A stretch of 64,000 nucleotides of DNA, taken from Synergistaceae bacterium. Lineage in GTDB: Bacteria > Synergistota > Synergistia > Synergistales > Synergistaceae. Positions 1 to 64,000 of the stretch are shown here, piece by piece. Made by a program: the position numbers and the translations under genes. Numbering within the stretch: the stretch's first letter is position 1; every line of letters starts with the position of its first letter. The stretch lies in the NCBI GenBank assembly GCA_050175815.1, contig JBFXIQ010000002.1, forward strand, positions 1,025 through 65,024. The letters are read 5' to 3'. The notes beneath the pieces were generated by a model. It saw only the letters and a program-made list of their open reading frames with translations. It was not told the origin of the DNA and did no database searches.

Positions 1-42
1 CCGTAAAATCTTCAAAAAACAGCTCCGGAGAGAGTAATTAAA

Positions 43-1167
43 ATGGAACTCTATATCAGTGCTCTTAAGGGAGTAATCGATCAGTCAGGCTTTATCGCCC
101 TTAGCGGCGGAAACCTGATAATGCTTCTTGTCTCATTTGTTCTTCTTTATCTGGCAGTGGTCAAGGGATTTGAGCCTCTCCTTCTCCTTCCGATAGCGTT
201 CGGATGTCTTTTAGTCAACCTTCCGCTTTCAGGCATTATTGACGAAGGCGGTTTTCTGTATTTTGTCAAATTTGGAATAGATCACGAGCTCTATCCAATT
301 ATAATTTTTATGGGGATAGGTGCTCTGACAGATTTCGGTCCGCTTCTTGCGAACCCTATAACATTTATGCTTGGTGCAGCAGCCCAGCTGGGTGTATTTA
401 TCGCTGTCATAGGGGCAATGACAATGGGGTTCACGATCCAGGAAGCCGCGGGCATCGGAATAATAGGCGGGGCTGACGGTCCCACTGCGATTTATCTCTG
501 TGCAAAGCTGGCAAAGGATATCCTGCCTGCTGTAGCAGTTGCTGCGTACAGCTATATGTCATTAGTGCCTCTTATTCAGCCGCCGGTGATAAAACTTCTG
601 ACAACCAAAGAAGACCGTGCTATAAAGATGCAGCAGCTTCGCCCTGTTTCACGCAGCGAGAGGATACTCTTCCCGATAGTATCCACTATTGCCTGCGGAC
701 TTATTCTTCCGGCGTCTGTCCCTCTCATAGGTATGCTGATGTTTGGAAACCTGCTGCGCGAGTGCGGATGTACAGAAAGATTAAGTCTTGCGGCGCAGAA
801 TGAGGTCCTGAACGCCACTACTATCTTCCTTGGAATATCGGTCGGCGCGACTATGAATGCCGAATCTTTCCTAAGGATCGAGACGATAATGATAATTTGC
901 CTTGGATTGGTAGCCTTTATTTTCAGCACAGCCGGAGGAGTTATCTTTGGACAGGCGATGAAGGTTTTTACAAAAGGAAAGGTCAACCCGATAATCGGTG
1001 CAGCCGGTGTCTCAGCTGTACCAATGGCGGCGAGGGTCTGTCAGAAGGTCGTTCAAAAAGAATTTCCCGGGTCTTACATCCTGATGCATGCAATGGGGCC
1101 AAATGTAGCCGGAGTAATTGGGACAGCAGTTGCTGCGGGAGCAATGCTGACTCTGCTTACAAGGTAG
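43..1167 (+). CDS. Na+-translocating carboxylic-acid decarboxylase beta subunit (OadB/MmdB/GcdB family), copy 1
   Basis: 374-aa polytopic membrane ORF with family-typical strings (FGIDHELYP, GALTDFGPLLANP, IIGGADGPTAIY, AAGVSAVPMAARV). SD-like GGAGAGAG lies upstream. 327/374 residues are identical (hand count) to the ORF at 40171..41295. Confidence 0.9.
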   Translation: MELYISALKGVIDQSGFIALSGGNLIMLLVSFVLLYLAVVKGFEPLLLLPIAFGCLLVNLPLSGIIDEGGFLYFVKFGIDHELYPIIIFMGIGALTDFGPLLANPITFMLGAAAQLGVFIAVIGAMTMGFTIQEAAGIGIIGGADGPTAIYLCAKLAKDILPAVAVAAYSYMSLVPLIQPPVIKLLTTKEDRAIKMQQLRPVSRSERILFPIVSTIACGLILPASVPLIGMLMFGNLLRECGCTERLSLAAQNEVLNATTIFLGISVGATMNAESFLRIETIMIICLGLVAFIFSTAGGVIFGQAMKVFTKGKVNPIIGAAGVSAVPMAARVCQKVVQKEFPGSYILMHAMGPNVAGVIGTAVAAGAMLTLLTR

Positions 1168-1180
1168 AAAGGCTTTTGAT

Positions 1181-1288
1181 ATGCAGATAATTGAAATATT
1201 GATCTGTACTGCGGCTGCCCTTGCATTGTCTTTTTTTGCATCTTGGTCTGTGCATTTGCAGTCCGGCAGAAAAAAGAGCGAAAGATAA
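1181..1288 (+). CDS. possible 35-aa hydrophobic micro-ORF (MQIIEILICTAAALALSFFASWSVHLQSGRKKSER)
   Basis: Hand translation. The ATG lies 14 nt after the decarboxylase stop. One hydrophobic helix is followed by a basic tail. The SD is weak (AAAGG) and the ORF is below the ORF-track size cutoff. Confidence 0.2.
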   Translation: MQIIEILICTAAALALSFFASWSVHLQSGRKKSER

Positions 1289-1487
1289 GCTTGTTCCTGT
1301 CCAATAATCCTATCCGGCAGACTTTGTTCCGATGATCGGCAATGAAGATCCTGCCGGATATTATATGGCCGGATCTTCATGTGTACTCTCTTAAACAGGA
1401 TAAAATAATCTTATAATTACTTGCATAATGTAGCGATAGGAATTATAGTCAAAACGCATTCAAATAATGCTGTAGGAGTGAGAGCCA

Positions 1488-2378
1488 ATGCATGAAAAAG
1501 GGATCGAAACTTTTTTGGCTGTTTCTATGTCCAGGACGCTTGGAAAAGCTGCTGAGCTCTTGAATGTTACTCAATCTACAGTAAGTTACAACCTGAATGA
1601 GCTCGAAAGCGAAATGGGCATGATGCTTGTTGACCGCCAGAAAGGAATGAAATCGATAAGCCTTACCCCCGCAGGCGAGAGTTTTTTGCCTCTTGCGCTG
1701 AAATGGCAGGAGGTGAGCAGGGAGATAGCGAACGCACGTAATCCAGGCTCTGCCTTTTCACTTGCAATAGGAGGTTCCGAGACAGTAAACTACAGACTTC
1801 TGCCAAAAGTATACAAGGACCTGCTTGAGCATGAGCCTCCTGTTTACCTCAGGTTGTTGACAGACCCCACCGACAAGATGTACCAGGCAGTTGAAAGTCG
1901 CGCCATAGATCTTGCCATTGTCCTCCATGAGGAGACGACAAGGTATGTTCAGATCGATCCCTTTTTTAAGGAAGGTCTTGTGGTCGCCCGAATACCGAAC
2001 GATGATGAAAATGTATCAAGTGTCATCCAACCCGAGTTTTTGATGCCGGAGCTTGAGTTCTACATCGAATGGAGCAGTGGATACCGCCTGTGGCACGACC
2101 ATATCTGGGACCCGATTAGAACTGCCAAAATGAGGCTTGATTCTGTAAATCTTGTAGGTTCGTTCATGGACAAGCCGGGCCAGTGGTGTATGGTCCCTTG
2201 TTCAGCTATGGAAGAACTTAAGATGGGAAATGAGAGGATAGTATTTCAAAAGATCTCGGAAGATCCGCCCGGGCTGGTCTACCATAAAATAACACACAGA
2301 TATCCAAGGGCCAGCGCACTTCCGGGACTGTTGATCTTCGATGAAGTGGTACAGAATCATGGATTTGGGGTAGAATAA
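1488..2378 (+). CDS. LysR-family transcriptional regulator
   Basis: N-terminal wHTH typical of LysR (FLAVSMSRTLGKAAELLNVTQSTVSYNLNELE) and a ~200-aa effector domain; 296 aa. Confidence 0.85.
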   Translation: MHEKGIETFLAVSMSRTLGKAAELLNVTQSTVSYNLNELESEMGMMLVDRQKGMKSISLTPAGESFLPLALKWQEVSREIANARNPGSAFSLAIGGSETVNYRLLPKVYKDLLEHEPPVYLRLLTDPTDKMYQAVESRAIDLAIVLHEETTRYVQIDPFFKEGLVVARIPNDDENVSSVIQPEFLMPELEFYIEWSSGYRLWHDHIWDPIRTAKMRLDSVNLVGSFMDKPGQWCMVPCSAMEELKMGNERIVFQKISEDPPGLVYHKITHRYPRASALPGLLIFDEVVQNHGFGVE

Positions 2379-2384
2379 AATGGA

Positions 2385-3044
2385 GTGGCACAATTGGACC
2401 TCGCATCTTTAATAGATCACACAAATTTGGATCCTGCAGCAAAAACAGATGATATTCTGAGGCTCTGCGAGGAGGCTTCTGAGTGGAAGTTTGCATCAGT
2501 CTGCGTCAATCCTTGTTATGTCTCTCTGGCTGCTGCAAGACTTAAGGGCAAAGGTGTAAAGGTTTGTTCTGTTGTGGGTTTTCCTCTCGGAGCTAACACA
2601 ATGTCAACAAAGGCTTATGAGGCAGAGAGGGCTTTTAAGGACGGGGCGGCAGAAATTGACATGGTGATGAACATCTCACATGCCAAGAATGGTTCATACG
2701 ATATGCTCAGAGAGGATATCGCAGGGGTCGTAAGGGCTGTTCCCGACTGTAAGGTCAAAGTGATCCTCGAGACCTGCCTTTTGGGAGACGATGAAATAAT
2801 TAGAGTCTGCAGTGAAGCAGTCGCTTCAGGTGCACATTTTCTCAAAACTTCAACAGGATTTTTATCCGGTGGGGCAACGGTCAGGCATGTTGAACTTATC
2901 AGAAACTGCCTTCCACCTGAAATAGGTGTTAAAGCGTCGGGAGGGATAAGGGACAGAGAAAGCGCAGAGGCTATGATAGCAGCGGGAGCCAACAGGCTTG
3001 GTACATCACGTTCTGTTTCGATATGTAAAACAGTATCAAATTAA
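2385..3044 (+). CDS. deoC: deoxyribose-phosphate aldolase
   Basis: DeoC-type strings IDHTNLDP, ASVCVNP, KVCSVVGFPLG, VKVILET, FLKTSTGF, VKASGGIR. The true start may be TTG 2394, 8 nt after GGAG. Confidence 0.9.
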   Translation: MAQLDLASLIDHTNLDPAAKTDDILRLCEEASEWKFASVCVNPCYVSLAAARLKGKGVKVCSVVGFPLGANTMSTKAYEAERAFKDGAAEIDMVMNISHAKNGSYDMLREDIAGVVRAVPDCKVKVILETCLLGDDEIIRVCSEAVASGAHFLKTSTGFLSGGATVRHVELIRNCLPPEIGVKASGGIRDRESAEAMIAAGANRLGTSRSVSICKTVSN

Positions 3045-3175
3045 ACCAGTAAAATCTTTAATATTCAAAAATCTTATAGAGAAGCCTTGACAGATTGAAT
3101 TTTATAAACGAGTATTAAAAGTGTTTGTGCAAAAAATGCAGCTTATGCAAAGTCTCCACGAGGGAGGAATTATTA

Positions 3176-5182
3176 GTGAGTGAAACAGAAATAAAAACAG
3201 CAGAGTTGGTGCAGGAAGGAGTTCAGAAGATAGATCTTGATGACCTTATGCGCAAGTATGATACAGAAGCGCGCTTCAGGGCACTGGATGGCTGGCAGGC
3301 AAAACTTGTAGCGTTGATAGCTATAGCGATGTCCTGCTTCCATTTCTATACTTCAGGTTTCGGCCTGCTTTTGGCTCAAAAACAGGGAGCTGTTCACCTT
3401 GCCTTTACATTGTGTCTTGTCTTTCTTCTCTACCCGGCGAGCTCTAAACAATCGAAGACCAGCGGAATACCCTTTTATGACTTTATACTTGGCGCGGTCG
3501 GAGTTGCTTCTGCCATGTATCTTGTCGTTTTCTTCAACGAACTGACGACAAGGGCCGGACTTCCTACACAGACTGACCTTATTATGGGCTTCCTTCTCAT
3601 AGTGACATTGCTGGAGGCTACCAGGAGGATATCGAACCCGGTACTGCCATGTCTTGCTGTTGCAGCACTCCTGTACTGCTATTTCGGGCGCTCACTTCCG
3701 GAAATGATAGCCCACAGGGGATTTTCGGTGCAACGCATCGTAAACCACATGTACCTGGGAACTGAAGGCATCTTCGGCACGCCGCTGGAAGTATCTTCGA
3801 CCTTTGTTTTCATGTTCATACTTTTCGGTTCTGTGCTTGAAAAGACGGGGCTTGGGAAATTTATCATCGACCTTTCAATGGCTCTGGCGGGCTGGTCTAC
3901 AGGAGGCCCTGCAAAGGTCGCAGTTGTCAGTTCAGGCCTTATGGGTACAGTTTCAGGATCATCAGTCGCAAACGTATGTACGACAGGAATGTTCACCATT
4001 CCTCTTATGAAGAGCGTTGGTTACGAGCCGCATTTTGCGGGTGCAGTTGAAGCAGTTGCATCCACAGGAGGACAGATCATGCCTCCCGTAATGGGAGCCG
4101 GTGCCTTCATAATGGCACAGTTCCTTGGAGTGCCATACCTGGAAGTAGCTCTTGCTGCAGTAGTTCCCGCACTTCTCTACTACTTTGCAGTCATGGTCCA
4201 GGTACACTTCGAAGCAACGCGGCTCGGACTTAAAGGTATCCCCTGGGCGCAGCTCCCTCCGCTCTGGCCGCTCATAAAATCAAAAGGTTTCCTTCTTATA
4301 CCGTTGATCGCGATAATCTATTTTCTTATCGCCGGATATACTCCGCTGAGAGCAGCATTTAACGGCATTCTTGTAAGCTTTGCTCTTTCGTGGCTAAACA
4401 AAGAAACCAGATTGACACCGACCCGTATTCTGGAAGCATTCCAGTCAGGAGCAAGGGGTGCGATCGGCGTTGCATGCGCATGTGCCACTGTCGGAATGGT
4501 AGTAGGTATGGGTACCCTTACAGGTCTGGCACTTCGCATAGCAAACGCAATAGTCACCCTTGCAGGCGGAAGCAAGATACTTACCCTCTTTTATACCATG
4601 CTTGCCAGTATAATCCTCGGTACAGGACTGCCGACAACAGCCAACTTCATAGTCACAAGCACCATGGCGGCACCTGCCCTCTTTAAACTGGGAGTACCGG
4701 CAAAAGCAGCTTATATGTTCGTCTTCTATTTTGGAATAGCCGCGGACCTTACTCCACCTGTAGCGCTGGCGGCATATGCAGGCTCGGGCATCGCAGGATC
4801 TGATCCGATGAAGACGGGCATAACAGCCTTCAAGCTTGCCCTTGCGGGATTTCTGATCCCCTATATTTATGTCTATAATCCTATGCTCCTGTTTATAGAT
4901 GTGGTTCCTCTTCAGATGGTCCAGGCCATTTTCACGGCAATGCTCGGAGTATTCCTGCTGTCAATGTTTACTATCGGCTACTATAAAGCTTCTATACCAC
5001 TGTATCTCCGGCTGATAGCCTTTGCAGGAGCTCTGGGCCTCCTTATTCCGGGCAGCATGACGGACGCCGGCGGAATTGCTGTTTTGGTGCTAATTTATGT
5101 AATACAGACAGCAAAAGCGAAAAGAATCGCTAGGAAGAGAGCATCTGAGGCAGTTGCGGAAGATGCAGATAAGTCAGAATAG
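3176..5182 (+). CDS. TRAP transporter fused permease (TAXI-type, DctQ/DctM fusion)
   Basis: Long polytopic protein, paralogous to 61016..63001 (shared GGPAKVAVVSSGLMGT.SGSSVANV.TTG.FTIPLMK, GGQ.MPP.MGAGAF). I place the start at GTG 3176, 6-8 nt after GAGGGAGG. The ORF-track start at 3125 lacks an SD. Confidence 0.9.
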   Translation: MSETEIKTAELVQEGVQKIDLDDLMRKYDTEARFRALDGWQAKLVALIAIAMSCFHFYTSGFGLLLAQKQGAVHLAFTLCLVFLLYPASSKQSKTSGIPFYDFILGAVGVASAMYLVVFFNELTTRAGLPTQTDLIMGFLLIVTLLEATRRISNPVLPCLAVAALLYCYFGRSLPEMIAHRGFSVQRIVNHMYLGTEGIFGTPLEVSSTFVFMFILFGSVLEKTGLGKFIIDLSMALAGWSTGGPAKVAVVSSGLMGTVSGSSVANVCTTGMFTIPLMKSVGYEPHFAGAVEAVASTGGQIMPPVMGAGAFIMAQFLGVPYLEVALAAVVPALLYYFAVMVQVHFEATRLGLKGIPWAQLPPLWPLIKSKGFLLIPLIAIIYFLIAGYTPLRAAFNGILVSFALSWLNKETRLTPTRILEAFQSGARGAIGVACACATVGMVVGMGTLTGLALRIANAIVTLAGGSKILTLFYTMLASIILGTGLPTTANFIVTSTMAAPALFKLGVPAKAAYMFVFYFGIAADLTPPVALAAYAGSGIAGSDPMKTGITAFKLALAGFLIPYIYVYNPMLLFIDVVPLQMVQAIFTAMLGVFLLSMFTIGYYKASIPLYLRLIAFAGALGLLIPGSMTDAGGIAVLVLIYVIQTAKAKRIARKRASEAVAEDADKSE

Positions 5183-5301
5183 GCAAATTTATGTATTAAA
5201 TACTGATTCACTACACAGTTTTATGTTATAAAATCTGGTTGTATGCGGGCTGATACCAGTTCGTTCAACAAACATAAATTCATTATAGGGAGGAACAATT
5301 A

Positions 5302-6255
5302 ATGAAGAAAGTCATCATCGTAACACTTGTAGCGCTTCTTGCAGCATTTTCATTTACAGCAGTGGCTTCAGCAGCAACATACATGTCCGTCGCAACAGGC
5401 GGCACTTCCGGCACCTACTATGCAGTAGGCGGAGCCCTTGCAGCAGCGGTAACAAAAGACGGCAAGATCCAGTGCACGGCGGAGACAGGAAATGCTTCAG
5501 TAGCAAACGCCAACCTTATCTCCACGAAGGGTATCGAGATCGCGTTCGTACAGAACGACATCACCTATTGGGCGGTAAACGGTGAGCTTATGTTCCAGGG
5601 CAAGCCCCTCAAGAATATTCGCGCCATAGCCTCCCTCTATCCTGAACACGTACAGGTCGTCATCGCCAAGGATGCAGGCATCAAATCGATCAATGACCTT
5701 AAAGGCAAGCGCGTAGGCGTAGGAGCTCCCGGATCAGGCGTTGAAGGCGACGTGCAGGCTATTTTCGGAGTAGCGGGACTTACCTACAAAGATCTTAAGC
5801 AGGCAAACTTCCTTGACTTCGGTGCTACTGCAAGCCGCTTTAAGGACAACCAGATCGATGCAGGCTTCGTTGTCGCCGGTTTCCCGACAGCAGCGATCAT
5901 GGACCTCACAACGACCAAAGACGTAGGACTTCTCAGCTTTGACAAGGCATTCCTCGACAAGCTCCATAAGCAGTATCCCTTCTTTGTCGCCAGCAAGATC
6001 CCCGGCGGGACATACAAGGGTATAGACAAGGACACAGTAACACCTGCCGTTATGGCTATCCTCATTACCCACGAAGATGTTCCCGAACAGCAGATCTATG
6101 ATTTTGTAAGTTCAATGTTCAAGAACCTTGACGATATCGCAGCAGTTCACGCAAAGGGTAAGGAAATCACACTTAAGGGCGCACTTGACGGACTTACAGC
6201 ACCTCTCCACCCCGGTGCAGCGAAGTTCTACAAAGAGAAGGGACTCATTAAGTAA
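5302..6255 (+). CDS. TAXI-family TRAP transporter solute-binding protein
   Basis: Signal peptide followed by the TAXI hallmark VATGGTSGTYY.VGGA. The C-terminal LHPGAAKFYKEKG matches the second TAXI receptor at 59993..60940. Confidence 0.9.
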   Translation: MKKVIIVTLVALLAAFSFTAVASAATYMSVATGGTSGTYYAVGGALAAAVTKDGKIQCTAETGNASVANANLISTKGIEIAFVQNDITYWAVNGELMFQGKPLKNIRAIASLYPEHVQVVIAKDAGIKSINDLKGKRVGVGAPGSGVEGDVQAIFGVAGLTYKDLKQANFLDFGATASRFKDNQIDAGFVVAGFPTAAIMDLTTTKDVGLLSFDKAFLDKLHKQYPFFVASKIPGGTYKGIDKDTVTPAVMAILITHEDVPEQQIYDFVSSMFKNLDDIAAVHAKGKEITLKGALDGLTAPLHPGAAKFYKEKGLIK

Positions 6256-6280
6256 GAGTACTTTCAGCAATAGTTCACCA

Positions 6281-6313
6281 AAAACGGCCTCGCTGATGCG
6301 GGGCCGTTTTTGG
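6281..6313 (+). terminator. intrinsic terminator after the TAXI receptor gene
   Basis: AAAACGGCC (6281-6289) pairs with GGCCGTTTT (6302-6310) and is followed by a T-rich tail. Confidence 0.75.
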
Positions 6314-6376
6314 TGCTTATGAAACAGAAAGCATCTGGTATACTGTAATGTAAACCTAAGCTTGGAGAGAAATCAA

Positions 6377-7642
6377 ATGCTGAGCAGGATCTATCGTATG
6401 AAGGCTTTTATGGCTCTTGGGGCCAGAAACTTTCGAATATTCATATTTGGACAGTCTGTATCTCTTGTTGGTACCTGGATGCAGAGACTTGCTATGAGCT
6501 GGCTTGTTTTGAGGCTCACAGGTTCTGCAACAGGGCTTGGTCTTGTGGAGCTTTCAAATCAGGCCCCGATACTAATTACAGGTTTTTTTGCCGGACACAT
6601 CCTGGACCGGTACGATATGAAGAAGATATTGATAATTACGCAGTCTCTCTGCATGTTACAGGCTTTTTCACTGGCATTTCTTGACTTCACAGGAATAATC
6701 AGATACCAGCAGGTGCTCTTTTTAAGTTTCATGCTGGGATTAGTTACCTCTGTAGATCTTCCCGCACGTCAGGCAAGCGTCGTGAAGATGTTAGACAGGC
6801 CTGACCAGCTAAACAGTGCCCTGACCATAAACTCTACGATCTTTAATCTTGCGCGCCTCGTAGGTCCTGCATTTGCGGGGTTTGCGATCCGGGCAGTGGG
6901 AGAGACGATGTGTTTTTTCCTTAACGGGATAGCGTATATCGCAGTAATATTTTCACTCACGCGCCTGAAGATAAAAAAAGTTGAAATGCCGGTCCGTCAG
7001 ACCGGATGGCAGGGCTTCAAAGAGGGTCTGGATTATACGATGCGATTTCATGCGCTGAAGAGAATACTTATGACATCCTCACTCTTTTTCTTTCTTTGCT
7101 TTCCCTACAGCACGTTGCTGCCTTTCTTTGCCAGGAATGTCTTTCACGGGGATGCATCCGTTCTGGGGTTTTTTCTTGGTTCGGTAGGACTTGGAGCTAT
7201 TACCGGGGTCATTTACCAGGCAAGCCTCGTTCCCCTGTGGAAGCTGCACATAAGGGCAATATACAGTGTAGGCATGTTTGGATTCGGACTTGCGGCCTTC
7301 TCTCTTTCAAGATCGATAGAATTCTCCTGTGCGGCCCTTACCGTTTTAGGTTTCGGAATGTCAACAGGATCCGTCTGCTTCAATACTCTGGTCCAGAGCA
7401 TAATCGAGGATGACAAAAGGGGGCGTGTAATGAGCCTCTATACTGTTGGAAACATTGGTATCGGTCCTTTGGGATCATTGACTGCCGGTGTTTTGGCCGA
7501 TATTTTCGGAGGCACATTTTCAGGGCTCTTTTTTGGCGTAGGAGCAATTCTACTTGCTTTCTGGATGAAGTACAAATTGAAAACGATAGAGCCATCGGTT
7601 CTTACGAAACTCAGAGAAAAGGGACTTGCCGATGTAGTATAA
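6377..7642 (+). CDS. MFS transporter (EntS/MFS_3-like)
   Basis: 12-TM pattern, N-terminal FR.F..GQ.VS..G.WM motif. ATG 6377 lies 7 nt after GGAGAG. Confidence 0.8.
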   Translation: MLSRIYRMKAFMALGARNFRIFIFGQSVSLVGTWMQRLAMSWLVLRLTGSATGLGLVELSNQAPILITGFFAGHILDRYDMKKILIITQSLCMLQAFSLAFLDFTGIIRYQQVLFLSFMLGLVTSVDLPARQASVVKMLDRPDQLNSALTINSTIFNLARLVGPAFAGFAIRAVGETMCFFLNGIAYIAVIFSLTRLKIKKVEMPVRQTGWQGFKEGLDYTMRFHALKRILMTSSLFFFLCFPYSTLLPFFARNVFHGDASVLGFFLGSVGLGAITGVIYQASLVPLWKLHIRAIYSVGMFGFGLAAFSLSRSIEFSCAALTVLGFGMSTGSVCFNTLVQSIIEDDKRGRVMSLYTVGNIGIGPLGSLTAGVLADIFGGTFSGLFFGVGAILLAFWMKYKLKTIEPSVLTKLREKGLADVV

Positions 7643-7687
7643 TTCAACGGTGCAAAAAAATACCCGATACCGCAGAAAGGCTAAAAA

Positions 7688-8599
7688 ATGTTTTTTTCTT
7701 TTTTGATCACATTTATTTCCGGCATCTCGTTTTTGACCCTTGTTTTGACGATATCTTTGCTTTTGATAGGGGCAGAAAACGTACTCTACGACATCCGCGG
7801 CACTGATGTTTCCTTGCTTGCCCCTTACAGAAGGTTTCTGTCCGGACGCTGCTCAGATAAGTGCCCGCCTCCCTTGCTTTATGCATCCTGCCTTTCTCTG
7901 CTTATGATATTCCTATTTATACCTATGGGATCCCTTCCCCAGTTTGTGGAAACCGAGGGGGACTTCGTCATAATGATATTCCTTCTTTTGGTATCACAGG
8001 GGCTCTATATCAGGGGGATGAAAATTTTTTCAGGAGAAATATATCAGTCGTTTGACAGCAAAGAGCTATTTGTCCTCTCAAAATTGGCAGTGACAATGAT
8101 AGCCATGGGCGGAACTCTATCCTGGTATGCTCTCCACAGGGGGATGCCCGGCAGTATTTTCAGCTTTGAAACATTTACCGCAACATCGCTCTGGACTGTA
8201 ACGGGACCGTGGGGGAAATTTGGTACTGCGATGTTTCTGCTGCTGCTCACAGTAGTTTCGCCGTCAAGGGGAGTTACGAAGTCAAGGATCGTAGACAACG
8301 TCCAGATACCTGAGATATTCGACGCGATACGTTCAATGCTTGCGCCTGCGATGATAGTCTCGCTCTTTTTTTCGATGCGCCTGGGAATAGTCCTGGGCCA
8401 GATCGGCTTCAAAATGTATCTTGTCGATTTTGTTTTTTTCTGGATAAAAGTGATGCTGGTGCAGTTAGTACTGATCCCTTTGGTAAGCAGGGCCTTCAGC
8501 AGGGCAGCTGAAGAGTGGAGGGAAAAACTGGAATCTCTTCCTGAAATAATGATAGGTGCTTCAGGAATAGTCTTTTTTATGCTTGACCTTTATGTCTGA
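7688..8599 (+). CDS. polytopic membrane protein, unknown function
   Basis: 303 aa with roughly 8 hydrophobic segments. GAAAGG lies 7 nt upstream of the ATG. I recognise no family. Confidence 0.6.
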   Translation: MFFSFLITFISGISFLTLVLTISLLLIGAENVLYDIRGTDVSLLAPYRRFLSGRCSDKCPPPLLYASCLSLLMIFLFIPMGSLPQFVETEGDFVIMIFLLLVSQGLYIRGMKIFSGEIYQSFDSKELFVLSKLAVTMIAMGGTLSWYALHRGMPGSIFSFETFTATSLWTVTGPWGKFGTAMFLLLLTVVSPSRGVTKSRIVDNVQIPEIFDAIRSMLAPAMIVSLFFSMRLGIVLGQIGFKMYLVDFVFFWIKVMLVQLVLIPLVSRAFSRAAEEWREKLESLPEIMIGASGIVFFMLDLYV

Positions 8600-9163
8600 T
8601 CAGCGTGAGCCGCCTTCCATGGGTGGAATTCCCATCGGAGCCCTTTCGAGTATGTCTGTCCTGTAAAATTTAGCTGATAACAGCGGCATTTTAAGGATCC
8701 TTATTATAAGCCGTTCTCCTTCGAATAATTCAAAAAAATTCCTTCGCCCAAATGGCTCAAGTGTAACCTGATTCCGTCCGATATTTTTATTGCCTACCCT
8801 GTAATAGTATTCCTTCCATGACATCCTTCCGCCCTGGAAGATCATCCATTCACCTGTGTCTATGAATCTGCCGTATTTGGGCCTGTCGAAAGGAAGTCCG
8901 GCGTTTGTCGACCTGACCCTCTCTTCCCATGTCCAAAGAAGGCCTCTTACAATTTTATATTCGTCCTCTACAGGGGTCAGTTCGACTGAATGTATGTAGC
9001 GTGTTGTGAATTTGTGTCCAAGGGAGACCGGAGATTGGAAAATGAGTCGGCCTTGATGGTCTTCAATTTGAAAAACATCCACACGCCATCCTGCGGCAGC
9101 AGTCAGAAAGAGTATGGGCAGGGATAAAATAAGCAATAAGCAGTGTGAAATGTTCTTCATCAT
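8600..9163 (-). CDS. DUF1850-like protein (family usually encoded inside TAXI-TRAP operons)
   Basis: N-terminal signal/anchor followed by a domain with YIHSVELTPVEDEY..., which matches my memory of DUF1850. I prefer the internal ATG (GGAGGTCAGATGATG) as the start. Confidence 0.55.
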   Translation of the reverse strand: MMKNISHCLLLILSLPILFLTAAAGWRVDVFQIEDHQGRLIFQSPVSLGHKFTTRYIHSVELTPVEDEYKIVRGLLWTWEERVRSTNAGLPFDRPKYGRFIDTGEWMIFQGGRMSWKEYYYRVGNKNIGRNQVTLEPFGRRNFFELFEGERLIIRILKMPLLSAKFYRTDILERAPMGIPPMEGGSR

Positions 9164-9347
9164 CTGACCTCCGGATACAAAGGTAACATCTGTGATCAAA
9201 GTTGTCGAGCTCTGTGATTCAGGACTTTGATCTTGTGTGTGTCAGAAATATGTGGACTTAGGGTAATGTTATTGTTAAATATAATACAAATGGATATATT
9301 GTAAACTATGTAGTATTATATATGTAATCTGCGAAGGAGGTAGACAA

Positions 9348-10619
9348 ATGAGAGAACTTTTTATACCTGTAACAAAAAATCCCCCGGCAAAGGTAAAGGA
9401 TCTGGGGCTCATCAGCCTTGTAACGGAAGGCGCAGGTGTTTTTAACGCAAAAAGCGGGGAGATAATACTCCTTCCTATCGGCAGGAGCACTCTGAACAGT
9501 ATTTCTGAAGACCTCGCTGAAGCTCTCCTTGAAAAAAACGGGATACAACATATAGACTGCAGCGCTTCGGATGAATCCGTCCACTCACTTGCTGAGCGCT
9601 ACGTAAGGGAATATGGAGAAAAAGCACTTTCCTGGCTGGCTATCTCAGGAAGAAAGTTAAAACTTTGGGGATGGGCAAGTACTGAAGAAGATGTGAAAAT
9701 GAAGACAGCAATGGCTGCTGACACTATCCGCTCTATAACGGAGCGTTACATTCCGGATTTTGACTATCTTCTTGAAGTAAGCTCATGTACTATCAACAAA
9801 ATGGCAGGTGTCTGCTCAACGAACAAAGGGTCGCTTTATGAGCTGGAAGGCCTGACCTGTCCCGGATCCGGTTATTATTACCATGACTCTGCCTTCATAT
9901 ATGCCACTGAACCGGTGAACTCGAATCAGGAAGAGGAAGATGTAGAAGATGTCCATACTCCGGGGGCACACACTATTACCCTCCTCTGTGAACAGCTTGG
10001 CCTGGATCCCAAACAGACGCTCAAGGCTATGCTTTACACTGTTATTTTGCCGGATGGGAAAAAGACTCTTCTGTTTGCAATGATCAGGGGAGACAAGAAT
10101 ATAAGCATAAACAAGCTGAATGCTTATGTAGATTCAAAATTCAAAGGGGCATCCTTCAGAAAGGCCGAAAACGGGGAAATTGTCTCATCCTTTGGTGAGG
10201 TTGCAGGTTTTTGCGGACCTATAGGAGTACCTGATGGAGTTCAAATGGTCGCTGACAAGTCGCTGGTGGACGGCAAAAACTTCGTGGTCGGCGGCAACAG
10301 ACCGGATTATCACAGGACAGGCTGCTGCTGGGGCAGGGATTTCAAACCTGATGTCGCAGACCTTTTGCTATTTGAGGAATCAATGCCATGCCCTGAAAAC
10401 GGAACTCCTTTGACGCCGGTGCAGTTAAGGAAGATCTGTACTGTGGAGTGTTACGGCTCGGAGATGAGAGGCGAACCTGTGCTCTCATCCAGGGACAGGG
10501 ACGGAGAACACAAATGGCCATACAGATGGAAGGCTGAGGTGTATTTGGAATCTCTCATACTTTCTTTCTACGAAAAAAAAGAAAAACGCATCAATGATGC
10601 GATCTTTAACGACAAGTAG
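9348..10619 (+). CDS. prolyl-tRNA-synthetase-like protein with degenerate catalytic core and INS/YbaK-like editing domain; no anticodon-binding domain
   Basis: The N-terminus parallels bacterial ProRS (LFIPVTKNPPAKVKDLGLISLV..G.....SGEIILLPIG). The central part parallels the INS editing domain (HTPGAHTI..LCEQLGLDPKQTLKAMLY...LLFAMIRGDKNISINKL...GFCGPIG...VVGGN). Class II motifs 2 and 3 are not recognisable, and the protein ends at 423 aa. Confidence 0.6.
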   Translation: MRELFIPVTKNPPAKVKDLGLISLVTEGAGVFNAKSGEIILLPIGRSTLNSISEDLAEALLEKNGIQHIDCSASDESVHSLAERYVREYGEKALSWLAISGRKLKLWGWASTEEDVKMKTAMAADTIRSITERYIPDFDYLLEVSSCTINKMAGVCSTNKGSLYELEGLTCPGSGYYYHDSAFIYATEPVNSNQEEEDVEDVHTPGAHTITLLCEQLGLDPKQTLKAMLYTVILPDGKKTLLFAMIRGDKNISINKLNAYVDSKFKGASFRKAENGEIVSSFGEVAGFCGPIGVPDGVQMVADKSLVDGKNFVVGGNRPDYHRTGCCWGRDFKPDVADLLLFEESMPCPENGTPLTPVQLRKICTVECYGSEMRGEPVLSSRDRDGEHKWPYRWKAEVYLESLILSFYEKKEKRINDAIFNDK

Positions 10620-10647
10620 ATCATAAAGATAAGGCAGTTCATCTCTT

Positions 10648-10691
10648 CAGGACCGAATGCGCAGGGCCCGGCCGGTCCTGCGTTTTTTTTT
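10648..10691 (+). terminator. intrinsic terminator
   Basis: CAGGACCG (10648-10655) pairs with CGGTCCTG (10673-10680) and is followed by CG plus a run of 9 T. Confidence 0.85.
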
Positions 10692-10735
10692 GTTATGCTG
10701 GGCAGACATTTTGGGCTTAAGTTTGGGATGATTTA

Positions 10736-10764
10736 TTGCGGACCTGCTCCGGGCAAGTTATACT
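10736..10764 (+). promoter_or_regulatory. candidate sigma70-type promoter
   Basis: TTGCGG, 17-nt spacer, TATACT, located just upstream of the 10779 ORF. Confidence 0.4.
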
Positions 10765-10778
10765 CTTAAGCATGGGGA

Positions 10779-12389
10779 GTGTTATCTTTGGCTGAGGGTA
10801 TGAAAAAAGTACTGGAAAAACTTATTGAAGATTATGGTCTCTGTATCCTGGAAGATCCGGACAGGCTCTCTCAGTTCCTCGAAGCGAGGAACCCTGGTGA
10901 AAGTGCTGCAAATTTCAGGCTGACATTTGCCCTGCGCTATATGATCAAATCAGGATGGTCTGTAAACTCGAACATCAGCAATAGAACTGAGACTCACTTC
11001 AGGGCGAAACTCTCAGAGCATCTCGGTTTTACTCATGAAGAGGCAGAGGATGTACTGCTTACATTGAAGCATGTCATAAAGGAAGAGCGCGCAGAGTGCA
11101 GCTCTGAGGAGGAAGCCCCTAATGAGCTGGTAGCAATGCCTGGAAACCTGAGAAGGATAGCAGGCGGGATATCGAATAAACCGAGGACAATGTGGATCAG
11201 AAAGAAATCATTCTACAACGGCATCGTTCTCATTGCCGCATTATTGGCGATAGTGGTTCTCTTTTTTCAGATAGGAAGCCAGCGGAACCCCGTTGGGGAT
11301 GAATTCAGAGTAGCCTTTTTCGCTCCCATGAAAGGCAGCGCCGCACAGTCGAGCCACAACCAGCTGAGGGCTGCCCAGCTCGCAGTCGAACAGATAAACA
11401 AACAGGGCGGAGTAAGGGGCTACAAGATCAAAATAGTAGGTTACGACCTCCCCCACGGCAGCTCTGAAGCAGAGGAGAGTATCAGGAAGGTCATGAAGGA
11501 CGAGAGCATACTTGTCATGATAACACCTGCGTCACAGGAAAAGGCCCAGCTAATGTCAAGAATAGCGGATGACATAAGCGTTCCGTTGGTGATAACCGCC
11601 TCAGACCTGACACCTGGAGCCGTTATGAAGGGTGAAAAACCCTATCTTTATGCTTTTCGCATAGCTAATGACACTGATGCCAGAGCAAAAATGCTGGCGT
11701 ATTTTGCGGTACAGGGGCTTTCAAAGAGGGAGATAGCCTTTCTTTACGACGCTAGTGACGAAACGACCCTCATGCTCCATGAATCGGCTCTTAGATGGGT
11801 AAAGATCTTTGGGGGGAAGATCACAGCAGATATCAGCGGTCAGATGAATGGAAATGCCGACCACAGAGCGGCCATGGAAGCGATCGCCAAAAGCGGAGCC
11901 GAGGTGCTGATAATTCCCGGAAAACAGATAAACATCAGATCTCTCTTCAGGTTTGCAAGGGATGCCGGTTACAGAAACACAGTGCTGGCAGAAGGTTACA
12001 ATGAGAATATGGCTGTGGGAAGTGACAGTGCGTTTTTAGGCAGCTGGTGGGTCAATGAAGTCTCTGACCTTGACCCCCAGATACGTTCTGTATTGAAAGA
12101 TTTCAGGACCCTTTACAATGAGAATTGCCCGCCTTCTGATGTGGAATCAGCCATACTGGCATATGATGGAGTTATGTGGATAGCAAATGCGCTCTACAGC
12201 GCATCAGGCTACAGGGGAGAGGCAATAAGGCATGCCCTTCTTTCTACCAGGAATTTTCCTGCAGCCCACGCTACGCTGACGATAGATCCCAGGACCCACG
12301 GTCCGCTCAACAAGGCCATGGCAATAGTCTTCTGCCCTAACGAAAAGGGCATTTTCCAGAGAAGGGTAAGAACAAAAAATATAGATTGA
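10779..12389 (+). CDS. membrane-anchored protein: N-terminal cytoplasmic helical domain, one TM, periplasmic type-1 (LivJ-like) amino-acid-binding domain
   Basis: TM segment SFYNGIVLIAALLAIVVLFF at about aa 145-165. The C-terminal ~370 aa has a PBP1/branched-chain amino-acid-binding pattern (FRVAFFAPMKGSAA...QLAVEQINKQGGV.GYKI). The start is ambiguous (GTG 10779, TTG 10788 or ATG 10800). Confidence 0.7.
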   Translation: MLSLAEGMKKVLEKLIEDYGLCILEDPDRLSQFLEARNPGESAANFRLTFALRYMIKSGWSVNSNISNRTETHFRAKLSEHLGFTHEEAEDVLLTLKHVIKEERAECSSEEEAPNELVAMPGNLRRIAGGISNKPRTMWIRKKSFYNGIVLIAALLAIVVLFFQIGSQRNPVGDEFRVAFFAPMKGSAAQSSHNQLRAAQLAVEQINKQGGVRGYKIKIVGYDLPHGSSEAEESIRKVMKDESILVMITPASQEKAQLMSRIADDISVPLVITASDLTPGAVMKGEKPYLYAFRIANDTDARAKMLAYFAVQGLSKREIAFLYDASDETTLMLHESALRWVKIFGGKITADISGQMNGNADHRAAMEAIAKSGAEVLIIPGKQINIRSLFRFARDAGYRNTVLAEGYNENMAVGSDSAFLGSWWVNEVSDLDPQIRSVLKDFRTLYNENCPPSDVESAILAYDGVMWIANALYSASGYRGEAIRHALLSTRNFPAAHATLTIDPRTHGPLNKAMAIVFCPNEKGIFQRRVRTKNID

Positions 12390-12494
12390 CCATGGAAACA
12401 ACAAAATATCATAATAAGGGATCATGAAATAAGGTGGCAGGTGTAATCGCCCTCTTATCCGGAAGATTACTTTTATTATTTTGGAGTTGGCGTT

Positions 12495-13997
12495 ATGGAG
12501 ATAAAAAAGCAGGAAAGACTTGAGGAAAGATTCGAGTCCGCGTGGAAAAACAGAGAATCTGAAGACTGCCTCTGGTGGAATGGCAGATGGTGGTCATGGA
12601 ACAGACTTAACAGCCTTGCTATTGACTGCGAGGAAAAATTAAAAGAAGCAGGTTTTCAAAAAGGACAGAGGATCGCCTTTATCCTGCCCAATTCACCGAT
12701 AGTTATCGCTTTGTCACTTGCATGCTGGAGACTGGGAGGAGCTGTCGCCCCCGTCAACGCGAGGTCCGGACATGAAAATCTGAGAGAAACCCTGCATAAG
12801 CTGGATCCTGCAACAGTATTTGTTGCCGAGGGAAACGATCTTTCAGGGCACGTCTTTGAAGGGATGAAGTTCGGGATATTCACCACTTCTTTGGAAAAAC
12901 TTGATAGGCAATTCAAATGTGTAAAAGGCATGCCTGAAAGTGAGGATCACGCCGTCATATTTTCAACATCAGGGACATCGGGCAGGCCGAAAGCAGTTCC
13001 TTGTACCCACTCAAATCTGCTCTCAAATATCGACCCTATCAAAAAACATGTCCCGGGGCTTCTTGACAGAGATTCGGTGATACTAAACGTACTTCCTAAC
13101 TTTCATTCCTTTGGCTTCAACGTTTCAGGAATGCTTGCACTTATGAGCGGCTGCAGTCAGGTATTACTGCCTGGTTTTGTCCCGGTGGAACGTACTATCG
13201 AAGCAATAAAGGCATCAGGCGCCAATTGCATAATAGGAGTCCCCACGACAATGGTATTCCTTCTGGGAGCGTTGTCAAAAAAAGGAGAGCATTTAAAAGG
13301 CATTAAATTTGTGATAACAGGCGGAGACAGACTGAACGTACAGATGAACTTAAGGAGCAAAGAATACCTTGGAACTGGAATACTTGAAGGCTATGGCCTT
13401 ACTGAGTGTTCGCCGGTCGTGGCTGTCGGTCATAGCGCTGACGACAGCAGACTTGGGACAGTGGGGCAATTCTTCGACACTTACGAGGTGCAGATAAGGG
13501 ACAGAGAAGGCAGGGTCCTTGATATGCACGAAGAGGGAGTGCTGTGGGTGAAAGGACCTTCTGTAGTGTCAGGTTATTTCAGGGACGATGTAAATTCAAG
13601 AGAACGATTTGTCGATGGATGGTTCAACACAGGTGATGTTGTCCGTGTGGATAAAGATGGCTATGTACAGATAGTAGACAGGGCTACTGACATAATCATT
13701 GTAAGCGGCTTTAATGTATATCCGCAGGAGGTTGAAAACGTTCTGTGCAAGCATCCGGCTGTTCAGTCTGCAGCAGCAGTAGGAGAGAGTAACAATCTGG
13801 CGGGTGAAATAGTTAAGGCATTTGTCATACTCAAAGAGGGGAAAGAAACCACGGGAAAAGAGCTTATCGATTACTGTAAGAAAAACCTTGCCCACTACAA
13901 AGTGCCCCGCAAGATAGGTTTTCTTAAAGAATTCCCGATATCTGCCGCAGGTAAGATCCTTCGCAGGGAATTAAGGAAAATAGAGATAGATAAATAA
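12495..13997 (+). CDS. AMP-forming acyl-CoA synthetase / fatty-acid--CoA ligase family
   Basis: Adenylate-forming motifs FSTSGTSGRPKAV, EGYGLTE, TGD.V..D.DGY..I.DR and a C-terminal GKILRRELR. Confidence 0.9.
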   Translation: MEIKKQERLEERFESAWKNRESEDCLWWNGRWWSWNRLNSLAIDCEEKLKEAGFQKGQRIAFILPNSPIVIALSLACWRLGGAVAPVNARSGHENLRETLHKLDPATVFVAEGNDLSGHVFEGMKFGIFTTSLEKLDRQFKCVKGMPESEDHAVIFSTSGTSGRPKAVPCTHSNLLSNIDPIKKHVPGLLDRDSVILNVLPNFHSFGFNVSGMLALMSGCSQVLLPGFVPVERTIEAIKASGANCIIGVPTTMVFLLGALSKKGEHLKGIKFVITGGDRLNVQMNLRSKEYLGTGILEGYGLTECSPVVAVGHSADDSRLGTVGQFFDTYEVQIRDREGRVLDMHEEGVLWVKGPSVVSGYFRDDVNSRERFVDGWFNTGDVVRVDKDGYVQIVDRATDIIIVSGFNVYPQEVENVLCKHPAVQSAAAVGESNNLAGEIVKAFVILKEGKETTGKELIDYCKKNLAHYKVPRKIGFLKEFPISAAGKILRRELRKIEIDK

Positions 13998-14032
13998 AGG
14001 GGAGGGGTTTTCTGTTTAGCAGGGCTCTCTCC

Positions 14033-15469
14033 TTATTCGTTCCACTCCACAAGTTTGCCGGGATTAAGTATATTGTCCGGGTCAAAGGCAAGCTTTACCC
14101 TTTTTATGAGTTCAAGCTGATTTTTGTCCAGGAATAGTTTCATGAACTTTTTTCTTTTAAATCCTATTCCGTGTTCCCCTGAAAGAGTACCTCCCATCTC
14201 CAGCACAGCGGTGTATATTTCCTGCTGTGCCTTCTGAAGGATCTCGTGCCAGTCCCCGGTATCGGGTCCTATTACGGTGCAGTGCATATTGCCGTCACCG
14301 GCGTGGCCGTATGCCACCCATTCCAGGTCCCTGTCCTGGCAGACTTTCTTTATCTTTTCGAGTAGGTCGGGGACTCTGTCTATCGGGACGACCAGATCTT
14401 CTTTTGTATACCGGCTGTAAAAGAATGAAGTTGCCTCAGGTATTGCTTTACGAGCCTGCCATATTCTTTCTTTCGTGCTTCTTGTGTCAGCCACATAAAC
14501 TTCGAATGCCCCGTTTTCCTTTGAAAGAGCCCCGATCCTCTCGTACTCTTTTTCAAGAATTTCCAGGTCGTTATTTTCAAGCTGTATTATGAGAGCTGCT
14601 CCTGCATCGCTTGCCGGCACTGGATTGCTCAGGTATCTTTCAACCAGTTCCAGAGCCTTTTTATCCATGAATTCTATTGATGCGGGAATTATTCCTCCCT
14701 TTTTGATTATTTTAGGCACAAATGCTATTGCAGTTTCCGGATCAGGGAAGGCCGCAAGCAGGTCTACCGAATGCCTGGGAAGCGGGAGAAGTTTCAGAAC
14801 GGCTTTTGTGATTATCGCCAGGGTACCTTCAGATCCTGCTATGAGACTTTTAAAGTCTAGTCCTGTAACGTCTTTGCGTCTCTTACCGCCAAACCATATC
14901 ACATTCCCGTCCGCCAGAACTACCTCAAGTGCAAGTACCTGTGCGCCCGTTGTTCCGTACTTTATAACTTTGTTGCCGCCTGCGTTTTCAGCGATGTTCC
15001 CCCCAATAAAGGAGGCGTCACCGCTGCATGGATCCCCTGCGTAAAGGAGGTCGTGTCTTGCTGCGAGTTTGCTTATCTCTGATGTCACTACTCCGGGTTC
15101 AACTGTCACAGTAAGGTTTTTCTCATCGAGTTCGAGAATTTTATTCATCTTTTCGAAGGACATCACAATTCCGCCGAATGCGGGGAGCGCACCGCCGGAA
15201 AGTCCTGTCCCAGCACCCCTGGGGGTAACAGGTATCCTGTTGGCTGAAGCTATTTTCATTATTTCTGAAACGTGGGTGCTGCATTCAGGAAATACGAGTG
15301 CTTCTGCCCGGTATTTACCCTCGTATGAGGCAGATGGCACTTCGTCGTGTGAATATGAGGCCAGTTTTTCTTCATCAGTGGAAACATTTCTGCTGCCAAT
15401 TGCTGATCCCAGAAGAGATATTATTTTTTTGTCGATCTTGTTGTATAAAAACAATGAGTCCATAAGCAT
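14033..15469 (-). CDS. FAD-linked oxidase (GlcD / D-lactate dehydrogenase family)
   Basis: FAD_binding_4-type N-terminal half (VTPRGAGTGLSGGA) and a C-terminal GG.LSGEHG.G..K motif; 478 aa. Confidence 0.85.
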   Translation of the reverse strand: MLMDSLFLYNKIDKKIISLLGSAIGSRNVSTDEEKLASYSHDEVPSASYEGKYRAEALVFPECSTHVSEIMKIASANRIPVTPRGAGTGLSGGALPAFGGIVMSFEKMNKILELDEKNLTVTVEPGVVTSEISKLAARHDLLYAGDPCSGDASFIGGNIAENAGGNKVIKYGTTGAQVLALEVVLADGNVIWFGGKRRKDVTGLDFKSLIAGSEGTLAIITKAVLKLLPLPRHSVDLLAAFPDPETAIAFVPKIIKKGGIIPASIEFMDKKALELVERYLSNPVPASDAGAALIIQLENNDLEILEKEYERIGALSKENGAFEVYVADTRSTKERIWQARKAIPEATSFFYSRYTKEDLVVPIDRVPDLLEKIKKVCQDRDLEWVAYGHAGDGNMHCTVIGPDTGDWHEILQKAQQEIYTAVLEMGGTLSGEHGIGFKRKKFMKLFLDKNQLELIKRVKLAFDPDNILNPGKLVEWNE

Positions 15470-15554
15470 ACCTCCGAATCACTTAAGTCAGGATAGTCAG
15501 GATCCTTGGCTTATCAGCTATAATAACATCATTATAAGCAGGGGGGTGCGTCTG

Positions 15555-17486
15555 TTGAAAAAAGAAACAAAGAGCAGTGTCATCCATGGTCTCAGTCTCG
15601 CAGGAGAGACAGACATCTATCTTTTTCGTGAAGGAAGCCATTGCAGACTTTATAATTTTCTTGGCGCACACAGGATGATCAACGAAGGAAAAGATGGGAT
15701 TCTCTTTGCTGTCTGGGCGCCAAGTGCTGCGGAAGTTTCTGTTATGGGAGACTTTAATGCATGGGACAGAGAGAGCCATAAGCTTGCACCAAGATGGGAC
15801 TCGTCGGGCATATGGGAGGGTTTTATTCCCAACGTTCCAGACTGGTCTTCTTACAAATACTCAATAACCACCAATACAGGAGAAAAACTGGATAAAAGTG
15901 ATCCTTTTGCCTTTTTCTGTGAAACGCCCCCAGATACTGCTTCAAGGGTTTCCCCGGATCTCTCATACCAGTGGAGTGACAGCGGATGGATGACATCAAG
16001 AGGAGAAAAAAACTCCCTTTCTTCTCCTCAGTCTATATATGAAATGCACGCAGGATCATGGAGAAGGACCGAGGAAAACGGATTCCTCTCCTGGCTGGGA
16101 CTTGCAGAAGAGCTGCCTCCTTACCTTGTTGAGAATGGCTTTACCCATGTGGAGTTTCTTCCTGTTATGGAACACCCCTTTTATGGTTCCTGGGGATACC
16201 AGACTACAGGATATTTTGCACCTACAGCACGATACGGTTCGCCTGACGATTTCAGAAAACTCATAGATTCTCTACATAGGGCAGGTATAGGAGTAATACT
16301 GGACTGGGTGCCGTCTCATTTTCCTGCTGATGCTTTTGCACTTGCAAAATTTGATGGAACAGCCCTTTATGAGCACGAGGATCCGAGGAAAGGATTCCAT
16401 CCGGACTGGAAAAGCTGCATATTCAATTACGGGAGGAACGAGGTAAGAAGTTTCCTTCTTTCCTCAGCCCACTTCTGGCTGGATAAATACCATGTTGACG
16501 GTCTGCGTGTCGACGCGGTCGCCTCAATGCTCTATCTGGATTATTCCAGGAAAGAGGGGGAATGGATCCCAAACCGGTACGGGGGCAAAGAGAACATAGA
16601 AGCAATTGATTTCCTTAAAAAACTCAATGAGACAATATATATGGAATATCCGGACGTGCAGGTGACTGCAGAGGAATCGACCTCATGGCCGATGGTATCC
16701 CGTCCTACATGGCTTGGCGGTCTTGGCTTCGGGTTCAAGTGGAACATGGGCTGGATGCACGATATTCTGCAATACATGTCCAAAGACCCTGTATTCAGGC
16801 AATATCACCACAATAAGCTTACCTTCGGCATGTGGTATGCATATTCTGAAAGCTTTGTTCTCCCCCTTTCCCATGACGAAGTAGTTTACGGCAAGGGATC
16901 TCTGTGGGGCAAAATGCCCGGTGACAGTTGGCAGAAAGCTGCAAACCTCAGGTTGCTTTTGGGTTGGATGATGGGACATCCCGGCAAAAAACTCCTCTTT
17001 ATGGGATGCGAGTTTGGCCAGGAGAGGGAATGGGATCATAACATAAGTCTTGACTGGCACGTGATGGAAGATGATATTCACAAGGGAATACTCCTTTGGT
17101 TCAAAGATATCAATAATTTCTACAGAGACACACCCCAGCTTTGGGAACAGGATTATGATCCCGCCGGCTTCGAATGGATAGACAGCGGGGACTTGTCCTC
17201 AAGTGTAGTTTCTTTCCTGCGGCGGGGTAAGGATGGGAAGGAAGCAATATTTATTGGGAACTTTACCCCTGTAGTAAGGAATGGATACAGGATAGGAGTG
17301 CCAAGAAATACTGTCTGGCGCGAAGCTTTGAACAGTGATTCTTTCCTGTACGGCGGATCAAACATTGGAAATCTGGGCGAAATAAAAGCAGAAAAGATAT
17401 TGTTCCACGGCCGCCAGTACTCGATAGAGGCGACCTTGCCGCCGCTTTCCTGCCTGGTCCTTCTGCCTGAAGAGACTGACCAATAG
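15555..17486 (+). CDS. glgB: 1,4-alpha-glucan branching enzyme
   Basis: GH13 GlgB strings (FAVWAP.A..VSV.GDFN.W, GVILDWVPSHF, HVDGLRVDAV.SMLY, EES, SHDEVV). The 805-aa track ORF overlaps the convergent glcD-like gene. I place the start at in-frame TTG 15555 after AGGGGGG. Confidence 0.9.
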   Translation: MKKETKSSVIHGLSLAGETDIYLFREGSHCRLYNFLGAHRMINEGKDGILFAVWAPSAAEVSVMGDFNAWDRESHKLAPRWDSSGIWEGFIPNVPDWSSYKYSITTNTGEKLDKSDPFAFFCETPPDTASRVSPDLSYQWSDSGWMTSRGEKNSLSSPQSIYEMHAGSWRRTEENGFLSWLGLAEELPPYLVENGFTHVEFLPVMEHPFYGSWGYQTTGYFAPTARYGSPDDFRKLIDSLHRAGIGVILDWVPSHFPADAFALAKFDGTALYEHEDPRKGFHPDWKSCIFNYGRNEVRSFLLSSAHFWLDKYHVDGLRVDAVASMLYLDYSRKEGEWIPNRYGGKENIEAIDFLKKLNETIYMEYPDVQVTAEESTSWPMVSRPTWLGGLGFGFKWNMGWMHDILQYMSKDPVFRQYHHNKLTFGMWYAYSESFVLPLSHDEVVYGKGSLWGKMPGDSWQKAANLRLLLGWMMGHPGKKLLFMGCEFGQEREWDHNISLDWHVMEDDIHKGILLWFKDINNFYRDTPQLWEQDYDPAGFEWIDSGDLSSSVVSFLRRGKDGKEAIFIGNFTPVVRNGYRIGVPRNTVWREALNSDSFLYGGSNIGNLGEIKAEKILFHGRQYSIEATLPPLSCLVLLPEETDQ

Positions 17487-17512
17487 ATATAGGAAAAACG
17501 GAGGTAAGGTTT

Positions 17513-19060
17513 TTGGATAGAAGAAGCGGAGTTTTGATGCATTTATCCTCTTTGCCCGGGCCGTTTGGGACAGGAGGACTTGGAAGAAGTGCCGAACGTT
17601 TTGCGGATTTTCTAAGAAATTCAGGATTCAGAGTATGGCAGGTCCTTCCGACTTCGCCTGTAGATGTTTCTTCATTTTATTCCCCTTACAGCAGCCGATC
17701 TGCTTTCGCAGGCAGCCACATCTTCATAAGCCCTGAGAAACTGGCTGAAGATGGTTTTTTGGAAACGGAGGAGGTAGAAAAGTATCATTGCGGTAGTCCG
17801 GAATGCATTGCTGACTACACCTATTCGACTGAACAGCTTAAAAATTTTATCAGGCTCTCCTGGCTGCGTTTCAAAAATGAGCCCGGCAGGTACGGCACTT
17901 TTTCTGAGGACTACAGCCGGTTTGTTGAGAAACAGAAATACTGGCTGAGGGACTACGCCCTTTTTACGGTGCTGAAAAAAGATTATGAAGACCTTCCCTG
18001 GAATAGCTGGCCGAAAGGATTTGCTCTAAGAGATAAAAACATTCTTGAACACTACTCTTCCCAAAAAGAGAAGAGTGAGGAAATTGAACTGATCTGCTTC
18101 GAGCAGTTCATTTTTGACAGGCAGTGGAAAGCCTTCCATAGATACTGCCTTGACAGGGATATCAGCTTGATGGGGGATATCCCCATGTTTGTCGCTTTTG
18201 ACAGTTCGGATGTATGGTCAAATCAGGAATATTTTGACCTCGATCCTGAGGGGTACCCGAATAAAGTTGCCGGAGTACCGCCCGACTATTTCAGCGCCAA
18301 CGGACAGAGATGGGGGAATCCTCTTTATAACTGGGAGACGATGCGAAGGGACGGCTTCAGCTGGTGGACAGCCAGATTCAGGAGAGCGATCGAGCATTTT
18401 GACCTCATAAGGATAGATCATTTCAGAGGCTTCTCTGCTTGCTGGGCAGTGCCGGCAGAAGAAGAAACGGCTATAAACGGGGAGTGGACCGAAACCCCCG
18501 GCAGAGAACTTCTTGAAGCCCTCTCTGAAAATATTAGGAAAGACGGCATGGTTGAATTGCCGCTCATAGCAGAGGATCTTGGCATCATTACAGACGATGT
18601 CAGAGATATTATGGCTGACTTCGGGCTTCCGGGAATGAAAGTCCTCCTGTTTGCCTTTGATGGCGATGTCGGGTCCAGCCCTTATGCACCACATAACCAC
18701 ATTCCCGGGTCTGTCGTTTATACCGGCACCCATGACAACAACACAGTCAGGGGATGGTGGGAGAGCGAATCGGATGAGCGGTCAAGATCGCTTATCTCAG
18801 AATACACAGGTCGTGACATCAACAAAGAGAATGTTTCGGAAGTATTTACCATTATGGCGCTTTCATCAACATCGAAGCTTGCGATGATCCCGATGCAGGA
18901 TATACTTGGACTTGGCGATGCTTGTCGGATGAACGTGCCGGGAGTCAGCGAAGGCAACTGGCTATGGCGGATGAGCAAAGCGGATCTTGAAGCGGTGAGC
19001 CGGGCTGATTCGCATATTGTGGCGCGCTATAGAAGGCTCAATTACCTTTTTGGGAGATAG
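17513..19060 (+). CDS. malQ: 4-alpha-glucanotransferase (amylomaltase)
   Basis: GH77 strings RRSGVLMHLSSLPGPFG.G.LG, PPDYFS..GQ.WGNPLY, IDHFRGF, EDLG, YTGTHDN. GGAGG precedes the TTG start. Confidence 0.9.
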   Translation: MDRRSGVLMHLSSLPGPFGTGGLGRSAERFADFLRNSGFRVWQVLPTSPVDVSSFYSPYSSRSAFAGSHIFISPEKLAEDGFLETEEVEKYHCGSPECIADYTYSTEQLKNFIRLSWLRFKNEPGRYGTFSEDYSRFVEKQKYWLRDYALFTVLKKDYEDLPWNSWPKGFALRDKNILEHYSSQKEKSEEIELICFEQFIFDRQWKAFHRYCLDRDISLMGDIPMFVAFDSSDVWSNQEYFDLDPEGYPNKVAGVPPDYFSANGQRWGNPLYNWETMRRDGFSWWTARFRRAIEHFDLIRIDHFRGFSACWAVPAEEETAINGEWTETPGRELLEALSENIRKDGMVELPLIAEDLGIITDDVRDIMADFGLPGMKVLLFAFDGDVGSSPYAPHNHIPGSVVYTGTHDNNTVRGWWESESDERSRSLISEYTGRDINKENVSEVFTIMALSSTSKLAMIPMQDILGLGDACRMNVPGVSEGNWLWRMSKADLEAVSRADSHIVARYRRLNYLFGR

Positions 19061-19078
19061 CAGAGGAGTTTTTTAGGT

Positions 19079-20983
19079 ATGGGGTTCTCAGAACATAGGC
19101 TTTATTATGCGAAAAAAGATAACGACCGCAGGGAACTCATTTTTTTTCTACTTTTGTTCGCCGTTATTTTCATCAAGTTTTACTTCCTTGAATATAAAAT
19201 ATCTACGCAGGTAACAAGATATCCTGTCTCTGCTGCTTCGTCTGCAGGAATAGTCCTCTGTATCATTGTTGCGGTCTCTCTCTTCCGGAGGAAGGTTAGG
19301 GCCTTTTCTGCTCTTACTGTCGATTTTCTGATCTCACTGCTTGCGGTAACAGATCTGCTGCACCTGCGTTATTACTCGGACATGTTCACCTTCATGAATA
19401 TCGGCCTTTCCGCACAGGTGGGAGAGATCGCAGATTCTGTGGTCGCTCTAATACACCCCTCTGACTTTCTTTATTTTGCTGATATTCCGCTATTGCTCTT
19501 TTTTGTATATATCTCGCGAAAATTCAGATCAGTTCCCTTCTTTAAAAAAGTTGGCGTAAAGCGCTTTCTTGTCTCGCTGCTGCTCATCACTGTCGGAGTG
19601 CTGCCGGTGATTTACAGGTTCTGGTCTTACGAGAAAAAAGTGCCCGGAGTATTGAGTTCTATGTGGGACAGACCGGCTGTATGCAATAATATCGGAGCGC
19701 TGACATACCATCTTGCCGACGCTAAAAACGCGGCAGGCCATTTCCTTTTCAAAAAGAAGATCTCTGATGAACACATATCCGAAGTAAAACATTTTTTTGA
19801 TGAAAAGAATAACAACAAAGAGCCCGGCTATTTATCGGGTGTTGCTAAAGGCAAAAATCTAATCATTATCCAGGTCGAATCACTGCAGCAATTTGTAGTA
19901 GGTCTGAGGATCAACGGAACAGAAGTGACTCCCAACCTCAACAGATTCATTAAGGGATCTGCTTATTTCAGCGGCATATACAGCCAGACTGCCTCCGGAA
20001 ACAGTTCTGACGCTGAATTCATAGTCAATACTGGGCTCTACCCTTCTGCGTCCGGAGTGGCATACACCAGGTTCGCAGGAAACAGTTATGAGGCACTTCC
20101 CAAGGTGTTGGCTGACAGTGGGTATGTCTCGCTGGCGCTTCACGGGGACAGGCCGGGATTCTGGAACAGGCACAGAATGTATCCTTCTATGGGATTCAGC
20201 CGTTTTATAAGTAAAAAGGACTTTGTGGTTGATGAAAACATCGGAATGGGACTAAGCGATGCAAGCTTCTTCAGACAGAGCACCGGTATACTTGAAAATA
20301 CACAAAAACCTTTTTACGCTTTCCTGATAACCCTGACGAGCCACTACCCCTATAACTTCGACGAGATTTTTAAAGAAACCGAACTTGACACGTCACCGTT
20401 TGAGGGCACACTGATGGGAAATTATCTTACGTCGATGAAGTATTTTGATGACAAGTTCGGAAGTTTTATTGAAGGACTAAGAAAAAATGGACTTTTGGAC
20501 AGCTCTGTTATAGCATTGTACGGGGATCACACGGCTATTCCCGGCTGGGACAAATCGAGCCTTGAAAAACTCATAGGCAGAAACCTTAAAAATGACTGGG
20601 AATGGAAATATGTGCAGCGTATACCTCTTGTGATAAAGATCCCTGGCATTGAGATCCCGTTGGAAGAGAACGAGGAAGCCGCAGGCCTTATCGATCTGCC
20701 TGAGACTTTTGCAGATCTTATGGGGTTTGATTTCAGGACAGGGTTCGGGACGAACCTTTTTCAAAAAAACAGAAACGAACCGGTAATATTCAGGAACGGT
20801 TCATTTATAATTGACAACGTCTTTATTGAACCCTCGTCAGAAAGCGCAAGAGAAATGCCCGGAGGCAAGGTCCTTGATTACGATAAATATGCTCCGATGG
20901 CCGAAGAAGTTAAAAAGCGACTCAGGTATAATGATATGATACTTGAAAATGACCTGGTACCTGTGCTTGTGAAGGAAGATTAA
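19079..20983 (+). CDS. LtaS-like polytopic alkaline-phosphatase-superfamily transferase, paralogue 1
   Basis: Five N-terminal TM segments plus a sulfatase-type domain (IIIQVESLQ, NGTEVTPNLN, GNSSDAEF, LTSHYPY, LYGDHTA). Confidence 0.85.
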   Translation: MGFSEHRLYYAKKDNDRRELIFFLLLFAVIFIKFYFLEYKISTQVTRYPVSAASSAGIVLCIIVAVSLFRRKVRAFSALTVDFLISLLAVTDLLHLRYYSDMFTFMNIGLSAQVGEIADSVVALIHPSDFLYFADIPLLLFFVYISRKFRSVPFFKKVGVKRFLVSLLLITVGVLPVIYRFWSYEKKVPGVLSSMWDRPAVCNNIGALTYHLADAKNAAGHFLFKKKISDEHISEVKHFFDEKNNNKEPGYLSGVAKGKNLIIIQVESLQQFVVGLRINGTEVTPNLNRFIKGSAYFSGIYSQTASGNSSDAEFIVNTGLYPSASGVAYTRFAGNSYEALPKVLADSGYVSLALHGDRPGFWNRHRMYPSMGFSRFISKKDFVVDENIGMGLSDASFFRQSTGILENTQKPFYAFLITLTSHYPYNFDEIFKETELDTSPFEGTLMGNYLTSMKYFDDKFGSFIEGLRKNGLLDSSVIALYGDHTAIPGWDKSSLEKLIGRNLKNDWEWKYVQRIPLVIKIPGIEIPLEENEEAAGLIDLPETFADLMGFDFRTGFGTNLFQKNRNEPVIFRNGSFIIDNVFIEPSSESAREMPGGKVLDYDKYAPMAEEVKKRLRYNDMILENDLVPVLVKED

Positions 20984-20987
20984 AAAA

Positions 20988-22901
20988 ATGCGGATCCTGC
21001 CGGTCAAAGAAATGGAATGTCAAGAAAAAGAACTTAGGGTCTTGATCCTTCTGACAATTCTGTTATGGATCAAATTTTTCGTTGTCGATTACTTGATAGC
21101 GGATGTACTTAACTGGCCCTCTTTCGGTACTATGAAGATCCACCCCATAAGGCACACTATCAGGGCACTCGCCGTTGCTGTTCCTTCACTTGGAGCGATC
21201 CTTTCTGTGATCATACCTGTTTCCCTGGTCCCCTCTAAATACAGGGGAAGAGCCTTGCTTATCATAGGCGTGCTTTTTTCGATCCTTGTACTCACAGATG
21301 TTCTCTTTATCAGATATTACTCAGATATATTCATATTCCACGACGTGCTCCTCCTCCCACAGACAGGGCTGATAGCCAAATCCATATGGTCGCTGCTCAA
21401 ACCGTGGGATATTCTTCTTTTCGCAGACATCCCAATAATGATCTGGCTTCTGAAGAAAGAACGCATCGCACTGTGTTTCTCAGAGATAACAGCCAAAAGG
21501 ATGGGGATATCGCTGCTCATTCTTCTATTTGCGGTCTTTGTGCAGATAGTCGCAGGATACAGGCTGAGGGAGCAGAGACCAAACATAATGAGCGCCATGT
21601 ATGACAGGCTTTCGGTCTGCGCCTGGGTCAGCGCAGCATCCTTCCACTGGGGGGATGTGATCTCCCTGACGCTCAAAGCATTTGAACCGGATCACGTTCC
21701 GCAGCAGAAGATCGATGAACTGCGCGGATGGTTCAACAGAAGGATCAAGAATAATTATGCTTCTCCTGCCGGGGGCAAAAACCTGATAATGATACAATGC
21801 GAGGCCCTGCAGCAATTCATAGTGGGAATGAAGATCAACGGAACAGAAGTTACTCCCAATTTGAACCGGTTCGCCGAGAACTCCTTCTATTTTCCAAATG
21901 CCTGGGATCAGACAGCGGGTGGTCTCAGCAGCGATTCGGAGTTCATGGCCAACACGGGTTTTTTCCCCTCTGCATCGGGGGCCGCATACACCAGGTTTGC
22001 GAACAACAGTTATAATTCTTTGGCTAAAGCACTAAAGAAAAAGGGCTACAGGACTTTTGTTGTCCAGGGTACCTACAGCTCGTTCTGGAATTGCCACAGG
22101 ATGCACCCCAAGCTCTATTTTGACAGGCAGTACAGCCGCAATACCTTCCCAAAAGCAGAGGTCATAGGACTGGGACTTAGCGACAGGGCGATATTCACTG
22201 AGGCCCTGAATGTTTTCAAAAAGACAAAAGGTCCTTTTTATGGTTTTATTGTGACGCTAAGCGGACACCATCCCTATAACTTTGAAGGTCTTGACGACGG
22301 GTCATTCCCGCTTCCGGAAGAGATGAGGAAGACGCTCCTGGGAGATTACATGATAGCGATGAACTACTTTGACCGCGAACTGGGCAGATTCCTGGAGGGG
22401 CTGAAGGACTCGGGACTGGATCAGAAAAGCCTCATCGTACTGTATGGTGACCACCCTGCGGTTCCGATAGCTTATAAGGAAGAGATGGAGAAGCTGACAG
22501 GAAAGAAGATAGAAGAGTCGATAGAATGGAAAGAGACAAGGAGGGTGCCGTTAATATTTCACGTCCCGGGTGCGAAGTCAAAAAAAGGCACCATATTTAC
22601 AGACACGGGACAGATGGATATAATGCCGACGGCGGCAGGACTGCTTGGTGTAAAGATAGGTACATACTTCGGGAAAGACCTCTCTCTTGACAACGGCCCA
22701 TCCCCTGTAATTTTCCGTAACGGTTCTTATATCATTGACGGAGTCTTTGTGGAGCCTGCGGTAAAAAGGGCTACCAGGACTGTTACTCATGAATCATTAG
22801 ATGCTTCGGAATATGATGAAATTACTAAAGAAGTAGATCTCATGCTGAGCTATAATGATATTATTCTCGAAAAAAATCTTATAAATGATATTATCGATTA
22901 A
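20988..22901 (+). CDS. LtaS-like polytopic alkaline-phosphatase-superfamily transferase, paralogue 2
   Basis: Same architecture and motifs as paralogue 1 (IMIQCEALQ, NGTEVTPNLN, GLSSDSEF, LSGHHPY, LYGDHPA). Starts 5 nt after paralogue 1. Confidence 0.85.
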   Translation: MRILPVKEMECQEKELRVLILLTILLWIKFFVVDYLIADVLNWPSFGTMKIHPIRHTIRALAVAVPSLGAILSVIIPVSLVPSKYRGRALLIIGVLFSILVLTDVLFIRYYSDIFIFHDVLLLPQTGLIAKSIWSLLKPWDILLFADIPIMIWLLKKERIALCFSEITAKRMGISLLILLFAVFVQIVAGYRLREQRPNIMSAMYDRLSVCAWVSAASFHWGDVISLTLKAFEPDHVPQQKIDELRGWFNRRIKNNYASPAGGKNLIMIQCEALQQFIVGMKINGTEVTPNLNRFAENSFYFPNAWDQTAGGLSSDSEFMANTGFFPSASGAAYTRFANNSYNSLAKALKKKGYRTFVVQGTYSSFWNCHRMHPKLYFDRQYSRNTFPKAEVIGLGLSDRAIFTEALNVFKKTKGPFYGFIVTLSGHHPYNFEGLDDGSFPLPEEMRKTLLGDYMIAMNYFDRELGRFLEGLKDSGLDQKSLIVLYGDHPAVPIAYKEEMEKLTGKKIEESIEWKETRRVPLIFHVPGAKSKKGTIFTDTGQMDIMPTAAGLLGVKIGTYFGKDLSLDNGPSPVIFRNGSYIIDGVFVEPAVKRATRTVTHESLDASEYDEITKEVDLMLSYNDIILEKNLINDIID

Positions 22902-22986
22902 CGGGTAAGCATTTAAAGCCTTCACCAAAGACTATAAATTTTTTGAAGGTCTTTTTTTGTGCTCTTTTGCAGGAGGAATGAAATAA

Positions 22987-24306
22987 ATGGAAGGTTCGCA
23001 GGAATTAGTTTACTGGTTTATATGGTGGGGATGGTGGATACTGCAGTTTGTCCTATACTCACTGCTTGCCCTCCTCATGTGCGACGGAGTCTACCAGATA
23101 ATCGTAAGCATAAGGGGATTCTGGAACCAGCAAGAGATGCCGCGGGCAAAACGTTACCGCAGGTTTGTAGTGCTTATCCCTGCACATAACGAAGCCCAGG
23201 TCATATCCCCACTCCTGAAAAGCCTGGCTGAGCAGAACTATCCTAAAAACTGCTATACAGTATATGTGTCGTGCGACAACTGCCGGGACAACACTGCAGA
23301 ACTTGCCCGCGCAAGCGGTGCCGTGGCCCTGGAGCGTTTTGACAAAGAGCGAAACGGCAAGACATGGAATGTAAGGTGGGCACTGGGACAGCTGCCAATG
23401 GACAAAGCTGATGCACTTGCTATGTTCGATGCGGACAACCTTGTAGATGTCAACTTCCTGATGAATATGAACAACTATATGGAGCTGCACCCTGAGGCTG
23501 AGGCTATACAGGGTGTGCTGGATGTCAAAAATCCCGACGATAACTGGCTGACAAGATCTTATGCGCTTGCTTACTGGTTTTCAAACAGGTTCTGGCAGCT
23601 TGCCAGGGGGCTCTGGGGACTTTCATGCACCCTGGGCGGGACAGGCCTCGTTATCAGGGCTGCGACCCTTGAAAGGATCGGATGGAACCTCGAAAGTCTG
23701 ACAGAGGATCTGGAGATGTCCACAAGGTTAATCTTATCGGGGAGCAGGGTGCACTGGAACGACGCAGCCGTAATTTATGATGAAAAACCACAGAGTATGG
23801 CTATTTCAAAGCGTCAGCGAACGAGATGGATGCAGGGCCATTACTGGGTGTTCTGGCATTACGGGAGAGATGCACTGAAGTCTTTCTTTGTAACGAGGAA
23901 GCTTCAGTACCTTGATCTCTTCCTCTATCTGCTTGCCCCGGCTAAATCATGTCTGGGAATAATAATAATGATAGCGGGTATGGCATATACTCTTATAAAC
24001 AATATGGTCCTTTTTCCAACCGTGTCCGACAGCACTCCTCAGACGATGATCGACTGGGTGCTCTTTTTCGGACTTCCGATATTTTTCATCATCGCCTTCT
24101 GCCTGATATGCGTGATAGTAGGTCCTTCAATGCACGAGAAAAAATTTACGCTGAGGTATGTGAAGGATACCTTTGCATATTTTTGGTTCGGGCTTACATG
24201 GATACCGATAATTTTCAAGGCCGCCTTCCTGGCAAAAGATCAGGGGACCTGGGTAAAGACAGAACATACCAGAGGGATCTCCCTGGAAGATGTAGCAAAG
24301 AAATAG
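22987..24306 (+). CDS. membrane-embedded processive family-2 glycosyltransferase (PgaC/IcaA/NodC/BcsA-like)
   Basis: N-terminal TM, GT2 core with VLIPAHNE, FDADN (DxD), LTEDLE, and the Q(R)xRW motif (KRQRTRWMQG), followed by 3-4 C-terminal TMs. Confidence 0.85.
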   Translation: MEGSQELVYWFIWWGWWILQFVLYSLLALLMCDGVYQIIVSIRGFWNQQEMPRAKRYRRFVVLIPAHNEAQVISPLLKSLAEQNYPKNCYTVYVSCDNCRDNTAELARASGAVALERFDKERNGKTWNVRWALGQLPMDKADALAMFDADNLVDVNFLMNMNNYMELHPEAEAIQGVLDVKNPDDNWLTRSYALAYWFSNRFWQLARGLWGLSCTLGGTGLVIRAATLERIGWNLESLTEDLEMSTRLILSGSRVHWNDAAVIYDEKPQSMAISKRQRTRWMQGHYWVFWHYGRDALKSFFVTRKLQYLDLFLYLLAPAKSCLGIIIMIAGMAYTLINNMVLFPTVSDSTPQTMIDWVLFFGLPIFFIIAFCLICVIVGPSMHEKKFTLRYVKDTFAYFWFGLTWIPIIFKAAFLAKDQGTWVKTEHTRGISLEDVAKK

Positions 24307-24366
24307 ACGATGAAGGATACAAAAAATGTTTAGGGGGACGCCAAGATAAGGACACAGTTCGAACTA

Positions 24367-25632
24367 TTGACAGTCAGACGATTCCTCCCGCTATTCCTTA
24401 CACAGTTTTTCGGGGCATTCAACGACAATCTGTTCAAGAATGCCCTTGTCATACTGATCACATTCAGGCTTGCAGATGAATACGGACTGAACGCACAGTT
24501 GCTCATAACCTCCATCGCGGGTCTCTTCATACTTCCTTTTTTCCTTTTCTCTTCGACAGCCGGACAACTTGCTGACAAGTATGAAAAGTCCTTCCTTATA
24601 AGGATCATCAAATTTGTTGAGATAGTCCTGATGGTGCTCACCGCGGCTGCCTTTACCTTTTTGAACCTTTGGGGACTGATAATACTCCTCTTTTTTATGG
24701 GAGCCCAGTCGGCCTTTTTCGGACCGCTGAAATTCAGCATACTTCCCCAGCACCTGAATGAAAACGAACTTGTTGCAGGCAACGGACTTGTAAGCGCAGG
24801 CACATACATAGCGATCCTCTCTGGGACTCTATGCGGAGGCCTGTTCATTCTTCATCCTGCAGGAAGGGCGCTTATTTCAGCCGGAGTTGTCGGAGTGGCG
24901 ACCCTGGGTTTTATCGCGAGCCTTTTTATACCCAAGGCAGAACCTTCCGTTCCCGGAATGAAGATAGACTGGAATCCCATCAGATCAACGATGGACATAA
25001 TCTCCTATGTGAGGCCGAACGTGATAGTTTTCAGGTCGATCCTGGGCATCAGCTGGTTCTGGTTTTTGGGTTCAGTCTTTCTCTCGCAGTTCCCAACCTT
25101 TTCAAAGGACATATTGGGAGGGAATGAGGAAGTTTCAACACTTTTTCTTGTTGTATTCTCAGTAGGTGTAGGTCTTGGTTCGACCCTTTGCAACAGGCTC
25201 CTTAAAGGAAAGATCTCTGCCAGGCTGGTCCCCTTCGGATGCATAGGCATGACGGCTGCCACTCTTCTGCTCTATTTTTTCAGCCTGACAGTACCAAATA
25301 CAGGGGAGCTTGCGGGTGTAATGGAGTTCATATCAGAACAGGGTTCCTGGGGAGTGATATTTTCTTTCCTCATGCTTGCAGCTTCGGGAGGCATCTTCAG
25401 CGTTCCCATGTATGCTCTGATGCAGTCCAGGAGCTCTGACGAGCACAGGGCAAGGGTCGTCGCCTGCCTCAACATAACAGATTCTTTCGGGATGGTGCTT
25501 TCTGCTGTTTTTGTAGCTTTGATGCTGATGTTTAAGGTCTCTATAATAAATATTTTCCTTATGATCGGTATTGTCAATCTCTTGATAACACCTCTACTGA
25601 GCAGACTGGCGAGGGATGAAGATGGTCAATGA
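24367..25632 (+). CDS. MFS transporter, lysophospholipid-transporter (LplT)-like
   Basis: The N-terminal FLTQFFGAFNDNLFKNAL string resembles LplT and the N-terminal modules of Aas-LplT fusions. 12-TM pattern. Confidence 0.65.
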   Translation: MTVRRFLPLFLTQFFGAFNDNLFKNALVILITFRLADEYGLNAQLLITSIAGLFILPFFLFSSTAGQLADKYEKSFLIRIIKFVEIVLMVLTAAAFTFLNLWGLIILLFFMGAQSAFFGPLKFSILPQHLNENELVAGNGLVSAGTYIAILSGTLCGGLFILHPAGRALISAGVVGVATLGFIASLFIPKAEPSVPGMKIDWNPIRSTMDIISYVRPNVIVFRSILGISWFWFLGSVFLSQFPTFSKDILGGNEEVSTLFLVVFSVGVGLGSTLCNRLLKGKISARLVPFGCIGMTAATLLLYFFSLTVPNTGELAGVMEFISEQGSWGVIFSFLMLAASGGIFSVPMYALMQSRSSDEHRARVVACLNITDSFGMVLSAVFVALMLMFKVSIINIFLMIGIVNLLITPLLSRLARDEDGQ

Positions 25633-26269
25633 TCTTGAAACACGGAAAGAAATTATCAGGACGGGTATACTCCTGTCAGAAAAGGGCCTGATACAGGGCA
25701 CAGGAGGCAACATAAGCTGCCGTACAGAAAAAGGTATTCTCATAACACCGAGCGGGATGTACTACAGTGCCCTGGTCCCGGAAGACCTGGTGCTTTTGGA
25801 CCGCGAAGGAAAAGTAGTTGAAGGCGCAAGAAAACCGTCCATAGAAAAAGAGATGCACATGAAGGTATACCAGTCGAGAAAAGACATAAACGCTGTGATA
25901 CACACGCATTCCGTATACGCCACGGCACTGGCAGCCGCCAGACAGCCCCTTTGCCCGATCACGGACAATCAGGTCGCTCTTTTTGGCGGGACTGTGCCTG
26001 TTGCAGACTATGCTCCGATAGGAACTGAAGAGCTTGCTCAAAGCGCTGCCCGATCTCTTGCAGGGGGAAGCGCAGTTCTTCTCTCAAACCATGGCGCCGT
26101 GTGTGTGGGTAAGGATCTGGGCGAAGCCCTGATAAGATGTGAAATGCTTGAGGTCTTTTCAAAAATATACATCCTTGCCAAAGCTGCGGGAGGTGGAGTA
26201 GTGCTATCTGACGAGCAGGTCAGATGCGAAGCGGATGACCTGAGGAAAAGATACGGGCAGAACAGATGA
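25616..26269 (+). CDS. class II aldolase/adducin-family protein (FucA/AraD/MtnB-like)
   Basis: GTGGNIS.R, PSG, KPS.E..MH..VY, AVIHTHS. Overlaps the preceding MFS gene by 17 nt. Confidence 0.85.
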   Translation: MKMVNDLETRKEIIRTGILLSEKGLIQGTGGNISCRTEKGILITPSGMYYSALVPEDLVLLDREGKVVEGARKPSIEKEMHMKVYQSRKDINAVIHTHSVYATALAAARQPLCPITDNQVALFGGTVPVADYAPIGTEELAQSAARSLAGGSAVLLSNHGAVCVGKDLGEALIRCEMLEVFSKIYILAKAAGGGVVLSDEQVRCEADDLRKRYGQNR

Positions 26270-26294
26270 TCTGATGCTGTGAGAGCACTCCCTG

Positions 26295-26324
26295 TTGCAG
26301 AAATCCTCTGCTCGGGGCTATAAT
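26295..26324 (+). promoter_or_regulatory. sigma70-type promoter of the thi salvage operon
   Basis: TTGCAG, 18-nt spacer, consensus TATAAT, about 20 nt upstream of the riboswitch. Confidence 0.6.
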
Positions 26325-26344
26325 ACTTGGACAATTGAATATTC

Positions 26345-26425
26345 GGGGAGCTTGTTTGGCAGGCTGAGAGGAAGTAATCGACTTCGACCCTGGACCTGAT
26401 TTGGATAATGCCAACGTAGGGAACG
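26345..26425 (+). promoter_or_regulatory. TPP (THI-box) riboswitch aptamer
   Basis: GGGGAGC...GGCTGAGAGG...ACCCTGGACCTGATTTGGATAATGCCAACGTAGGGAA matches the THI-box consensus almost base for base. Confidence 0.95.
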
Positions 26426-26444
26426 CACTAAATTGCAAAATTTA

Positions 26445-26482
26445 GCGGGAAACGCGGAGATGGCGTTTCCCGCTTTTTTTTT
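26445..26482 (+). terminator. riboswitch expression-platform terminator
   Basis: GCGGGAAACGC (26445-26455) pairs with GCGTTTCCCGC (26463-26473) and is followed by 9 T. Confidence 0.9.
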
Positions 26483-26500
26483 GGGGATGGGGGAAATGAT

Positions 26501-27691
26501 ATGGAAGATAAACAGGGAACCACAGTATTTGGAAGCGCGCTTATATGGTTTGGCGCGGCTGTATCCATTGCGGAGATATTGACGGGGAGCCTTATTGCAC
26601 CGCTGGGTTTTCCGAAAGGAGCCGCTGCGGTCGTGATAGGTCATATAATCGGCTGTATACCTCTTTATCTCGCAGGCCTCATAGGGGCAGAGACCGGTAA
26701 GAGTGCGATGGAGACTGTAAAAATTTCGTTCGGTCAAAAGGGTTCTGTCTTTTTTTCTGTGCTGAATGTGACCCAGCTCATCGGCTGGACAGCTGTGATG
26801 ATAATAGGCGGGGGCCGGGCAGTTGCAGTCATTGCAGAAAAGTACACAGGGGCATACAATTCTTCTCTCTGGTGTGTGGTGATAGGATTCCTGATAATAG
26901 TATGGATAAAAATAGGAATAAAAAACCTCGGAAAGATAAACACTTTTACTATGGCAGCCCTTTTTTCTCTTACAGTACTTCTCAGCTTTATAATATTCAA
27001 AGGAGACACTGCAACTGCGACTGCAGGCAGCATGAGTTTCGGGAGTGCAGTTGAGTTGTCCGCTGCGATGCCGCTTTCATGGCTGCCTCTGATCTCAGAT
27101 TACACTCATAACTCCTCAAACCCGCGCAAAACATCACTTGTAAGTGTGCTTGTGTATTTTGCGGGCAGCACATGGATGTACATGATAGGTCTGGGAGCCT
27201 CGATATTCACCGGAGAGAGCGATATCGCCAGGATCATGCTGAGTGCCGGCCTTGGAGTGGCCGCTGTATTCATTATTGTGATCTCGACAGTGACCACGAC
27301 CTTTCTGGATGTATATTCCGCAGGAGTGAGCTTCAGCAGCATAACGGACAAGGTAAGCAGCACGACTACTGCCCTTATTGCATGTATAGCCGGTACTGCC
27401 CTTGCAGTTTTTACTCCGATCGAACAGTATGAAAACTTTCTTTTTCTGATAGGGTCTGTTTTTGCCCCGATGATATCAATACTCATAACAGATTTCTTCA
27501 TCCTGAAGAAGGATCACTTCAGCGATAGCCTAAATATTTCCAACTTTATCCTTTGGATCGCGGGATTTGTTCTCTACAGGGGGTTCATGGAGATGGAGAC
27601 AGTTTTTGGAAACACATTGCCGGTAATGGCAGCAGTAATAGTACTTGCCGCTGCGGCAGGCAAAGCAAGAGAGCTTATTTCAAGAAGCTGA
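26501..27691 (+). CDS. cytX: hydroxymethylpyrimidine (HMP) permease, cytosine/purine permease family
   Basis: 12-TM NCS1-type permease. It sits immediately behind the TPP riboswitch and ahead of thiM-thiE-thiD, which is the classical cytX context. Confidence 0.8.
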   Translation: MEDKQGTTVFGSALIWFGAAVSIAEILTGSLIAPLGFPKGAAAVVIGHIIGCIPLYLAGLIGAETGKSAMETVKISFGQKGSVFFSVLNVTQLIGWTAVMIIGGGRAVAVIAEKYTGAYNSSLWCVVIGFLIIVWIKIGIKNLGKINTFTMAALFSLTVLLSFIIFKGDTATATAGSMSFGSAVELSAAMPLSWLPLISDYTHNSSNPRKTSLVSVLVYFAGSTWMYMIGLGASIFTGESDIARIMLSAGLGVAAVFIIVISTVTTTFLDVYSAGVSFSSITDKVSSTTTALIACIAGTALAVFTPIEQYENFLFLIGSVFAPMISILITDFFILKKDHFSDSLNISNFILWIAGFVLYRGFMEMETVFGNTLPVMAAVIVLAAAAGKARELISRS

Positions 27692-27711
27692 AAGCAGAAA
27701 GGAGAATATAT

Positions 27712-28533
27712 ATGTTTGCCGAAATTTTAAATAAAGTCAGGCTGGACTGCCCTCTTGTCCACTGCATAACCAACTATGTGACTGTAAATGACTGCGCCAA
27801 CGTACTGCTTGCCTGCGGAGCGTCCCCCGTGATGGCGGATGACGAGCGCGAGGCAGAAGAGATCGTATCGATCGCTTCCTCTCTTGTAATAAACATAGGC
27901 ACTCTTAACAGCAGGACGATCCCCTCCATGTTCAAAGCAGGCAGGAGGGCAAACGAACTTGGCCTTCCCGTGATACTGGATCCTGTGGGTGCGGGTGCAT
28001 CCTTACTGCGTACTGCAACCGCAATGGACCTGATGAGTGAAATAGATTTTGCCGTCATCAGGGGAAATATGTCCGAGATAACCGCCATAGCAGGAGGGGA
28101 GTCAAAGACACGCGGAGTTGACGCGTCAGACCCCGGACTTTTGGATGGGGAACTGCAGGCAGATGTTATTTCCCTGATCCTGAAGCTCAGAAAAAAGACA
28201 GGGGCTGTGATCACTGTAACCGGTCCAAATGATATAGTTGCCGGAGAAAAAGATCTCTACGTGATCAAAAACGGACATCCCATGATGTCAAGAGTCAGCG
28301 GTACAGGTTGCATGCTCTCTGCCATCACAGGCGCCTTTTGCGCGGTTGCCTCAGATATCGCTTTTGCTGCAGCTTCCGCAGCTGGAATGTTCGGAGTGGC
28401 GGGGGAGCTTGCTTTTGAACGTATTACCTTCGAAGGCGGAGGAACTTCTACCTACAGGTCATACATCATAGATGAGGTGAGCAACATGACCCCGGAAAAG
28501 ATGAAGGAGGCTGTAAAAATTGAGATTAGATAA
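27712..28533 (+). CDS. thiM: hydroxyethylthiazole kinase
   Basis: PLVHCITNYV..N..AN.LLA.GASP.M, ILDPVG, GTGC motifs. ATG 27712 follows GGAGAA. The upstream extension in the track overlaps cytX. Confidence 0.95.
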   Translation: MFAEILNKVRLDCPLVHCITNYVTVNDCANVLLACGASPVMADDEREAEEIVSIASSLVINIGTLNSRTIPSMFKAGRRANELGLPVILDPVGAGASLLRTATAMDLMSEIDFAVIRGNMSEITAIAGGESKTRGVDASDPGLLDGELQADVISLILKLRKKTGAVITVTGPNDIVAGEKDLYVIKNGHPMMSRVSGTGCMLSAITGAFCAVASDIAFAAASAAGMFGVAGELAFERITFEGGGTSTYRSYIIDEVSNMTPEKMKEAVKIEIR

Positions 28534-29164
28534 AAATTCATTAAAACTATATGCAGTGACTGACAGAAAATGGCTGAAAGGAAGCTCTCTGGAGGAAGAG
28601 GTGGAAAAAGCGGTCAGAGCGGGTGTGACTATGGTTCAGCTCAGGGAAAAGCACATGGAATTTGACGAGCTTGTAAATCTGGCAAAAAAAATTGGAGCCG
28701 TAGTCCATAAATACAATGTGCCACTGATCATCAACGATGACATTGAAGCTGCATTAGCGTCAGGCGCTGACGGTGTGCACGTCGGACAGGGGGATATCTG
28801 CGCATCTGAGGCAAGGCAGAAGATAGGCAGCTCAATGATACTCGGGGTCTCCGCCCGGAGTGCGGAAACGGCGCTTGAAGCGGAAAGGTGCGGAGCTGAC
28901 TACATCGGTGCAGGCGCTGTTTTTTCAACATCAACAAAAGAGGATGCTAAAGTAATTTCCTTCGACGAACTCAAAAGAATTTGCGATTCTGTATCCATAC
29001 CGGTGGTAGCAATAGGAGGCATTACTGAAGAAAACATAATGGAGCTTTCGGGCTCAGGGATAGCTGGAGCAGCAGTTGTATCGGCGATATTTGCCAAAGA
29101 AGATGTCACGGTGTCGTCTGCAAGACTGTTGACCCTTATTGAAAAAATGCTGTGGAGCAAATAA
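28520..29164 (+). CDS. thiE: thiamine-phosphate synthase
   Basis: LYAVTD, VQLREK, INDD...A.....DGVH.GQ.D, VAIGGI motifs. Confidence 0.95.
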   Translation: MRLDKNSLKLYAVTDRKWLKGSSLEEEVEKAVRAGVTMVQLREKHMEFDELVNLAKKIGAVVHKYNVPLIINDDIEAALASGADGVHVGQGDICASEARQKIGSSMILGVSARSAETALEAERCGADYIGAGAVFSTSTKEDAKVISFDELKRICDSVSIPVVAIGGITEENIMELSGSGIAGAAVVSAIFAKEDVTVSSARLLTLIEKMLWSK

Positions 29165-29183
29165 GGCAAAAGGAGAGATCGAA

Positions 29184-29978
29184 ATGATCAGAAAGGTATT
29201 GACGATCGCCGGTTCCGACTGCAGCGGCGGCGCGGGCATTCAGGCAGATCTCAAAACGATGACAGCCTTCGGTGTCTACGGAATGAGCGTTATCACTGCA
29301 CTGACAGCGCAGAATACTACGGGGGTTTTCGGAATTATGGAGGTCGATCCGGAGTTTACGGCAAAACAGATAGACGCAGTTTTTACTGATATACGCCCGG
29401 ATGCTGTCAAGATCGGTATGGCAGCGAATTCATCCCTGATAAGGATCATATCAGAAAAACTTAAAGAGTATGAGGCTGTAAATATTGTGGTGGATCCGGT
29501 AATGGTATCGACCAGCGGAAGCAGGCTCTTGAGGGATGATGCTGTGAACTCACTCATAGAAGAACTGATACCTATCGCGAAGGTCATAACCCCAAACATA
29601 CCGGAGGCTGAAGTTCTGAGCGGCATCAGGATCAAAGAGATAGGGAGTATGGCTGAGGCGGCACGTCTGATCGCGGAAAAAACAAGAACAGGTGTACTTC
29701 TAAAGGGAGGGCATCTTGGCTACAGGGCGGATGACCTTCTAGTAACACACGAAGGATCAGAGATCTGGTTTTATTCGGAGAGGATAGACAATCCCAACAC
29801 TCACGGCACAGGATGTACTTTGTCATCCGCTGTTGCATGCGGGCTTGCATCGGGTCTTTCTTTGGAAGAGAGCGTCCTGGCTGCCAAAGAGTACATTTCT
29901 GATGCGCTTAAGAGCGGTCTGGATCTCGGAAGGGGCAGAGGCCCCCTTGATCATTGCTGCAGGATCATAAAAGTTTGA
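29184..29978 (+). CDS. thiD: hydroxymethylpyrimidine / phosphomethylpyrimidine kinase
   Basis: VLTIAGSDCSGGAGIQADLKT, VDPVMV, TPN..EA, KGGH, HGTGCT.SSA motifs. ATG 29184 follows AGGAGAG. Confidence 0.95.
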   Translation: MIRKVLTIAGSDCSGGAGIQADLKTMTAFGVYGMSVITALTAQNTTGVFGIMEVDPEFTAKQIDAVFTDIRPDAVKIGMAANSSLIRIISEKLKEYEAVNIVVDPVMVSTSGSRLLRDDAVNSLIEELIPIAKVITPNIPEAEVLSGIRIKEIGSMAEAARLIAEKTRTGVLLKGGHLGYRADDLLVTHEGSEIWFYSERIDNPNTHGTGCTLSSAVACGLASGLSLEESVLAAKEYISDALKSGLDLGRGRGPLDHCCRIIKV

Positions 29979-29986
29979 GGATAAAT

Positions 29987-30020
29987 AAAAAGACCGGGGG
30001 TATATGCCTCCGGTCTTTTT
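29987..30020. terminator. bidirectional intrinsic terminator (thiD on +, ferredoxin gene on -)
   Basis: AAAAAGACCGGGGG (loop tatatg) CCTCCGGTCTTTTT. The A-run and T-run flanks allow function on both strands. Confidence 0.85.
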
Positions 30021-30040
30021 ATTTCGAAATTATGTAATTA

Positions 30041-30214
30041 TTACTGAGAAATTGCGCTGACAGGGCAGGTTGCCACGCAGGCTCCGCACTCAACACAGGT
30101 ATCGGGATCGACCTTTGCTTTGCCGTCATTCATACTGATCGCTGATGTCGGGCAAACGCCTACGCATGCCTCGCAACCTACACAAGCATCCTGATCAACT
30201 ACTGCTTTAGCCAT
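30041..30214 (-). CDS. 57-aa 2x[4Fe-4S] ferredoxin (not in the ORF track)
   Basis: Hand translation of the minus strand gives MAKAVVDQDACVGCEACVGVCPTSAISMNDGKAKVDPDTCVECGACVATCPVSAISQ*. It has two CxxCxxCxxxCP motifs, and AGGAGGAC lies 7 nt upstream of the ATG. Confidence 0.9.
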   Translation of the reverse strand: MAKAVVDQDACVGCEACVGVCPTSAISMNDGKAKVDPDTCVECGACVATCPVSAISQ

Positions 30215-30350
30215 TGTAAGAAGTCCTCCTTAGATTATGTTTCAAAAGTATTTTTGCGGATAAATGGAACCCCGCACCTGCGTATTCTATATTGAAAAAG
30301 AAAATGCATCAACCTTTTTTGTGAAATAAATCCGTATTTTTATTAAAAAC

Positions 30351-30854
30351 CTACCTGCTTATCTTATCCAGACGAGGCATTATAAAATATACCAGTGCCA
30401 TACAGATCACGGCCTCAGGGACCACAACACTTGCATTGTAAAGAATTGAGTACAGCCATACGTTCATCCCTTCTGGGGCGTACGCAGAAAAAAAGATCGC
30501 TCCCGAGAAGACTGATGCAGCAAGGTTCAACGACGCTGCAACAATGACCCCCAGGCATCGGTTTGTTTTGAAAAACCCCACAGTTCCGAGAAGGGCATTT
30601 GCAACAGGATAGTCAAGCAAAGCCTGCAGCGGATGGACCACATATCCTCCCATAAAAAGCTTGAGAAGTCCTACGGCAAGTCCGGCAGATATTCCTGCCG
30701 TTCCGCCTCTTCTGATCGCAAATACAAAGATAGGAAGCATCCCAAGGCTGACAGACCCTCCCTGAGGAAGGGTAAACAATTTTACAAACGAAAGCGCAAC
30801 CGAGAGTGCAATGCAAAGAGAACCCTCTACAAGGACCTTTATGGGGACATTCAT
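30351..30854 (-). CDS. thiT: thiamine ECF-transporter S component
   Basis: YuaJ/ThiT-family strings LPQGGSVSLGMLPIF..A.RRG, VVHPLQALLDYP.A, SGAIFF..YAPEG.N.W.YS..YN. ATG 30854 follows GGAGGTG. The 115 in-frame codons upstream are not hydrophobic and have no SD. Confidence 0.85.
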   Translation of the reverse strand: MNVPIKVLVEGSLCIALSVALSFVKLFTLPQGGSVSLGMLPIFVFAIRRGGTAGISAGLAVGLLKLFMGGYVVHPLQALLDYPVANALLGTVGFFKTNRCLGVIVAASLNLAASVFSGAIFFSAYAPEGMNVWLYSILYNASVVVPEAVICMALVYFIMPRLDKISR

Positions 30855-31035
30855 CAACACACCTCCATAGCGCAAATAGTCTTTCAGCCGGAAAAGCAGA
30901 TAATATAATATGGTACAGATACTGTCAAACGGCCTTTGCAGCGTTATTTTCCCACGTAAATATTCTGTACTGGATACTTCTGTTTTGTGAACCTGGCTGA
31001 ACTGTTGCATCAGAAAAGTACAGTCATATTTGATA

Positions 31036-31064
31036 TTCATATTTGCAAGGCCGTGCTCTGTCAA
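31036..31064 (-). promoter_or_regulatory. candidate promoter for thiT
   Basis: The minus strand reads TTGACA, 17-nt spacer, TATGAA. This would give a leader of about 175 nt. Confidence 0.45.
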
Positions 31065-31363
31065 TCCTTTTCCAATTATAGACCTTGTCAGGAGTTGTTC
31101 AATGCACGCACTTATTGAACGTGCAAGCCCGTCAAGAGTAGACAGATTAGTTGTTAAGGTAGTAGAATTACTTAGACGGGTTAAAATGAAAGCACACATT
31201 TTATTTGCTGCGTCATACTTTATGCCAAGCCGCTTTTGACGGTTATTATTTCGAAAGACGGAGGTGGTTTATCGCTAGTTCTCTTTTCACAAGCTTTTGT
31301 TTATTCCTGCGACTGTTTTTTATATTATTTTTTTCAAAAAATTGAAAGGGGAGTTGTCTTATT

Positions 31364-32884
31364 ATGGAGCCACGCAAACCATCATTGGCACTGGCCGTTC
31401 TTATTTTTCTTGCAGTTGCGGTCCTGATCATATTCAGCGTTATGGTATGGGAAGTTGACATACATATCTCACTTATCCTTGGAGCTATCCTCGCAGGTAT
31501 TTTTGGAGTTTTCTATCTCAAATATGATTACGCTACGATCGAAAAGGGGATCGTCGACGGCATCATGACAGGCATGCAGGCATGCCTGATCCTCTACACC
31601 GTAGGTCCCCTCATTGGTACATGGATCGCAAGCGGCGTAGTCCCGACGATGATATACTACGGACTCTCGATACTGAGCCCGGGCATCTTCCTTTTTGCAA
31701 CGCTAATTATTTGTTCGGTAGTTGCACTTTCAACAGGTACTTCGTGGGGAACATCGGGTACAGTCGGTATAGCCCTTATGGGTATCGCTCTTGGGCTTGG
31801 CATCCCTGCTCCTCTTACGGCAGGTGTAATTATATCCGGAGCATACTTCGGCGACAAAATGTCACCTCTCTCCGACACTACTAACCTGGCCCCCGCAGTT
31901 GCCGGAACAGACCTTTTTCAGCACATCAGGGCGATGGTTTGGACGACTGGACCGACCTATGTTATCGTCTCCGTTATCACAATAGTCATCGGATTCAAAT
32001 ATGGCGGCGGCAACCTCGATCTTGGGAAGATCGAAGCACTTAAGGCTCTTATGGATGCAGAGTTCTGGATCAGCCCGATAGCTCTTCTTGCCCCGATCGT
32101 TGTAATCGGACTTTCTGCAGCCCGTAAACCGGCTCTTCCAAGCCTCTATGCCGGTATTCTCGTAGCGGTAGTCTTCGCTGTAATACAGGGAGTTGGCGTA
32201 GGTGACATACTCAACATAATGCAGTATGGCTATGCTCCGTCGCTCTCGGCTGAGATAGCCGGAGCTTCAGAAGATGCTGCCGCACTTGCGGCTATCCTCT
32301 CTGCAAATGGCATGACAATTGCGCCAGAGATAGCAACAGAAGCCGCCAACGACGTAGTCAAGCTTATGGAACGCGGCGGTCTGCAGTCTATGAACTGGAC
32401 GATCTCACTTATCCTTTGCGCCTTCACCTTTGGTTCCGTAATGGAAGTCTGCGGATTCCTGAAGGTCATGCTCGAAGCTATAATGAAGCCCATCAGGACA
32501 GTCGGCGGAATGGTCACAGCGACCATCCTGTCCTGCTTAGTCTGCGACATCTTCCTTGGTGACCAGTATCTCTCGATAGCAATGCCGGGACGTATGTTCA
32601 AGCTTGCCTTTGACGACAAGGGACTTCACCCGAGGATGCTTTCACGTTCGCTGGAAGATGCCGGTACACTGCTTTCAGTTCTTATCCCATGGAACACATG
32701 CGGCGCATACCATACCACAGTTCTTGGAGTTCCCACTCTTGAGTATGCTCCTTATGCATTCCTCAACTACCTAAACCCGCTCGTGGCAATTGCTATGACC
32801 TACATGGGCATAGGCATTTTCTGGCGCGGTAAGGACGGAGAACCCGTAAAGGGCGGAAAGACGCGCCCTGCAGATCTGGTTTAG
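31364..32884 (+). CDS. nhaC: Na+/H+ antiporter, NhaC family
   Basis: 506-aa polytopic protein with NhaC-type strings (GTSWGT.GT.G.A..GI, SGAYFGDK.SPLSDTT, SR.LED.GT....LIPWN.CG). Confidence 0.85.
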   Translation: MEPRKPSLALAVLIFLAVAVLIIFSVMVWEVDIHISLILGAILAGIFGVFYLKYDYATIEKGIVDGIMTGMQACLILYTVGPLIGTWIASGVVPTMIYYGLSILSPGIFLFATLIICSVVALSTGTSWGTSGTVGIALMGIALGLGIPAPLTAGVIISGAYFGDKMSPLSDTTNLAPAVAGTDLFQHIRAMVWTTGPTYVIVSVITIVIGFKYGGGNLDLGKIEALKALMDAEFWISPIALLAPIVVIGLSAARKPALPSLYAGILVAVVFAVIQGVGVGDILNIMQYGYAPSLSAEIAGASEDAAALAAILSANGMTIAPEIATEAANDVVKLMERGGLQSMNWTISLILCAFTFGSVMEVCGFLKVMLEAIMKPIRTVGGMVTATILSCLVCDIFLGDQYLSIAMPGRMFKLAFDDKGLHPRMLSRSLEDAGTLLSVLIPWNTCGAYHTTVLGVPTLEYAPYAFLNYLNPLVAIAMTYMGIGIFWRGKDGEPVKGGKTRPADLV

Positions 32885-32904
32885 TAAGATAAGAGCAGTA
32901 TAAA

Positions 32905-33363
32905 TTGCAGGGAAAACTGCCGGAACTTGAAAATCTCCTGGTCTCAAGATCAGGAAGGACCACCAGCAACTATAAGACCGCGACCTTTGCGGCAATAGGC
33001 GTATACCTTATAGGAGGCACTCTTTGGAGATATTATTCTTTGGGCATTACAGACAAGGCTCTGCCTAACATCATTCTGGGATTTGCAAGTTTCTTTGCGC
33101 TCAAGTATCAGAAAGTTGTATATTTATCCCCGATAGGAATGGTGAAGGAGACCCACACCTGGATAACCCACCACAGAGAAGTGATGAAGTGGGAAGAAAT
33201 AAAATTCATCACTCTGATGCACAAAAGGGTAGAGACAATGGTATTTCTGGAGAGGGACAGTTTAGGGTGGAAAGTGCTTTTTGAGCGAGATCAGGTGGAA
33301 GATCTCAAGAGAATTTTTAAGCAGTATATCCCGGATATTGAGATCAACGAGATAGACCGGTAG
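32905..33363 (+). CDS. hypothetical protein with two predicted TM helices
   Basis: ORF only. TTG start without a clear SD. The C-terminal soluble part belongs to no family I recognise. Confidence 0.35.
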   Translation: MQGKLPELENLLVSRSGRTTSNYKTATFAAIGVYLIGGTLWRYYSLGITDKALPNIILGFASFFALKYQKVVYLSPIGMVKETHTWITHHREVMKWEEIKFITLMHKRVETMVFLERDSLGWKVLFERDQVEDLKRIFKQYIPDIEINEIDR

Positions 33364-33374
33364 TTTCAAACACA

Positions 33375-33418
33375 GAAGCAGCCCCCTGATGACTAAGGTT
33401 TCGGGGGGCTGCTTTTAT
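33375..33418. terminator. bidirectional terminator between convergent genes
   Basis: GAAGCAGCCCCC (33375-33386) pairs with GGGGGCTGCTT (33404-33414) and is followed by TTTAT. Confidence 0.75.
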
Positions 33419-33440
33419 CTTGTCAGATAAAATCTGCTGT

Positions 33441-34646
33441 TTATTTGAAGTGCTTTTTTACAGCTTCTGCCACATTCCTTCCAAGCAGTCTGCACTGATC
33501 GAGATCTTCCTCTGTAGGGCAGGATTTTACTTCGACCGAAGGCTGTATAAGGGTCCAGTCCCCGCTCTGTTCAGCAAAGAGCTGCAACTCTGCCAGGGCA
33601 CCTTTGCTCCAGCTGTATGAGCCGCATATGCCAAGGATCCTGTTTTTCATCATTTTGTTTGAAAGGGATCTGCAAAGGGCGGCCATCGGAGGATAGAGTT
33701 CAGTATTGTATGTACAGCTGCCCAATACCAGCCCCTTGTACCTCCATATGTCCGCTACCATAAATGAGAGGTTGTCCCTTGAAACATCATGTACGAATAC
33801 GTCTTTTATCCCGGCCTCTGATATCGAACGGGCTATGGCGTCGGTCATGAACTTGGTATTTCCATACATGGAACCGTATACTACCACGACTCCTTCATCA
33901 GTGTCATGTCTGCTCCATTTGTCATAAAGATCCACTATATGGCATGGATTTGTCCTGTGGATCGGGCCATGTGCCGGGCAGATAATTCTTGGCTGGAGAG
34001 CTCTTACCTTAGCAATGGCTTTTTGAGTCGGAGATGAATAACGGCCCACAATGTTTGCGAAGTATCGAAGGATCTCATATTCATAATGTACCATGTCAAG
34101 CTCGTCATCGAATATTCCTCCCTCAAGTGCGCTGAATCCGCCGAAAGCGTCGGTTGAGAATAGAACTTTTTCTGTCGTATCATAGGTTACCATGCTCTCC
34201 GGCCAGTGGACCATAGGGATCATGGCGAAAGTTACCTTGTGGTGTCCCAGATCAAGGACGTCTCCCTCTTTTACTTCAATGATATTTTCAGTTATATTGT
34301 AAAAGGCATCGATCATTTCTACGGTCTTTTTATTTCCGATGATCTTCATATCAGGGTAGAGATGGCGAAGCATTCTGATGGAGCCTGAGTGGTCGGGTTC
34401 CATGTGGTTTACTATGAGGTAATCAATGGTCCTGCCTGTGGGAAGTACTGATGTCAGCCTTTCTATGTAATCGGAAAGGTTGCCGCTTTTGATAGTGTCG
34501 ATAATCGCAGTTTTGTCGTCATTGATAAGATAAGCATTGTAAGAGACTCCCTGTGGGAGAGTCCAGAGGCCTTCAAAGAGGTCGGTTTCACGGTCGTTGC
34601 CGCCTATCCAGTAAATATTTTCTGTGATTTTTATCGCTTTCTGCAT
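33441..34646 (-). CDS. flavodiiron protein (FprA-type O2/NO reductase)
   Basis: Metallo-beta-lactamase-like domain with the di-iron motif HMEPDHSG, plus a C-terminal flavodoxin domain (VVVVYGSMYGNT); 401 aa. Confidence 0.9.
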   Translation of the reverse strand: MQKAIKITENIYWIGGNDRETDLFEGLWTLPQGVSYNAYLINDDKTAIIDTIKSGNLSDYIERLTSVLPTGRTIDYLIVNHMEPDHSGSIRMLRHLYPDMKIIGNKKTVEMIDAFYNITENIIEVKEGDVLDLGHHKVTFAMIPMVHWPESMVTYDTTEKVLFSTDAFGGFSALEGGIFDDELDMVHYEYEILRYFANIVGRYSSPTQKAIAKVRALQPRIICPAHGPIHRTNPCHIVDLYDKWSRHDTDEGVVVVYGSMYGNTKFMTDAIARSISEAGIKDVFVHDVSRDNLSFMVADIWRYKGLVLGSCTYNTELYPPMAALCRSLSNKMMKNRILGICGSYSWSKGALAELQLFAEQSGDWTLIQPSVEVKSCPTEEDLDQCRLLGRNVAEAVKKHFK

Positions 34647-34929
34647 CGCTGTACCTGCCTTTCATGGTCGCTTGTATTTAAAATATGCACTGTAATGATA
34701 CAGCAAGATGTAGGATAGGATAAGATAAAAAAGCTAAAAATAGACTGAAAACATTATGATAAAGAGCAAAAAATAATTTTCAAACAAGAAAGATTATTCT
34801 GACATTTCACAAAGCTCATTTTTATTATAAAGGCATAATCTTTTTTTAGTGCCTAAAAGAAGGTGAAACACTTCACGTGCGGCTAAGCTTCAAGGTATTT
34901 TATGTAAATCAACAAAAAAGCTTGCATGA

Positions 34930-34953
34930 TGGTCAAATAATCCGATTTGATCA
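34930..34953. promoter_or_regulatory. inverted repeat TGGTCAAAT-N6-ATTTGATCA (candidate operator)
   Basis: Read directly from the sequence. A third related half-site, TGTCAAAT, lies at 34971-34978 and abuts the -35 element. Confidence 0.4.
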
Positions 34954-34979
34954 ATATGTCAGAAATGACCTGTCAAATG

Positions 34980-35008
34980 TTGCAATTTTCTTAAACGTGG
35001 CTGATAAT
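34980..35008 (+). promoter_or_regulatory. candidate promoter of the mutase/decarboxylase operon
   Basis: TTGCAA, 17-nt spacer, GATAAT, about 90 nt upstream of the GTG start. Confidence 0.5.
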
Positions 35009-35097
35009 AGTACGGTGTGATTTTTTACAACCCCAATCATGTGTGCAGGTGATCTGTATAAAACGGTCACGAAATGTTTCATAAGGAGGCGGAGTAA

Positions 35098-36777
35098 GTG
35101 TTTGACCCAAAACAGCTCCAGGAAGTGGCAGAAGGCAGCAAGTGCTATGAATCATCAGTAGCTAAGACTTTGGCGAAAAACCCTGAAAGGAAGGAAAACT
35201 TCACAACAGGCGGAGGAATACCCCTCAAGAGAACATATACCCCTGAGGATCTTGAAGGCCTTGATTACTCAAAGGATCTCGGCTTTCCCGGTCAGTATCC
35301 CTATACAAGGGGAGTTCAGCCCACAATGTATCGCGGCCGTTTCTGGACTATGCGTCAGTATGCAGGGTTCGCTACTGCTGAGGATTCCAACAGGCGTTAC
35401 CGTTATCTTCTGAGCCAGGGGACAACAGGTCTTTCAGTTGCATTTGACCTTCCCACTCAGATAGGATACGACTCAGACGATCCAATGGCGATCGGAGAAT
35501 GCGGAAAAGTCGGAGTAGCGATAGACAGCCTCGCTGATGCCGAGATCCTTTTTGATCAGATCCCGCTGAACAAGGTATCGACATCAATGACGATAAACGC
35601 ACCCGCATCTGTCCTGCTTGCAATGTACATAGCAGTGGCAGAAAAACAGGGCACCCCGATGAATGAACTTTCAGGAACCATTCAGAACGACATTCTGAAG
35701 GAATACATAGCCAGGGGAACATACATCTTCCCTCCCAAGCCGTCGATGAGACTCATCACCGACATTTTTGAGTTCTGCAGCAGCAACATCCCCAAATGGA
35801 ACACGATCTCGATCTCAGGCTACCATATCAGGGAAGCCGGATCTACAGCCATACAGGAAGTTGCGTTTACCCTAGCAGACGGTATCGCTTATATTGAAGC
35901 CGCAATCAAAGCAGGCCAGGATCCAAACGTTTTCGGAAAGCGTCTCTCTTTCTTCTTCAACTCGCACAACGATTTCCTCGAAGAAGTAGCGAAGTTCCGT
36001 GCGGCACGCAAGATATGGGCGAAGATCATGAAGGAACGTTTCGGTGTAACAGATAAGGGTGCCCAGATGCTCCGCTTCCATACACAGACAGCCGGATGCA
36101 CTCTCACTGCCCAGCAGGCGGAGAACAACATCGTTCGCGTGGCCATACAGACAATGGCAGCCGTTTGCGGAGGAACACAGTCTCTCCACACCAACAGCCT
36201 TGACGAGGCTCTTGCCCTTCCGACAGACAAGTCAGTCCGCATTGCGCTTCGCACGCAGCAGATAGTTGCCTATGAATCAGGCATCACCAACACGGTGGAT
36301 CCTCTTGCAGGAAGCTACGCTGTCGAAGCTCTTACCAAGCAGATCGAAGACGGTGCCTGGGAGTACATCAACAAGATAGATGAAATGGGCGGGATGATGA
36401 CTGCTATCGAAAAAGGCTATCCCCAGAAGAATATCCAGGATGCCGCATACCAGTATCAGAAGTCGATCGAGTCAGGTGACCGCATTATAGTCGGCGTCAA
36501 CAAGTTCCAGATCGAAGAGGACATGTCTGAGCGTAAACTCCTTAAAGTAGATGCAAGCGTAGGTGTCAATCAGATAAAGAAGCTGCGCGAAATGAAGGAA
36601 AACCGCGACAACGTGAAGGTCAAGGACTGCCTCGAAGCAATACTCAAGGGAGCTCAGGGTGAAGACAACCTTATGCCCCTTATCCTTGATGCGGTCCGTC
36701 ATTATGCAACAGAGGGCGAAATTTGCGGAGTTCTTCGCGGAGTGTTTGGCGAATACAAGGAAAACGTGGTTCTTTAG
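35098..36777 (+). CDS. methylmalonyl-CoA mutase, large (catalytic) subunit
   Basis: Strong mutase strings ([45 protein letters not shown]). Tyr88 and Arg206 sit at the positions that distinguish MCM from isobutyryl-CoA mutase. Confidence 0.9.
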
Positions 36778-36810
36778 GATCTCTAGAGAGCTGATAAGGA
36801 GGAAAAAAAG

Positions 36811-37224
36811 ATGGACCGTAAAATTCGCGTAGTTGTTGCGAAACCTGGACTTGATGGCCATGACCGCGGCGCAAAGGTCGTTGCCAGAGCATTCAGAGAT
36901 GCAGGCATGGAAGTAATATATACAGGACTTCGTCAGACTCCCGAGCAGATCGTGGCCACAGCTATCCAGGAAGATGCTGACGCAATTGGCATAAGCATTC
37001 TGTCAGGAGCTCATGAGTACTGCTTCAAGACGATCATTGATCTTCTCAAAGAAAAGAATGCAAGTGATATCATCGTTTTCGGCGGCGGAGTCATTCCCGA
37101 GACAGACTATCCGACACTTCTCGGATTCGGTGCCGGAGCAATATTCGGCCCCGGAACCCCCACGACAGAGACAATAGCCTGGCTTGAAAAGGCAGTCGCC
37201 GAGAAGAGAGCGAAAGAGGCATAA
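36811..37224 (+). CDS. methylmalonyl-CoA mutase, small B12-binding subunit
   Basis: The cobalamin-binding DxHxxG motif (GLDGHDRGAK) and the GGG.IP motif; 137 aa. Confidence 0.9.
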   Translation: MDRKIRVVVAKPGLDGHDRGAKVVARAFRDAGMEVIYTGLRQTPEQIVATAIQEDADAIGISILSGAHEYCFKTIIDLLKEKNASDIIVFGGGVIPETDYPTLLGFGAGAIFGPGTPTTETIAWLEKAVAEKRAKEA

Positions 37225-37227
37225 AAG

Positions 37228-37629
37228 ATGAAACCAACAGTTATCGACCACATCGGAATAGCAGTCAAAAGCATCGATGAGTCCCTCAAGCTTTGGGAAG
37301 CCACCCTTGGCATCAAATGTCACGGAGTGGAAGAAGTTGTTGAGCAGAAAGTAAAAACAGCCTTCCTGCCACTTAAGGATACTGAAGTTGAACTTCTTGA
37401 AGCCACAAGCCCCGAAAGCCCTGTTGCGAAGTTTATCGAAGCCAAGGGCGAAGGCATCCACCACATGGCAATAAGGGTGGATGACCTGGAGGCAACTCTT
37501 GCGGAACTCAAGGAAAAAGGAATTCGCCTGATAGATGAGAAGCCGCGTCTCGGCGCGGGAGGTGCAAAGATCGCCTTCATCCATCCAAAGGCGACCGGAG
37601 GCATTCTGCTCGAACTGAGCGAACGCTAA
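37228..37629 (+). CDS. methylmalonyl-CoA epimerase (VOC/glyoxalase fold)
   Basis: IDHIGIAV...EGIHH.A..V.D....L...G...ID..P..GA.G.KIAF.HPK...G.L.EL pattern; 133 aa; operon context. Confidence 0.85.
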
Positions 37630-37648
37630 TATAGGGTTAAGAAGGACC

Positions 37649-37672
37649 CCCGTGCCGTATCTTCGGCACGGG
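37649..37672 (+). other. intra-operon 9-bp GC-rich hairpin
   Basis: CCCGTGCCG (loop tatctt) CGGCACGGG between the epimerase gene and mmdA. There is no clean U-tract. Confidence 0.6.
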
Positions 37673-37726
37673 AGTCTTTGCTAAAAAAGTACCGAAAGTT
37701 CCAGAACATCAAGGAGGTTAGTAGTA

Positions 37727-39286
37727 ATGGCGGACAAGACGATTGACGAACTGTGCGCAAGTCTCGTAGAAAAACGGGAAAAGGCGGTACAGGGCGGTGG
37801 AGCAAAGGCCATTGCCAAACAGCACGAGAAAGGCAAGATGACCGCACGTGAGCGGATCGACGCACTTCTCGACCCCGGAAGCTTCGTGGAGATCGATGAG
37901 TTTGTAGAGCATCGCTGCGTAAACTTCGGTCTTCAGGATACAGTTTTCCTTGGAGACGGAGTAGTCACCGGGTATGGAACCATCGATGGACGTATCGTAT
38001 ACGTATTCAGCCAGGACTTCACAGTAATGGGCGGTTCCCTTGGCGAAATGCATGCGAAAAAGATCTGTAAGGTGCTTGATCTTGCCCTTACCAACGGAGC
38101 TCCCTGCATCGGCATCAACGATTCAGGCGGCGCGCGTATCCAGGAAGCGGTAGATGCCCTTTCCGGATATGGAAACATATTCTTCAAGAACGTTAAGGCA
38201 AGCGGAGTTATCCCTCAGTTCTCCATAATAGCGGGTCCCTGTGCAGGCGGAGCTGTTTACAGCCCGGCGCTTACCGACTTCGTGTTTATGGTCGACAAGA
38301 TCGGTGTCATGCACATTACAGGTCCTCAGGTGATCAAGGCTGTAACAGGCGAAGACGTTACATCCGAGCAGATCGGCGGAGCCAGGGCCCACAACGGGAC
38401 TTCAGGCTGCGCGCATTTCTTTGCGAAAGATGAAGCCGAGTGCTATGCTCAGGCGAGGAAAGTCCTCAGCTATCTGCCCAGCAACAACATGGAAGAACCT
38501 CCTTTCATTGAGACAGGCGACGATCCTGCACGCATGGATCCTGCCCTTCGCCAGATGGTCCCGACAAATCCCAACAAGGGATATGACGTTCGCGATGTCA
38601 TCAAAAAGATCGTTGATAATGCAGATTTCTGCGAAGTTCAGGAAATGTATGCACGTAATATAGTTACCGGTTTTGCAAGGGTAGGAGGAAGATCTATCGG
38701 CATCATTGCCAATCAGGCTAAATTCATGGCAGGATGCCTCGACATCGATGCTTCGGATAAGGCAAGCCGCCATATCCGTATATGCGATGCTTTCAACATC
38801 CCTATCGTGACCTTTGAAGATGTCCCCGGATATCTCCCCGGTCTCAATCAGGAAATGGGTGGGATCATCCGCCACGGAGCTAAGCTGCTCTACGCTTACA
38901 GCGAAGCAACAGCTCCTAAGATCACGGTAGTCCTTCGCAAGGCCTACGGCGGATCATACCTTGGCATGTGCAGCAAAGACCTTGGAGCAGATGTTGTCCT
39001 TGCATGGCCGCAGGCACAGATAGCAGTCATGGGAGCCGAAGGTGCGGCGAATATCATTTTCCGTAAAGATATTGAAGCAGCGGAAGACAAAGAAGCCATG
39101 AGAGCTAAGATGATAGAAGAGTACAAAGAGGCATTTGCTAACCCTTACTGTGCAGCAGCAAGAGGTTTCGTTGACAGGGTCATTCTTCCCGAAGAGACAA
39201 GGCCGGCTCTTTACCAGGCTCTCATTATGACAGAGTCAAAGTGTGAGCTTCGTCCGAAGCGCAAGCATGGCATCCTGCCTAACTAA
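37727..39286 (+). CDS. mmdA: methylmalonyl-CoA decarboxylase alpha subunit (carboxyltransferase)
   Basis: Carboxyl-transferase family strings (GKMTARERID.LLDPGSF.E, GDGVVTG.G.I.GR, DSGGARIQE, RKAYGG.Y). Operon partners are consistent. Confidence 0.9.
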   Translation: MADKTIDELCASLVEKREKAVQGGGAKAIAKQHEKGKMTARERIDALLDPGSFVEIDEFVEHRCVNFGLQDTVFLGDGVVTGYGTIDGRIVYVFSQDFTVMGGSLGEMHAKKICKVLDLALTNGAPCIGINDSGGARIQEAVDALSGYGNIFFKNVKASGVIPQFSIIAGPCAGGAVYSPALTDFVFMVDKIGVMHITGPQVIKAVTGEDVTSEQIGGARAHNGTSGCAHFFAKDEAECYAQARKVLSYLPSNNMEEPPFIETGDDPARMDPALRQMVPTNPNKGYDVRDVIKKIVDNADFCEVQEMYARNIVTGFARVGGRSIGIIANQAKFMAGCLDIDASDKASRHIRICDAFNIPIVTFEDVPGYLPGLNQEMGGIIRHGAKLLYAYSEATAPKITVVLRKAYGGSYLGMCSKDLGADVVLAWPQAQIAVMGAEGAANIIFRKDIEAAEDKEAMRAKMIEEYKEAFANPYCAAARGFVDRVILPEETRPALYQALIMTESKCELRPKRKHGILPN

Positions 39287-39299
39287 GGGGGAGAATTAA

Positions 39300-39689
39300 A
39301 TGACTGAGAGTGCAATAGCTGCACATTTTACAGGTGTAGGCGGCGGTCTTGTTATGTCAATGATAGCGTTCAGCATTGTTTTCATTGTAATAATGGGCCT
39401 CATGTTCATAATGATGGGAATGAAGCATGTCTGCAGGGCTATCGACGGATGCAAAAATGCCCCGGCAGCGCCCAAAGCCCCTTCTGCACCTTCGACACCC
39501 GTTGCAAAGGCAGTAGCTGCTCCGGCATCAGAAGATGACGGAGAGCTTATGGCTGTTATTTCAGCAGCTATAGCTGCTATGTGTGGAAGTGCTGCAAGAG
39601 TGGTATCTTTTGCCCCTGCAAAAGCACCCGTTGGATCAAGCTGGAAATTTATAGGCAGGATCCAGAACGCTGAGGGTTTTCAGGACTAA
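39300..39689 (+). CDS. mmdD: decarboxylase small membrane subunit (OadG/MmdD-like)
   Basis: One N-terminal TM (GGGLVMSMIAFSIVFIVIMGLMFIMM), an Ala/Pro-rich linker, then DDGELMAVISAAIAAM, typical of OadG-type subunits. Confidence 0.75.
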   Translation: MTESAIAAHFTGVGGGLVMSMIAFSIVFIVIMGLMFIMMGMKHVCRAIDGCKNAPAAPKAPSAPSTPVAKAVAAPASEDDGELMAVISAAIAAMCGSAARVVSFAPAKAPVGSSWKFIGRIQNAEGFQD

Positions 39690-39729
39690 CAACAAACTTT
39701 TACATAATATTTGAGGAGGTTTTTCTCTG

Positions 39730-40134
39730 ATGGCACGCAAGTACAGAGTTACAGTAAATGGTAAGGCATACGATGTAGATGTAGAAGAGATGGGAGCAGG
39801 AGCACCGGCAGCAGCACCTGCACCTGCGGCAGTACCCGCACCGGCACCGGTTGCAGCCCCGGCACCCGCAGCAGCACCCGCCCCGGCACCCGCAGCAGCT
39901 CCTGCACCCGCAGCCGGCGGAGCCGGAGCGATCGAAGCCCCGATGCCCGGAAAAGTCCTTAAGGTCCTTGTTTCGCAGGGAGCTCCTGTCACAGCCGGCC
40001 AGTTGGTCCTTATTCTCGAAGCAATGAAGATGGAGAATGAGATCTATGCCACTGCGGCAGGAACAGTCACTCAGGTTGGCTGTAAGGAAGGAGATTCTGT
40101 CAATACTGGCGATACTCTCCTCGTTATCGGTTAG
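39730..40134 (+). CDS. mmdC: biotin carboxyl carrier subunit
   Basis: Ala/Pro linker followed by a biotinyl domain with the EAMKMEN biotinylation motif. Confidence 0.9.
   Translation: MARKYRVTVNGKAYDVDVEEMGAGAPAAAPAPAAVPAPAPVAAPAPAAAPAPAPAAAPAPAAGGAGAIEAPMPGKVLKVLVSQGAPVTAGQLVLILEAMKMENEIYATAAGTVTQVGCKEGDSVNTGDTLLVIG
39796..39925 (+). repeat. low-complexity (GCA/CCN)n tract encoding the Ala/Pro hinge of the carrier protein
   Basis: Translated AGAPAAAPAPAAVPAPAPVAAPAPAAAPAPAPAAAPAPAAGGAG. This tract also creates the spurious antisense ORF 39636..39992. Confidence 0.85.
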
Positions 40135-40170
40135 TCTGCGTTAGCAGCACTTTCCAGGGAGGGAAATTAA

Positions 40171-41295
40171 ATGGATCTATATATGACCGCGCTAAAAGGC
40201 GTTGTGGAACAGTCAGGGTTTGTAGCCCTTAACCTGCCAACACTGATAATGCTGTTGGTCGCGTTTATACTGCTCTACCTCGCCATCGCAAAGGGTTTTG
40301 AACCTTTGCTTCTAATGCCTATCGCCTTTGGATGTATGCTCGTCAACCTGCCGCTTTCAGGCATAGTTGATCCGGGCGGATTCCTCTATTTTGTGAAGTT
40401 TGGCATCGACCATGAGCTCTACCCCGTTATCATATTCATGGGTATTGGTGCACTGACAGACTTTGGCCCGCTTCTTGCAAACCCAATAACCTTTCTGCTT
40501 GGAGCAGCTGCACAGATAGGTGTATTTTTTGCCGTTTTCGGAGCTATGGCCATGGGCTTCACGATCCAGGAAGCTGCAGGCATCGGTATTATCGGAGGAG
40601 CAGACGGTCCTACAGCCATATACCTCTGTTCCAAGCTTGCAAAAGGCATACTTCCTGCGGTTGCGGTAGCCGCTTACAGCTACATGTCACTGGTCCCGCT
40701 CATCCAGCCGCCCGTAATCAAGCTTCTGACAACGAAGAAAGACCGTTCGATAAAGATGGAGCAGCTCCGCCCCGTTACAAGGACAGAGCGTATACTCTTC
40801 CCGATCGTTTCGACGATCGCCTGCGGTCTTGTTCTTCCCGCGTCGGTGCCGCTTGTCGGGATGCTAATGTTCGGTAACCTTCTCCGTGAATGCGGATGTA
40901 CAGAGCGTCTTTCGCTTGCTGCACAGAACGAGGTTCTCAATGCTACGACGATATTCCTCGGTATATCAGTTGGTGCAACTATGAGCGCTGAGTCCTTCCT
41001 CACTGTTGCGACGATCAAGATCATAGGACTTGGACTTGTCGCGTTTATCTTCAGTACGGCCGGCGGAGTCCTCTTCGGCCAGGTCATGAAGGTGGTATCA
41101 GGCGGGAAGATCAACCCCATCATCGGAGCCGCAGGAGTTTCAGCCGTTCCGATGGCGGCACGTGTCTGCCAGAAGGTCGTTTCCAAGGAATTCCCCGGAA
41201 GCTATATCCTTATGCACGCAATGGGCCCCAATGTTGCAGGAGTAATCGGAACAGCAGTTGCTGCGGGAGCTATGCTTACCCTTCTTACTCAATAG
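40171..41295 (+). CDS. mmdB: methylmalonyl-CoA decarboxylase beta subunit (Na+ pump)
   Basis: Same family and same length (374 aa) as 43..1167. Last gene of the mmd operon. Confidence 0.9.
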   Translation: MDLYMTALKGVVEQSGFVALNLPTLIMLLVAFILLYLAIAKGFEPLLLMPIAFGCMLVNLPLSGIVDPGGFLYFVKFGIDHELYPVIIFMGIGALTDFGPLLANPITFLLGAAAQIGVFFAVFGAMAMGFTIQEAAGIGIIGGADGPTAIYLCSKLAKGILPAVAVAAYSYMSLVPLIQPPVIKLLTTKKDRSIKMEQLRPVTRTERILFPIVSTIACGLVLPASVPLVGMLMFGNLLRECGCTERLSLAAQNEVLNATTIFLGISVGATMSAESFLTVATIKIIGLGLVAFIFSTAGGVLFGQVMKVVSGGKINPIIGAAGVSAVPMAARVCQKVVSKEFPGSYILMHAMGPNVAGVIGTAVAAGAMLTLLTQ

Positions 41296-41296
41296 G

Positions 41297-41545
41297 CTGA
41301 GCGCCGGCAATAAGCAACGCTAACTTCACAACATTCGAAAGAGGCCGCTCAGCGTATTTTTTATACGCCTACGCGGTCTCTTTCTTCATGTTGCATCGTT
41401 ATCGCCGCTTCTTGCCGGCGCTCAGAACGTTATCTCAATAAGCAACGCTAACTTCACAGCAGTACAAAGGGGTTACTCGGCGTACTAGAATGCGCCTTAG
41501 GTACCCCCTCTCTTTTCATATTGTTTCATTTTCATCACGTCCAGG
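41297..41545 (+). repeat. two diverged tandem copies (~128 nt) of a hairpin-containing element, plus a 14-bp inverted repeat
   Basis: The 23-nt direct repeat CAATAAGCAACGCTAACTTCACA occurs at 41308-41330 and 41436-41458. Each copy is followed by AAAG plus a two-part hairpin (41341-41380 and 41469-41507) and a CTCTTTC/CTCTCTTTTC tail. The inverted repeat is CTGAGCGCCGGCAA (41297-41310) / TTGCCGGCGCTCAG (41412-41425). Confidence 0.8.
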
Positions 41546-41658
41546 TAACTTATAATGCTCTCTCTGTGAGTAATATTATTTTAAGCTTTCCATTTAAGAA
41601 ATTAGCCTTTCTTGACTAGAATAAAATAATGATTTCTTATTGTACTGACAACTAGCTT

Positions 41659-41670
41659 TTGGTATGCCAA
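41659..41670. promoter_or_regulatory. candidate GntR operator TTGGTATGCCAA (site 1)
   Basis: Pseudo-palindrome 42 nt upstream of the regulator start. Its reverse complement recurs at 42586-42597. Confidence 0.45.
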
Positions 41671-41711
41671 TGGTGTAAAATTATGCAACATGCTGTAGGG
41701 AGGTAATAATA

Positions 41712-42392
41712 GTGGAAGATAAACCGTTATCACTTCAAGTCTATGAGGCGATAAAAAAAGATATAGTTTCTTTAAAATATCCTCCGGGTTCATATCTAAG
41801 GGAGAGAGAATTGGCAGAAAGTCTTGGCGTTAGCAGGACCCCTGTGAGAGAGGCCATACAAAGGCTTTCTCAGGAATTATGGATAATTTCCGGTGATGGT
41901 AAAAAGATGCAGGTAAGGCCGGTGACTGCGGCAGACGTTCGTGAGATAATCCAGATACGAAATATCATAGAATTTTCAGCTATTGACTGGCTAGTCACAG
42001 AAGGAGAGCCCCGGGTCGTTGCCGGGCAGCTTGATTCGATTCTTAATGAGATGAAAAAGACCACAGAGCAGTATGTCTTCACAAACTTGGACCTAAGTTC
42101 TCACAGTCTGATAATTAAAAGTATGCAAAATGAAAGGCTGATAAGGTTCTGGGCCACGATCCAGGAGGAAGTTGTCAGGATGGGCCTAATGGCACTAAGG
42201 GGTGAGTATAGGTTTAAGGAAGTAATACAGGAGCACGAAATTCTAGTAAATGCCCTATGGAAAAAGGATCCTGAGGAAGTCAGGGCAGCAATGAAAAATC
42301 ACCTTGAAAAAAGTTTTGCTTCGCTTCTTGCACATCTTGACATCCCAGAAGGGTTAGATAATAGCAAACCTGGCAGCTATACAGGCAAATAA
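41712..42392 (+). CDS. GntR-family (FadR/FCD subfamily) transcriptional regulator
   Basis: N-terminal wHTH (YPPGSYLRERELAESLGVSRTPVREAIQRL) plus a helical FCD-type C-terminal domain. GTG start after GGGAGG. Confidence 0.9.
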   Translation: MEDKPLSLQVYEAIKKDIVSLKYPPGSYLRERELAESLGVSRTPVREAIQRLSQELWIISGDGKKMQVRPVTAADVREIIQIRNIIEFSAIDWLVTEGEPRVVAGQLDSILNEMKKTTEQYVFTNLDLSSHSLIIKSMQNERLIRFWATIQEEVVRMGLMALRGEYRFKEVIQEHEILVNALWKKDPEEVRAAMKNHLEKSFASLLAHLDIPEGLDNSKPGSYTGK

Positions 42393-42498
42393 GCTTTCAA
42401 AATTTCTATGCGTGATATTATTCGCATGCTACCGTCCATAACAAAGTATTTTTAAATAAAATAACAAAATATTTTGTTTTTTAAGAAATTCCATATTT

Positions 42499-42546
42499 TT
42501 AGGCAATGAGAAAACTTATTAAGATTTCTCGTTGCCTAATTTTTTT
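42499..42546 (+). terminator. strong intrinsic terminator after the GntR gene
   Basis: TTAGGCAATGAGAAA pairs with TTTCTCGTTGCCTAA (15 bp, one G-U) and is followed by 7 T. Confidence 0.9.
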
Positions 42547-42557
42547 GTGAATACCAC

Positions 42558-42586
42558 TTGACAACTATATATCCAATTGAGATAAT
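42558..42586 (+). promoter_or_regulatory. near-consensus sigma70 promoter of the island
   Basis: TTGACA (42558-42563), 17-nt spacer, GATAAT (42581-42586). Confidence 0.65.
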
Positions 42587-42597
42587 TGGCATACCAA
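42586..42597. promoter_or_regulatory. candidate GntR operator TTGGCATACCAA (site 2), overlapping the -10/+1 region
   Basis: Exact reverse complement of site 1. A further TGGCATA half-site lies at 42625-42631. Confidence 0.45.
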
Positions 42598-42686
42598 ATA
42601 GAAAGTTGGATGTCATACTTGTTATGGCATAATGATAAGTAAGTGTTTTTACATATTATGATCAAATTTTAGATGGGGAGAGTGCA

Positions 42687-43394
42687 GTGCCGATGAAGTT
42701 TTGTGTAAAAGAAAAAGACGGCAGTGAAAAAAATATCGATTTTATTCCGGTCCATATAATCAACGCCGGTTATACAGGGAGAGACCAGGCTGCGGTTCAG
42801 GCCCATATAGACGAACTCAAGGAGGAGGGAATTCCTGCTCCTGATAAAACGCCTGTGTACTTTACAAAATTTGAAGAGAGGATCACCCAGGAAAACTCTT
42901 TTGAAGTTTTGGACGAAACAGACCATTCAGGCGAAGCGGAGTTTGCTCTGTTGTTTGACAACGGAGAAGTTTATGTCGGTACCGGCAGCGACCATACAGA
43001 CAGAAAACTTGAAACAGTTGATATCCCAAAAGCCAAACAGGTATACCCGAATACTATCAGCAGAGATCTCTGGAAGCTTTCTGATGTTGTTGACCATTGG
43101 GATGACATAATACTCCGCAGCTGGATCAAGGTCGACGGAGTAAGAACACTCTTTCAGGAAGCAGCGCTCACTGCTATGCTTGATGCCAACGATATCATTG
43201 ATCGCATAAAAAAACTTCTTGTTGATCCGGAAGATACTCAGGGTCTTGTGGTTTATTCCGGAACTGTGGCTTCGATCATTAAATCAGAATACAGCCCATA
43301 CTTTGAAGTGGAGCTTGAAGATCCGGTACTTGGACGAAAACTTCGTAATTATTATGAGCTGAAGCCAAAGTCATCGTGGTACAAAGGGGACTAA
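42687..43394 (+). CDS. DUF2848-like protein
   Basis: The pattern INAGYTGRDQAAVQAHIDEL...GIPAPDKTPVYF...GEAEFALL...VGTGSDHTDR.LE fits my recollection of the DUF2848 family. GTG 42687 or ATG 42693 follows GGGGAG. Confidence 0.55.
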   Translation: MPMKFCVKEKDGSEKNIDFIPVHIINAGYTGRDQAAVQAHIDELKEEGIPAPDKTPVYFTKFEERITQENSFEVLDETDHSGEAEFALLFDNGEVYVGTGSDHTDRKLETVDIPKAKQVYPNTISRDLWKLSDVVDHWDDIILRSWIKVDGVRTLFQEAALTAMLDANDIIDRIKKLLVDPEDTQGLVVYSGTVASIIKSEYSPYFEVELEDPVLGRKLRNYYELKPKSSWYKGD

Positions 43395-43471
43395 GTAAAG
43401 CATTATTTTTAATAGCAACATGAGGCAGTTTTACTATATTGATTCTAAAAATTCAAGGAGGCTTTACAGTA

Positions 43472-43873
43472 ATGGCAAAACAGGAATATGAAATTTGTGA
43501 TGTTGATCTTTACGGAGAATGGCGTCTGGTAGAGGGTGGCTACAATGGGACTATGGAAAAGGTTCTTTCATATGATCCCGAGACCGGAAACTACACAAGG
43601 CTTCTGAAGTTTCCCCCCCAGACTAAAGTCCCGGATCTTCTTTCTCATGACTTCTGTGAGGAAGTCTACATCCTTGAAGGATTCCTCAAAGACGAGAAGA
43701 AAGATATAACGATGAAGGCAGGGTATTATGGATGCCGTTTGCCGGAAATGAAGCATGGACCCTATGATATCCCTCTCGGATGTGTAACTATGGAGATCCG
43801 CTACCAGGACCCTTCAAAGCCCATCGACCCTGAGTGCACGCTTTTGAAGAATAAGCTGGGAGCTCCCAGATAG
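43472..43873 (+). CDS. small cupin-fold protein (ChrR-like cupin)
   Basis: 133 aa with a beta-rich cupin-like pattern (EEVYILEG.L.D......AGYY..R.P...HGP). ATG 43472 follows AAGGAGG. Confidence 0.5.
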   Translation: MAKQEYEICDVDLYGEWRLVEGGYNGTMEKVLSYDPETGNYTRLLKFPPQTKVPDLLSHDFCEEVYILEGFLKDEKKDITMKAGYYGCRLPEMKHGPYDIPLGCVTMEIRYQDPSKPIDPECTLLKNKLGAPR

Positions 43874-43880
43874 ACAAACA

Positions 43881-43926
43881 AAAGTAGGAGAACGGCAGGC
43901 TGAAAGCCCGTCTTCTCCTACTTTTT
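43881..43926 (+). terminator. strong hairpin/terminator after the cupin gene
   Basis: AAAGTAGGAGAA pairs with TTCTCCTACTTT (12 bp, with an inner GGC/GCC extension) and is followed by TT. Confidence 0.8.
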
Positions 43927-43949
43927 AAATTAAACCGGAGGTAAAAATA

Positions 43950-45170
43950 ATGAAGCCAAATCTTGCCGTAGAGTACTGCGGAGTTAAATTTAAAAATCCC
44001 ATGATTATCGCATCTGCTTCTCCGAGTAAAAACGGTGAATACATGAAGCGCAGTGCAGATTCGGGAGCAGGCGGAGTCATCGCAAAAACTTTCAGCCCTG
44101 AACCTCTTGCACAGAAGTACGTATCCCCCCGTTTTACAGTCCTGAATAAAAAAGGCTGGCCCCATAGTTATTCGAACTATTCCTGCGAATTTTTGGCAAC
44201 ATATAATATAGAAGAATGGATGCAGGAAATGAAGGCTGCAAAGGCTGCCTGTGACGAAAGAAATTGTACGCTGGTAGGAAGCATCTCAGGGAACTCAAAA
44301 GAGAGCTGGACAGAATTGGCAAAAAGAATGGAAGATATTGGGCTTCCCATGCTTGAGCTGAATTTTGGCTGTCCGCACCCAAAAGATCTTGGATACAAGA
44401 GCGGCCAGGAATTAGGAAACTCTCCCGAGGCGGCGGCAGAAGTAACCAGGATAGTCTGTGACAGCGTAAATATCCCTGTCTTTGTAAAACTGACAAGTGA
44501 AGCAGTTAATATCGTAGATGTTGCGGGTCTGTGTAAAGCTTCCGGAGCGGCCGGTTTTACAGTTGTCAACAGATTCTCTGCACTGGATGTAGACATAGAA
44601 ACGGGGCGCCCCCTTCTTCACGGAGGATTTGCCGGAGTGGGAGGTCCCTGGATGAGGCCTATTACGCTTAAATGGATAGCAAAAATAGCAGAGGCACACG
44701 GTATGCCTATCTCTGCAACGAACGGGATATTCAGTTGGGAAGATGTGATCAAGTGCATAATGTGCGGAGCTACCACTGTCCAGACATGTACTGCCATCAT
44801 GTATGGCCCGAAACAGTTTGGCGAGGTAAAGGTCTTCCTTGACGGAGTAGAAAAATATCTTGTTGATCGCAACATTGATGACATTAATAAACTGAGAGGC
44901 ATTACGCTTCCGCAGATCATTTCATGGGATAAGGTCGACCGCGAACATAAGGCCATCAGCAGAGTCGTAGAAGACAAGTGCATTGGATGCGGACTTTGTC
45001 CCAGCTGGTGTTTCTATGACGCTATCAAGATGGTCGAAAAAGATGGCAAGAAGAAAGCACTTATCGATCCCAATAAATGCGACGGCTGCGGACTTTGCCC
45101 TGCCCTTTGTCCCAAAGATGCGATAGTCATGGAGGGTGAAGTTCCAATATACCTTGGTGATTTTAGCTAA
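43950..45170 (+). CDS. dihydroorotate/dihydropyrimidine-dehydrogenase-family flavoprotein with C-terminal 2x[4Fe-4S] domain (PreA-like)
   Basis: DHOD-type N-terminus (CGVKFKNPMIIASASPS), LELNFGCPH, and a C-terminal CIGCGLCPSWC ... CDGCGLCPALCP; 406 aa, the same size class as E. coli PreA. Confidence 0.8.
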   Translation: MKPNLAVEYCGVKFKNPMIIASASPSKNGEYMKRSADSGAGGVIAKTFSPEPLAQKYVSPRFTVLNKKGWPHSYSNYSCEFLATYNIEEWMQEMKAAKAACDERNCTLVGSISGNSKESWTELAKRMEDIGLPMLELNFGCPHPKDLGYKSGQELGNSPEAAAEVTRIVCDSVNIPVFVKLTSEAVNIVDVAGLCKASGAAGFTVVNRFSALDVDIETGRPLLHGGFAGVGGPWMRPITLKWIAKIAEAHGMPISATNGIFSWEDVIKCIMCGATTVQTCTAIMYGPKQFGEVKVFLDGVEKYLVDRNIDDINKLRGITLPQIISWDKVDREHKAISRVVEDKCIGCGLCPSWCFYDAIKMVEKDGKKKALIDPNKCDGCGLCPALCPKDAIVMEGEVPIYLGDFS

Positions 45171-45197
45171 TATAAAATAAAAAGAGATGATTTTAAA

Positions 45198-45983
45198 GTG
45201 ATTGGTTCAGAGAAGGTTGCGGTTGTACGCGGCGGCGGAGATTTAGCCACGGGGATAATTTATAGGCTTTGGAGGACAGGTTTTAGAGTTTTGTGTCTTG
45301 AAATCCAGAAGCCGCTTGTTGTTCGCAGGACAGTTTCAGCTGCATCCGCAATTTTTGATGGAAGCATAACTGTTGACGGTATGTTAGTGCAGCACATTAA
45401 TGCTCCGGACGAAATGTTTTTAAATGAAGGAGTTTCAATCATCGTTGACCCAGATGCCCTTTCATTAGAGATGATAAAACCTTTTTTACTGGTAGATTCG
45501 ATCATGGCAAAAAGAAATCTTGGTACGCATATGAAAATGGCTCCTTTGGTGATCGGTATTGGCCCCGGTTTTGTTGCAAAAGAAGATGTCCATTACGTAG
45601 TTGAAACAAAAAGGGGCCATTATCTAGGCAGATTAATTTCAGAAGGTTCAGCTATTCCTGACACGGGTGTCCCCGGTATACAAATGGGTTACTCAATTGA
45701 AAGATTATTAAGAGCTCCTTGTGAAGGGTATATAGAGCACATAAAAGAGATTGGTGATCATGTTGAGACCGGAGATCTTATTGGGAAGATAGGCAGCGAA
45801 GAAATTCGTGCAGCAATACCGGGAGTCCTCAGGGGTTTTATTCATCCTTCAGTGTATGTAAAAAAAGGGATGAAGATTGGCGATGTTGATCCAAGAGATG
45901 CAAAAGAGCATTGTTATTCTATTACAGATAAAGCATTAGCAATTGCTGGTGGTGTATTAGAGGCTGTTTGCAGAGAAATTTAA
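45198..45983 (+). CDS. YqeB/EF2563-family accessory protein of selenium-dependent molybdenum hydroxylases
   Basis: The N-terminal VAVVRGGGDLATGIIYRLWRTGFRVLCLEIQKPLVVRRTVSAASAIFDG matches the family signature as I remember it; 261 aa. Confidence 0.7.
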   Translation: MIGSEKVAVVRGGGDLATGIIYRLWRTGFRVLCLEIQKPLVVRRTVSAASAIFDGSITVDGMLVQHINAPDEMFLNEGVSIIVDPDALSLEMIKPFLLVDSIMAKRNLGTHMKMAPLVIGIGPGFVAKEDVHYVVETKRGHYLGRLISEGSAIPDTGVPGIQMGYSIERLLRAPCEGYIEHIKEIGDHVETGDLIGKIGSEEIRAAIPGVLRGFIHPSVYVKKGMKIGDVDPRDAKEHCYSITDKALAIAGGVLEAVCREI

Positions 45984-46004
45984 TAGAGATTAGAGGTTGA
46001 TGTA

Positions 46005-46784
46005 ATGCACATTTCATCTGTTCAGCTCGAAATTAAAGATGATAGAAACAAAGAGGAAATGATAAGCCACGTCCTTTCAATGATGGATAAGTGCAGAGGT
46101 GATGATCTTATCATTCTCCCAGAGCTGTGGAACGTCGGTTTTTTTAATTATGACAACTATAAAAACTACGCTGAATCTTCTATAGACGGAGAAACGGTCT
46201 CCGCGATTTCAGCCAAGGCCAAAGATCTGGGGGCTTATGTTTACTCCGGAAGTTTTGTCGAAAAGCAAGGAGATAAATATTACAACACAAGTGTTCTTTT
46301 TGACAGAGAAGGTAAAAATGTTGGTGAATACAGGAAGATACATCTTTTCACATATAAGTGCAGGGAACCAGAGATCCTGACTCCGGGTGAGAAGATTACC
46401 GTTGTTGATACAGAGTTTGGGAGAATTGGTCTTGCTACATGTTATGATTTGAGGTTTCCTGAACTTTTCAGAAAAATGACGGTGGAGATGGGCGCAGAAT
46501 ATTTTTTGGTGACATCAGGGTGGCCGTATCCCAGACTTGAGGCTTGGAATGTTCTCAATCAGGCGAGAGCCCTTGAAAATACTTGTTATCTTATTTCCTG
46601 TAATGCAGCTGGAGTAAACAAAGGCATCAGGCTTGCCGGCCACAGTCAGATAGTAGATCCATGGGGCAATGTCATTGCAGGTACCGGGTACGAAGAAGCT
46701 ATTGTGAAGGCTGAAATTTCGCGAGGAGAGCTTTTAAGGGTAAGAAAAGAATTCCCTGTGCTTAAAGATATACGCTTGCTTTAA
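46005..46784 (+). CDS. carbon-nitrogen hydrolase (nitrilase superfamily amidase)
   Basis: Catalytic Glu-Lys-Cys contexts are present: ILPELW, YRKIHLF, GLATCYDLRFPE; 259 aa. Confidence 0.85.
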   Translation: MHISSVQLEIKDDRNKEEMISHVLSMMDKCRGDDLIILPELWNVGFFNYDNYKNYAESSIDGETVSAISAKAKDLGAYVYSGSFVEKQGDKYYNTSVLFDREGKNVGEYRKIHLFTYKCREPEILTPGEKITVVDTEFGRIGLATCYDLRFPELFRKMTVEMGAEYFLVTSGWPYPRLEAWNVLNQARALENTCYLISCNAAGVNKGIRLAGHSQIVDPWGNVIAGTGYEEAIVKAEISRGELLRVRKEFPVLKDIRLL

Positions 46785-46835
46785 CAGTCTGCGAGTTAAT
46801 GTCATTGCGTAAGCATAGAACGGAGGAGTTTTCTG

Positions 46836-47708
46836 ATGAAAAATTTTGCATATAAGAGAGTAATAACTATTGATGAGGCTCTTGCAGTTTTAAATAACGA
46901 TAACAGCAAGTTAATAGCAGGTGGTACTGATTTGCTGTTAAAAATAAAACATGGCATGGCAGTTGTCAAAACTATGGTCGACATATCTCAGATAGAGAAT
47001 TTCTCTTACATACAAGAAGACTCAGATATGATACACATCGGCGCAGGGACAAAAATCAAAGACTTAATTGACTCTGATCTTATTCATTCTTCGGCACCAC
47101 TTATAGCTCAAATAGCACAAGAAATAGGTTCACCTGAGATAAGGAATGTGGCTACAGTTGGAGGAAATATTTGTGCTGCAAGAGCAAACTGCGGTACGTG
47201 TTTTTTGCCAGGATGCAAAGCTATGACAGGAGACAGAACAGTCAAGCCTTGTCAAAATGCTTCATATTCTGACCTGCTTTTGCCCTTTGCAGCTTATGAT
47301 GCTGTTGCAGTGATCAGAAGCTCTGATGGAACTCGTAAAGTACAAATGGAAAATTTTATTAAGCCTGACGGAAAAATAGATATTACGAACAAAGAAATAC
47401 TAACGGAAATCTTTTTCAAGCAAGAGGCATCAAAGAAAGCCTATATGTGCCTAAGATATCCAAAATCCATGGGACTACCGTATTTTTCTGTAATTGCAGA
47501 TTTTAAAGGCGGGGAAAAGTTTGATCTCACTATTGGAGGCGCAACAAAGTCAATATACAAATTTAGAGGAGTATCAAGAGAAGATGTAACAGTCTCTCTT
47601 GTAGATAAATTTGTATTTAAAGAAAGCATTTATCTATCAAAAGAATACCTTAAAACGGTAGCTCCATCTTTGATTTTAGATGCTATGGACAAGGCACTGG
47701 AGGTGTAA
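46836..47708 (+). CDS. xanthine-dehydrogenase-family FAD-binding subunit (CoxM/XdhB-like) with a Cys-rich insert
   Basis: LIAGGTDLL, ATVGGNI motifs; 290 aa. The insert is C119-x2-C122-x4-C127-x11-C139, located right after GGNIC113. Confidence 0.85.
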   Translation: MKNFAYKRVITIDEALAVLNNDNSKLIAGGTDLLLKIKHGMAVVKTMVDISQIENFSYIQEDSDMIHIGAGTKIKDLIDSDLIHSSAPLIAQIAQEIGSPEIRNVATVGGNICAARANCGTCFLPGCKAMTGDRTVKPCQNASYSDLLLPFAAYDAVAVIRSSDGTRKVQMENFIKPDGKIDITNKEILTEIFFKQEASKKAYMCLRYPKSMGLPYFSVIADFKGGEKFDLTIGGATKSIYKFRGVSREDVTVSLVDKFVFKESIYLSKEYLKTVAPSLILDAMDKALEV

Positions 47709-47713
47709 GGGCG

Positions 47714-48193
47714 ATGTCTTACGTGGTGAATATTAAAATTAACGGATATCAATTTTCTGAGGAATGCGACGAAAACACCACTTTGCTTGATTTTATTAGA
47801 GAAAGAGTAAAGCTTACAGGCACAAAAAAAGGATGTGACAACGGAGATTGTGGGGCATGTACCGTGCTGTTCGACGGGAAGGCCGTTTTGTCCTGTATGA
47901 TGCTTGCTGTGCAGGCAGACGGGCATGAGGTTTTAACTATAGAAGGTCTTACAGAAGAAAATGGACTGAATGAAATACAGAAATCATTTATTAAAGCCGG
48001 AGCAATTCAGTGTGGTTATTGTACTCCGGGAATGGTAATGGCAACGCTTGGACTTTTGTCTGAAAATCCGGATCCTACAGAAGAAGAGATCAGAAAGGCG
48101 TTAGTAGGTCATTTATGCCGCTGTAGCGGATACGAGAATATTGTTAAAGGTGTTAAGCTGGCTGCAAAAGCTTTTTCTGAGTTAAAAATCTGA
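47714..48193 (+). CDS. xanthine-dehydrogenase-family 2x[2Fe-2S] subunit
   Basis: GCDNGDCGACTV and QCGYCTPGM...LCRC.GY motifs; 159 aa. Confidence 0.95.
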   Translation: MSYVVNIKINGYQFSEECDENTTLLDFIRERVKLTGTKKGCDNGDCGACTVLFDGKAVLSCMMLAVQADGHEVLTIEGLTEENGLNEIQKSFIKAGAIQCGYCTPGMVMATLGLLSENPDPTEEEIRKALVGHLCRCSGYENIVKGVKLAAKAFSELKI

Positions 48194-48234
48194 TTGCTGT
48201 CAATAAGCTAACTCTATTTAGGAGGAACATCAAA

Positions 48235-50517
48235 ATGAACTCCGTAATTGGAAAATCTTTCCCATTGATAGATTCTGAAGATAAAGTTGCTGGAAAACTG
48301 GTTTATGGCAGCGACTTTGCCCTGCATGGCATGCTTTATGGAGCAGTCTTGAGAAGCCCCATTGCTCATGGGCGCATTTCCAACATAGATACTTCGAAGG
48401 CAAAACAAATCTCTGGAGTTAGAGCAGTATTAACAGGTAAGGATTTAAATCTGCCACACTATTCCGTAGCGGGAGAAAAATGGCTCGATGAGCAGCTTCT
48501 TGCTACAGAAAAAGTTAGATATATAGGTGATGAAATAGCTCTTGTTGCTGCTGTATCTCATGAAATTGCCGTGGATGCGGTAAAAAAGATAAAAGTTGAA
48601 TATGAAGAATTACCTGCAGTATTTGATCCTGAAGAAGCTATGAAACAAAATGCTCCGGTAATACATGGACAGTTTGGAACAAACATAGCCAGAGAAATGA
48701 ACATAAATCATGGTGACGTTGAAAAGGCTTTTAGAGATGCTGAGGTGATCGCAGAAGGCGAGTTCAGCACGGGAAGAGTTCACCATGGGTATATTGAACC
48801 GAACGCAGGTGTTGCAGATTGGAGAGGTGACACCGTTACGTTTTGGCTTCCAACGCAGTCTCCTGTACTGGCTAGAATGACCTATGCAAAAGCTCTGGGG
48901 CTGGATAAGGATAAGGTAAAAGTATTTCAACTTCCATTAGGAGGCGGCTTCGGTGGTAAATTGGAATATAAACTACATCCCTTGTGCGCATTACTGTCAA
49001 AATTCAGTGGTCGTCCGGTCAAGATGGTCAACACGAGGCAGGATGAACTGACAGCCTCTCTTCCCCGAGTCCCAATGAAGATAAAAATGCAGCTGGCTGT
49101 TTCAAAAGACGGTGTTTTTCTTGGTAAAAAAGTGAAAATTATTGCCGATAACGGTGCATACATGAATTATGGCCCAGGGATACTTCTTAGTGCATCTACT
49201 CGGAATGACAACCTTTACAGGATAAAGAACATCAAAACACAGGGTTTTCTTGTCTACACAAATAACATGCCAACCGGTGCATTTAGAGGTTTTGGATGTC
49301 CGCAAAGTCATTTTGCCCAAGAAACACTTGTTGATGAGGCAGCTGTCAAGTTAGGAATAGATCCGGCAGAAATAAGGCTTATAAATGCAAGCGAAAAAGG
49401 AGATGTGACTCCGCACAACTGGCATTTGGGGAGTTGCGGACTAAGTGATTGCATAAGCCAAAGTATAGAAGCTGCAGAATGGGGAGCGAAAAAAGAACTA
49501 TATAAAAAAACTAAAGATGATGTGTGGGCCAATGGAATCGGAATTGCATCCTGTTTGCACGTATCCGGAAACAGGACCTTTTTGCCGTTTTTTGATGGCT
49601 CGTCTTCCGAAGTTAGAATAAACGAAGAAGGCAAAGTAACCGTTTTCCCGGGAGAGGTCGATTTGGGACAGGGCAGTAAAACAGTATTTGCAATGATCGT
49701 TGCTGAAGAACTTTCAATCCCGATGGAATGGATCTCAGTATCGGATATGGATACCGAGAGATGTCCTCATGGCATGGGTACTTTTGGCGACAGGGTAACG
49801 ACTTTGGGCGGAAATGCTGCCAGAAATGCTGCAATTGATGCGAGGAAAAAGATGACAGAGGTTGCTGCAAGAAAATTAGGGGTAGAAGCAACAGAGATAA
49901 CGTTAAAGGATGCTTTTTTTAGGACAGAAAATGGAAGATCAATAGGTTTTGCAGAGATTGCAGAAGCCGCTTCATATGAAAAAGCAGGAGCAACTGTGAT
50001 CGGTTACGGCAGTTTTCAGCCGCCAAACGTTAGTATGGTCCACCCTGAAACAAAAGTAGGTAATGTATCCTGCGCATATCCATTTGTAACACAAATTGTT
50101 GAAGTGGCGGTAAACAGGCATACTGGCGAAGTCAAACTTCTAAAGATAGTATCGTCGCATGACCTTGGAAAGGCGATAAATCCAATGATGGCAGAGGGAC
50201 AGGTCTTCGGAGCCGTTGCAATGGGGATCGGATTTGGGGTAATGGAATCTATGGTCGAAAAGAAAGGGGCTGTTTGCAATCAAAGCTTCAAGCATAACTA
50301 TATGCCAAGAACCACTGACATGCCACCCTTGGTGTCGTTGCTTATCGAGTCAGACGACCCCAACGGTCCATATGGAGCTAAAGGGCTTGGTGAACCAGCT
50401 TTAACTGCTATAGCTCCTGCTATAGCAAACGCTATATATGATGCAGTCGGAGTTAGACTTAGGTCTCTTCCAATTAACCCCGAAGCTGTATTAAAAGAAA
50501 TTATTAAGAATCGCTAA
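48235..50517 (+). CDS. xanthine-dehydrogenase-family molybdopterin-binding large subunit
   Basis: Ald_Xan_dh-type strings (GGGFGGK, RGFG.PQ, GQG..T, GLGEP); 760 aa. Confidence 0.9.
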   Translation: MNSVIGKSFPLIDSEDKVAGKLVYGSDFALHGMLYGAVLRSPIAHGRISNIDTSKAKQISGVRAVLTGKDLNLPHYSVAGEKWLDEQLLATEKVRYIGDEIALVAAVSHEIAVDAVKKIKVEYEELPAVFDPEEAMKQNAPVIHGQFGTNIAREMNINHGDVEKAFRDAEVIAEGEFSTGRVHHGYIEPNAGVADWRGDTVTFWLPTQSPVLARMTYAKALGLDKDKVKVFQLPLGGGFGGKLEYKLHPLCALLSKFSGRPVKMVNTRQDELTASLPRVPMKIKMQLAVSKDGVFLGKKVKIIADNGAYMNYGPGILLSASTRNDNLYRIKNIKTQGFLVYTNNMPTGAFRGFGCPQSHFAQETLVDEAAVKLGIDPAEIRLINASEKGDVTPHNWHLGSCGLSDCISQSIEAAEWGAKKELYKKTKDDVWANGIGIASCLHVSGNRTFLPFFDGSSSEVRINEEGKVTVFPGEVDLGQGSKTVFAMIVAEELSIPMEWISVSDMDTERCPHGMGTFGDRVTTLGGNAARNAAIDARKKMTEVAARKLGVEATEITLKDAFFRTENGRSIGFAEIAEAASYEKAGATVIGYGSFQPPNVSMVHPETKVGNVSCAYPFVTQIVEVAVNRHTGEVKLLKIVSSHDLGKAINPMMAEGQVFGAVAMGIGFGVMESMVEKKGAVCNQSFKHNYMPRTTDMPPLVSLLIESDDPNGPYGAKGLGEPALTAIAPAIANAIYDAVGVRLRSLPINPEAVLKEIIKNR

Positions 50518-50588
50518 TAAGTAATTAGTTATAAAGACAGACAACACCTTAGGTTGTCAGTAAAACACAAATTACAGGAGGAATCAAA

Positions 50589-53348
50589 ATGACTATTCAA
50601 GAAATCAAGTTTAGAGTCAACGACAGACCGGTAAAGTTGCTAACGGATCCCAATAAGTCACTCTTGAAAGTGATAAGGGATGAGTTGCGTTTGCTAGGGA
50701 CGAAAGAAGGTTGCGGGGAGGGAATTTGCGGAAGCTGTACAGTCCTTGTAGATGGGGTTCCCCAAAACTCTTGTAAAATCCCTGTACATAAGGTTGCCGG
50801 GAAGAATATTACAACAATAGAGGGTGTAGGTACTCAAAATAGTCCTGACCCTATACAGGTTGCATTTGTTAAGGCGGGAGCGTCACAATGTGGATTTTGT
50901 ACGCCAGGAATGATTTTAAACGCTAAATACATATTAGATAAGAATCCTAATCCAACTCGTGATGAAGTTCGGAAAATGCTTAAGAGAAACCTATGCCGCT
51001 GTACCGGATACGAAAAGATAATTGATGCCGTAATGATGGCTGCTGAAGCAATGAAGAACCCGGATGTACTAAAAATGAAGCCACTGAAAGATTACCGTTT
51101 AGGTGACTACATACCTCAGCTAAATTCTTGGGATAAGGTAACAGGTTCTCTGAGATACGGAATAGATATTTATATCGAGAACATGTGTTTTGCAAAAGTA
51201 CTGCGCAGCCCTCATGCACATGCCATAATAAAATCAATAGATTCTTCAGAAGCTGAAGCTATGCATGGAGTGGTCTGTGTATGTACATCGAAAGATCTTA
51301 AAGGCGAGAATCGTGTTAAGTACATTGTTCAGGATTATAGGGCTATTGCTGATAACAAGGTACGTTATTGGGGAGAGCCTGTGGCGATAGTAGTTGCGAA
51401 AACTGAAGATATTGCAGCTGAAGCACTTTCAAAAATTAAAGTTGATTACGAAGAGCTTCCTGCAGTATTTGATCCCTTTGAAGCCCAAAAACAAGGAGCA
51501 CCAGAGGTCCAGGAAGATCAGTTCCCAGGGAACCTTCTTTGGTGGCAGGATCTTAAGCAGGGTGATATAGAAAAAGGTTTTGCAGAAGCTGATATTATAG
51601 AAGAGCATGATTACTACACACCTGCTAACTGTCATGGATATCTGGATCCAGAATGTGGTGTCGGGTTTATTGACGATGATGGCAGAGTCTCTATATGGAG
51701 CTGCGGTCAGGCACCCCATTACCACAGGGATGAAGTTGCAAGAGTCCTTGGCCTTGGTACAGAAGAAGTTCGAGTTGTCGAAGACGGTACTGGTGGTGGT
51801 TTTGGAGCAAGGATCGATCCGTTTATTCAACTTTTGATAGGGATCGCAGTATACAAGGCTAAAGTGCCGGTAAAACTCCAATTCACAACGGAAGAAAACT
51901 TTATAGGAAACTGTAAGCGTCATCCTTTCTGGATGCATATGAAGACCGGCGTAAAAAAGGATGGCACTGTAGTGGCACATTATGCTGAGATTGTAACTGA
52001 TTCAGGAGCATATGCACTGGCAAGTCCTGGTGTTCTCATGAGAGCGATAGTTCACTCTTATGGTCCATATGAGTTTCCCAATGTATTGGTTCATGGTAAG
52101 ACAATCCTTACCAACAACACACCTAATTCAGCAATGCGAGGTTTCGGAGTTTCTCAAATGTGCTATTCAGTAGAAATGCAGATCAATAAAATTTGCAAAA
52201 AACTTGGAATGAGTGTGTTTGATTTTGCAAGGAAAAACGGATTTAAAAAGGGCACAATTACTGCAACAGGGCAGCTCATCGAAGATGAACCTGGTTACAA
52301 AGAAGTAATTGACAAAATTGATGAACACTGGAAAAACAAAAGTGATAAAAAGACATCCCCTGAAGAACTGGCAAAACTTCCTTCCCATATAAAAAGAGGG
52401 GTAGGATTTGCCACAACTTGGTACGGAATAGGTAAGACAGGGCTCTTAAACCTATCTAGAGCAAACATGACTTTTACGTCAGACGGAACTCTTGATTTAA
52501 GAGAAGGAGCTGCTGAGATTGGTCAGGGTTCAAATACAGTTATGGCTCTTATAGCAGCGGAAGAACTAGATCTAGACCTTGACCGTATTAAAGTTATGGC
52601 TGCAGATTCGTTGCTGACACCTGATTCAGATCTGACTTGTGCAAGCAAACATACATTCTACACAGGAAATGCGACTCTTCTGGCGGCCAAAGACCTTAAA
52701 AAGAAGATGTTTGAGGCAGCATCAAAAGAGCTAAGTGTTTCTGTTGAAGACCTTGTAACATCACAGGGGGTAGTTTTTGTAAAGTCTGAACCCGAAAACA
52801 AAATTAGTGCCCAGGAACTCGTCAGTCGAGGTTATGAAATCAGAGGAGAAGGTGAATTTGTAGTGCCTCTCGATGGACTTGACCAAGCGACGGGCCAGGG
52901 TAAGTTGTATGTTGTATTTACATATGGAGCATGTGAAGTTGAAGTTGAAGTTAATACTAAAACAGGAGAAGTAAAAGTACTTGACGCAGCGTTGGCATTC
53001 CAGGCTGGAAAGGCGATCAACAGGCTCGCAATGGAAGGTCAGATGGAAGGCGGCGTAGCCCAGGGAGTTGCTTACGCATTAACTGAAGAATTCTTGCCGA
53101 ATGGTCAAACTACTAGTTTTAAACAGTATAAGATCCCTCGTTCAACTGATGTTCCAACAATGAAAACCTATTTTGTTGAGATCCCTCAAGGCCCCGGTCC
53201 TTTTGGTGCTATCGGCATGGGTGAAGCTGCGCACTTTCCAATGGCACCTGCAATCATGGCAGCTATCAACGATGCATGCGGAATATGGATCAACACATTG
53301 CCGGCTAAACCTGAAAAGATACTAACCGCGCTGAAGGAAAAGCATTAG
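50589..53348 (+). CDS. fused 2x[2Fe-2S] + molybdopterin oxidoreductase (Mop aldehyde-oxidoreductase / XdhD-like), no FAD domain
   Basis: The N-terminal ~160 aa carries GCGEGICGSCTV and QCGFCTPGM...LCRCTGY. The rest is a Mo-binding domain (GGGFGAR, RGFG.SQ, GQGS.T, GMGEA); 919 aa. Confidence 0.9.
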   Translation: MTIQEIKFRVNDRPVKLLTDPNKSLLKVIRDELRLLGTKEGCGEGICGSCTVLVDGVPQNSCKIPVHKVAGKNITTIEGVGTQNSPDPIQVAFVKAGASQCGFCTPGMILNAKYILDKNPNPTRDEVRKMLKRNLCRCTGYEKIIDAVMMAAEAMKNPDVLKMKPLKDYRLGDYIPQLNSWDKVTGSLRYGIDIYIENMCFAKVLRSPHAHAIIKSIDSSEAEAMHGVVCVCTSKDLKGENRVKYIVQDYRAIADNKVRYWGEPVAIVVAKTEDIAAEALSKIKVDYEELPAVFDPFEAQKQGAPEVQEDQFPGNLLWWQDLKQGDIEKGFAEADIIEEHDYYTPANCHGYLDPECGVGFIDDDGRVSIWSCGQAPHYHRDEVARVLGLGTEEVRVVEDGTGGGFGARIDPFIQLLIGIAVYKAKVPVKLQFTTEENFIGNCKRHPFWMHMKTGVKKDGTVVAHYAEIVTDSGAYALASPGVLMRAIVHSYGPYEFPNVLVHGKTILTNNTPNSAMRGFGVSQMCYSVEMQINKICKKLGMSVFDFARKNGFKKGTITATGQLIEDEPGYKEVIDKIDEHWKNKSDKKTSPEELAKLPSHIKRGVGFATTWYGIGKTGLLNLSRANMTFTSDGTLDLREGAAEIGQGSNTVMALIAAEELDLDLDRIKVMAADSLLTPDSDLTCASKHTFYTGNATLLAAKDLKKKMFEAASKELSVSVEDLVTSQGVVFVKSEPENKISAQELVSRGYEIRGEGEFVVPLDGLDQATGQGKLYVVFTYGACEVEVEVNTKTGEVKVLDAALAFQAGKAINRLAMEGQMEGGVAQGVAYALTEEFLPNGQTTSFKQYKIPRSTDVPTMKTYFVEIPQGPGPFGAIGMGEAAHFPMAPAIMAAINDACGIWINTLPAKPEKILTALKEKH

Positions 53349-53548
53349 TTTGTTTTATTCTGGCAGGAAGAAAGCTTCTGAAGTTTCACCTGACAGAAGT
53401 AGCTAAAAGCAAACTATAGGCCAATCTTTGAAATATTTCTCAGTTGAAAAAGAGGGGGTGTCACCCGAAAAACTATTTAAATTTAGTTAAGAGGCGTTAT
53501 TATTTTTGCCAATAAAAATATTGTTTAATAATGGAAGGAGTGCTTTAA

Positions 53549-54589
53549 ATGTCGATCAATAAGAAGTTTTTCGTCGTAACGCTCTTAGGGTTCTTTGTTT
53601 TTACATGCATGTTCTGTGGAAGTATGACTTTTGTCGGTAAAGCATCAGCAAAAACCTACACCATGAAACTTGGAACGATTGAGCCCCCGGCAAGCCCTAA
53701 GATGGTTGGAATGGAAAGATTTAAGGAGCTTGTAGAGAAAAAAACAAAAGGAGGAATCCAGGTAAAGATCTTCCCGTCATCACAGCTGGGATCTGCCAGA
53801 GAAATGATTGAAGCTACACAGATGGGGACTGAAGAAGCCACGCTTACAACGAGCTCAAATCTTTCTGGTTTTGAACCATCCGTAAGTATTCTTGACCTTC
53901 CATTCTTATTCCCATCTAGAGATGCATGCTACAAGGTAATTGACAGCCCGTTCGGCAAACATCTGCTAAAGACTTTGGAAGATAATGGTCTTATTGGGTT
54001 GAGCTGGTGGGATAGTGGATTTAAGCAGTTCACAATGGATTCCGAGATAGCAGGTCTTTCCTCTTTCAAAGGGAAAAAAATCAGAGTTATGGAAAACCCC
54101 ATTCTAATAGCTCAGTATGAGGCAATGGGAGCTTCAGCCATCCCCCTAAATTACCATGAACTATACAATGCTCTGCAACAGGGGGTTGTAAATGGGCAGG
54201 AAAATCCGCTTGCTTCCATTTATGAAATGAAGTTTTATGAAGTACAGAAATGTCTGGCAATTTCTGACCATGCATATCTGCCTTTGGTTATGGCTGTAAA
54301 CAAAAAGTGGTATGAATCATTACCGAAGGAATATCAGACAGCACTCCAGGAAGCTAGTGACGAAGCGTCACTTTTCCTAAGAAAACATCAGCTTGATCTT
54401 GAATTTAAAGAATTCGTTCCTCATATGGAAAAGGCTGGAATTAAAATTGTGCACATGACAGAAAAGCAAAAAGCTGAAATTGCAGATGCAATTAAAGACA
54501 AAACCAGGGCAGCTCTCATGAAAATGCTTGATAATAGAGGAAAAGAACTTCTTAAGGAACTTGACGAGACTATCGCTAAAATACACTAA
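53549..54589 (+). CDS. dctP: TRAP transporter substrate-binding protein (DctP family)
   Basis: Signal peptide plus a DctP-type pattern (FPSSQLG...E..E..Q.G, D.PFLF, WW..GF.QF, K.RV, NP.......K.YEVQK); 346 aa. Confidence 0.9.
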   Translation: MSINKKFFVVTLLGFFVFTCMFCGSMTFVGKASAKTYTMKLGTIEPPASPKMVGMERFKELVEKKTKGGIQVKIFPSSQLGSAREMIEATQMGTEEATLTTSSNLSGFEPSVSILDLPFLFPSRDACYKVIDSPFGKHLLKTLEDNGLIGLSWWDSGFKQFTMDSEIAGLSSFKGKKIRVMENPILIAQYEAMGASAIPLNYHELYNALQQGVVNGQENPLASIYEMKFYEVQKCLAISDHAYLPLVMAVNKKWYESLPKEYQTALQEASDEASLFLRKHQLDLEFKEFVPHMEKAGIKIVHMTEKQKAEIADAIKDKTRAALMKMLDNRGKELLKELDETIAKIH

Positions 54590-54598
54590 GAAATTCCG

Positions 54599-54643
54599 TT
54601 ATTATGCGGCGCCTAAGATTCATAATTTGTCGCCGCATAATAA
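54599..54643 (+). other. perfect 13-bp hairpin between dctP and dctQ
   Basis: TTATTATGCGGCG (54599-54611) pairs with CGCCGCATAATAA (54631-54643). Confidence 0.8.
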
Positions 54644-54665
54644 CACTTTTATCGAAAGTGAGTAG

Positions 54666-55226
54666 GTGATTTCAATTATTACTATCATTTCTAAATTTAA
54701 CAGAACCATCGAGAAAATGATTAAGCCGATAGTAGCGATGGCACTTTTGAGTATTACTCTTATACTTTGCTTCAATGTCATTGCTAGATATATTTTTGGA
54801 TTTTCTTTGAAATGGGCAGAAGAACTTGCCAATTATACAATAGTATACGTAACATTTTTTGGAGCTGTAGCATGCCTTCCCCTAGGGCTACATATTAGTA
54901 TGGATGCATTGGTTGAAAAAGTAAGCGAAAATACAAAATGGTATCTAAGTAAAGCGAATTCAATGATTGGATTTTTTTTCTCGTTAGCATTGTCATATTA
55001 TGGTTTTCAATTGGTATCCTTTGTTATGGAAAGAGGCCAATTAAGTCCGGCAATGATGATACCTATGGTAATACCTTATATTGCTATCCCATCAGCCTCA
55101 ATGCTCCTTGCAATTGAATTCTTAGAGATATTACTTAAGAGGAAAAACGATGTATCAGAGAAGCCATCAGAAATAGACGTTGAACTTCAACATTTTTGTG
55201 ACGTAAAAGAAGAGGAGGTCCTTTAA
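54666..55226 (+). CDS. dctQ: TRAP transporter small permease (DctQ)
   Basis: Four TM segments and the ..V.ARY.FG.S..WAEE motif; 186 aa. Confidence 0.85.
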   Translation: MISIITIISKFNRTIEKMIKPIVAMALLSITLILCFNVIARYIFGFSLKWAEELANYTIVYVTFFGAVACLPLGLHISMDALVEKVSENTKWYLSKANSMIGFFFSLALSYYGFQLVSFVMERGQLSPAMMIPMVIPYIAIPSASMLLAIEFLEILLKRKNDVSEKPSEIDVELQHFCDVKEEEVL

Positions 55227-55228
55227 CA

Positions 55229-56503
55229 ATGCTTGGCATGCTTTTAGGTTTGCTAATCCTCTTTTTTGCAATGGGCACCCCGATTTACATCGCGCTTTCA
55301 TTGCCTTCATTTGTGAATATTATCGCAAGTGGTTATGATGGCATGGTGATGATCCAACGTTTTTTTGGCGGCATAGATCGTTTTTCTTTGATGGCAATAC
55401 CCTTTTTCATCCTTGCTGCTGACGTTATGGGACGAGGTGGAATGTCAAAGCGTATTATTAATCTAGCGGAGGTATTTCTTGGTCGTTTCTATGGTGGAAC
55501 GGCAACCGCCACAGTTGTAGCATGTCTGGTTTTCGGAGCTCTGTCAGGGTCGTCTCCGGCTACAGTTTGTGCTATTGGTGGAATTACTTATCCGATGCTA
55601 CTGAAAAATGGATATCCAAAGCACTTTGCTGCAGGGACAGTTTGTTCAGCCTCCTCTTTGGCTATAGTAATTCCTCCAAGTATTACTATGATAGTATTTG
55701 CCTCAACAGCAGGATGTTCAGTGGGAGATCTATTTATCGCAGGAATAATCCCCGGCATTATCATGGGATTAATATTTATTGCATATTGCTATTATTTTGC
55801 AAGAAAGCACAACATCAGATCAGAAAAGAACTATTCTGCAAAAGACAAAGTTAAGGCCTTGACTGAATGTATATGGGCCCTCGGGGTTCCAATTATTATT
55901 CTTGGCGGTATTTATGGAGGGGTATTCACACCTACAGAAGCGTCTACTGTTGCAGCGGTCTATGCGATTTTAGTGTCGATGTTTATATATAAAGAAATGT
56001 CATTAAAAGAGCTTTACCTAACCTGTCTGAAATCAGCCCTGACAACAGCACAAGTAATGATATTAGTTTCAGCTGCAAGCACCCTTTCATGGGTTTTGAC
56101 AGTGAACCAGGTGCAAGAGATTTTTTTAAATTTCATAAGTGCATTCCTTTCTTATCCTTGGATAGTTCTTTTGATAATGAATATAATCCTAGTTCTTGCG
56201 GGAATGTTCATGGATGCGGTGCCGTTCGTACTTTTGCTTACGCCTCTGTTCATGCCAATTTTCCTGCAGATGGGCTACAGCCCTATTCATCTAGGAATGC
56301 TTATGACAGTATCAGGCGCTCTAGGGATGTACAGCCCGCCTTTTGGCCTGAATATTTTTGTAGGGATGGGCGTATTTAAAGAATCGTTTTCCACGATTGC
56401 AAGGGCGGTTGTCCCCTTTGTCTTTTTGGGGATCATCTCAATGTTGTTGATTACTTATATTCCTCAATTATCTCTTTGGTTGCCTGCGTTGATGAGAGGT
56501 TAA
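55229..56503 (+). CDS. dctM: TRAP transporter large permease (DctM)
   Basis: 424-aa polytopic protein with DctM-type strings (L.AIPFFILA...M..GG.S.R.I, GA.SGSS.AT). Confidence 0.9.
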   Translation: MLGMLLGLLILFFAMGTPIYIALSLPSFVNIIASGYDGMVMIQRFFGGIDRFSLMAIPFFILAADVMGRGGMSKRIINLAEVFLGRFYGGTATATVVACLVFGALSGSSPATVCAIGGITYPMLLKNGYPKHFAAGTVCSASSLAIVIPPSITMIVFASTAGCSVGDLFIAGIIPGIIMGLIFIAYCYYFARKHNIRSEKNYSAKDKVKALTECIWALGVPIIILGGIYGGVFTPTEASTVAAVYAILVSMFIYKEMSLKELYLTCLKSALTTAQVMILVSAASTLSWVLTVNQVQEIFLNFISAFLSYPWIVLLIMNIILVLAGMFMDAVPFVLLLTPLFMPIFLQMGYSPIHLGMLMTVSGALGMYSPPFGLNIFVGMGVFKESFSTIARAVVPFVFLGIISMLLITYIPQLSLWLPALMRG

Positions 56504-56540
56504 TTTATTTGCTTGAGTTAACCAACTTATGTCAAAGTTG

Positions 56541-56577
56541 AAATCTGCTAAGACAAAAGGTCTGTAGATTTTTCTTT
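56541..56577 (+). terminator. possible terminator after dctM
   Basis: Imperfect hairpin AAATCTGCTAAGAC...GTCTGTAGATTT followed by TTTCTTT. Confidence 0.4.
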
Positions 56578-56700
56578 GAAGACGAAAATCAAAATTAAAT
56601 TATTAGCTTTGTGTAAATCAAGCACCCAAAGATTTATTATGCAAGAGTTTATTTGTTTTTTGATATGAATTATTGAATATATTTGCAATTCTTTCTGGAG

Positions 56701-56751
56701 GCGTCAAATATCTTGACCTAGGTAACATCTAGGAACCTAGATATTTGACGC
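56701..56751. promoter_or_regulatory. perfect 13-bp inverted repeat GCGTCAAATATCT / AGATATTTGACGC with nested CCTAGG-type palindromes
   Basis: Read directly from the sequence, 47 nt upstream of the MFS ORF. No U-tract follows, so an operator is more likely than a terminator. Confidence 0.6.
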
Positions 56752-56797
56752 TTAATGTACAAAGAATTAAACGTAATAATATGATAATATGTCTTGA

Positions 56798-58090
56798 TTG
56801 ATTAAAGAAAAAATCGCACTGAAGATTGAGTTGGTTCTATTGGTGAGTGGGAATGAAAAATTTGATAGAATACTTTGTTTCAAAATATTTATCCCCTTTG
56901 GCTTGGCATATTTTTTATCGGTATTGTTGGGAAGCGCTAACTCAATAATGTCTCCGATCCTGATTGAAACATTTGCCTTGTCTCCGACCGATCTTGGGTT
57001 TATGTCCTCAGTATATCTTGCTGCATTTGGAATAGCACAGTTCCCCGTTGGAGTATTGCTTGATCTATACGGTGGACGTGAAACACTGATTCCATTGCTC
57101 ATTCTTGCTGTGATAGGCACTCTTATATTTGCTGGTGCAGAATCATATGCAATGCTTGTTATATCAAAAATATTTCTGGGTATAGGAATGGCAGGATGCC
57201 TTATGGCCGCGTTTAAAACCTTTTCACAATGGATGCCAGCAAAAAAGCTTCCTTTATTATATAGTTTCCAGAGCCTTACCGGCGGGATTGGAGGCATGTT
57301 TGCAACAAGGCCGCTCGCTTATGCTTTTGAAATAATTGAATGGCGATATATATTCATATTCCTTGCTATTTTAACGTTTGTCACTTTGGTACTTCTCTAT
57401 CTTCTTGTTCCCAAAAGCAATTTGAATATTAAACGCACATCGAATACTGAAATAATCAAGTCGTTTAGAGCGATGTTGAGTTTTTGTATAGAAAGCCGTT
57501 TCTGGATGGTAGCACCAGTTATAATCACATCTCAGGCAGTAATGTTTTCTTATCTTTATCTATGGGTGGGACCTTGGATGCGTGATGTGGCAAAATTTGA
57601 TGAAATTGCTGTCGGGATGTATATGTTATATGCCTTTACAGGAGCAGCGCTCGGTTATTTTCTTAACGGTATTATCGCGGACTTATCGATAAAGACAAAG
57701 ATGTTTTCTATGGAAAAATTATATTTGATTTTTGGGGCTGGACTTACGATTTTCTTGGGAATTATAATGACCAAGAATGATAGCTCTGCCTCCTTTTTTT
57801 GGGTACTTGTTATGTTTTTTGCAAATATGACGATGATTGCTTTCCCCATCATGCAGAAGTTTTACGCGAGCAGTGAAGTGGGCAGGGCACTCTCCCTTCT
57901 AAATTTCACGATTTTCCTCATGTCATTCATATTCCAATGGTTCATTGGCGTAGTTCTTGACTTTTACCCTGTTGTTGATGGACGCTTCTCAGCAGAGGGC
58001 TATCAGACAAGTCTTGCTGTTATTGTTGTTCTAAATATGGCTGCAGTTACCCACCTGTACTTTGAACTTAGAAAACGCCGTATAATATAA
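56798..58090 (+). CDS. MFS transporter
   Basis: 12-TM pattern. The TTG start at 56798 is uncertain; GTG 56845 is an alternative. Confidence 0.75.
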   Translation: MIKEKIALKIELVLLVSGNEKFDRILCFKIFIPFGLAYFLSVLLGSANSIMSPILIETFALSPTDLGFMSSVYLAAFGIAQFPVGVLLDLYGGRETLIPLLILAVIGTLIFAGAESYAMLVISKIFLGIGMAGCLMAAFKTFSQWMPAKKLPLLYSFQSLTGGIGGMFATRPLAYAFEIIEWRYIFIFLAILTFVTLVLLYLLVPKSNLNIKRTSNTEIIKSFRAMLSFCIESRFWMVAPVIITSQAVMFSYLYLWVGPWMRDVAKFDEIAVGMYMLYAFTGAALGYFLNGIIADLSIKTKMFSMEKLYLIFGAGLTIFLGIIMTKNDSSASFFWVLVMFFANMTMIAFPIMQKFYASSEVGRALSLLNFTIFLMSFIFQWFIGVVLDFYPVVDGRFSAEGYQTSLAVIVVLNMAAVTHLYFELRKRRII

Positions 58091-58222
58091 TCAATTTTTC
58101 ATCAGGCCTGACCGACATTATTTTTCGCTATCTCATCTGTATCCCGTTGTGCGATCAAAAGCATACGGGAACCAAGGTGTATATTTTTTGCTGTCTGACA
58201 GAAATTATAAAGGAGGAGCAAG

Positions 58223-59098
58223 ATGTACAAAAGATATGAAATAGAAGCTCATGAGATAACAGAAATGGTTTATGAACTATCACTCAAAGCAAACAGGATA
58301 CTGCCTGAAGGGCTTAAAAATATCATAAGGGATGCAAGGGATAGAGAAAAAATATCTCTTGCAAAGCAGGCTTTCTCCGATATTCTGGAAAACGCCGAAC
58401 TTGCTGCGAAAAAAAAGATGCCGATATGTCAGGACTGCGGTCTTGCCGTTGTCTTTATTGAAATAGGTCAGGATCTTCACGTTTTAGGCGGAAGCATAGA
58501 GGATGCAGTCAACGAGGGAGTGAGGAGAGCCTATATAGACGGATATCTTCGTAAATCAGTTGTCAAAGACCCTCTCTTCAGAAGGGAAAACAGTGGAGAC
58601 AACACACCTGCTGTCATACATTGGAAAATCTGCACAGGCAGTGACATCAGGATAACAGTTAGCCCTAAGGGCATGGGCAGTGAAAATATGAGCAGGATAT
58701 ATATGCTTAAGCCTGCAGACGGAGCAGAGTGCGTCATCAGGTCGGTCGTTGAGACAGTAAAGATCGCAGGGCCCAATCCATGTCCGCCCATTGTCCTTGG
58801 CATTGGGATCGGCGGCAACTTTGAAACTGTTGCACTTGCAGCAAAAAAAGCTCTTCTTAAACCGGAAGGTGTCAGACATCACATCCCAGAGTATGCTGCA
58901 ATGGAAACGGAAATCATAAATAGAGCTAATGAACTTGGTATCGGCCCCGGTGGATACGGGGGAGTAACTACTGTACTTGATGCTCACATTGAAACACTGC
59001 CTACTCACATAGCAGGCATGCCCCTTGCTGTAAATATTTGCTGCCACGCCCTGCGGCATGCAGAAGGAACTATTGAGGGGAGGCTATTAAATGATTAA
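58223..59098 (+). CDS. class I Fe-S hydro-lyase alpha subunit (fumarate hydratase N-terminal type / L-tartrate dehydratase TtdA-like)
   Basis: Strings typical of FumA-N/TtdA (PICQDCG, DPL.R.N.GDNTPA..H, SPKG.GSEN, PCPP..LGIGIGG); 291 aa. Confidence 0.85.
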   Translation: MYKRYEIEAHEITEMVYELSLKANRILPEGLKNIIRDARDREKISLAKQAFSDILENAELAAKKKMPICQDCGLAVVFIEIGQDLHVLGGSIEDAVNEGVRRAYIDGYLRKSVVKDPLFRRENSGDNTPAVIHWKICTGSDIRITVSPKGMGSENMSRIYMLKPADGAECVIRSVVETVKIAGPNPCPPIVLGIGIGGNFETVALAAKKALLKPEGVRHHIPEYAAMETEIINRANELGIGPGGYGGVTTVLDAHIETLPTHIAGMPLAVNICCHALRHAEGTIEGRLLND

Positions 59099-59657
59099 GC
59101 AGCTTAACACACCGCTGTCGGAAGAAGATGTGACCGAACTCAGGGCGGGCGACATAGTCACCCTGTCCGGCAGTATTCTGATCGCGCGCGATGCAGCACA
59201 CAAGAGGCTGACAGAGAGCATCTCGTCGGGTGAAAAAGAACCCTTTCCCATAAAAGGTGAGATCATTTTTTACGCCGGACCTGCTCCCACCCCTCCGGGT
59301 GAAGTGATCGGCCCGATCGGACCGACGACCAGCGGAAGGATGGATCCCTACACTCCTTTTCTCCTTGAGAGAGGACTCAGGGGAATGATAGGTAAAGGGA
59401 AAAGAAGCGCTGAAGTACTGGAAGCAATAAAAAAGCACCGTGCCGTATATTTCGGAGCGACAGGAGGCACAGCGGTGCTTCTTTCCCGCTCTGTGGTATC
59501 TGTTGAAATGGTCGCCTATGGAGAGCTTGGTCCCGAGGCAGTCCTGCGCCTTGGTATTGAGAAGATGCCACTGGTGGTGCTTGCCGACAGTCACGGCGGA
59601 GATCTATATGTGTCGGGACCGGAAGCGGCAGTGAAATTGATCCAGGCGAATATCTAA
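59091..59657 (+). CDS. class I Fe-S hydro-lyase beta subunit (fumarate hydratase C-terminal type / TtdB-like)
   Basis: L.AGD.V.LSG.I...RDAAHKRL, GP.GPTTS.RMD, GKG.R motifs. Overlaps the alpha gene by 8 nt. Confidence 0.85.
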   Translation: MIKQLNTPLSEEDVTELRAGDIVTLSGSILIARDAAHKRLTESISSGEKEPFPIKGEIIFYAGPAPTPPGEVIGPIGPTTSGRMDPYTPFLLERGLRGMIGKGKRSAEVLEAIKKHRAVYFGATGGTAVLLSRSVVSVEMVAYGELGPEAVLRLGIEKMPLVVLADSHGGDLYVSGPEAAVKLIQANI

Positions 59658-59870
59658 AGATAAGATAAAAGAATATTCGCATGAATTTTAGTTACATGGT
59701 TAAATAGAAAATATATATAAATACACTTAAATAATGTAATAACTTCAATCTAATATTTCTAAATATCAATATTTCAGAAATGATTGTAAGGAAAAATTTA
59801 TATTTACATTTAATTATAGTGCTTTCACTGGTCCGTACCACTGAAATAAATAAGAAAATAATTTTTACCA

Positions 59871-59899
59871 TTGTGTTTATTAAACATGTTTGGTAGAAT
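59871..59899 (+). promoter_or_regulatory. candidate promoter of the second TAXI-TRAP operon
   Basis: TTGTGT, 17-nt spacer, TAGAAT, inside a very AT-rich spacer. Confidence 0.4.
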
Positions 59900-59992
59900 T
59901 GCGTATCCGTGCTTGTTGGGAAAAAATATTTTCTCATCTATAAAATCATTTCACCATCATGCACGGAAAAATATTATGGAGGTGCTTTTTGT

Positions 59993-60940
59993 ATGACAAA
60001 GACAGCAAGATTCTTTATCGTAATCGCGATGATCCTTGTATTCGCCGGAGCCGCGTCAGCAGCAACATTCATCAATATAGGAACAGGCTCTACAGGCGGA
60101 ACTTATTATCCGGTCGGCGCGGGGATGGCAAAAGTTTGGAACAGCGCTATCCCAGGAATGAAGGCAAACGCGCAGTCAACGGGCGGAACAGCACAGAACC
60201 TTGCTCTCCTTGGCAAGGGCGAAGCAGAAGTAATTTTTGCAGACGGTCTCTATTTCTTTGCATATGAAGGCAAGGGCACATTTGAAGGCAAGCCTATGAA
60301 GGAACTTCGCGGACTTGTACCCCTCTACGCCGAACCTATCCACTTCCTCGTAGCAAAGGGCAGCAGCATCAAGACTATCCAGGATCTTAAGGGAAAGAGA
60401 GTCTCTGTCGGAGCAGTAGGAAGCGGAACAGAAGTAACAGTTCGCACACTTCTGAAAGTTGCCGGAATTGACCCCGATAAGGACATCAGGGCGGAAAACC
60501 TCGGGCTTTCAGACACAGCCGGAGCATTTGCTGACAAAAACATCGACGCAGCCCTTACGGTAGGTGCCCTCGGTATCGCCGGAGTCGTTGAGATCACCAC
60601 CCTTGGCACAGCTGAATTCCGTGACATTCCTGCAGATGTTATAGCCAAGCTGGGCAAAGAACTTCCCTACTACCTGCCCTTCGATATCCCCGCAAACACA
60701 TACAAGGACCAGACAAAGCCCGTTAAGGCAATGGCAAGCTGGAACGTTCTCATAACCACAGAAAAACTTGGTGAAGAGGATGCTTACAAAATGACAAAGG
60801 CTCTCTACGAGCACAAGCAGGATATCCTCAATATCTCTACAAGGCTAGCTTCCATGTCACCGGAGAACCTGAAGTATATCCAGGTTCCCCTCCACAAGGG
60901 TGCACTGAAGTACTACAAAGAGATCGGCGCTGTTAAGTAA
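59993..60940 (+). CDS. TAXI-family TRAP transporter solute-binding protein (second system)
   Basis: Signal peptide followed by IGTGSTGGTYYPVGAG, with a C-terminal PLHKGALKYYKEIG. ATG 59993 follows GGAGGTG. Confidence 0.9.
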   Translation: MTKTARFFIVIAMILVFAGAASAATFINIGTGSTGGTYYPVGAGMAKVWNSAIPGMKANAQSTGGTAQNLALLGKGEAEVIFADGLYFFAYEGKGTFEGKPMKELRGLVPLYAEPIHFLVAKGSSIKTIQDLKGKRVSVGAVGSGTEVTVRTLLKVAGIDPDKDIRAENLGLSDTAGAFADKNIDAALTVGALGIAGVVEITTLGTAEFRDIPADVIAKLGKELPYYLPFDIPANTYKDQTKPVKAMASWNVLITTEKLGEEDAYKMTKALYEHKQDILNISTRLASMSPENLKYIQVPLHKGALKYYKEIGAVK

Positions 60941-60965
60941 GCAAAGCGCAATATAGTTTTTCATA

Positions 60966-60988
60966 GTGGGGGCATATACTGCCCCCAC
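60966..60988 (+). other. 9-bp GC-rich hairpin between receptor and permease genes
   Basis: GTGGGGGCA (loop tatac) TGCCCCCAC. Confidence 0.7.
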
Positions 60989-61015
60989 AGTATTTATCAG
61001 CAGGAGGCAGTATTT

Positions 61016-63001
61016 ATGAGCGATGAAATAATTAAGAACAGTGGTGAAAAACATAACATTCTGGACGATGTAGCCATTGATGAATCACAGGTAAACGAAC
61101 TTATAGAAAAATATGATGCTGAAAGCCGCTATAGGAGGCTGACCGGTTTCCAGGGCAAATTTATCACCGCGTGGCTTTGCTGTATGTCCCTTTTCCACCT
61201 TTATACTGCCGGTATAGCGTCAATGCCCATAACTATACAGAGGGCGGTACACCTTACATTCGCAATAGTTGCGGTCTACATTCTTTTTCCGGCAAGAAGA
61301 AAAGGATCGAAAACATCGACTCCGATCTATGACTGGGTACTTGCCGTCTTGGCCGGAGGAGTTATCGGATACATAATCTTCTTTTTCAACGAGATCGCCC
61401 GCCGCGGTGCGGAGCCTCTCCCATATGAAATATGGCTCGGTATTGCAGCGATCATTCTTGTTCTGGAAGCCGGCCGCAGGGTCGTTGGAAATGTACTTCC
61501 GTGCATGAGTCTGGTATTCCTTGCGTACTGCTACTTCGGATATCTTGCTCCGGGTATGTTCCAGATAAGGGGATACTCTGTCAGCAGGATCATCCAGCAC
61601 ATGTACCTGACCCCTGAAGGCATATTCGGACTGGCTCTCGGAGTATCAGCCACATTCGTCATCGTCTTCATAATCTTCGGAGCATTCCTCTCGCGTAGCG
61701 GAGGAGCCAGATTCTTTAATGAACTTGCACTCGCTATAGCAGGCGGCAAGCCCGGTGGTCCCGCGAAGGTCGCAGTAGTTGCATCTGGACTTCTGGGGAC
61801 GATCAACGGATCATCGGTAGCAAACGTTGCAACTACAGGGACCTTCACGATCCCTCTTATGAAAAAGGTCGGATACCAGCCTCATTATGCCGGAGCAGTT
61901 GAAGCCTGTGCTTCAACTGGAGGACAGCTAATGCCGCCAATAATGGGGGCAGGCGCCTTCATAATGAGTGAATTCCTCGGTGTTTCCTACCTTTCCATTG
62001 CTGCAGCGGCAATAATCCCTGCATTAGTCTACTACACAGCTATTTTTACAAATGTCCATGTCCGTGCCAGAAAACAGAAGCTCAAAGGACTTCCCAAGGA
62101 CCAGCTTCCTGTCCTCAGAGAGGTAATGAGAACTGATGGACACCTTCTGATCCCCGTCATCGTAATAATAGCCACACTTTTGATGAAGTACACGCCTCTG
62201 CGCGCCGGATTCATAGGCGTCGTATCGGTAATAATCGTAAGCTCTCTGAAACAGAAGACCAGGATGAGCATCCTTGACATTATCAAAGCACTGGAAGAGG
62301 GAGCCAGAGGAGCCCTTGGAGTAGCCCTTGCGTGTGCACTGGTAGGATTCATCGTAGGTACTTCTTCACTGACATCGCTTGGTCTTACGATCTCGAACAA
62401 CATAATCGACATATCGGGAGGCAACCTTATCCTGACCTTGATGATGGCTATGGTCGCATGCATAGTGCTTGGCATGGGGCTTCCGACGACTGCAAACTAC
62501 ATCGTATGCAGCACTATAATTGCACCGGCACTTATAGGCATGAATGTGCTTCCGCTGGCAGCGCACCTTTTTGTTTTCTACTTCGGCATAATGGCGGACC
62601 TCACTCCTCCTGTTTGCCTTGCAGCATTTACCGGAGCGGGCATAGCCGGAGCGAGCCCTGCCAAGACGGGCTTTACGGCAACAAAGATAGCTTTGACTTC
62701 CTATCTCATGCCGTACATGTTCGTATATAATCCAATGCTTTTGCTGCAGAATGTCGTACCTTACGAGCTGTTTATTCTGGTTGTTTCGGCTCTTCTCGGA
62801 GTCATAGTGCTTGCCGGAGCTCTTGAAGGATGGATGTTCCGTTTCCTCAACAAGTTTGAGCGGGTCATCATCGGTATCGCTGCATTACTAGCGATCCACC
62901 ATAACATGGCTCTGAGCCTTGGAGCCACTGTCGTGATAATTGCAATAATGTTCTATCTCAAAAAGACTTCTAAAAAAGAGGAACTTGAGCTGGCAATATA
63001 G
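61016..63001 (+). CDS. TRAP transporter fused permease (TAXI-type), second system
   Basis: 661 aa. Paralogous to 3176..5182 along its whole length. Confidence 0.9.
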   Translation: MSDEIIKNSGEKHNILDDVAIDESQVNELIEKYDAESRYRRLTGFQGKFITAWLCCMSLFHLYTAGIASMPITIQRAVHLTFAIVAVYILFPARRKGSKTSTPIYDWVLAVLAGGVIGYIIFFFNEIARRGAEPLPYEIWLGIAAIILVLEAGRRVVGNVLPCMSLVFLAYCYFGYLAPGMFQIRGYSVSRIIQHMYLTPEGIFGLALGVSATFVIVFIIFGAFLSRSGGARFFNELALAIAGGKPGGPAKVAVVASGLLGTINGSSVANVATTGTFTIPLMKKVGYQPHYAGAVEACASTGGQLMPPIMGAGAFIMSEFLGVSYLSIAAAAIIPALVYYTAIFTNVHVRARKQKLKGLPKDQLPVLREVMRTDGHLLIPVIVIIATLLMKYTPLRAGFIGVVSVIIVSSLKQKTRMSILDIIKALEEGARGALGVALACALVGFIVGTSSLTSLGLTISNNIIDISGGNLILTLMMAMVACIVLGMGLPTTANYIVCSTIIAPALIGMNVLPLAAHLFVFYFGIMADLTPPVCLAAFTGAGIAGASPAKTGFTATKIALTSYLMPYMFVYNPMLLLQNVVPYELFILVVSALLGVIVLAGALEGWMFRFLNKFERVIIGIAALLAIHHNMALSLGATVVIIAIMFYLKKTSKKEELELAI

Positions 63002-63021
63002 AGCTTTCTTTCTCCTTTTAA

Positions 63022-63056
63022 AAGCGTCCCCTGATTTGGATGGGGTCGCTTTTTTA
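63022..63056 (+). terminator. intrinsic terminator
   Basis: AAGCGTCCCC pairs with GGGGTCGCTT (one mismatch) and is followed by 6 T. Confidence 0.7.
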
Positions 63057-63090
63057 TTGTATACTTGGTGTCAGAAACGGAGGGTGGTCT

Positions 63091-63585
63091 GTGAATCCAA
63101 ATTACATTGTACTATTTGCTGTTCTGGGCGGAAGCGCCATAGGCCATAAGTCGGGATTTCCTGCAGGCGCAATGGTGGGCGGACTTCTTGTCGGTCTTGT
63201 CGTCAAAGCAGTAATGAACATGGGGCTTGATCCCAGGATAGATTGGCTCTCATACACTTCGCAGGCCCTGGTCGCCTATGTCCTTGTGAGAGGCAGCGAT
63301 TTCTCATCAATTGCAGAGATTCCCAGATATCTGCCGGCTGCTGTTGCCTATAGTTTTTCCCTTCTCATATTCACTTTGGGGCTGGCCTGGATCTTTTCAA
63401 AGGTGTGTAAAATGGATTTTCTGACTTCGCTTTTTGCGACAACTCCCGGAGGCCTTACCGGCATCGCGGTAGTTGCGGTCGATATAGGGGCTGATCCTAC
63501 GATCTCTGTCCTTTTCAACATATGCAGAATAGTTACAGTACTTATCGTAGTACCTATAATTGCCAATATCATAGTCAGATATTGA
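63091..63585 (+). CDS. AbrB-family membrane protein (single half of the 'AbrB duplication' membrane protein family)
   Basis: Hydrophobic 164-aa protein with G.P.GAM.G and TPGGL..... strings. GTG 63091 follows GGAGGGTGG. The track start at 63040 lies inside the upstream terminator. Confidence 0.6.
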   Translation: MNPNYIVLFAVLGGSAIGHKSGFPAGAMVGGLLVGLVVKAVMNMGLDPRIDWLSYTSQALVAYVLVRGSDFSSIAEIPRYLPAAVAYSFSLLIFTLGLAWIFSKVCKMDFLTSLFATTPGGLTGIAVVAVDIGADPTISVLFNICRIVTVLIVVPIIANIIVRY

Positions 63586-63641
63586 TAGAAATATATAAGT
63601 TGTTTTTATAAAGTTTTATTTTTTCAGGAAAGGTTGGAACA

Positions 63642-64000
63642 ATGAATAACAAACAGTCCTTTATCTGGTCCATTCTTACCGCATTCAGGAAAATAGTTGT
63701 GGTGCTTCCACACCCTGCAGCAGTCATGCTTGGCGGTTTTGTCGGCTCCCTGATACCACTATTCACACGAAATAAACTGAGAGAGGCGACGGACCGTTGT
63801 GCCAGGGTGCTGGATATACCGCGCAAAGAGGCTTCCCGCATTGTAAAAGGGGCATACAGAAATTTCGGCAAATCAACTGCTGAGTTTATAAGGATCCCTG
63901 TAATGGCTCATAAACTTCATGAAATAGTCACAGTCAACGGGGAAGAAAACCTACGTGAGGCTTATGAAGCCGGAAAGGGAGTATTTGTAGTTACCGCCCA
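63642..64000 (+). CDS. lipid A biosynthesis (Kdo)2-lipid IVA acyltransferase-like protein (LpxL/HtrB family), 5' fragment running off the window
   Basis: Hand translation MNNKQSFIWSILTAFRKIVVVLPHPAAVMLGGFVGSLIPLFTRNKLREATDRCARVLDIPRKEASRIVKGAYRNFGKSTAEFIRIP...GKGVFVVTA matches the N-terminal pattern of the family, ending just before the HxxxxD box. Confidence 0.65.
   Translation, partial: MNNKQSFIWSILTAFRKIVVVLPHPAAVMLGGFVGSLIPLFTRNKLREATDRCARVLDIPRKEASRIVKGAYRNFGKSTAEFIRIPVMAHKLHEIVTVNGEENLREAYEAGKGVFVVTA

Follow-up and report, generated by a model that had tools for sequence, protein, structure and literature searches.

A conserved gene island of a Synergistota bacterium that probably encodes the anaerobic breakdown of an N-heterocyclic carboxylate

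An island of 16 genes, all on the forward strand, was delineated in a 64 kb window (the whole stretch of DNA that was analysed) from a Synergistota bacterium, and the same core of genes was found in several phyla of anaerobes. The evidence supports an uncharacterised, O2-independent catabolic unit, the composition of which is without a match in the curated pathway models and which very probably encodes an anaerobic N-heterocyclic carboxylate pathway proceeding via hydroxylation, reduction and hydrolysis. A pyridine monocarboxylate, with picolinate favoured, is put forward tentatively as the substrate, at somewhat less than an even chance. The features of the island are listed below; the loci used for comparison are denoted L001, L002 and so on.

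41712..42392, +, GntR/FCD-family transcriptional regulator, own transcription unit (Pfam GntR 66.9 bits, FCD 66.4 bits)
42499..42547, +, terminator-like hairpin and T7, 3' of gntR (dG -21.7 kcal/mol, z -6.9)
42558..42602, +, promoter-like site TTGACA-17-GATAAT, TG-extended (11/12 consensus match)
42693..43394, +, DUF2848 protein of the FAH-superfamily fold (Pfam PF11010, 202.7 bits)
43472..43873, +, Cupin_7 protein with a conserved metal-type site (Pfam PF12973)
43880..43930, +, terminator- or attenuator-like hairpin and T5, between the cupin and PreA-like genes (dG -26.3 kcal/mol, z -6.4)
43950..45170, +, DHOD/DPD-family FMN enzyme with a 2x[4Fe-4S] domain, PreA-like (Pfam DHO_dh 107.8 bits and Fer4 families)
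45198..45983, +, YqeB (TIGR03309, 330.7 bits against a cut-off of 220)
46005..46784, +, nitrilase-superfamily amidase, Nit2/omega-amidase-like (CN_hydrolase 183.4 bits)
46836..47708, +, FAD subunit of a three-subunit XDH-type Mo enzyme (FAD_binding_5 138 bits)
47714..48193, +, 2x[2Fe-2S] small subunit (Fer2_2 106.5 bits, Fer2)
48235..50517, +, molybdopterin large subunit, MoL (Ald_Xan_dh_C, MoCoBD_1, MoCoBD_2)
50589..53348, +, fused 2x[2Fe-2S] and Mo enzyme of 919 aa with no FAD domain (Pfam)
53549..56503, +, DctP-DctQ-DctM TRAP importer (Pfam, NCBIfam)
56798..58090, +, MFS transporter (MFS_1 118.4 bits)

The open reading frames of the window bear out the gene list, strand and coordinates given in an earlier note on this DNA for 16 of 16 genes, the start codons of the DUF2848 gene (ATG 42693, not GTG 42687) and the cupin gene (ATG 43472, not TTG 43439) being corrected, and Pfam and NCBIfam agree with each of its family assignments, including that of YqeB. 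Its statement that it knew of no characterised pathway with such a composition also holds, since YqeB alone exceeded the cut-off of an NCBIfam equivalog model, all the remaining matches of the island genes falling below, and a literature search found no paper on this pathway. As the note had stated, PreT, cyclic amidohydrolase, Hnr, enamidase, B12 mutase and ygeW-type genes are absent from the island.

The core, which comprises the DUF2848 protein, the cupin, the PreA-like reductase, the CN hydrolase (the nitrilase-family amidase) and an XDH-family Mo hydroxylase, recurs in Synergistota (L001-L003, L015), Syntrophomonadaceae (L004, L005, L022), Desulfobacula (L006) and Halanaerobiales, the last represented by Acetohalobium arabaticum and a related locus (L009, L013); the layout of L017 is that of L005. 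This recurrence, partners included, across four or more phylum-level lineages supports one conserved catabolic unit and shows the grouping to be more than chance. Unrelated neighbours are ruled out by the conservation of gene order across phyla. The earlier view of the island as a single set stands for the core but not for YqeB, the 919-aa enzyme and the TRAP and MFS transporters, which are exchangeable cassettes replaced in close relatives, where both hydroxylase and transporter cassettes are exchanged. Two or three Mo enzymes each are present in this genome, L011, L015 and L021, whilst two AOR-family enzymes replace them in L016. No Mo enzyme was found nearby in L001 and L018, the latter also lacking the reductase, and the lower pathway may therefore take other, pre-oxidised compounds.

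The uptake proteins across all the loci are of the DctP-type TRAP, BenE, MFS and BCCT types, and the carboxylate-binding Arg of DctP, R179, is invariant, as is N219; the substrate is thus probably a carboxylated N-heterocycle. Among solved structures, DctP comes closest to that of the TRAP binding protein 4nn3 (39% identity, TM 0.95), which we take to bind orotate, an N-heterocycle with the carboxyl group beside the nitrogen. An orthologous TRAP (60-62% identity) adjoins the orthologues of the 919-aa enzyme in L011 and L021, in the second of which an MFS gene follows, and paralogues of the MFS transporter occupy the same site in L001. The earlier note had allowed for either a carboxylated N-heterocycle or an aromatic acid; of the two, the latter (hydroxybenzoate, for instance) is unlikely, given that the nitrilase-family amidase occurs in nearly every examined cluster.

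It is quite improbable that the island does not encode a heterocycle pathway at all and instead holds unrelated neighbours, or dehydroxylases resembling 4-hydroxybenzoyl-CoA reductase (4-HBCR) or aldehyde oxidoreductases that act on aromatic or aliphatic acids. In favour of this, the alpha subunit of 4-HBCR is the top PDB match of MoL (395 bits; catalytic Glu motif GLGE720) and of the core enzymes, with which MoL forms a clade (39-44% identity to those of six other loci), and the annotation of the BenE family is that of benzoate transporters. The FAD subunit, moreover, carries a 26-aa Cys-rich insertion (C113, C119, C122, C127, C139), common only to L015, that matches the Cys-rich insert of 5y6q_B in alignment and lies at what we take to be the [4Fe-4S] position of 4-HBCR and PaoB; it is probably an extra [4Fe-4S] site. 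However, the scores against the 4-HBCR models are far below their cut-offs (TIGR03194, 585 against 995; TIGR03195, 92 against 405), no cluster has a CoA ligase or transferase, and a nitrogen ring is indicated by the C-N hydrolase, present in nearly all the examined clusters, and by the DHOD/DPD-type reductase that most of them have.

The remaining core proteins suggest the nature of the intermediates. The AF2 model of the DUF2848 protein (pLDDT 93) matched Cg1458 oxaloacetate decarboxylase in Foldseek (E 1e-9, TM 0.63), as well as KdaD, FAH, 4-oxalocrotonate decarboxylase and HpcG, and 2-oxo acids are the substrates of all these neighbours. Its invariant residues (E83, E85, D102, D105, K117, H40, S191-G-T) include the acidic triad, PF01557 is also matched by some homologues, and in aerobes a DUF2848 subfamily likewise shares its gene cluster with an ene-reductase, in that case an OYE-type enzyme. 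By fold analogy, the DUF2848 protein is proposed to process a 2-oxo or enol acid intermediate by hydration, tautomerisation or decarboxylation. The cupin, in which H70, D71, E74, E75, H106, C115 and E119 are invariant (11 orthologues), is co-clustered with DUF2848, usually adjacently, in every examined anaerobe cluster with the region in view, and may, again by analogy, be a ring-opening hydrolase or isomerase. The PreA-like enzyme scores 260.8 bits with the NCBIfam PreA model, below the cut-off of 335, has the FMN domain of DPD as its best PDB match (141 bits), and retains the catalytic Cys (C141, within NFGCP) and both of its 4Fe-4S motifs (CxxCxxCxxxC, residues 344 and 377); it is without a PreT partner, and a ferredoxin-linked reduction of a ring C=C bond is proposed for it. 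The amidase, with E40, K111 and C146 in place, is closest to the Nit2/Nit3/YafV branch (best PDB matches mouse Nit2, 2w1v, 126 bits, and yeast Nit3, 1f89), the known substrates of which are 2-oxo-dicarboxylate amides, and is proposed to free NH3 from a 2-oxo-dicarboxylate monoamide.

In other lineages, an orthologous 2-oxoacid:ferredoxin oxidoreductase (OFOR; 50-78% identity) lies in or beside the cluster at five loci of three lineages. In L005 and L017 it is accompanied by thiolase, 3-hydroxyacyl-CoA dehydrogenase, acyl-CoA dehydrogenase and enoyl-CoA hydratase; in L009, L013 and L018 its companions are phosphate butyryltransferase or butyrate kinase. A non-pyrrolysine MttB (47% identity across phyla) is operonic in L005, L006 and L017, the first and last of which also have a BCCT transporter. 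These links, together with the FAH fold of DUF2848 and the Nit2-like nature of the amidase, none of which the earlier note had brought up, point to a 2-oxo-acid amide as the intermediate.

From these observations we infer a substrate, a set of reactions and their order. The acid would be taken up by the TRAP and/or MFS transporter, and a Mo hydroxylase would place a water-derived hydroxyl group beside the ring nitrogen to give a pyridone (lactam), two such enzymes being available here, one of the pathway-wide clade and an extra, fused NDH-like one. The PreA-like FMN/2x[4Fe-4S] enzyme would then reduce a ring C=C bond with low-potential electrons, re-using those of the hydroxylation, so that ring processing would be redox-neutral. 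The enamide ring may next be opened and rearranged at the non-lactam C-N bond by the cupin together with the DUF2848 protein of FAH fold, to yield a linear 2-oxo-dicarboxylate monoamide, 2-oxoadipamate in the case of picolinate, from which the Nit2-like amidase would free ammonia, leaving the 2-oxo-dicarboxylate. The order of hydroxylation, reduction and C-N hydrolysis, as suggested earlier, is still the best fit. Elsewhere, the cluster-encoded OFOR with the beta-oxidation or butyrate-kinase genes might take the product further, and MttB with BCCT might provide entry for an N-methyl betaine, homarine being favoured over trigonelline. Against picolinate, the clues from OFOR, MttB and BCCT come from the loci of other genomes, none of the three being encoded within the 64 kb window, and the two or three Mo enzymes of this genome, L011, L015 and L021 are left unexplained, as is the substitution of AOR-family enzymes for them in L016.

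The 919-aa enzyme also weighs against picolinate, its nearest characterised relative by sequence being NdhL of the nicotinate dehydrogenase (NDH) of Eubacterium barkeri (catalytic half, 293 bits, 38.5% identity; 4-HBCR 195 bits, MOP 184). It also resembles MOP aldehyde oxidoreductase in its whole-length score, has orthologues in L011, L015 and L021 (72-87% identity), and is probably an NDH-like client of YqeB. YqeB is a marker and accessory of selenium-dependent Mo hydroxylases, and C. difficile requires it to use purines in a selenium-dependent manner (PMC11448449). Its homologues are found at the equivalent place in L003 and L015 and beside YqeC in L009 and L013, and YqeB or YqeC is near the cluster in L009, L013 and L021. 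Selenium dependence, with a labile selenium ligand probably required by the fused enzyme, is thus plausible from these sequence relationships; against it, the 64 kb window contains no selD, yqeC, xdhC or Moco genes.

The main rival, although rather unlikely, is the same logic applied to nicotinate (or trigonelline, with MttB and BCCT), as an alternative to the E. barkeri fermentation. Nicotinate would be converted to 6-hydroxynicotinate and then, by the PreA-like enzyme in place of Hnr, to 6-oxo-tetrahydronicotinate; the cupin, DUF2848 and amidase would replace enamidase in giving 2-formylglutarate or, with decarboxylation, glutarate semialdehyde, which the 919-aa enzyme or the AOR enzymes (L016) would oxidise to glutarate. 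Besides the NdhL likeness, this is favoured by NdhF (3hrd_C) as the top PDB match of the FAD subunit, by an enzyme with an NDH-type L/M split in L011 and L021 (NdhL 438 bits for the L011 copy against the PDB), and by the selenium dependence of the E. barkeri NDH (bioRxiv 2025.04.24.650524), which agrees with the YqeB link. The MOP likeness and the AOR-family pair of L016 fit an aldehyde intermediate, the latter better than they fit picolinate, and the beta-oxidation genes of L005 and L017 are compatible with glutaryl-CoA. However, there is no 2-oxo acid on this route and the conserved OFOR is left unexplained, the 2-oxo-acid preferences of the FAH-fold and Nit2-like enzymes fit less well, the clusters are without a CoA transferase or ligase for glutarate, and the pathway-wide Mo enzyme falls in the 4-HBCR-like clade rather than being NDH-like.

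Another N-heterocyclic carboxylate or a hydroxypyridine may be degraded by the same chemistry, for which we see a limited chance. The candidates are pyrrole-2-carboxylate (via 2-oxoglutaramate to 2-oxoglutarate), orotate or another pyrimidine carboxylate, quinolinate, dipicolinate, isonicotinate, and the hydroxypyridines degraded by Synergistes jonesii, via 2,3,6-trihydroxypyridine to 2-oxoglutaramate. In keeping with these, 2-oxoglutaramate is the classical Nit2 substrate, the OFOR subunits are nearest the 2-oxoglutarate equivalog models, below cut-off, an upstream operon of the window turns succinyl-CoA into propionyl-CoA, the reductase is of the DHOD family, the closest solved TRAP binding protein is a presumed orotate binder, and the hydroxylases missing in L001 and L018 suggest that pre-oxidised substrates may enter. 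The dihydroxypyridine genes of S. jonesii, moreover, are still unknown (PMC12366334). Against them, the MttB/BCCT linkage best fits N-methylpyridinium betaines, and the beta-oxidation genes of L005 and L017 suit a C6 product more than succinyl-CoA. Individually, orotate would not need a hydroxylase and the amidase is nearer Nit2 than the carbamoylases, dipicolinate would give no amide, and dihydroxypyridines, without a carboxylate, do not suit uptake through TRAP or BenE. The named matches include no homologue from S. jonesii.

A GntR/FCD gene also heads the cluster in L015 and L016, and one lies alongside it on the opposite strand in L006, and a hairpin of different sequence is present at the same post-gntR site in L003. 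Two palindromes, CCAATTGAGATAATTGG and TTGGCATACCAA, overlap the promoter-like site and form a candidate GntR operator by sequence; the block is the same in L001-L003 apart from a single base in the second palindrome, which is G in L001 and L002, and the sequence flanking it diverges among these loci. The terminator noted earlier after the cupin gene was recovered as a structure (hairpin 43880-43925, then T5), one that a simple terminator scan did not pick up. The G+C content of the island (0.38-0.44) is lower than that of its flanks (0.46-0.52), and the upstream operon of the window is one for the conversion of succinyl-CoA to propionyl-CoA.

The island was found to be a contiguous gene set running on the plus strand without interruption from 41712 to 58090 in the ORF list, as the earlier note had described it, and each of the family calls made there, for which an HMM check had been requested, was confirmed by Pfam and NCBIfam. 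The genes of the island and the operons on either side of it are listed below.

35098-41295: complete operon for methylmalonyl-CoA mutase (large and B12 subunits), epimerase and Na+-translocating decarboxylase, immediately upstream of the island
From 41712, plus strand: GntR regulator with FCD domain, first island gene
From 42693, plus strand: DUF2848 protein (202.7 bits), second island gene
From 43472, plus strand: Cupin_7 protein, third island gene
Next, plus strand: PreA-like reductase, a DHO_dh domain fused with a di-cluster ferredoxin domain (PreA model NF006183, 260.8 bits, cut-off 335)
Next, plus strand: YqeB (TIGR03309, 330.7 bits, cut-off 220)
Next, plus strand: CN_hydrolase gene, the nitrilase-family amidase
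Next, plus strand: FAD, 2x[2Fe-2S] and molybdopterin subunits of a three-subunit XDH-family enzyme (molybdopterin large subunit, MoL, 48235-50517)
50589-53348, plus strand: 919-aa fused FeS+Mo protein
Next, plus strand, to 58090: DctP (53549-54589), DctQ, DctM and an MFS transporter, the transport genes of the island
58223-59657: two-subunit Fe-S hydrolyase of the fumarase/tartrate-dehydratase type, downstream of the island and also a flank in the related locus L001
59909-63585: TAXI-TRAP system and AbrB-family membrane protein, beyond the hydrolyase

TIGR03309 is the only equivalog-level model that passes its own cut-off in the island. The start codons of the DUF2848 and cupin genes were moved by alignments to the ATG at 42693 and 43472, respectively, and the G+C content is 0.38-0.44 in the island against 0.46-0.52 in the flanks. 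In tblastn searches of the window, queries for YqeC, XdhC, MoaA, MoaC, MocA-like proteins, 2-oxoacid:ferredoxin oxidoreductase (OFOR), MttB, BCCT, BenE and AOR gave zero matches.

The terminator proposed earlier after the cupin gene is borne out by a strong hairpin followed by a T-run (43880-43925, dG -26.3, z -6.4), and a second hairpin with a T-run lies downstream of gntR (42499-42547, dG -21.7, z -6.9); both were found by reading the sequence, a simple terminator scan having performed no better than shuffles. Situated between the two hairpins is a near-consensus promoter, TTGACA-17-GATAAT (42558-42586), overlapped by the palindromes CCAATTGAGATAATTGG and TTGGCATACCAA. In alignments with three related genomes this block is identical except for one position of the second palindrome, while its surroundings diverge, and it is proposed as a candidate operator for the GntR regulator. 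At 56700-56760, where 294 nt separate dctM from the MFS gene, stands a long nested palindrome, GGCGTCAAATATCT...AGATATTTGACGC with inner CCTAGGT/ACCTAG; it carries no T-run and may serve as a binding site for a regulator or form an RNA structure. No riboswitch was detected by Rfam in 41200-59900.

Searches with tblastn, complemented by context look-ups, revealed that the genes for DUF2848, the cupin, the PreA-like reductase, the amidase and a three-subunit XDH-family enzyme co-occur well beyond the window. The neighbourhood-conservation check proposed in the earlier note gave a positive answer for this core, to which YqeB does not belong, the set being present in sediment Syntrophomonadaceae (L004, L005), in L017, which is laid out like L005, in Syntrophomonas curvata (L022), in Acetohalobium arabaticum (DSM 5501, at about 495-516 kb of CP002105) and a related locus (L009, L013), in a Desulfobacula genome (L006) and in further Synergistota (L014, L015, L016), with protein identities to the window ranging from ~37% to ~85%. 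That the island merely joins unrelated neighbouring operons is unlikely in view of this recurrence. The nearest loci belong to Synergistota/Synergistaceae metagenome-assembled genomes with 94-98% protein identity in shared genes, and DNA colinearity with the three closest (L001-L003) ends exactly at the reductase stop codon (45169/45183), returning only for the amidase gene (46004-46769) and, in L001, for the MFS gene (56888). Between these anchors L001 carries a different TRAP system and no Mo enzyme, L002 an FeS-Mo-FAD enzyme and BenE, and the window YqeB, the FAD-FeS-Mo enzyme, the 919-aa enzyme and DctPQM; in L003 the contig ends at YqeB, which stands where it does in the window. Such differing content between fixed anchors argues for a constant lower pathway onto which hydroxylase and uptake modules are swapped. 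The cassettes (window 45170-46004 and 46770-56888; L001 12484-15425; L002 12489-17770) lie between flanks of ~80-90% DNA identity, and their breakpoints coincide exactly with gene ends. YqeB of L003 is only 72% identical to that of the window despite 97% identity of the adjoining reductase, which suggests recombinational module exchange.

Two of the compared loci depart further from the common layout. L018 (10001-20549) represents a minimal version, in which only DUF2848, cupin and amidase genes occur, with a PTS_EIIC_2-like membrane protein, and the triad can therefore work without reductase and hydroxylase; beside it are genes for LysR, ferredoxin, the conserved OFOR, an SSF symporter, phosphate butyryltransferase and butyrate kinase. 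L016 (12538-20663) is devoid of the XDH-family enzyme and carries two AOR-family (AFOR_N/AFOR_C) tungsten/molybdenum enzymes, a small ferredoxin and FdhD within the operon, interleaved with TRAP genes.

Both molybdenum enzymes of the island contain Ald_Xan_dh_C, MoCoBD_1 and MoCoBD_2 domains and the catalytic Glu motifs (GLGE720 and GMGE879). An identity matrix of the large subunits resolved four groups: the 919-aa type (72-87% identity among its members), an NDH-like split type named after the selenium-dependent Eubacterium barkeri nicotinate dehydrogenase (L011 and the Desulfoscipio-like locus L021, 84%), the group of the window MoL (72% to L015) and a widespread 'core' type. With the core enzymes MoL shares 39-44% identity, a degree matching that between the two core subgroups, and on this ground it is plausibly the local equivalent of the hydroxylase that accompanies the pathway everywhere. 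The 919-aa enzyme, together with TRAP/MFS partners and YqeB/YqeC, would then be an add-on module, also found in L011 and L021. Over its whole length it scores closest to Desulfovibrio aldehyde oxidoreductase (MOP), while its catalytic half is closest to NdhL of E. barkeri (293 bits, 38.5% identity, against 195 bits for 4-hydroxybenzoyl-CoA reductase (4-HBCR) and 184 for MOP). Its chain is fused and not split; the NDH-like enzyme that is truly split occurs in L011 and L021 and not in the window. In L021 the NDH-like enzyme is separated from a third Mo enzyme by a DUF3870 gene and split XdhC genes (619-954).

MoL and the core enzymes are closest to the alpha subunit of 4-HBCR, far below the cut-off of that family, and the island scores likewise fall short of the 4-HBCR equivalogs (TIGR03194, 585 against 995; TIGR03195, 92 against 405; TIGR03193, 177 against 258). 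The best PDB match of the FAD subunit is NdhF, and the likeness to 4-HBCR is confined to a Cys-rich insertion of this subunit, 26 residues with five conserved cysteines, common only to L015 and aligning with the insert of the Methylobacillus aldehyde oxidase medium subunit. In PaoB-type subunits and in the beta subunit of 4-HBCR this position carries a [4Fe-4S] cluster, and an extra [4Fe-4S] cluster is probable here. A CoA-dependent pathway of the 4-HBCR type is nevertheless unlikely and was set aside, since genes for CoA activation (ligase/transferase) are absent from the island.

With a genuine YqeB inside the operon and an XDH-family molybdopterin enzyme beside it, two components of the selenium trait of Haft and Self are present. 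SelD, YqeC, XdhC and Moco-synthesis genes were not found in the 64-kb window (tblastn for YqeC and XdhC, Pfam, and an ORF and motif inspection for SelD). In L009 and L013, YqeB and YqeC are encoded a few genes away from the cluster, and in L021 YqeC is within it. YqeB is required for selenium-dependent purine use in C. difficile (PMC11448449), and selenium dependence is established for the Mo hydroxylases of nicotinate, xanthine, purine and 2,8-dioxopurine (bioRxiv 2025.04.24.650524). The NDH-like 919-aa enzyme is the likeliest client of YqeB, as YqeB or YqeC occurs in several loci with that module (L015, L021), and many core-only clusters lack YqeB in the region examined. Against this, L009 and L013 have YqeB and YqeC but no 919-aa enzyme, and neither was seen in the examined part of L011. 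On balance, selenium dependence appears plausible and is somewhat favoured by the gene content.

The reductase retains intact motifs (C141 in NFGCP and two CxxCxxCxxxC) and has as its nearest PDB relatives the FMN domain of dihydropyrimidine dehydrogenase (DPD) and class 1B DHOD; a PreT partner is absent from the island. The amidase shows the intact E-K-C context reported before, with E40, K111 and C146 in the motifs PELW, RKIHLF and CYDLRF. Among solved structures it is nearest to mouse Nit2 and yeast Nit3, and its best NCBIfam models, of the Nit1 and YafV types, are all matched below cut-off; the omega-amidase equivalogs are thus missed (YafV model PRK10438, 102.6 against 249; deaminated-glutathione amidase, 134.7 against 355). 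The TRAP genes belong to the DctP type, with P, Q and M subunits present (TIGR00787, 256 against 175; TIGR00786, 429 against 268). R179 of DctP, presumably the carboxylate-binding Arg known from SiaP-type proteins, is invariant in 42 homologues. Among solved structures, the predicted model of DctP (pLDDT 93.8) most resembles that of the TRAP binding protein Desal_2161 (4nn3; 39% identity, TM 0.95), probably an orotate complex. Orotic acid is listed as a TRAP ligand in a review (PMC5812351).

Neither DUF2848 nor the cupin is named by any curated NCBIfam model. For DUF2848, a comparison with PDB sequences gave zero matches and the fold search alone succeeded: by Foldseek, the predicted model (pLDDT 93) matches the fumarylacetoacetate-hydrolase (FAH) superfamily, with Cg1458 oxaloacetate decarboxylase, KdaD dehydratase, FAH, 4-oxalocrotonate decarboxylase (NahK) and HpcG hydratase as neighbours (E 1e-9 to 1e-4, TM 0.56-0.65) at only 14-18% identity to solved FAH-fold proteins. 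Pfam FAA_hydrolase (PF01557) also matches some distant DUF2848 homologues. The structural relatives so found all have a divalent metal at which a 2-oxo or enol acid is bound. E83, E85, D102/D105, K117, H40 and an S-G-T motif are invariant in DUF2848, and in the predicted model the acidic triad would bind metal. In the cupin, H70, D71, E74, E75 and H106 are kept in 11 of 11 orthologues, a pattern that fits a metal enzyme.

A DUF2848 subfamily ~36% identical to the window protein occurs in aerobic Actinobacteria and Proteobacteria, clustered with a flavoprotein of the OYE/2,4-dienoyl-CoA-reductase type, either adjacent or a few genes off. As these aerobic clusters also carry such a flavoprotein, the pairing with an ene-reductase seems intrinsic to the DUF2848 family. 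The aerobic genes form a conserved operon (L008 7497-10696; L019 8001-16428; L020 4880-16741) of DUF2848, an Opp-type ABC transporter, the flavoprotein and CMD or MmgE/PrpD, which looks like a second uncharacterised pathway built on the same reductase and FAH-fold pair; in these three contexts the ene-reductase was the only recurrent partner and no known pathway was found.

Additional genes are attached to the cluster in other lineages. A four-subunit OFOR, whose copies share 50-78% identity between loci, is encoded within or alongside the cluster in L005, L009, L013, L017 and L018, and its alpha subunit passes a generic 2-oxoacid model. It is accompanied by thiolase, 3-hydroxyacyl-CoA dehydrogenase, acyl-CoA dehydrogenase and enoyl-CoA hydratase in L005 and L017, by a PTA/PTB-family phosphotransacylase in L009 and L013, and by phosphate butyryltransferase and butyrate kinase in L018. 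In L005, L006 and L017 the operon begins or ends with a gene for a non-pyrrolysine MttB-family methyltransferase, the copies being 47% identical between Firmicutes and Desulfobacterota, and a BCCT betaine-type transporter also occurs in L005 and L017.

Taken together, the cluster probably encodes an uncharacterised anaerobic pathway for an N-heterocyclic carboxylate, proceeding by hydroxylation, reduction and hydrolysis. The Nit2-like enzyme found in nearly every cluster examined suggests that nitrogen leaves as an amide, and this would demand a carbonyl adjoining the nitrogen, such as a Mo hydroxylase produces. That the carbon skeleton passes through 2-oxo-acid chemistry is suggested by the FAH fold, the OFOR and the kind of substrate used by the Nit2 branch, and both requirements would be satisfied by a ring with a carboxyl group adjoining N. 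A picolinate-type substrate is accordingly put forward as a tentative, wholly inferred reading that we hold at slightly less than even chances. Picolinate would be hydroxylated to 6-hydroxypicolinate, its ring reduced to give 6-oxo-tetrahydropicolinate, hydration and ring opening would yield 2-oxoadipamate, and deamidation 2-oxoadipate and NH3, the net conversion consuming 3 H2O per picolinate and being redox-neutral. The OFOR could then form glutaryl-CoA, with completion through a butyrate branch or, in L005 and L017, through the acyl-CoA dehydrogenase, hydratase, dehydrogenase and thiolase encoded there; homarine (N-methylpicolinate) would fit the versions with MttB and BCCT.

The main alternative substrate is nicotinate or trigonelline, to which the NDH-like enzymes point, as do the aldehyde-oxidising enzymes (the MOP-like whole-length similarity of the 919-aa enzyme and the AORs of L016), but which accounts neither for the OFOR nor for the preference for 2-oxo acids. 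Further candidates are pyrrole-2-carboxylate via 2-oxoglutaramate, orotate-like compounds and hydroxypyridines such as those degraded by Synergistes jonesii; a 2025 review (PMC12366334) describes the genes with which S. jonesii degrades dihydroxypyridine as still unidentified. Orotate fermentation was rejected as it does not need a hydroxylase, and dipicolinate via chelidamate, chemically neat, would leave no amide for the nearly universal amidase. In its widest form the picolinate-type reading becomes speculative and is rather doubtful as a whole: the cluster may represent the missing anaerobic pyridine-2-carboxylate route for picolinate, and for homarine via a new MttB-family N-methylpyridinium demethylase, with DUF2848 and Cupin_7 as two new ring-opening or rearranging enzymes converting the reduced pyridone to 2-oxoadipamate, the selenium-dependent NDH-like hydroxylase as an interchangeable entry module, and a lower pathway that might also underlie pyridinediol detoxification by rumen Synergistota.

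Among known systems, the nicotinate fermentation of E. barkeri (NdhFSLM, Hnr, enamidase and a B12-dependent branch) shares the anaerobic logic of pyridone formation by a Mo (Se) hydroxylase, ring reduction by a ferredoxin-linked FeS flavoenzyme and hydrolytic release of NH3. To our knowledge, it is the only anaerobic pyridine-carboxylate pathway worked out at the gene level. The earlier note had set the island apart from this route, from reductive pyrimidine catabolism and from the purine genes, and Pfam and NCBIfam sustained each distinction. Hnr, enamidase (amidohydrolase fold) and a 2-methyleneglutarate/B12 mutase are absent within 41659-58090, the upstream mutase being methylmalonyl-CoA mutase with its epimerase and decarboxylase; reduction in the island falls instead to a DHOD/DPD-family enzyme, ring opening and deamidation to the cupin, FAH-fold DUF2848 and Nit2-like amidase, and other lineages attach an OFOR whereas the E. 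barkeri route has none at that stage. Reductive pyrimidine catabolism likewise uses a DPD/DHOD-family reductase followed by ring opening and a nitrilase-superfamily hydrolase. In the island, however, the PreA score stays below cut-off, PreT/GltD-like and dihydropyrimidinase/amidohydrolase genes are absent, the amidase is nearer Nit2 than ureidopropionases, and Mo hydroxylases and carboxylate transporters are present. The 2,8-dioxopurine pathway of gut anaerobes (DOPDH/XdhAC, YgfK, SsnA, HyuA, YgeY, YgeW, YgeX, YqeA) with its YqeB/YqeC/SelD trait resembles the island in YqeB, selenium-linked XDH-family enzymes, a fused FeS+Mo type without FAD, and a flavin/FeS ring reductase followed by hydrolases (bioRxiv 2025.04.24.650524; PMC11448449); it differs in that the ygeW, ygeX, ygeY, ssnA, hyuA and ygfK families are not in the island, TIGR03311 reaches 620 against 830, and the island transporters are for carboxylates, not nucleobases.

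The aerobic homarine (homABCDER) and trigonelline (TgnAB) routes handle betaines that the MttB/BCCT versions of the cluster may use. The catabolism of homarine, first described in 2026, relies on aerobic, unrelated enzymes (PMC13236597). Flavin-dependent oxygenases open the methylated ring in these routes, which have no enzyme family in common with the cluster, whereas the cluster would demethylate first and not need O2. The omega-amidases (Nit2/Nit3/YafV) are resembled by the island amidase in its catalytic triad and closest structures, and the meta-cleavage enzymes of the FAH superfamily (4-oxalocrotonate decarboxylase, 2-oxopent-4-enoate hydratase) by DUF2848 in its fold and acidic metal-type triad, though both island proteins score below the curated cut-offs of these families. 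We know of no anaerobic N-heterocycle route in which either family has been placed.

The view that no characterised pathway has such a composition agrees with the literature searched, in which no publication on the cluster was found; the enzyme families are known, and it is their combination for which no published description was found. The cluster offers an enzyme set different from that of E. barkeri, across several phyla from digesters, sediments, soda lakes and guts, with testable functions for DUF2848 and for this Cupin_7 group, two families without a known role, and for a PreT-less PreA-like reductase, and may provide a new client for the poorly understood YqeB/selenium cofactor system. 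Homarine and trigonelline are major marine metabolites, homarine being an abundant marine osmolyte, and the MttB/BCCT link suggests how they are consumed without oxygen. The cultured carriers Acetohalobium arabaticum and Syntrophomonas curvata make the proposals directly testable.

The remaining genes of the window are for transporters, glycogen enzymes and thiamine salvage, and tRNA genes are absent from the 64 kb. The upstream operon (35098-41295) corresponds to a succinate-to-propionate route and is kept as a flank in L001-L003; its Na+-translocating decarboxylase was considered as a pathway-linked glutaconyl-CoA decarboxylase, which is ruled out by its methylmalonyl-CoA mutase and epimerase partners, its higher G+C and its position in the flank and not in a cassette. 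A second decarboxylase beta subunit gene (OAD_beta) lies at the start of the window (43-1167), and another TAXI-TRAP pair at 3125-6255. The thiamine salvage block (26501-29978 and 30351-31199) comprises a cytosine/purine-type permease, hydroxyethylthiazole kinase, thiamine-phosphate synthase and phosphomethylpyrimidine kinase, with a YuaJ-type thiamine transporter on the opposite strand.
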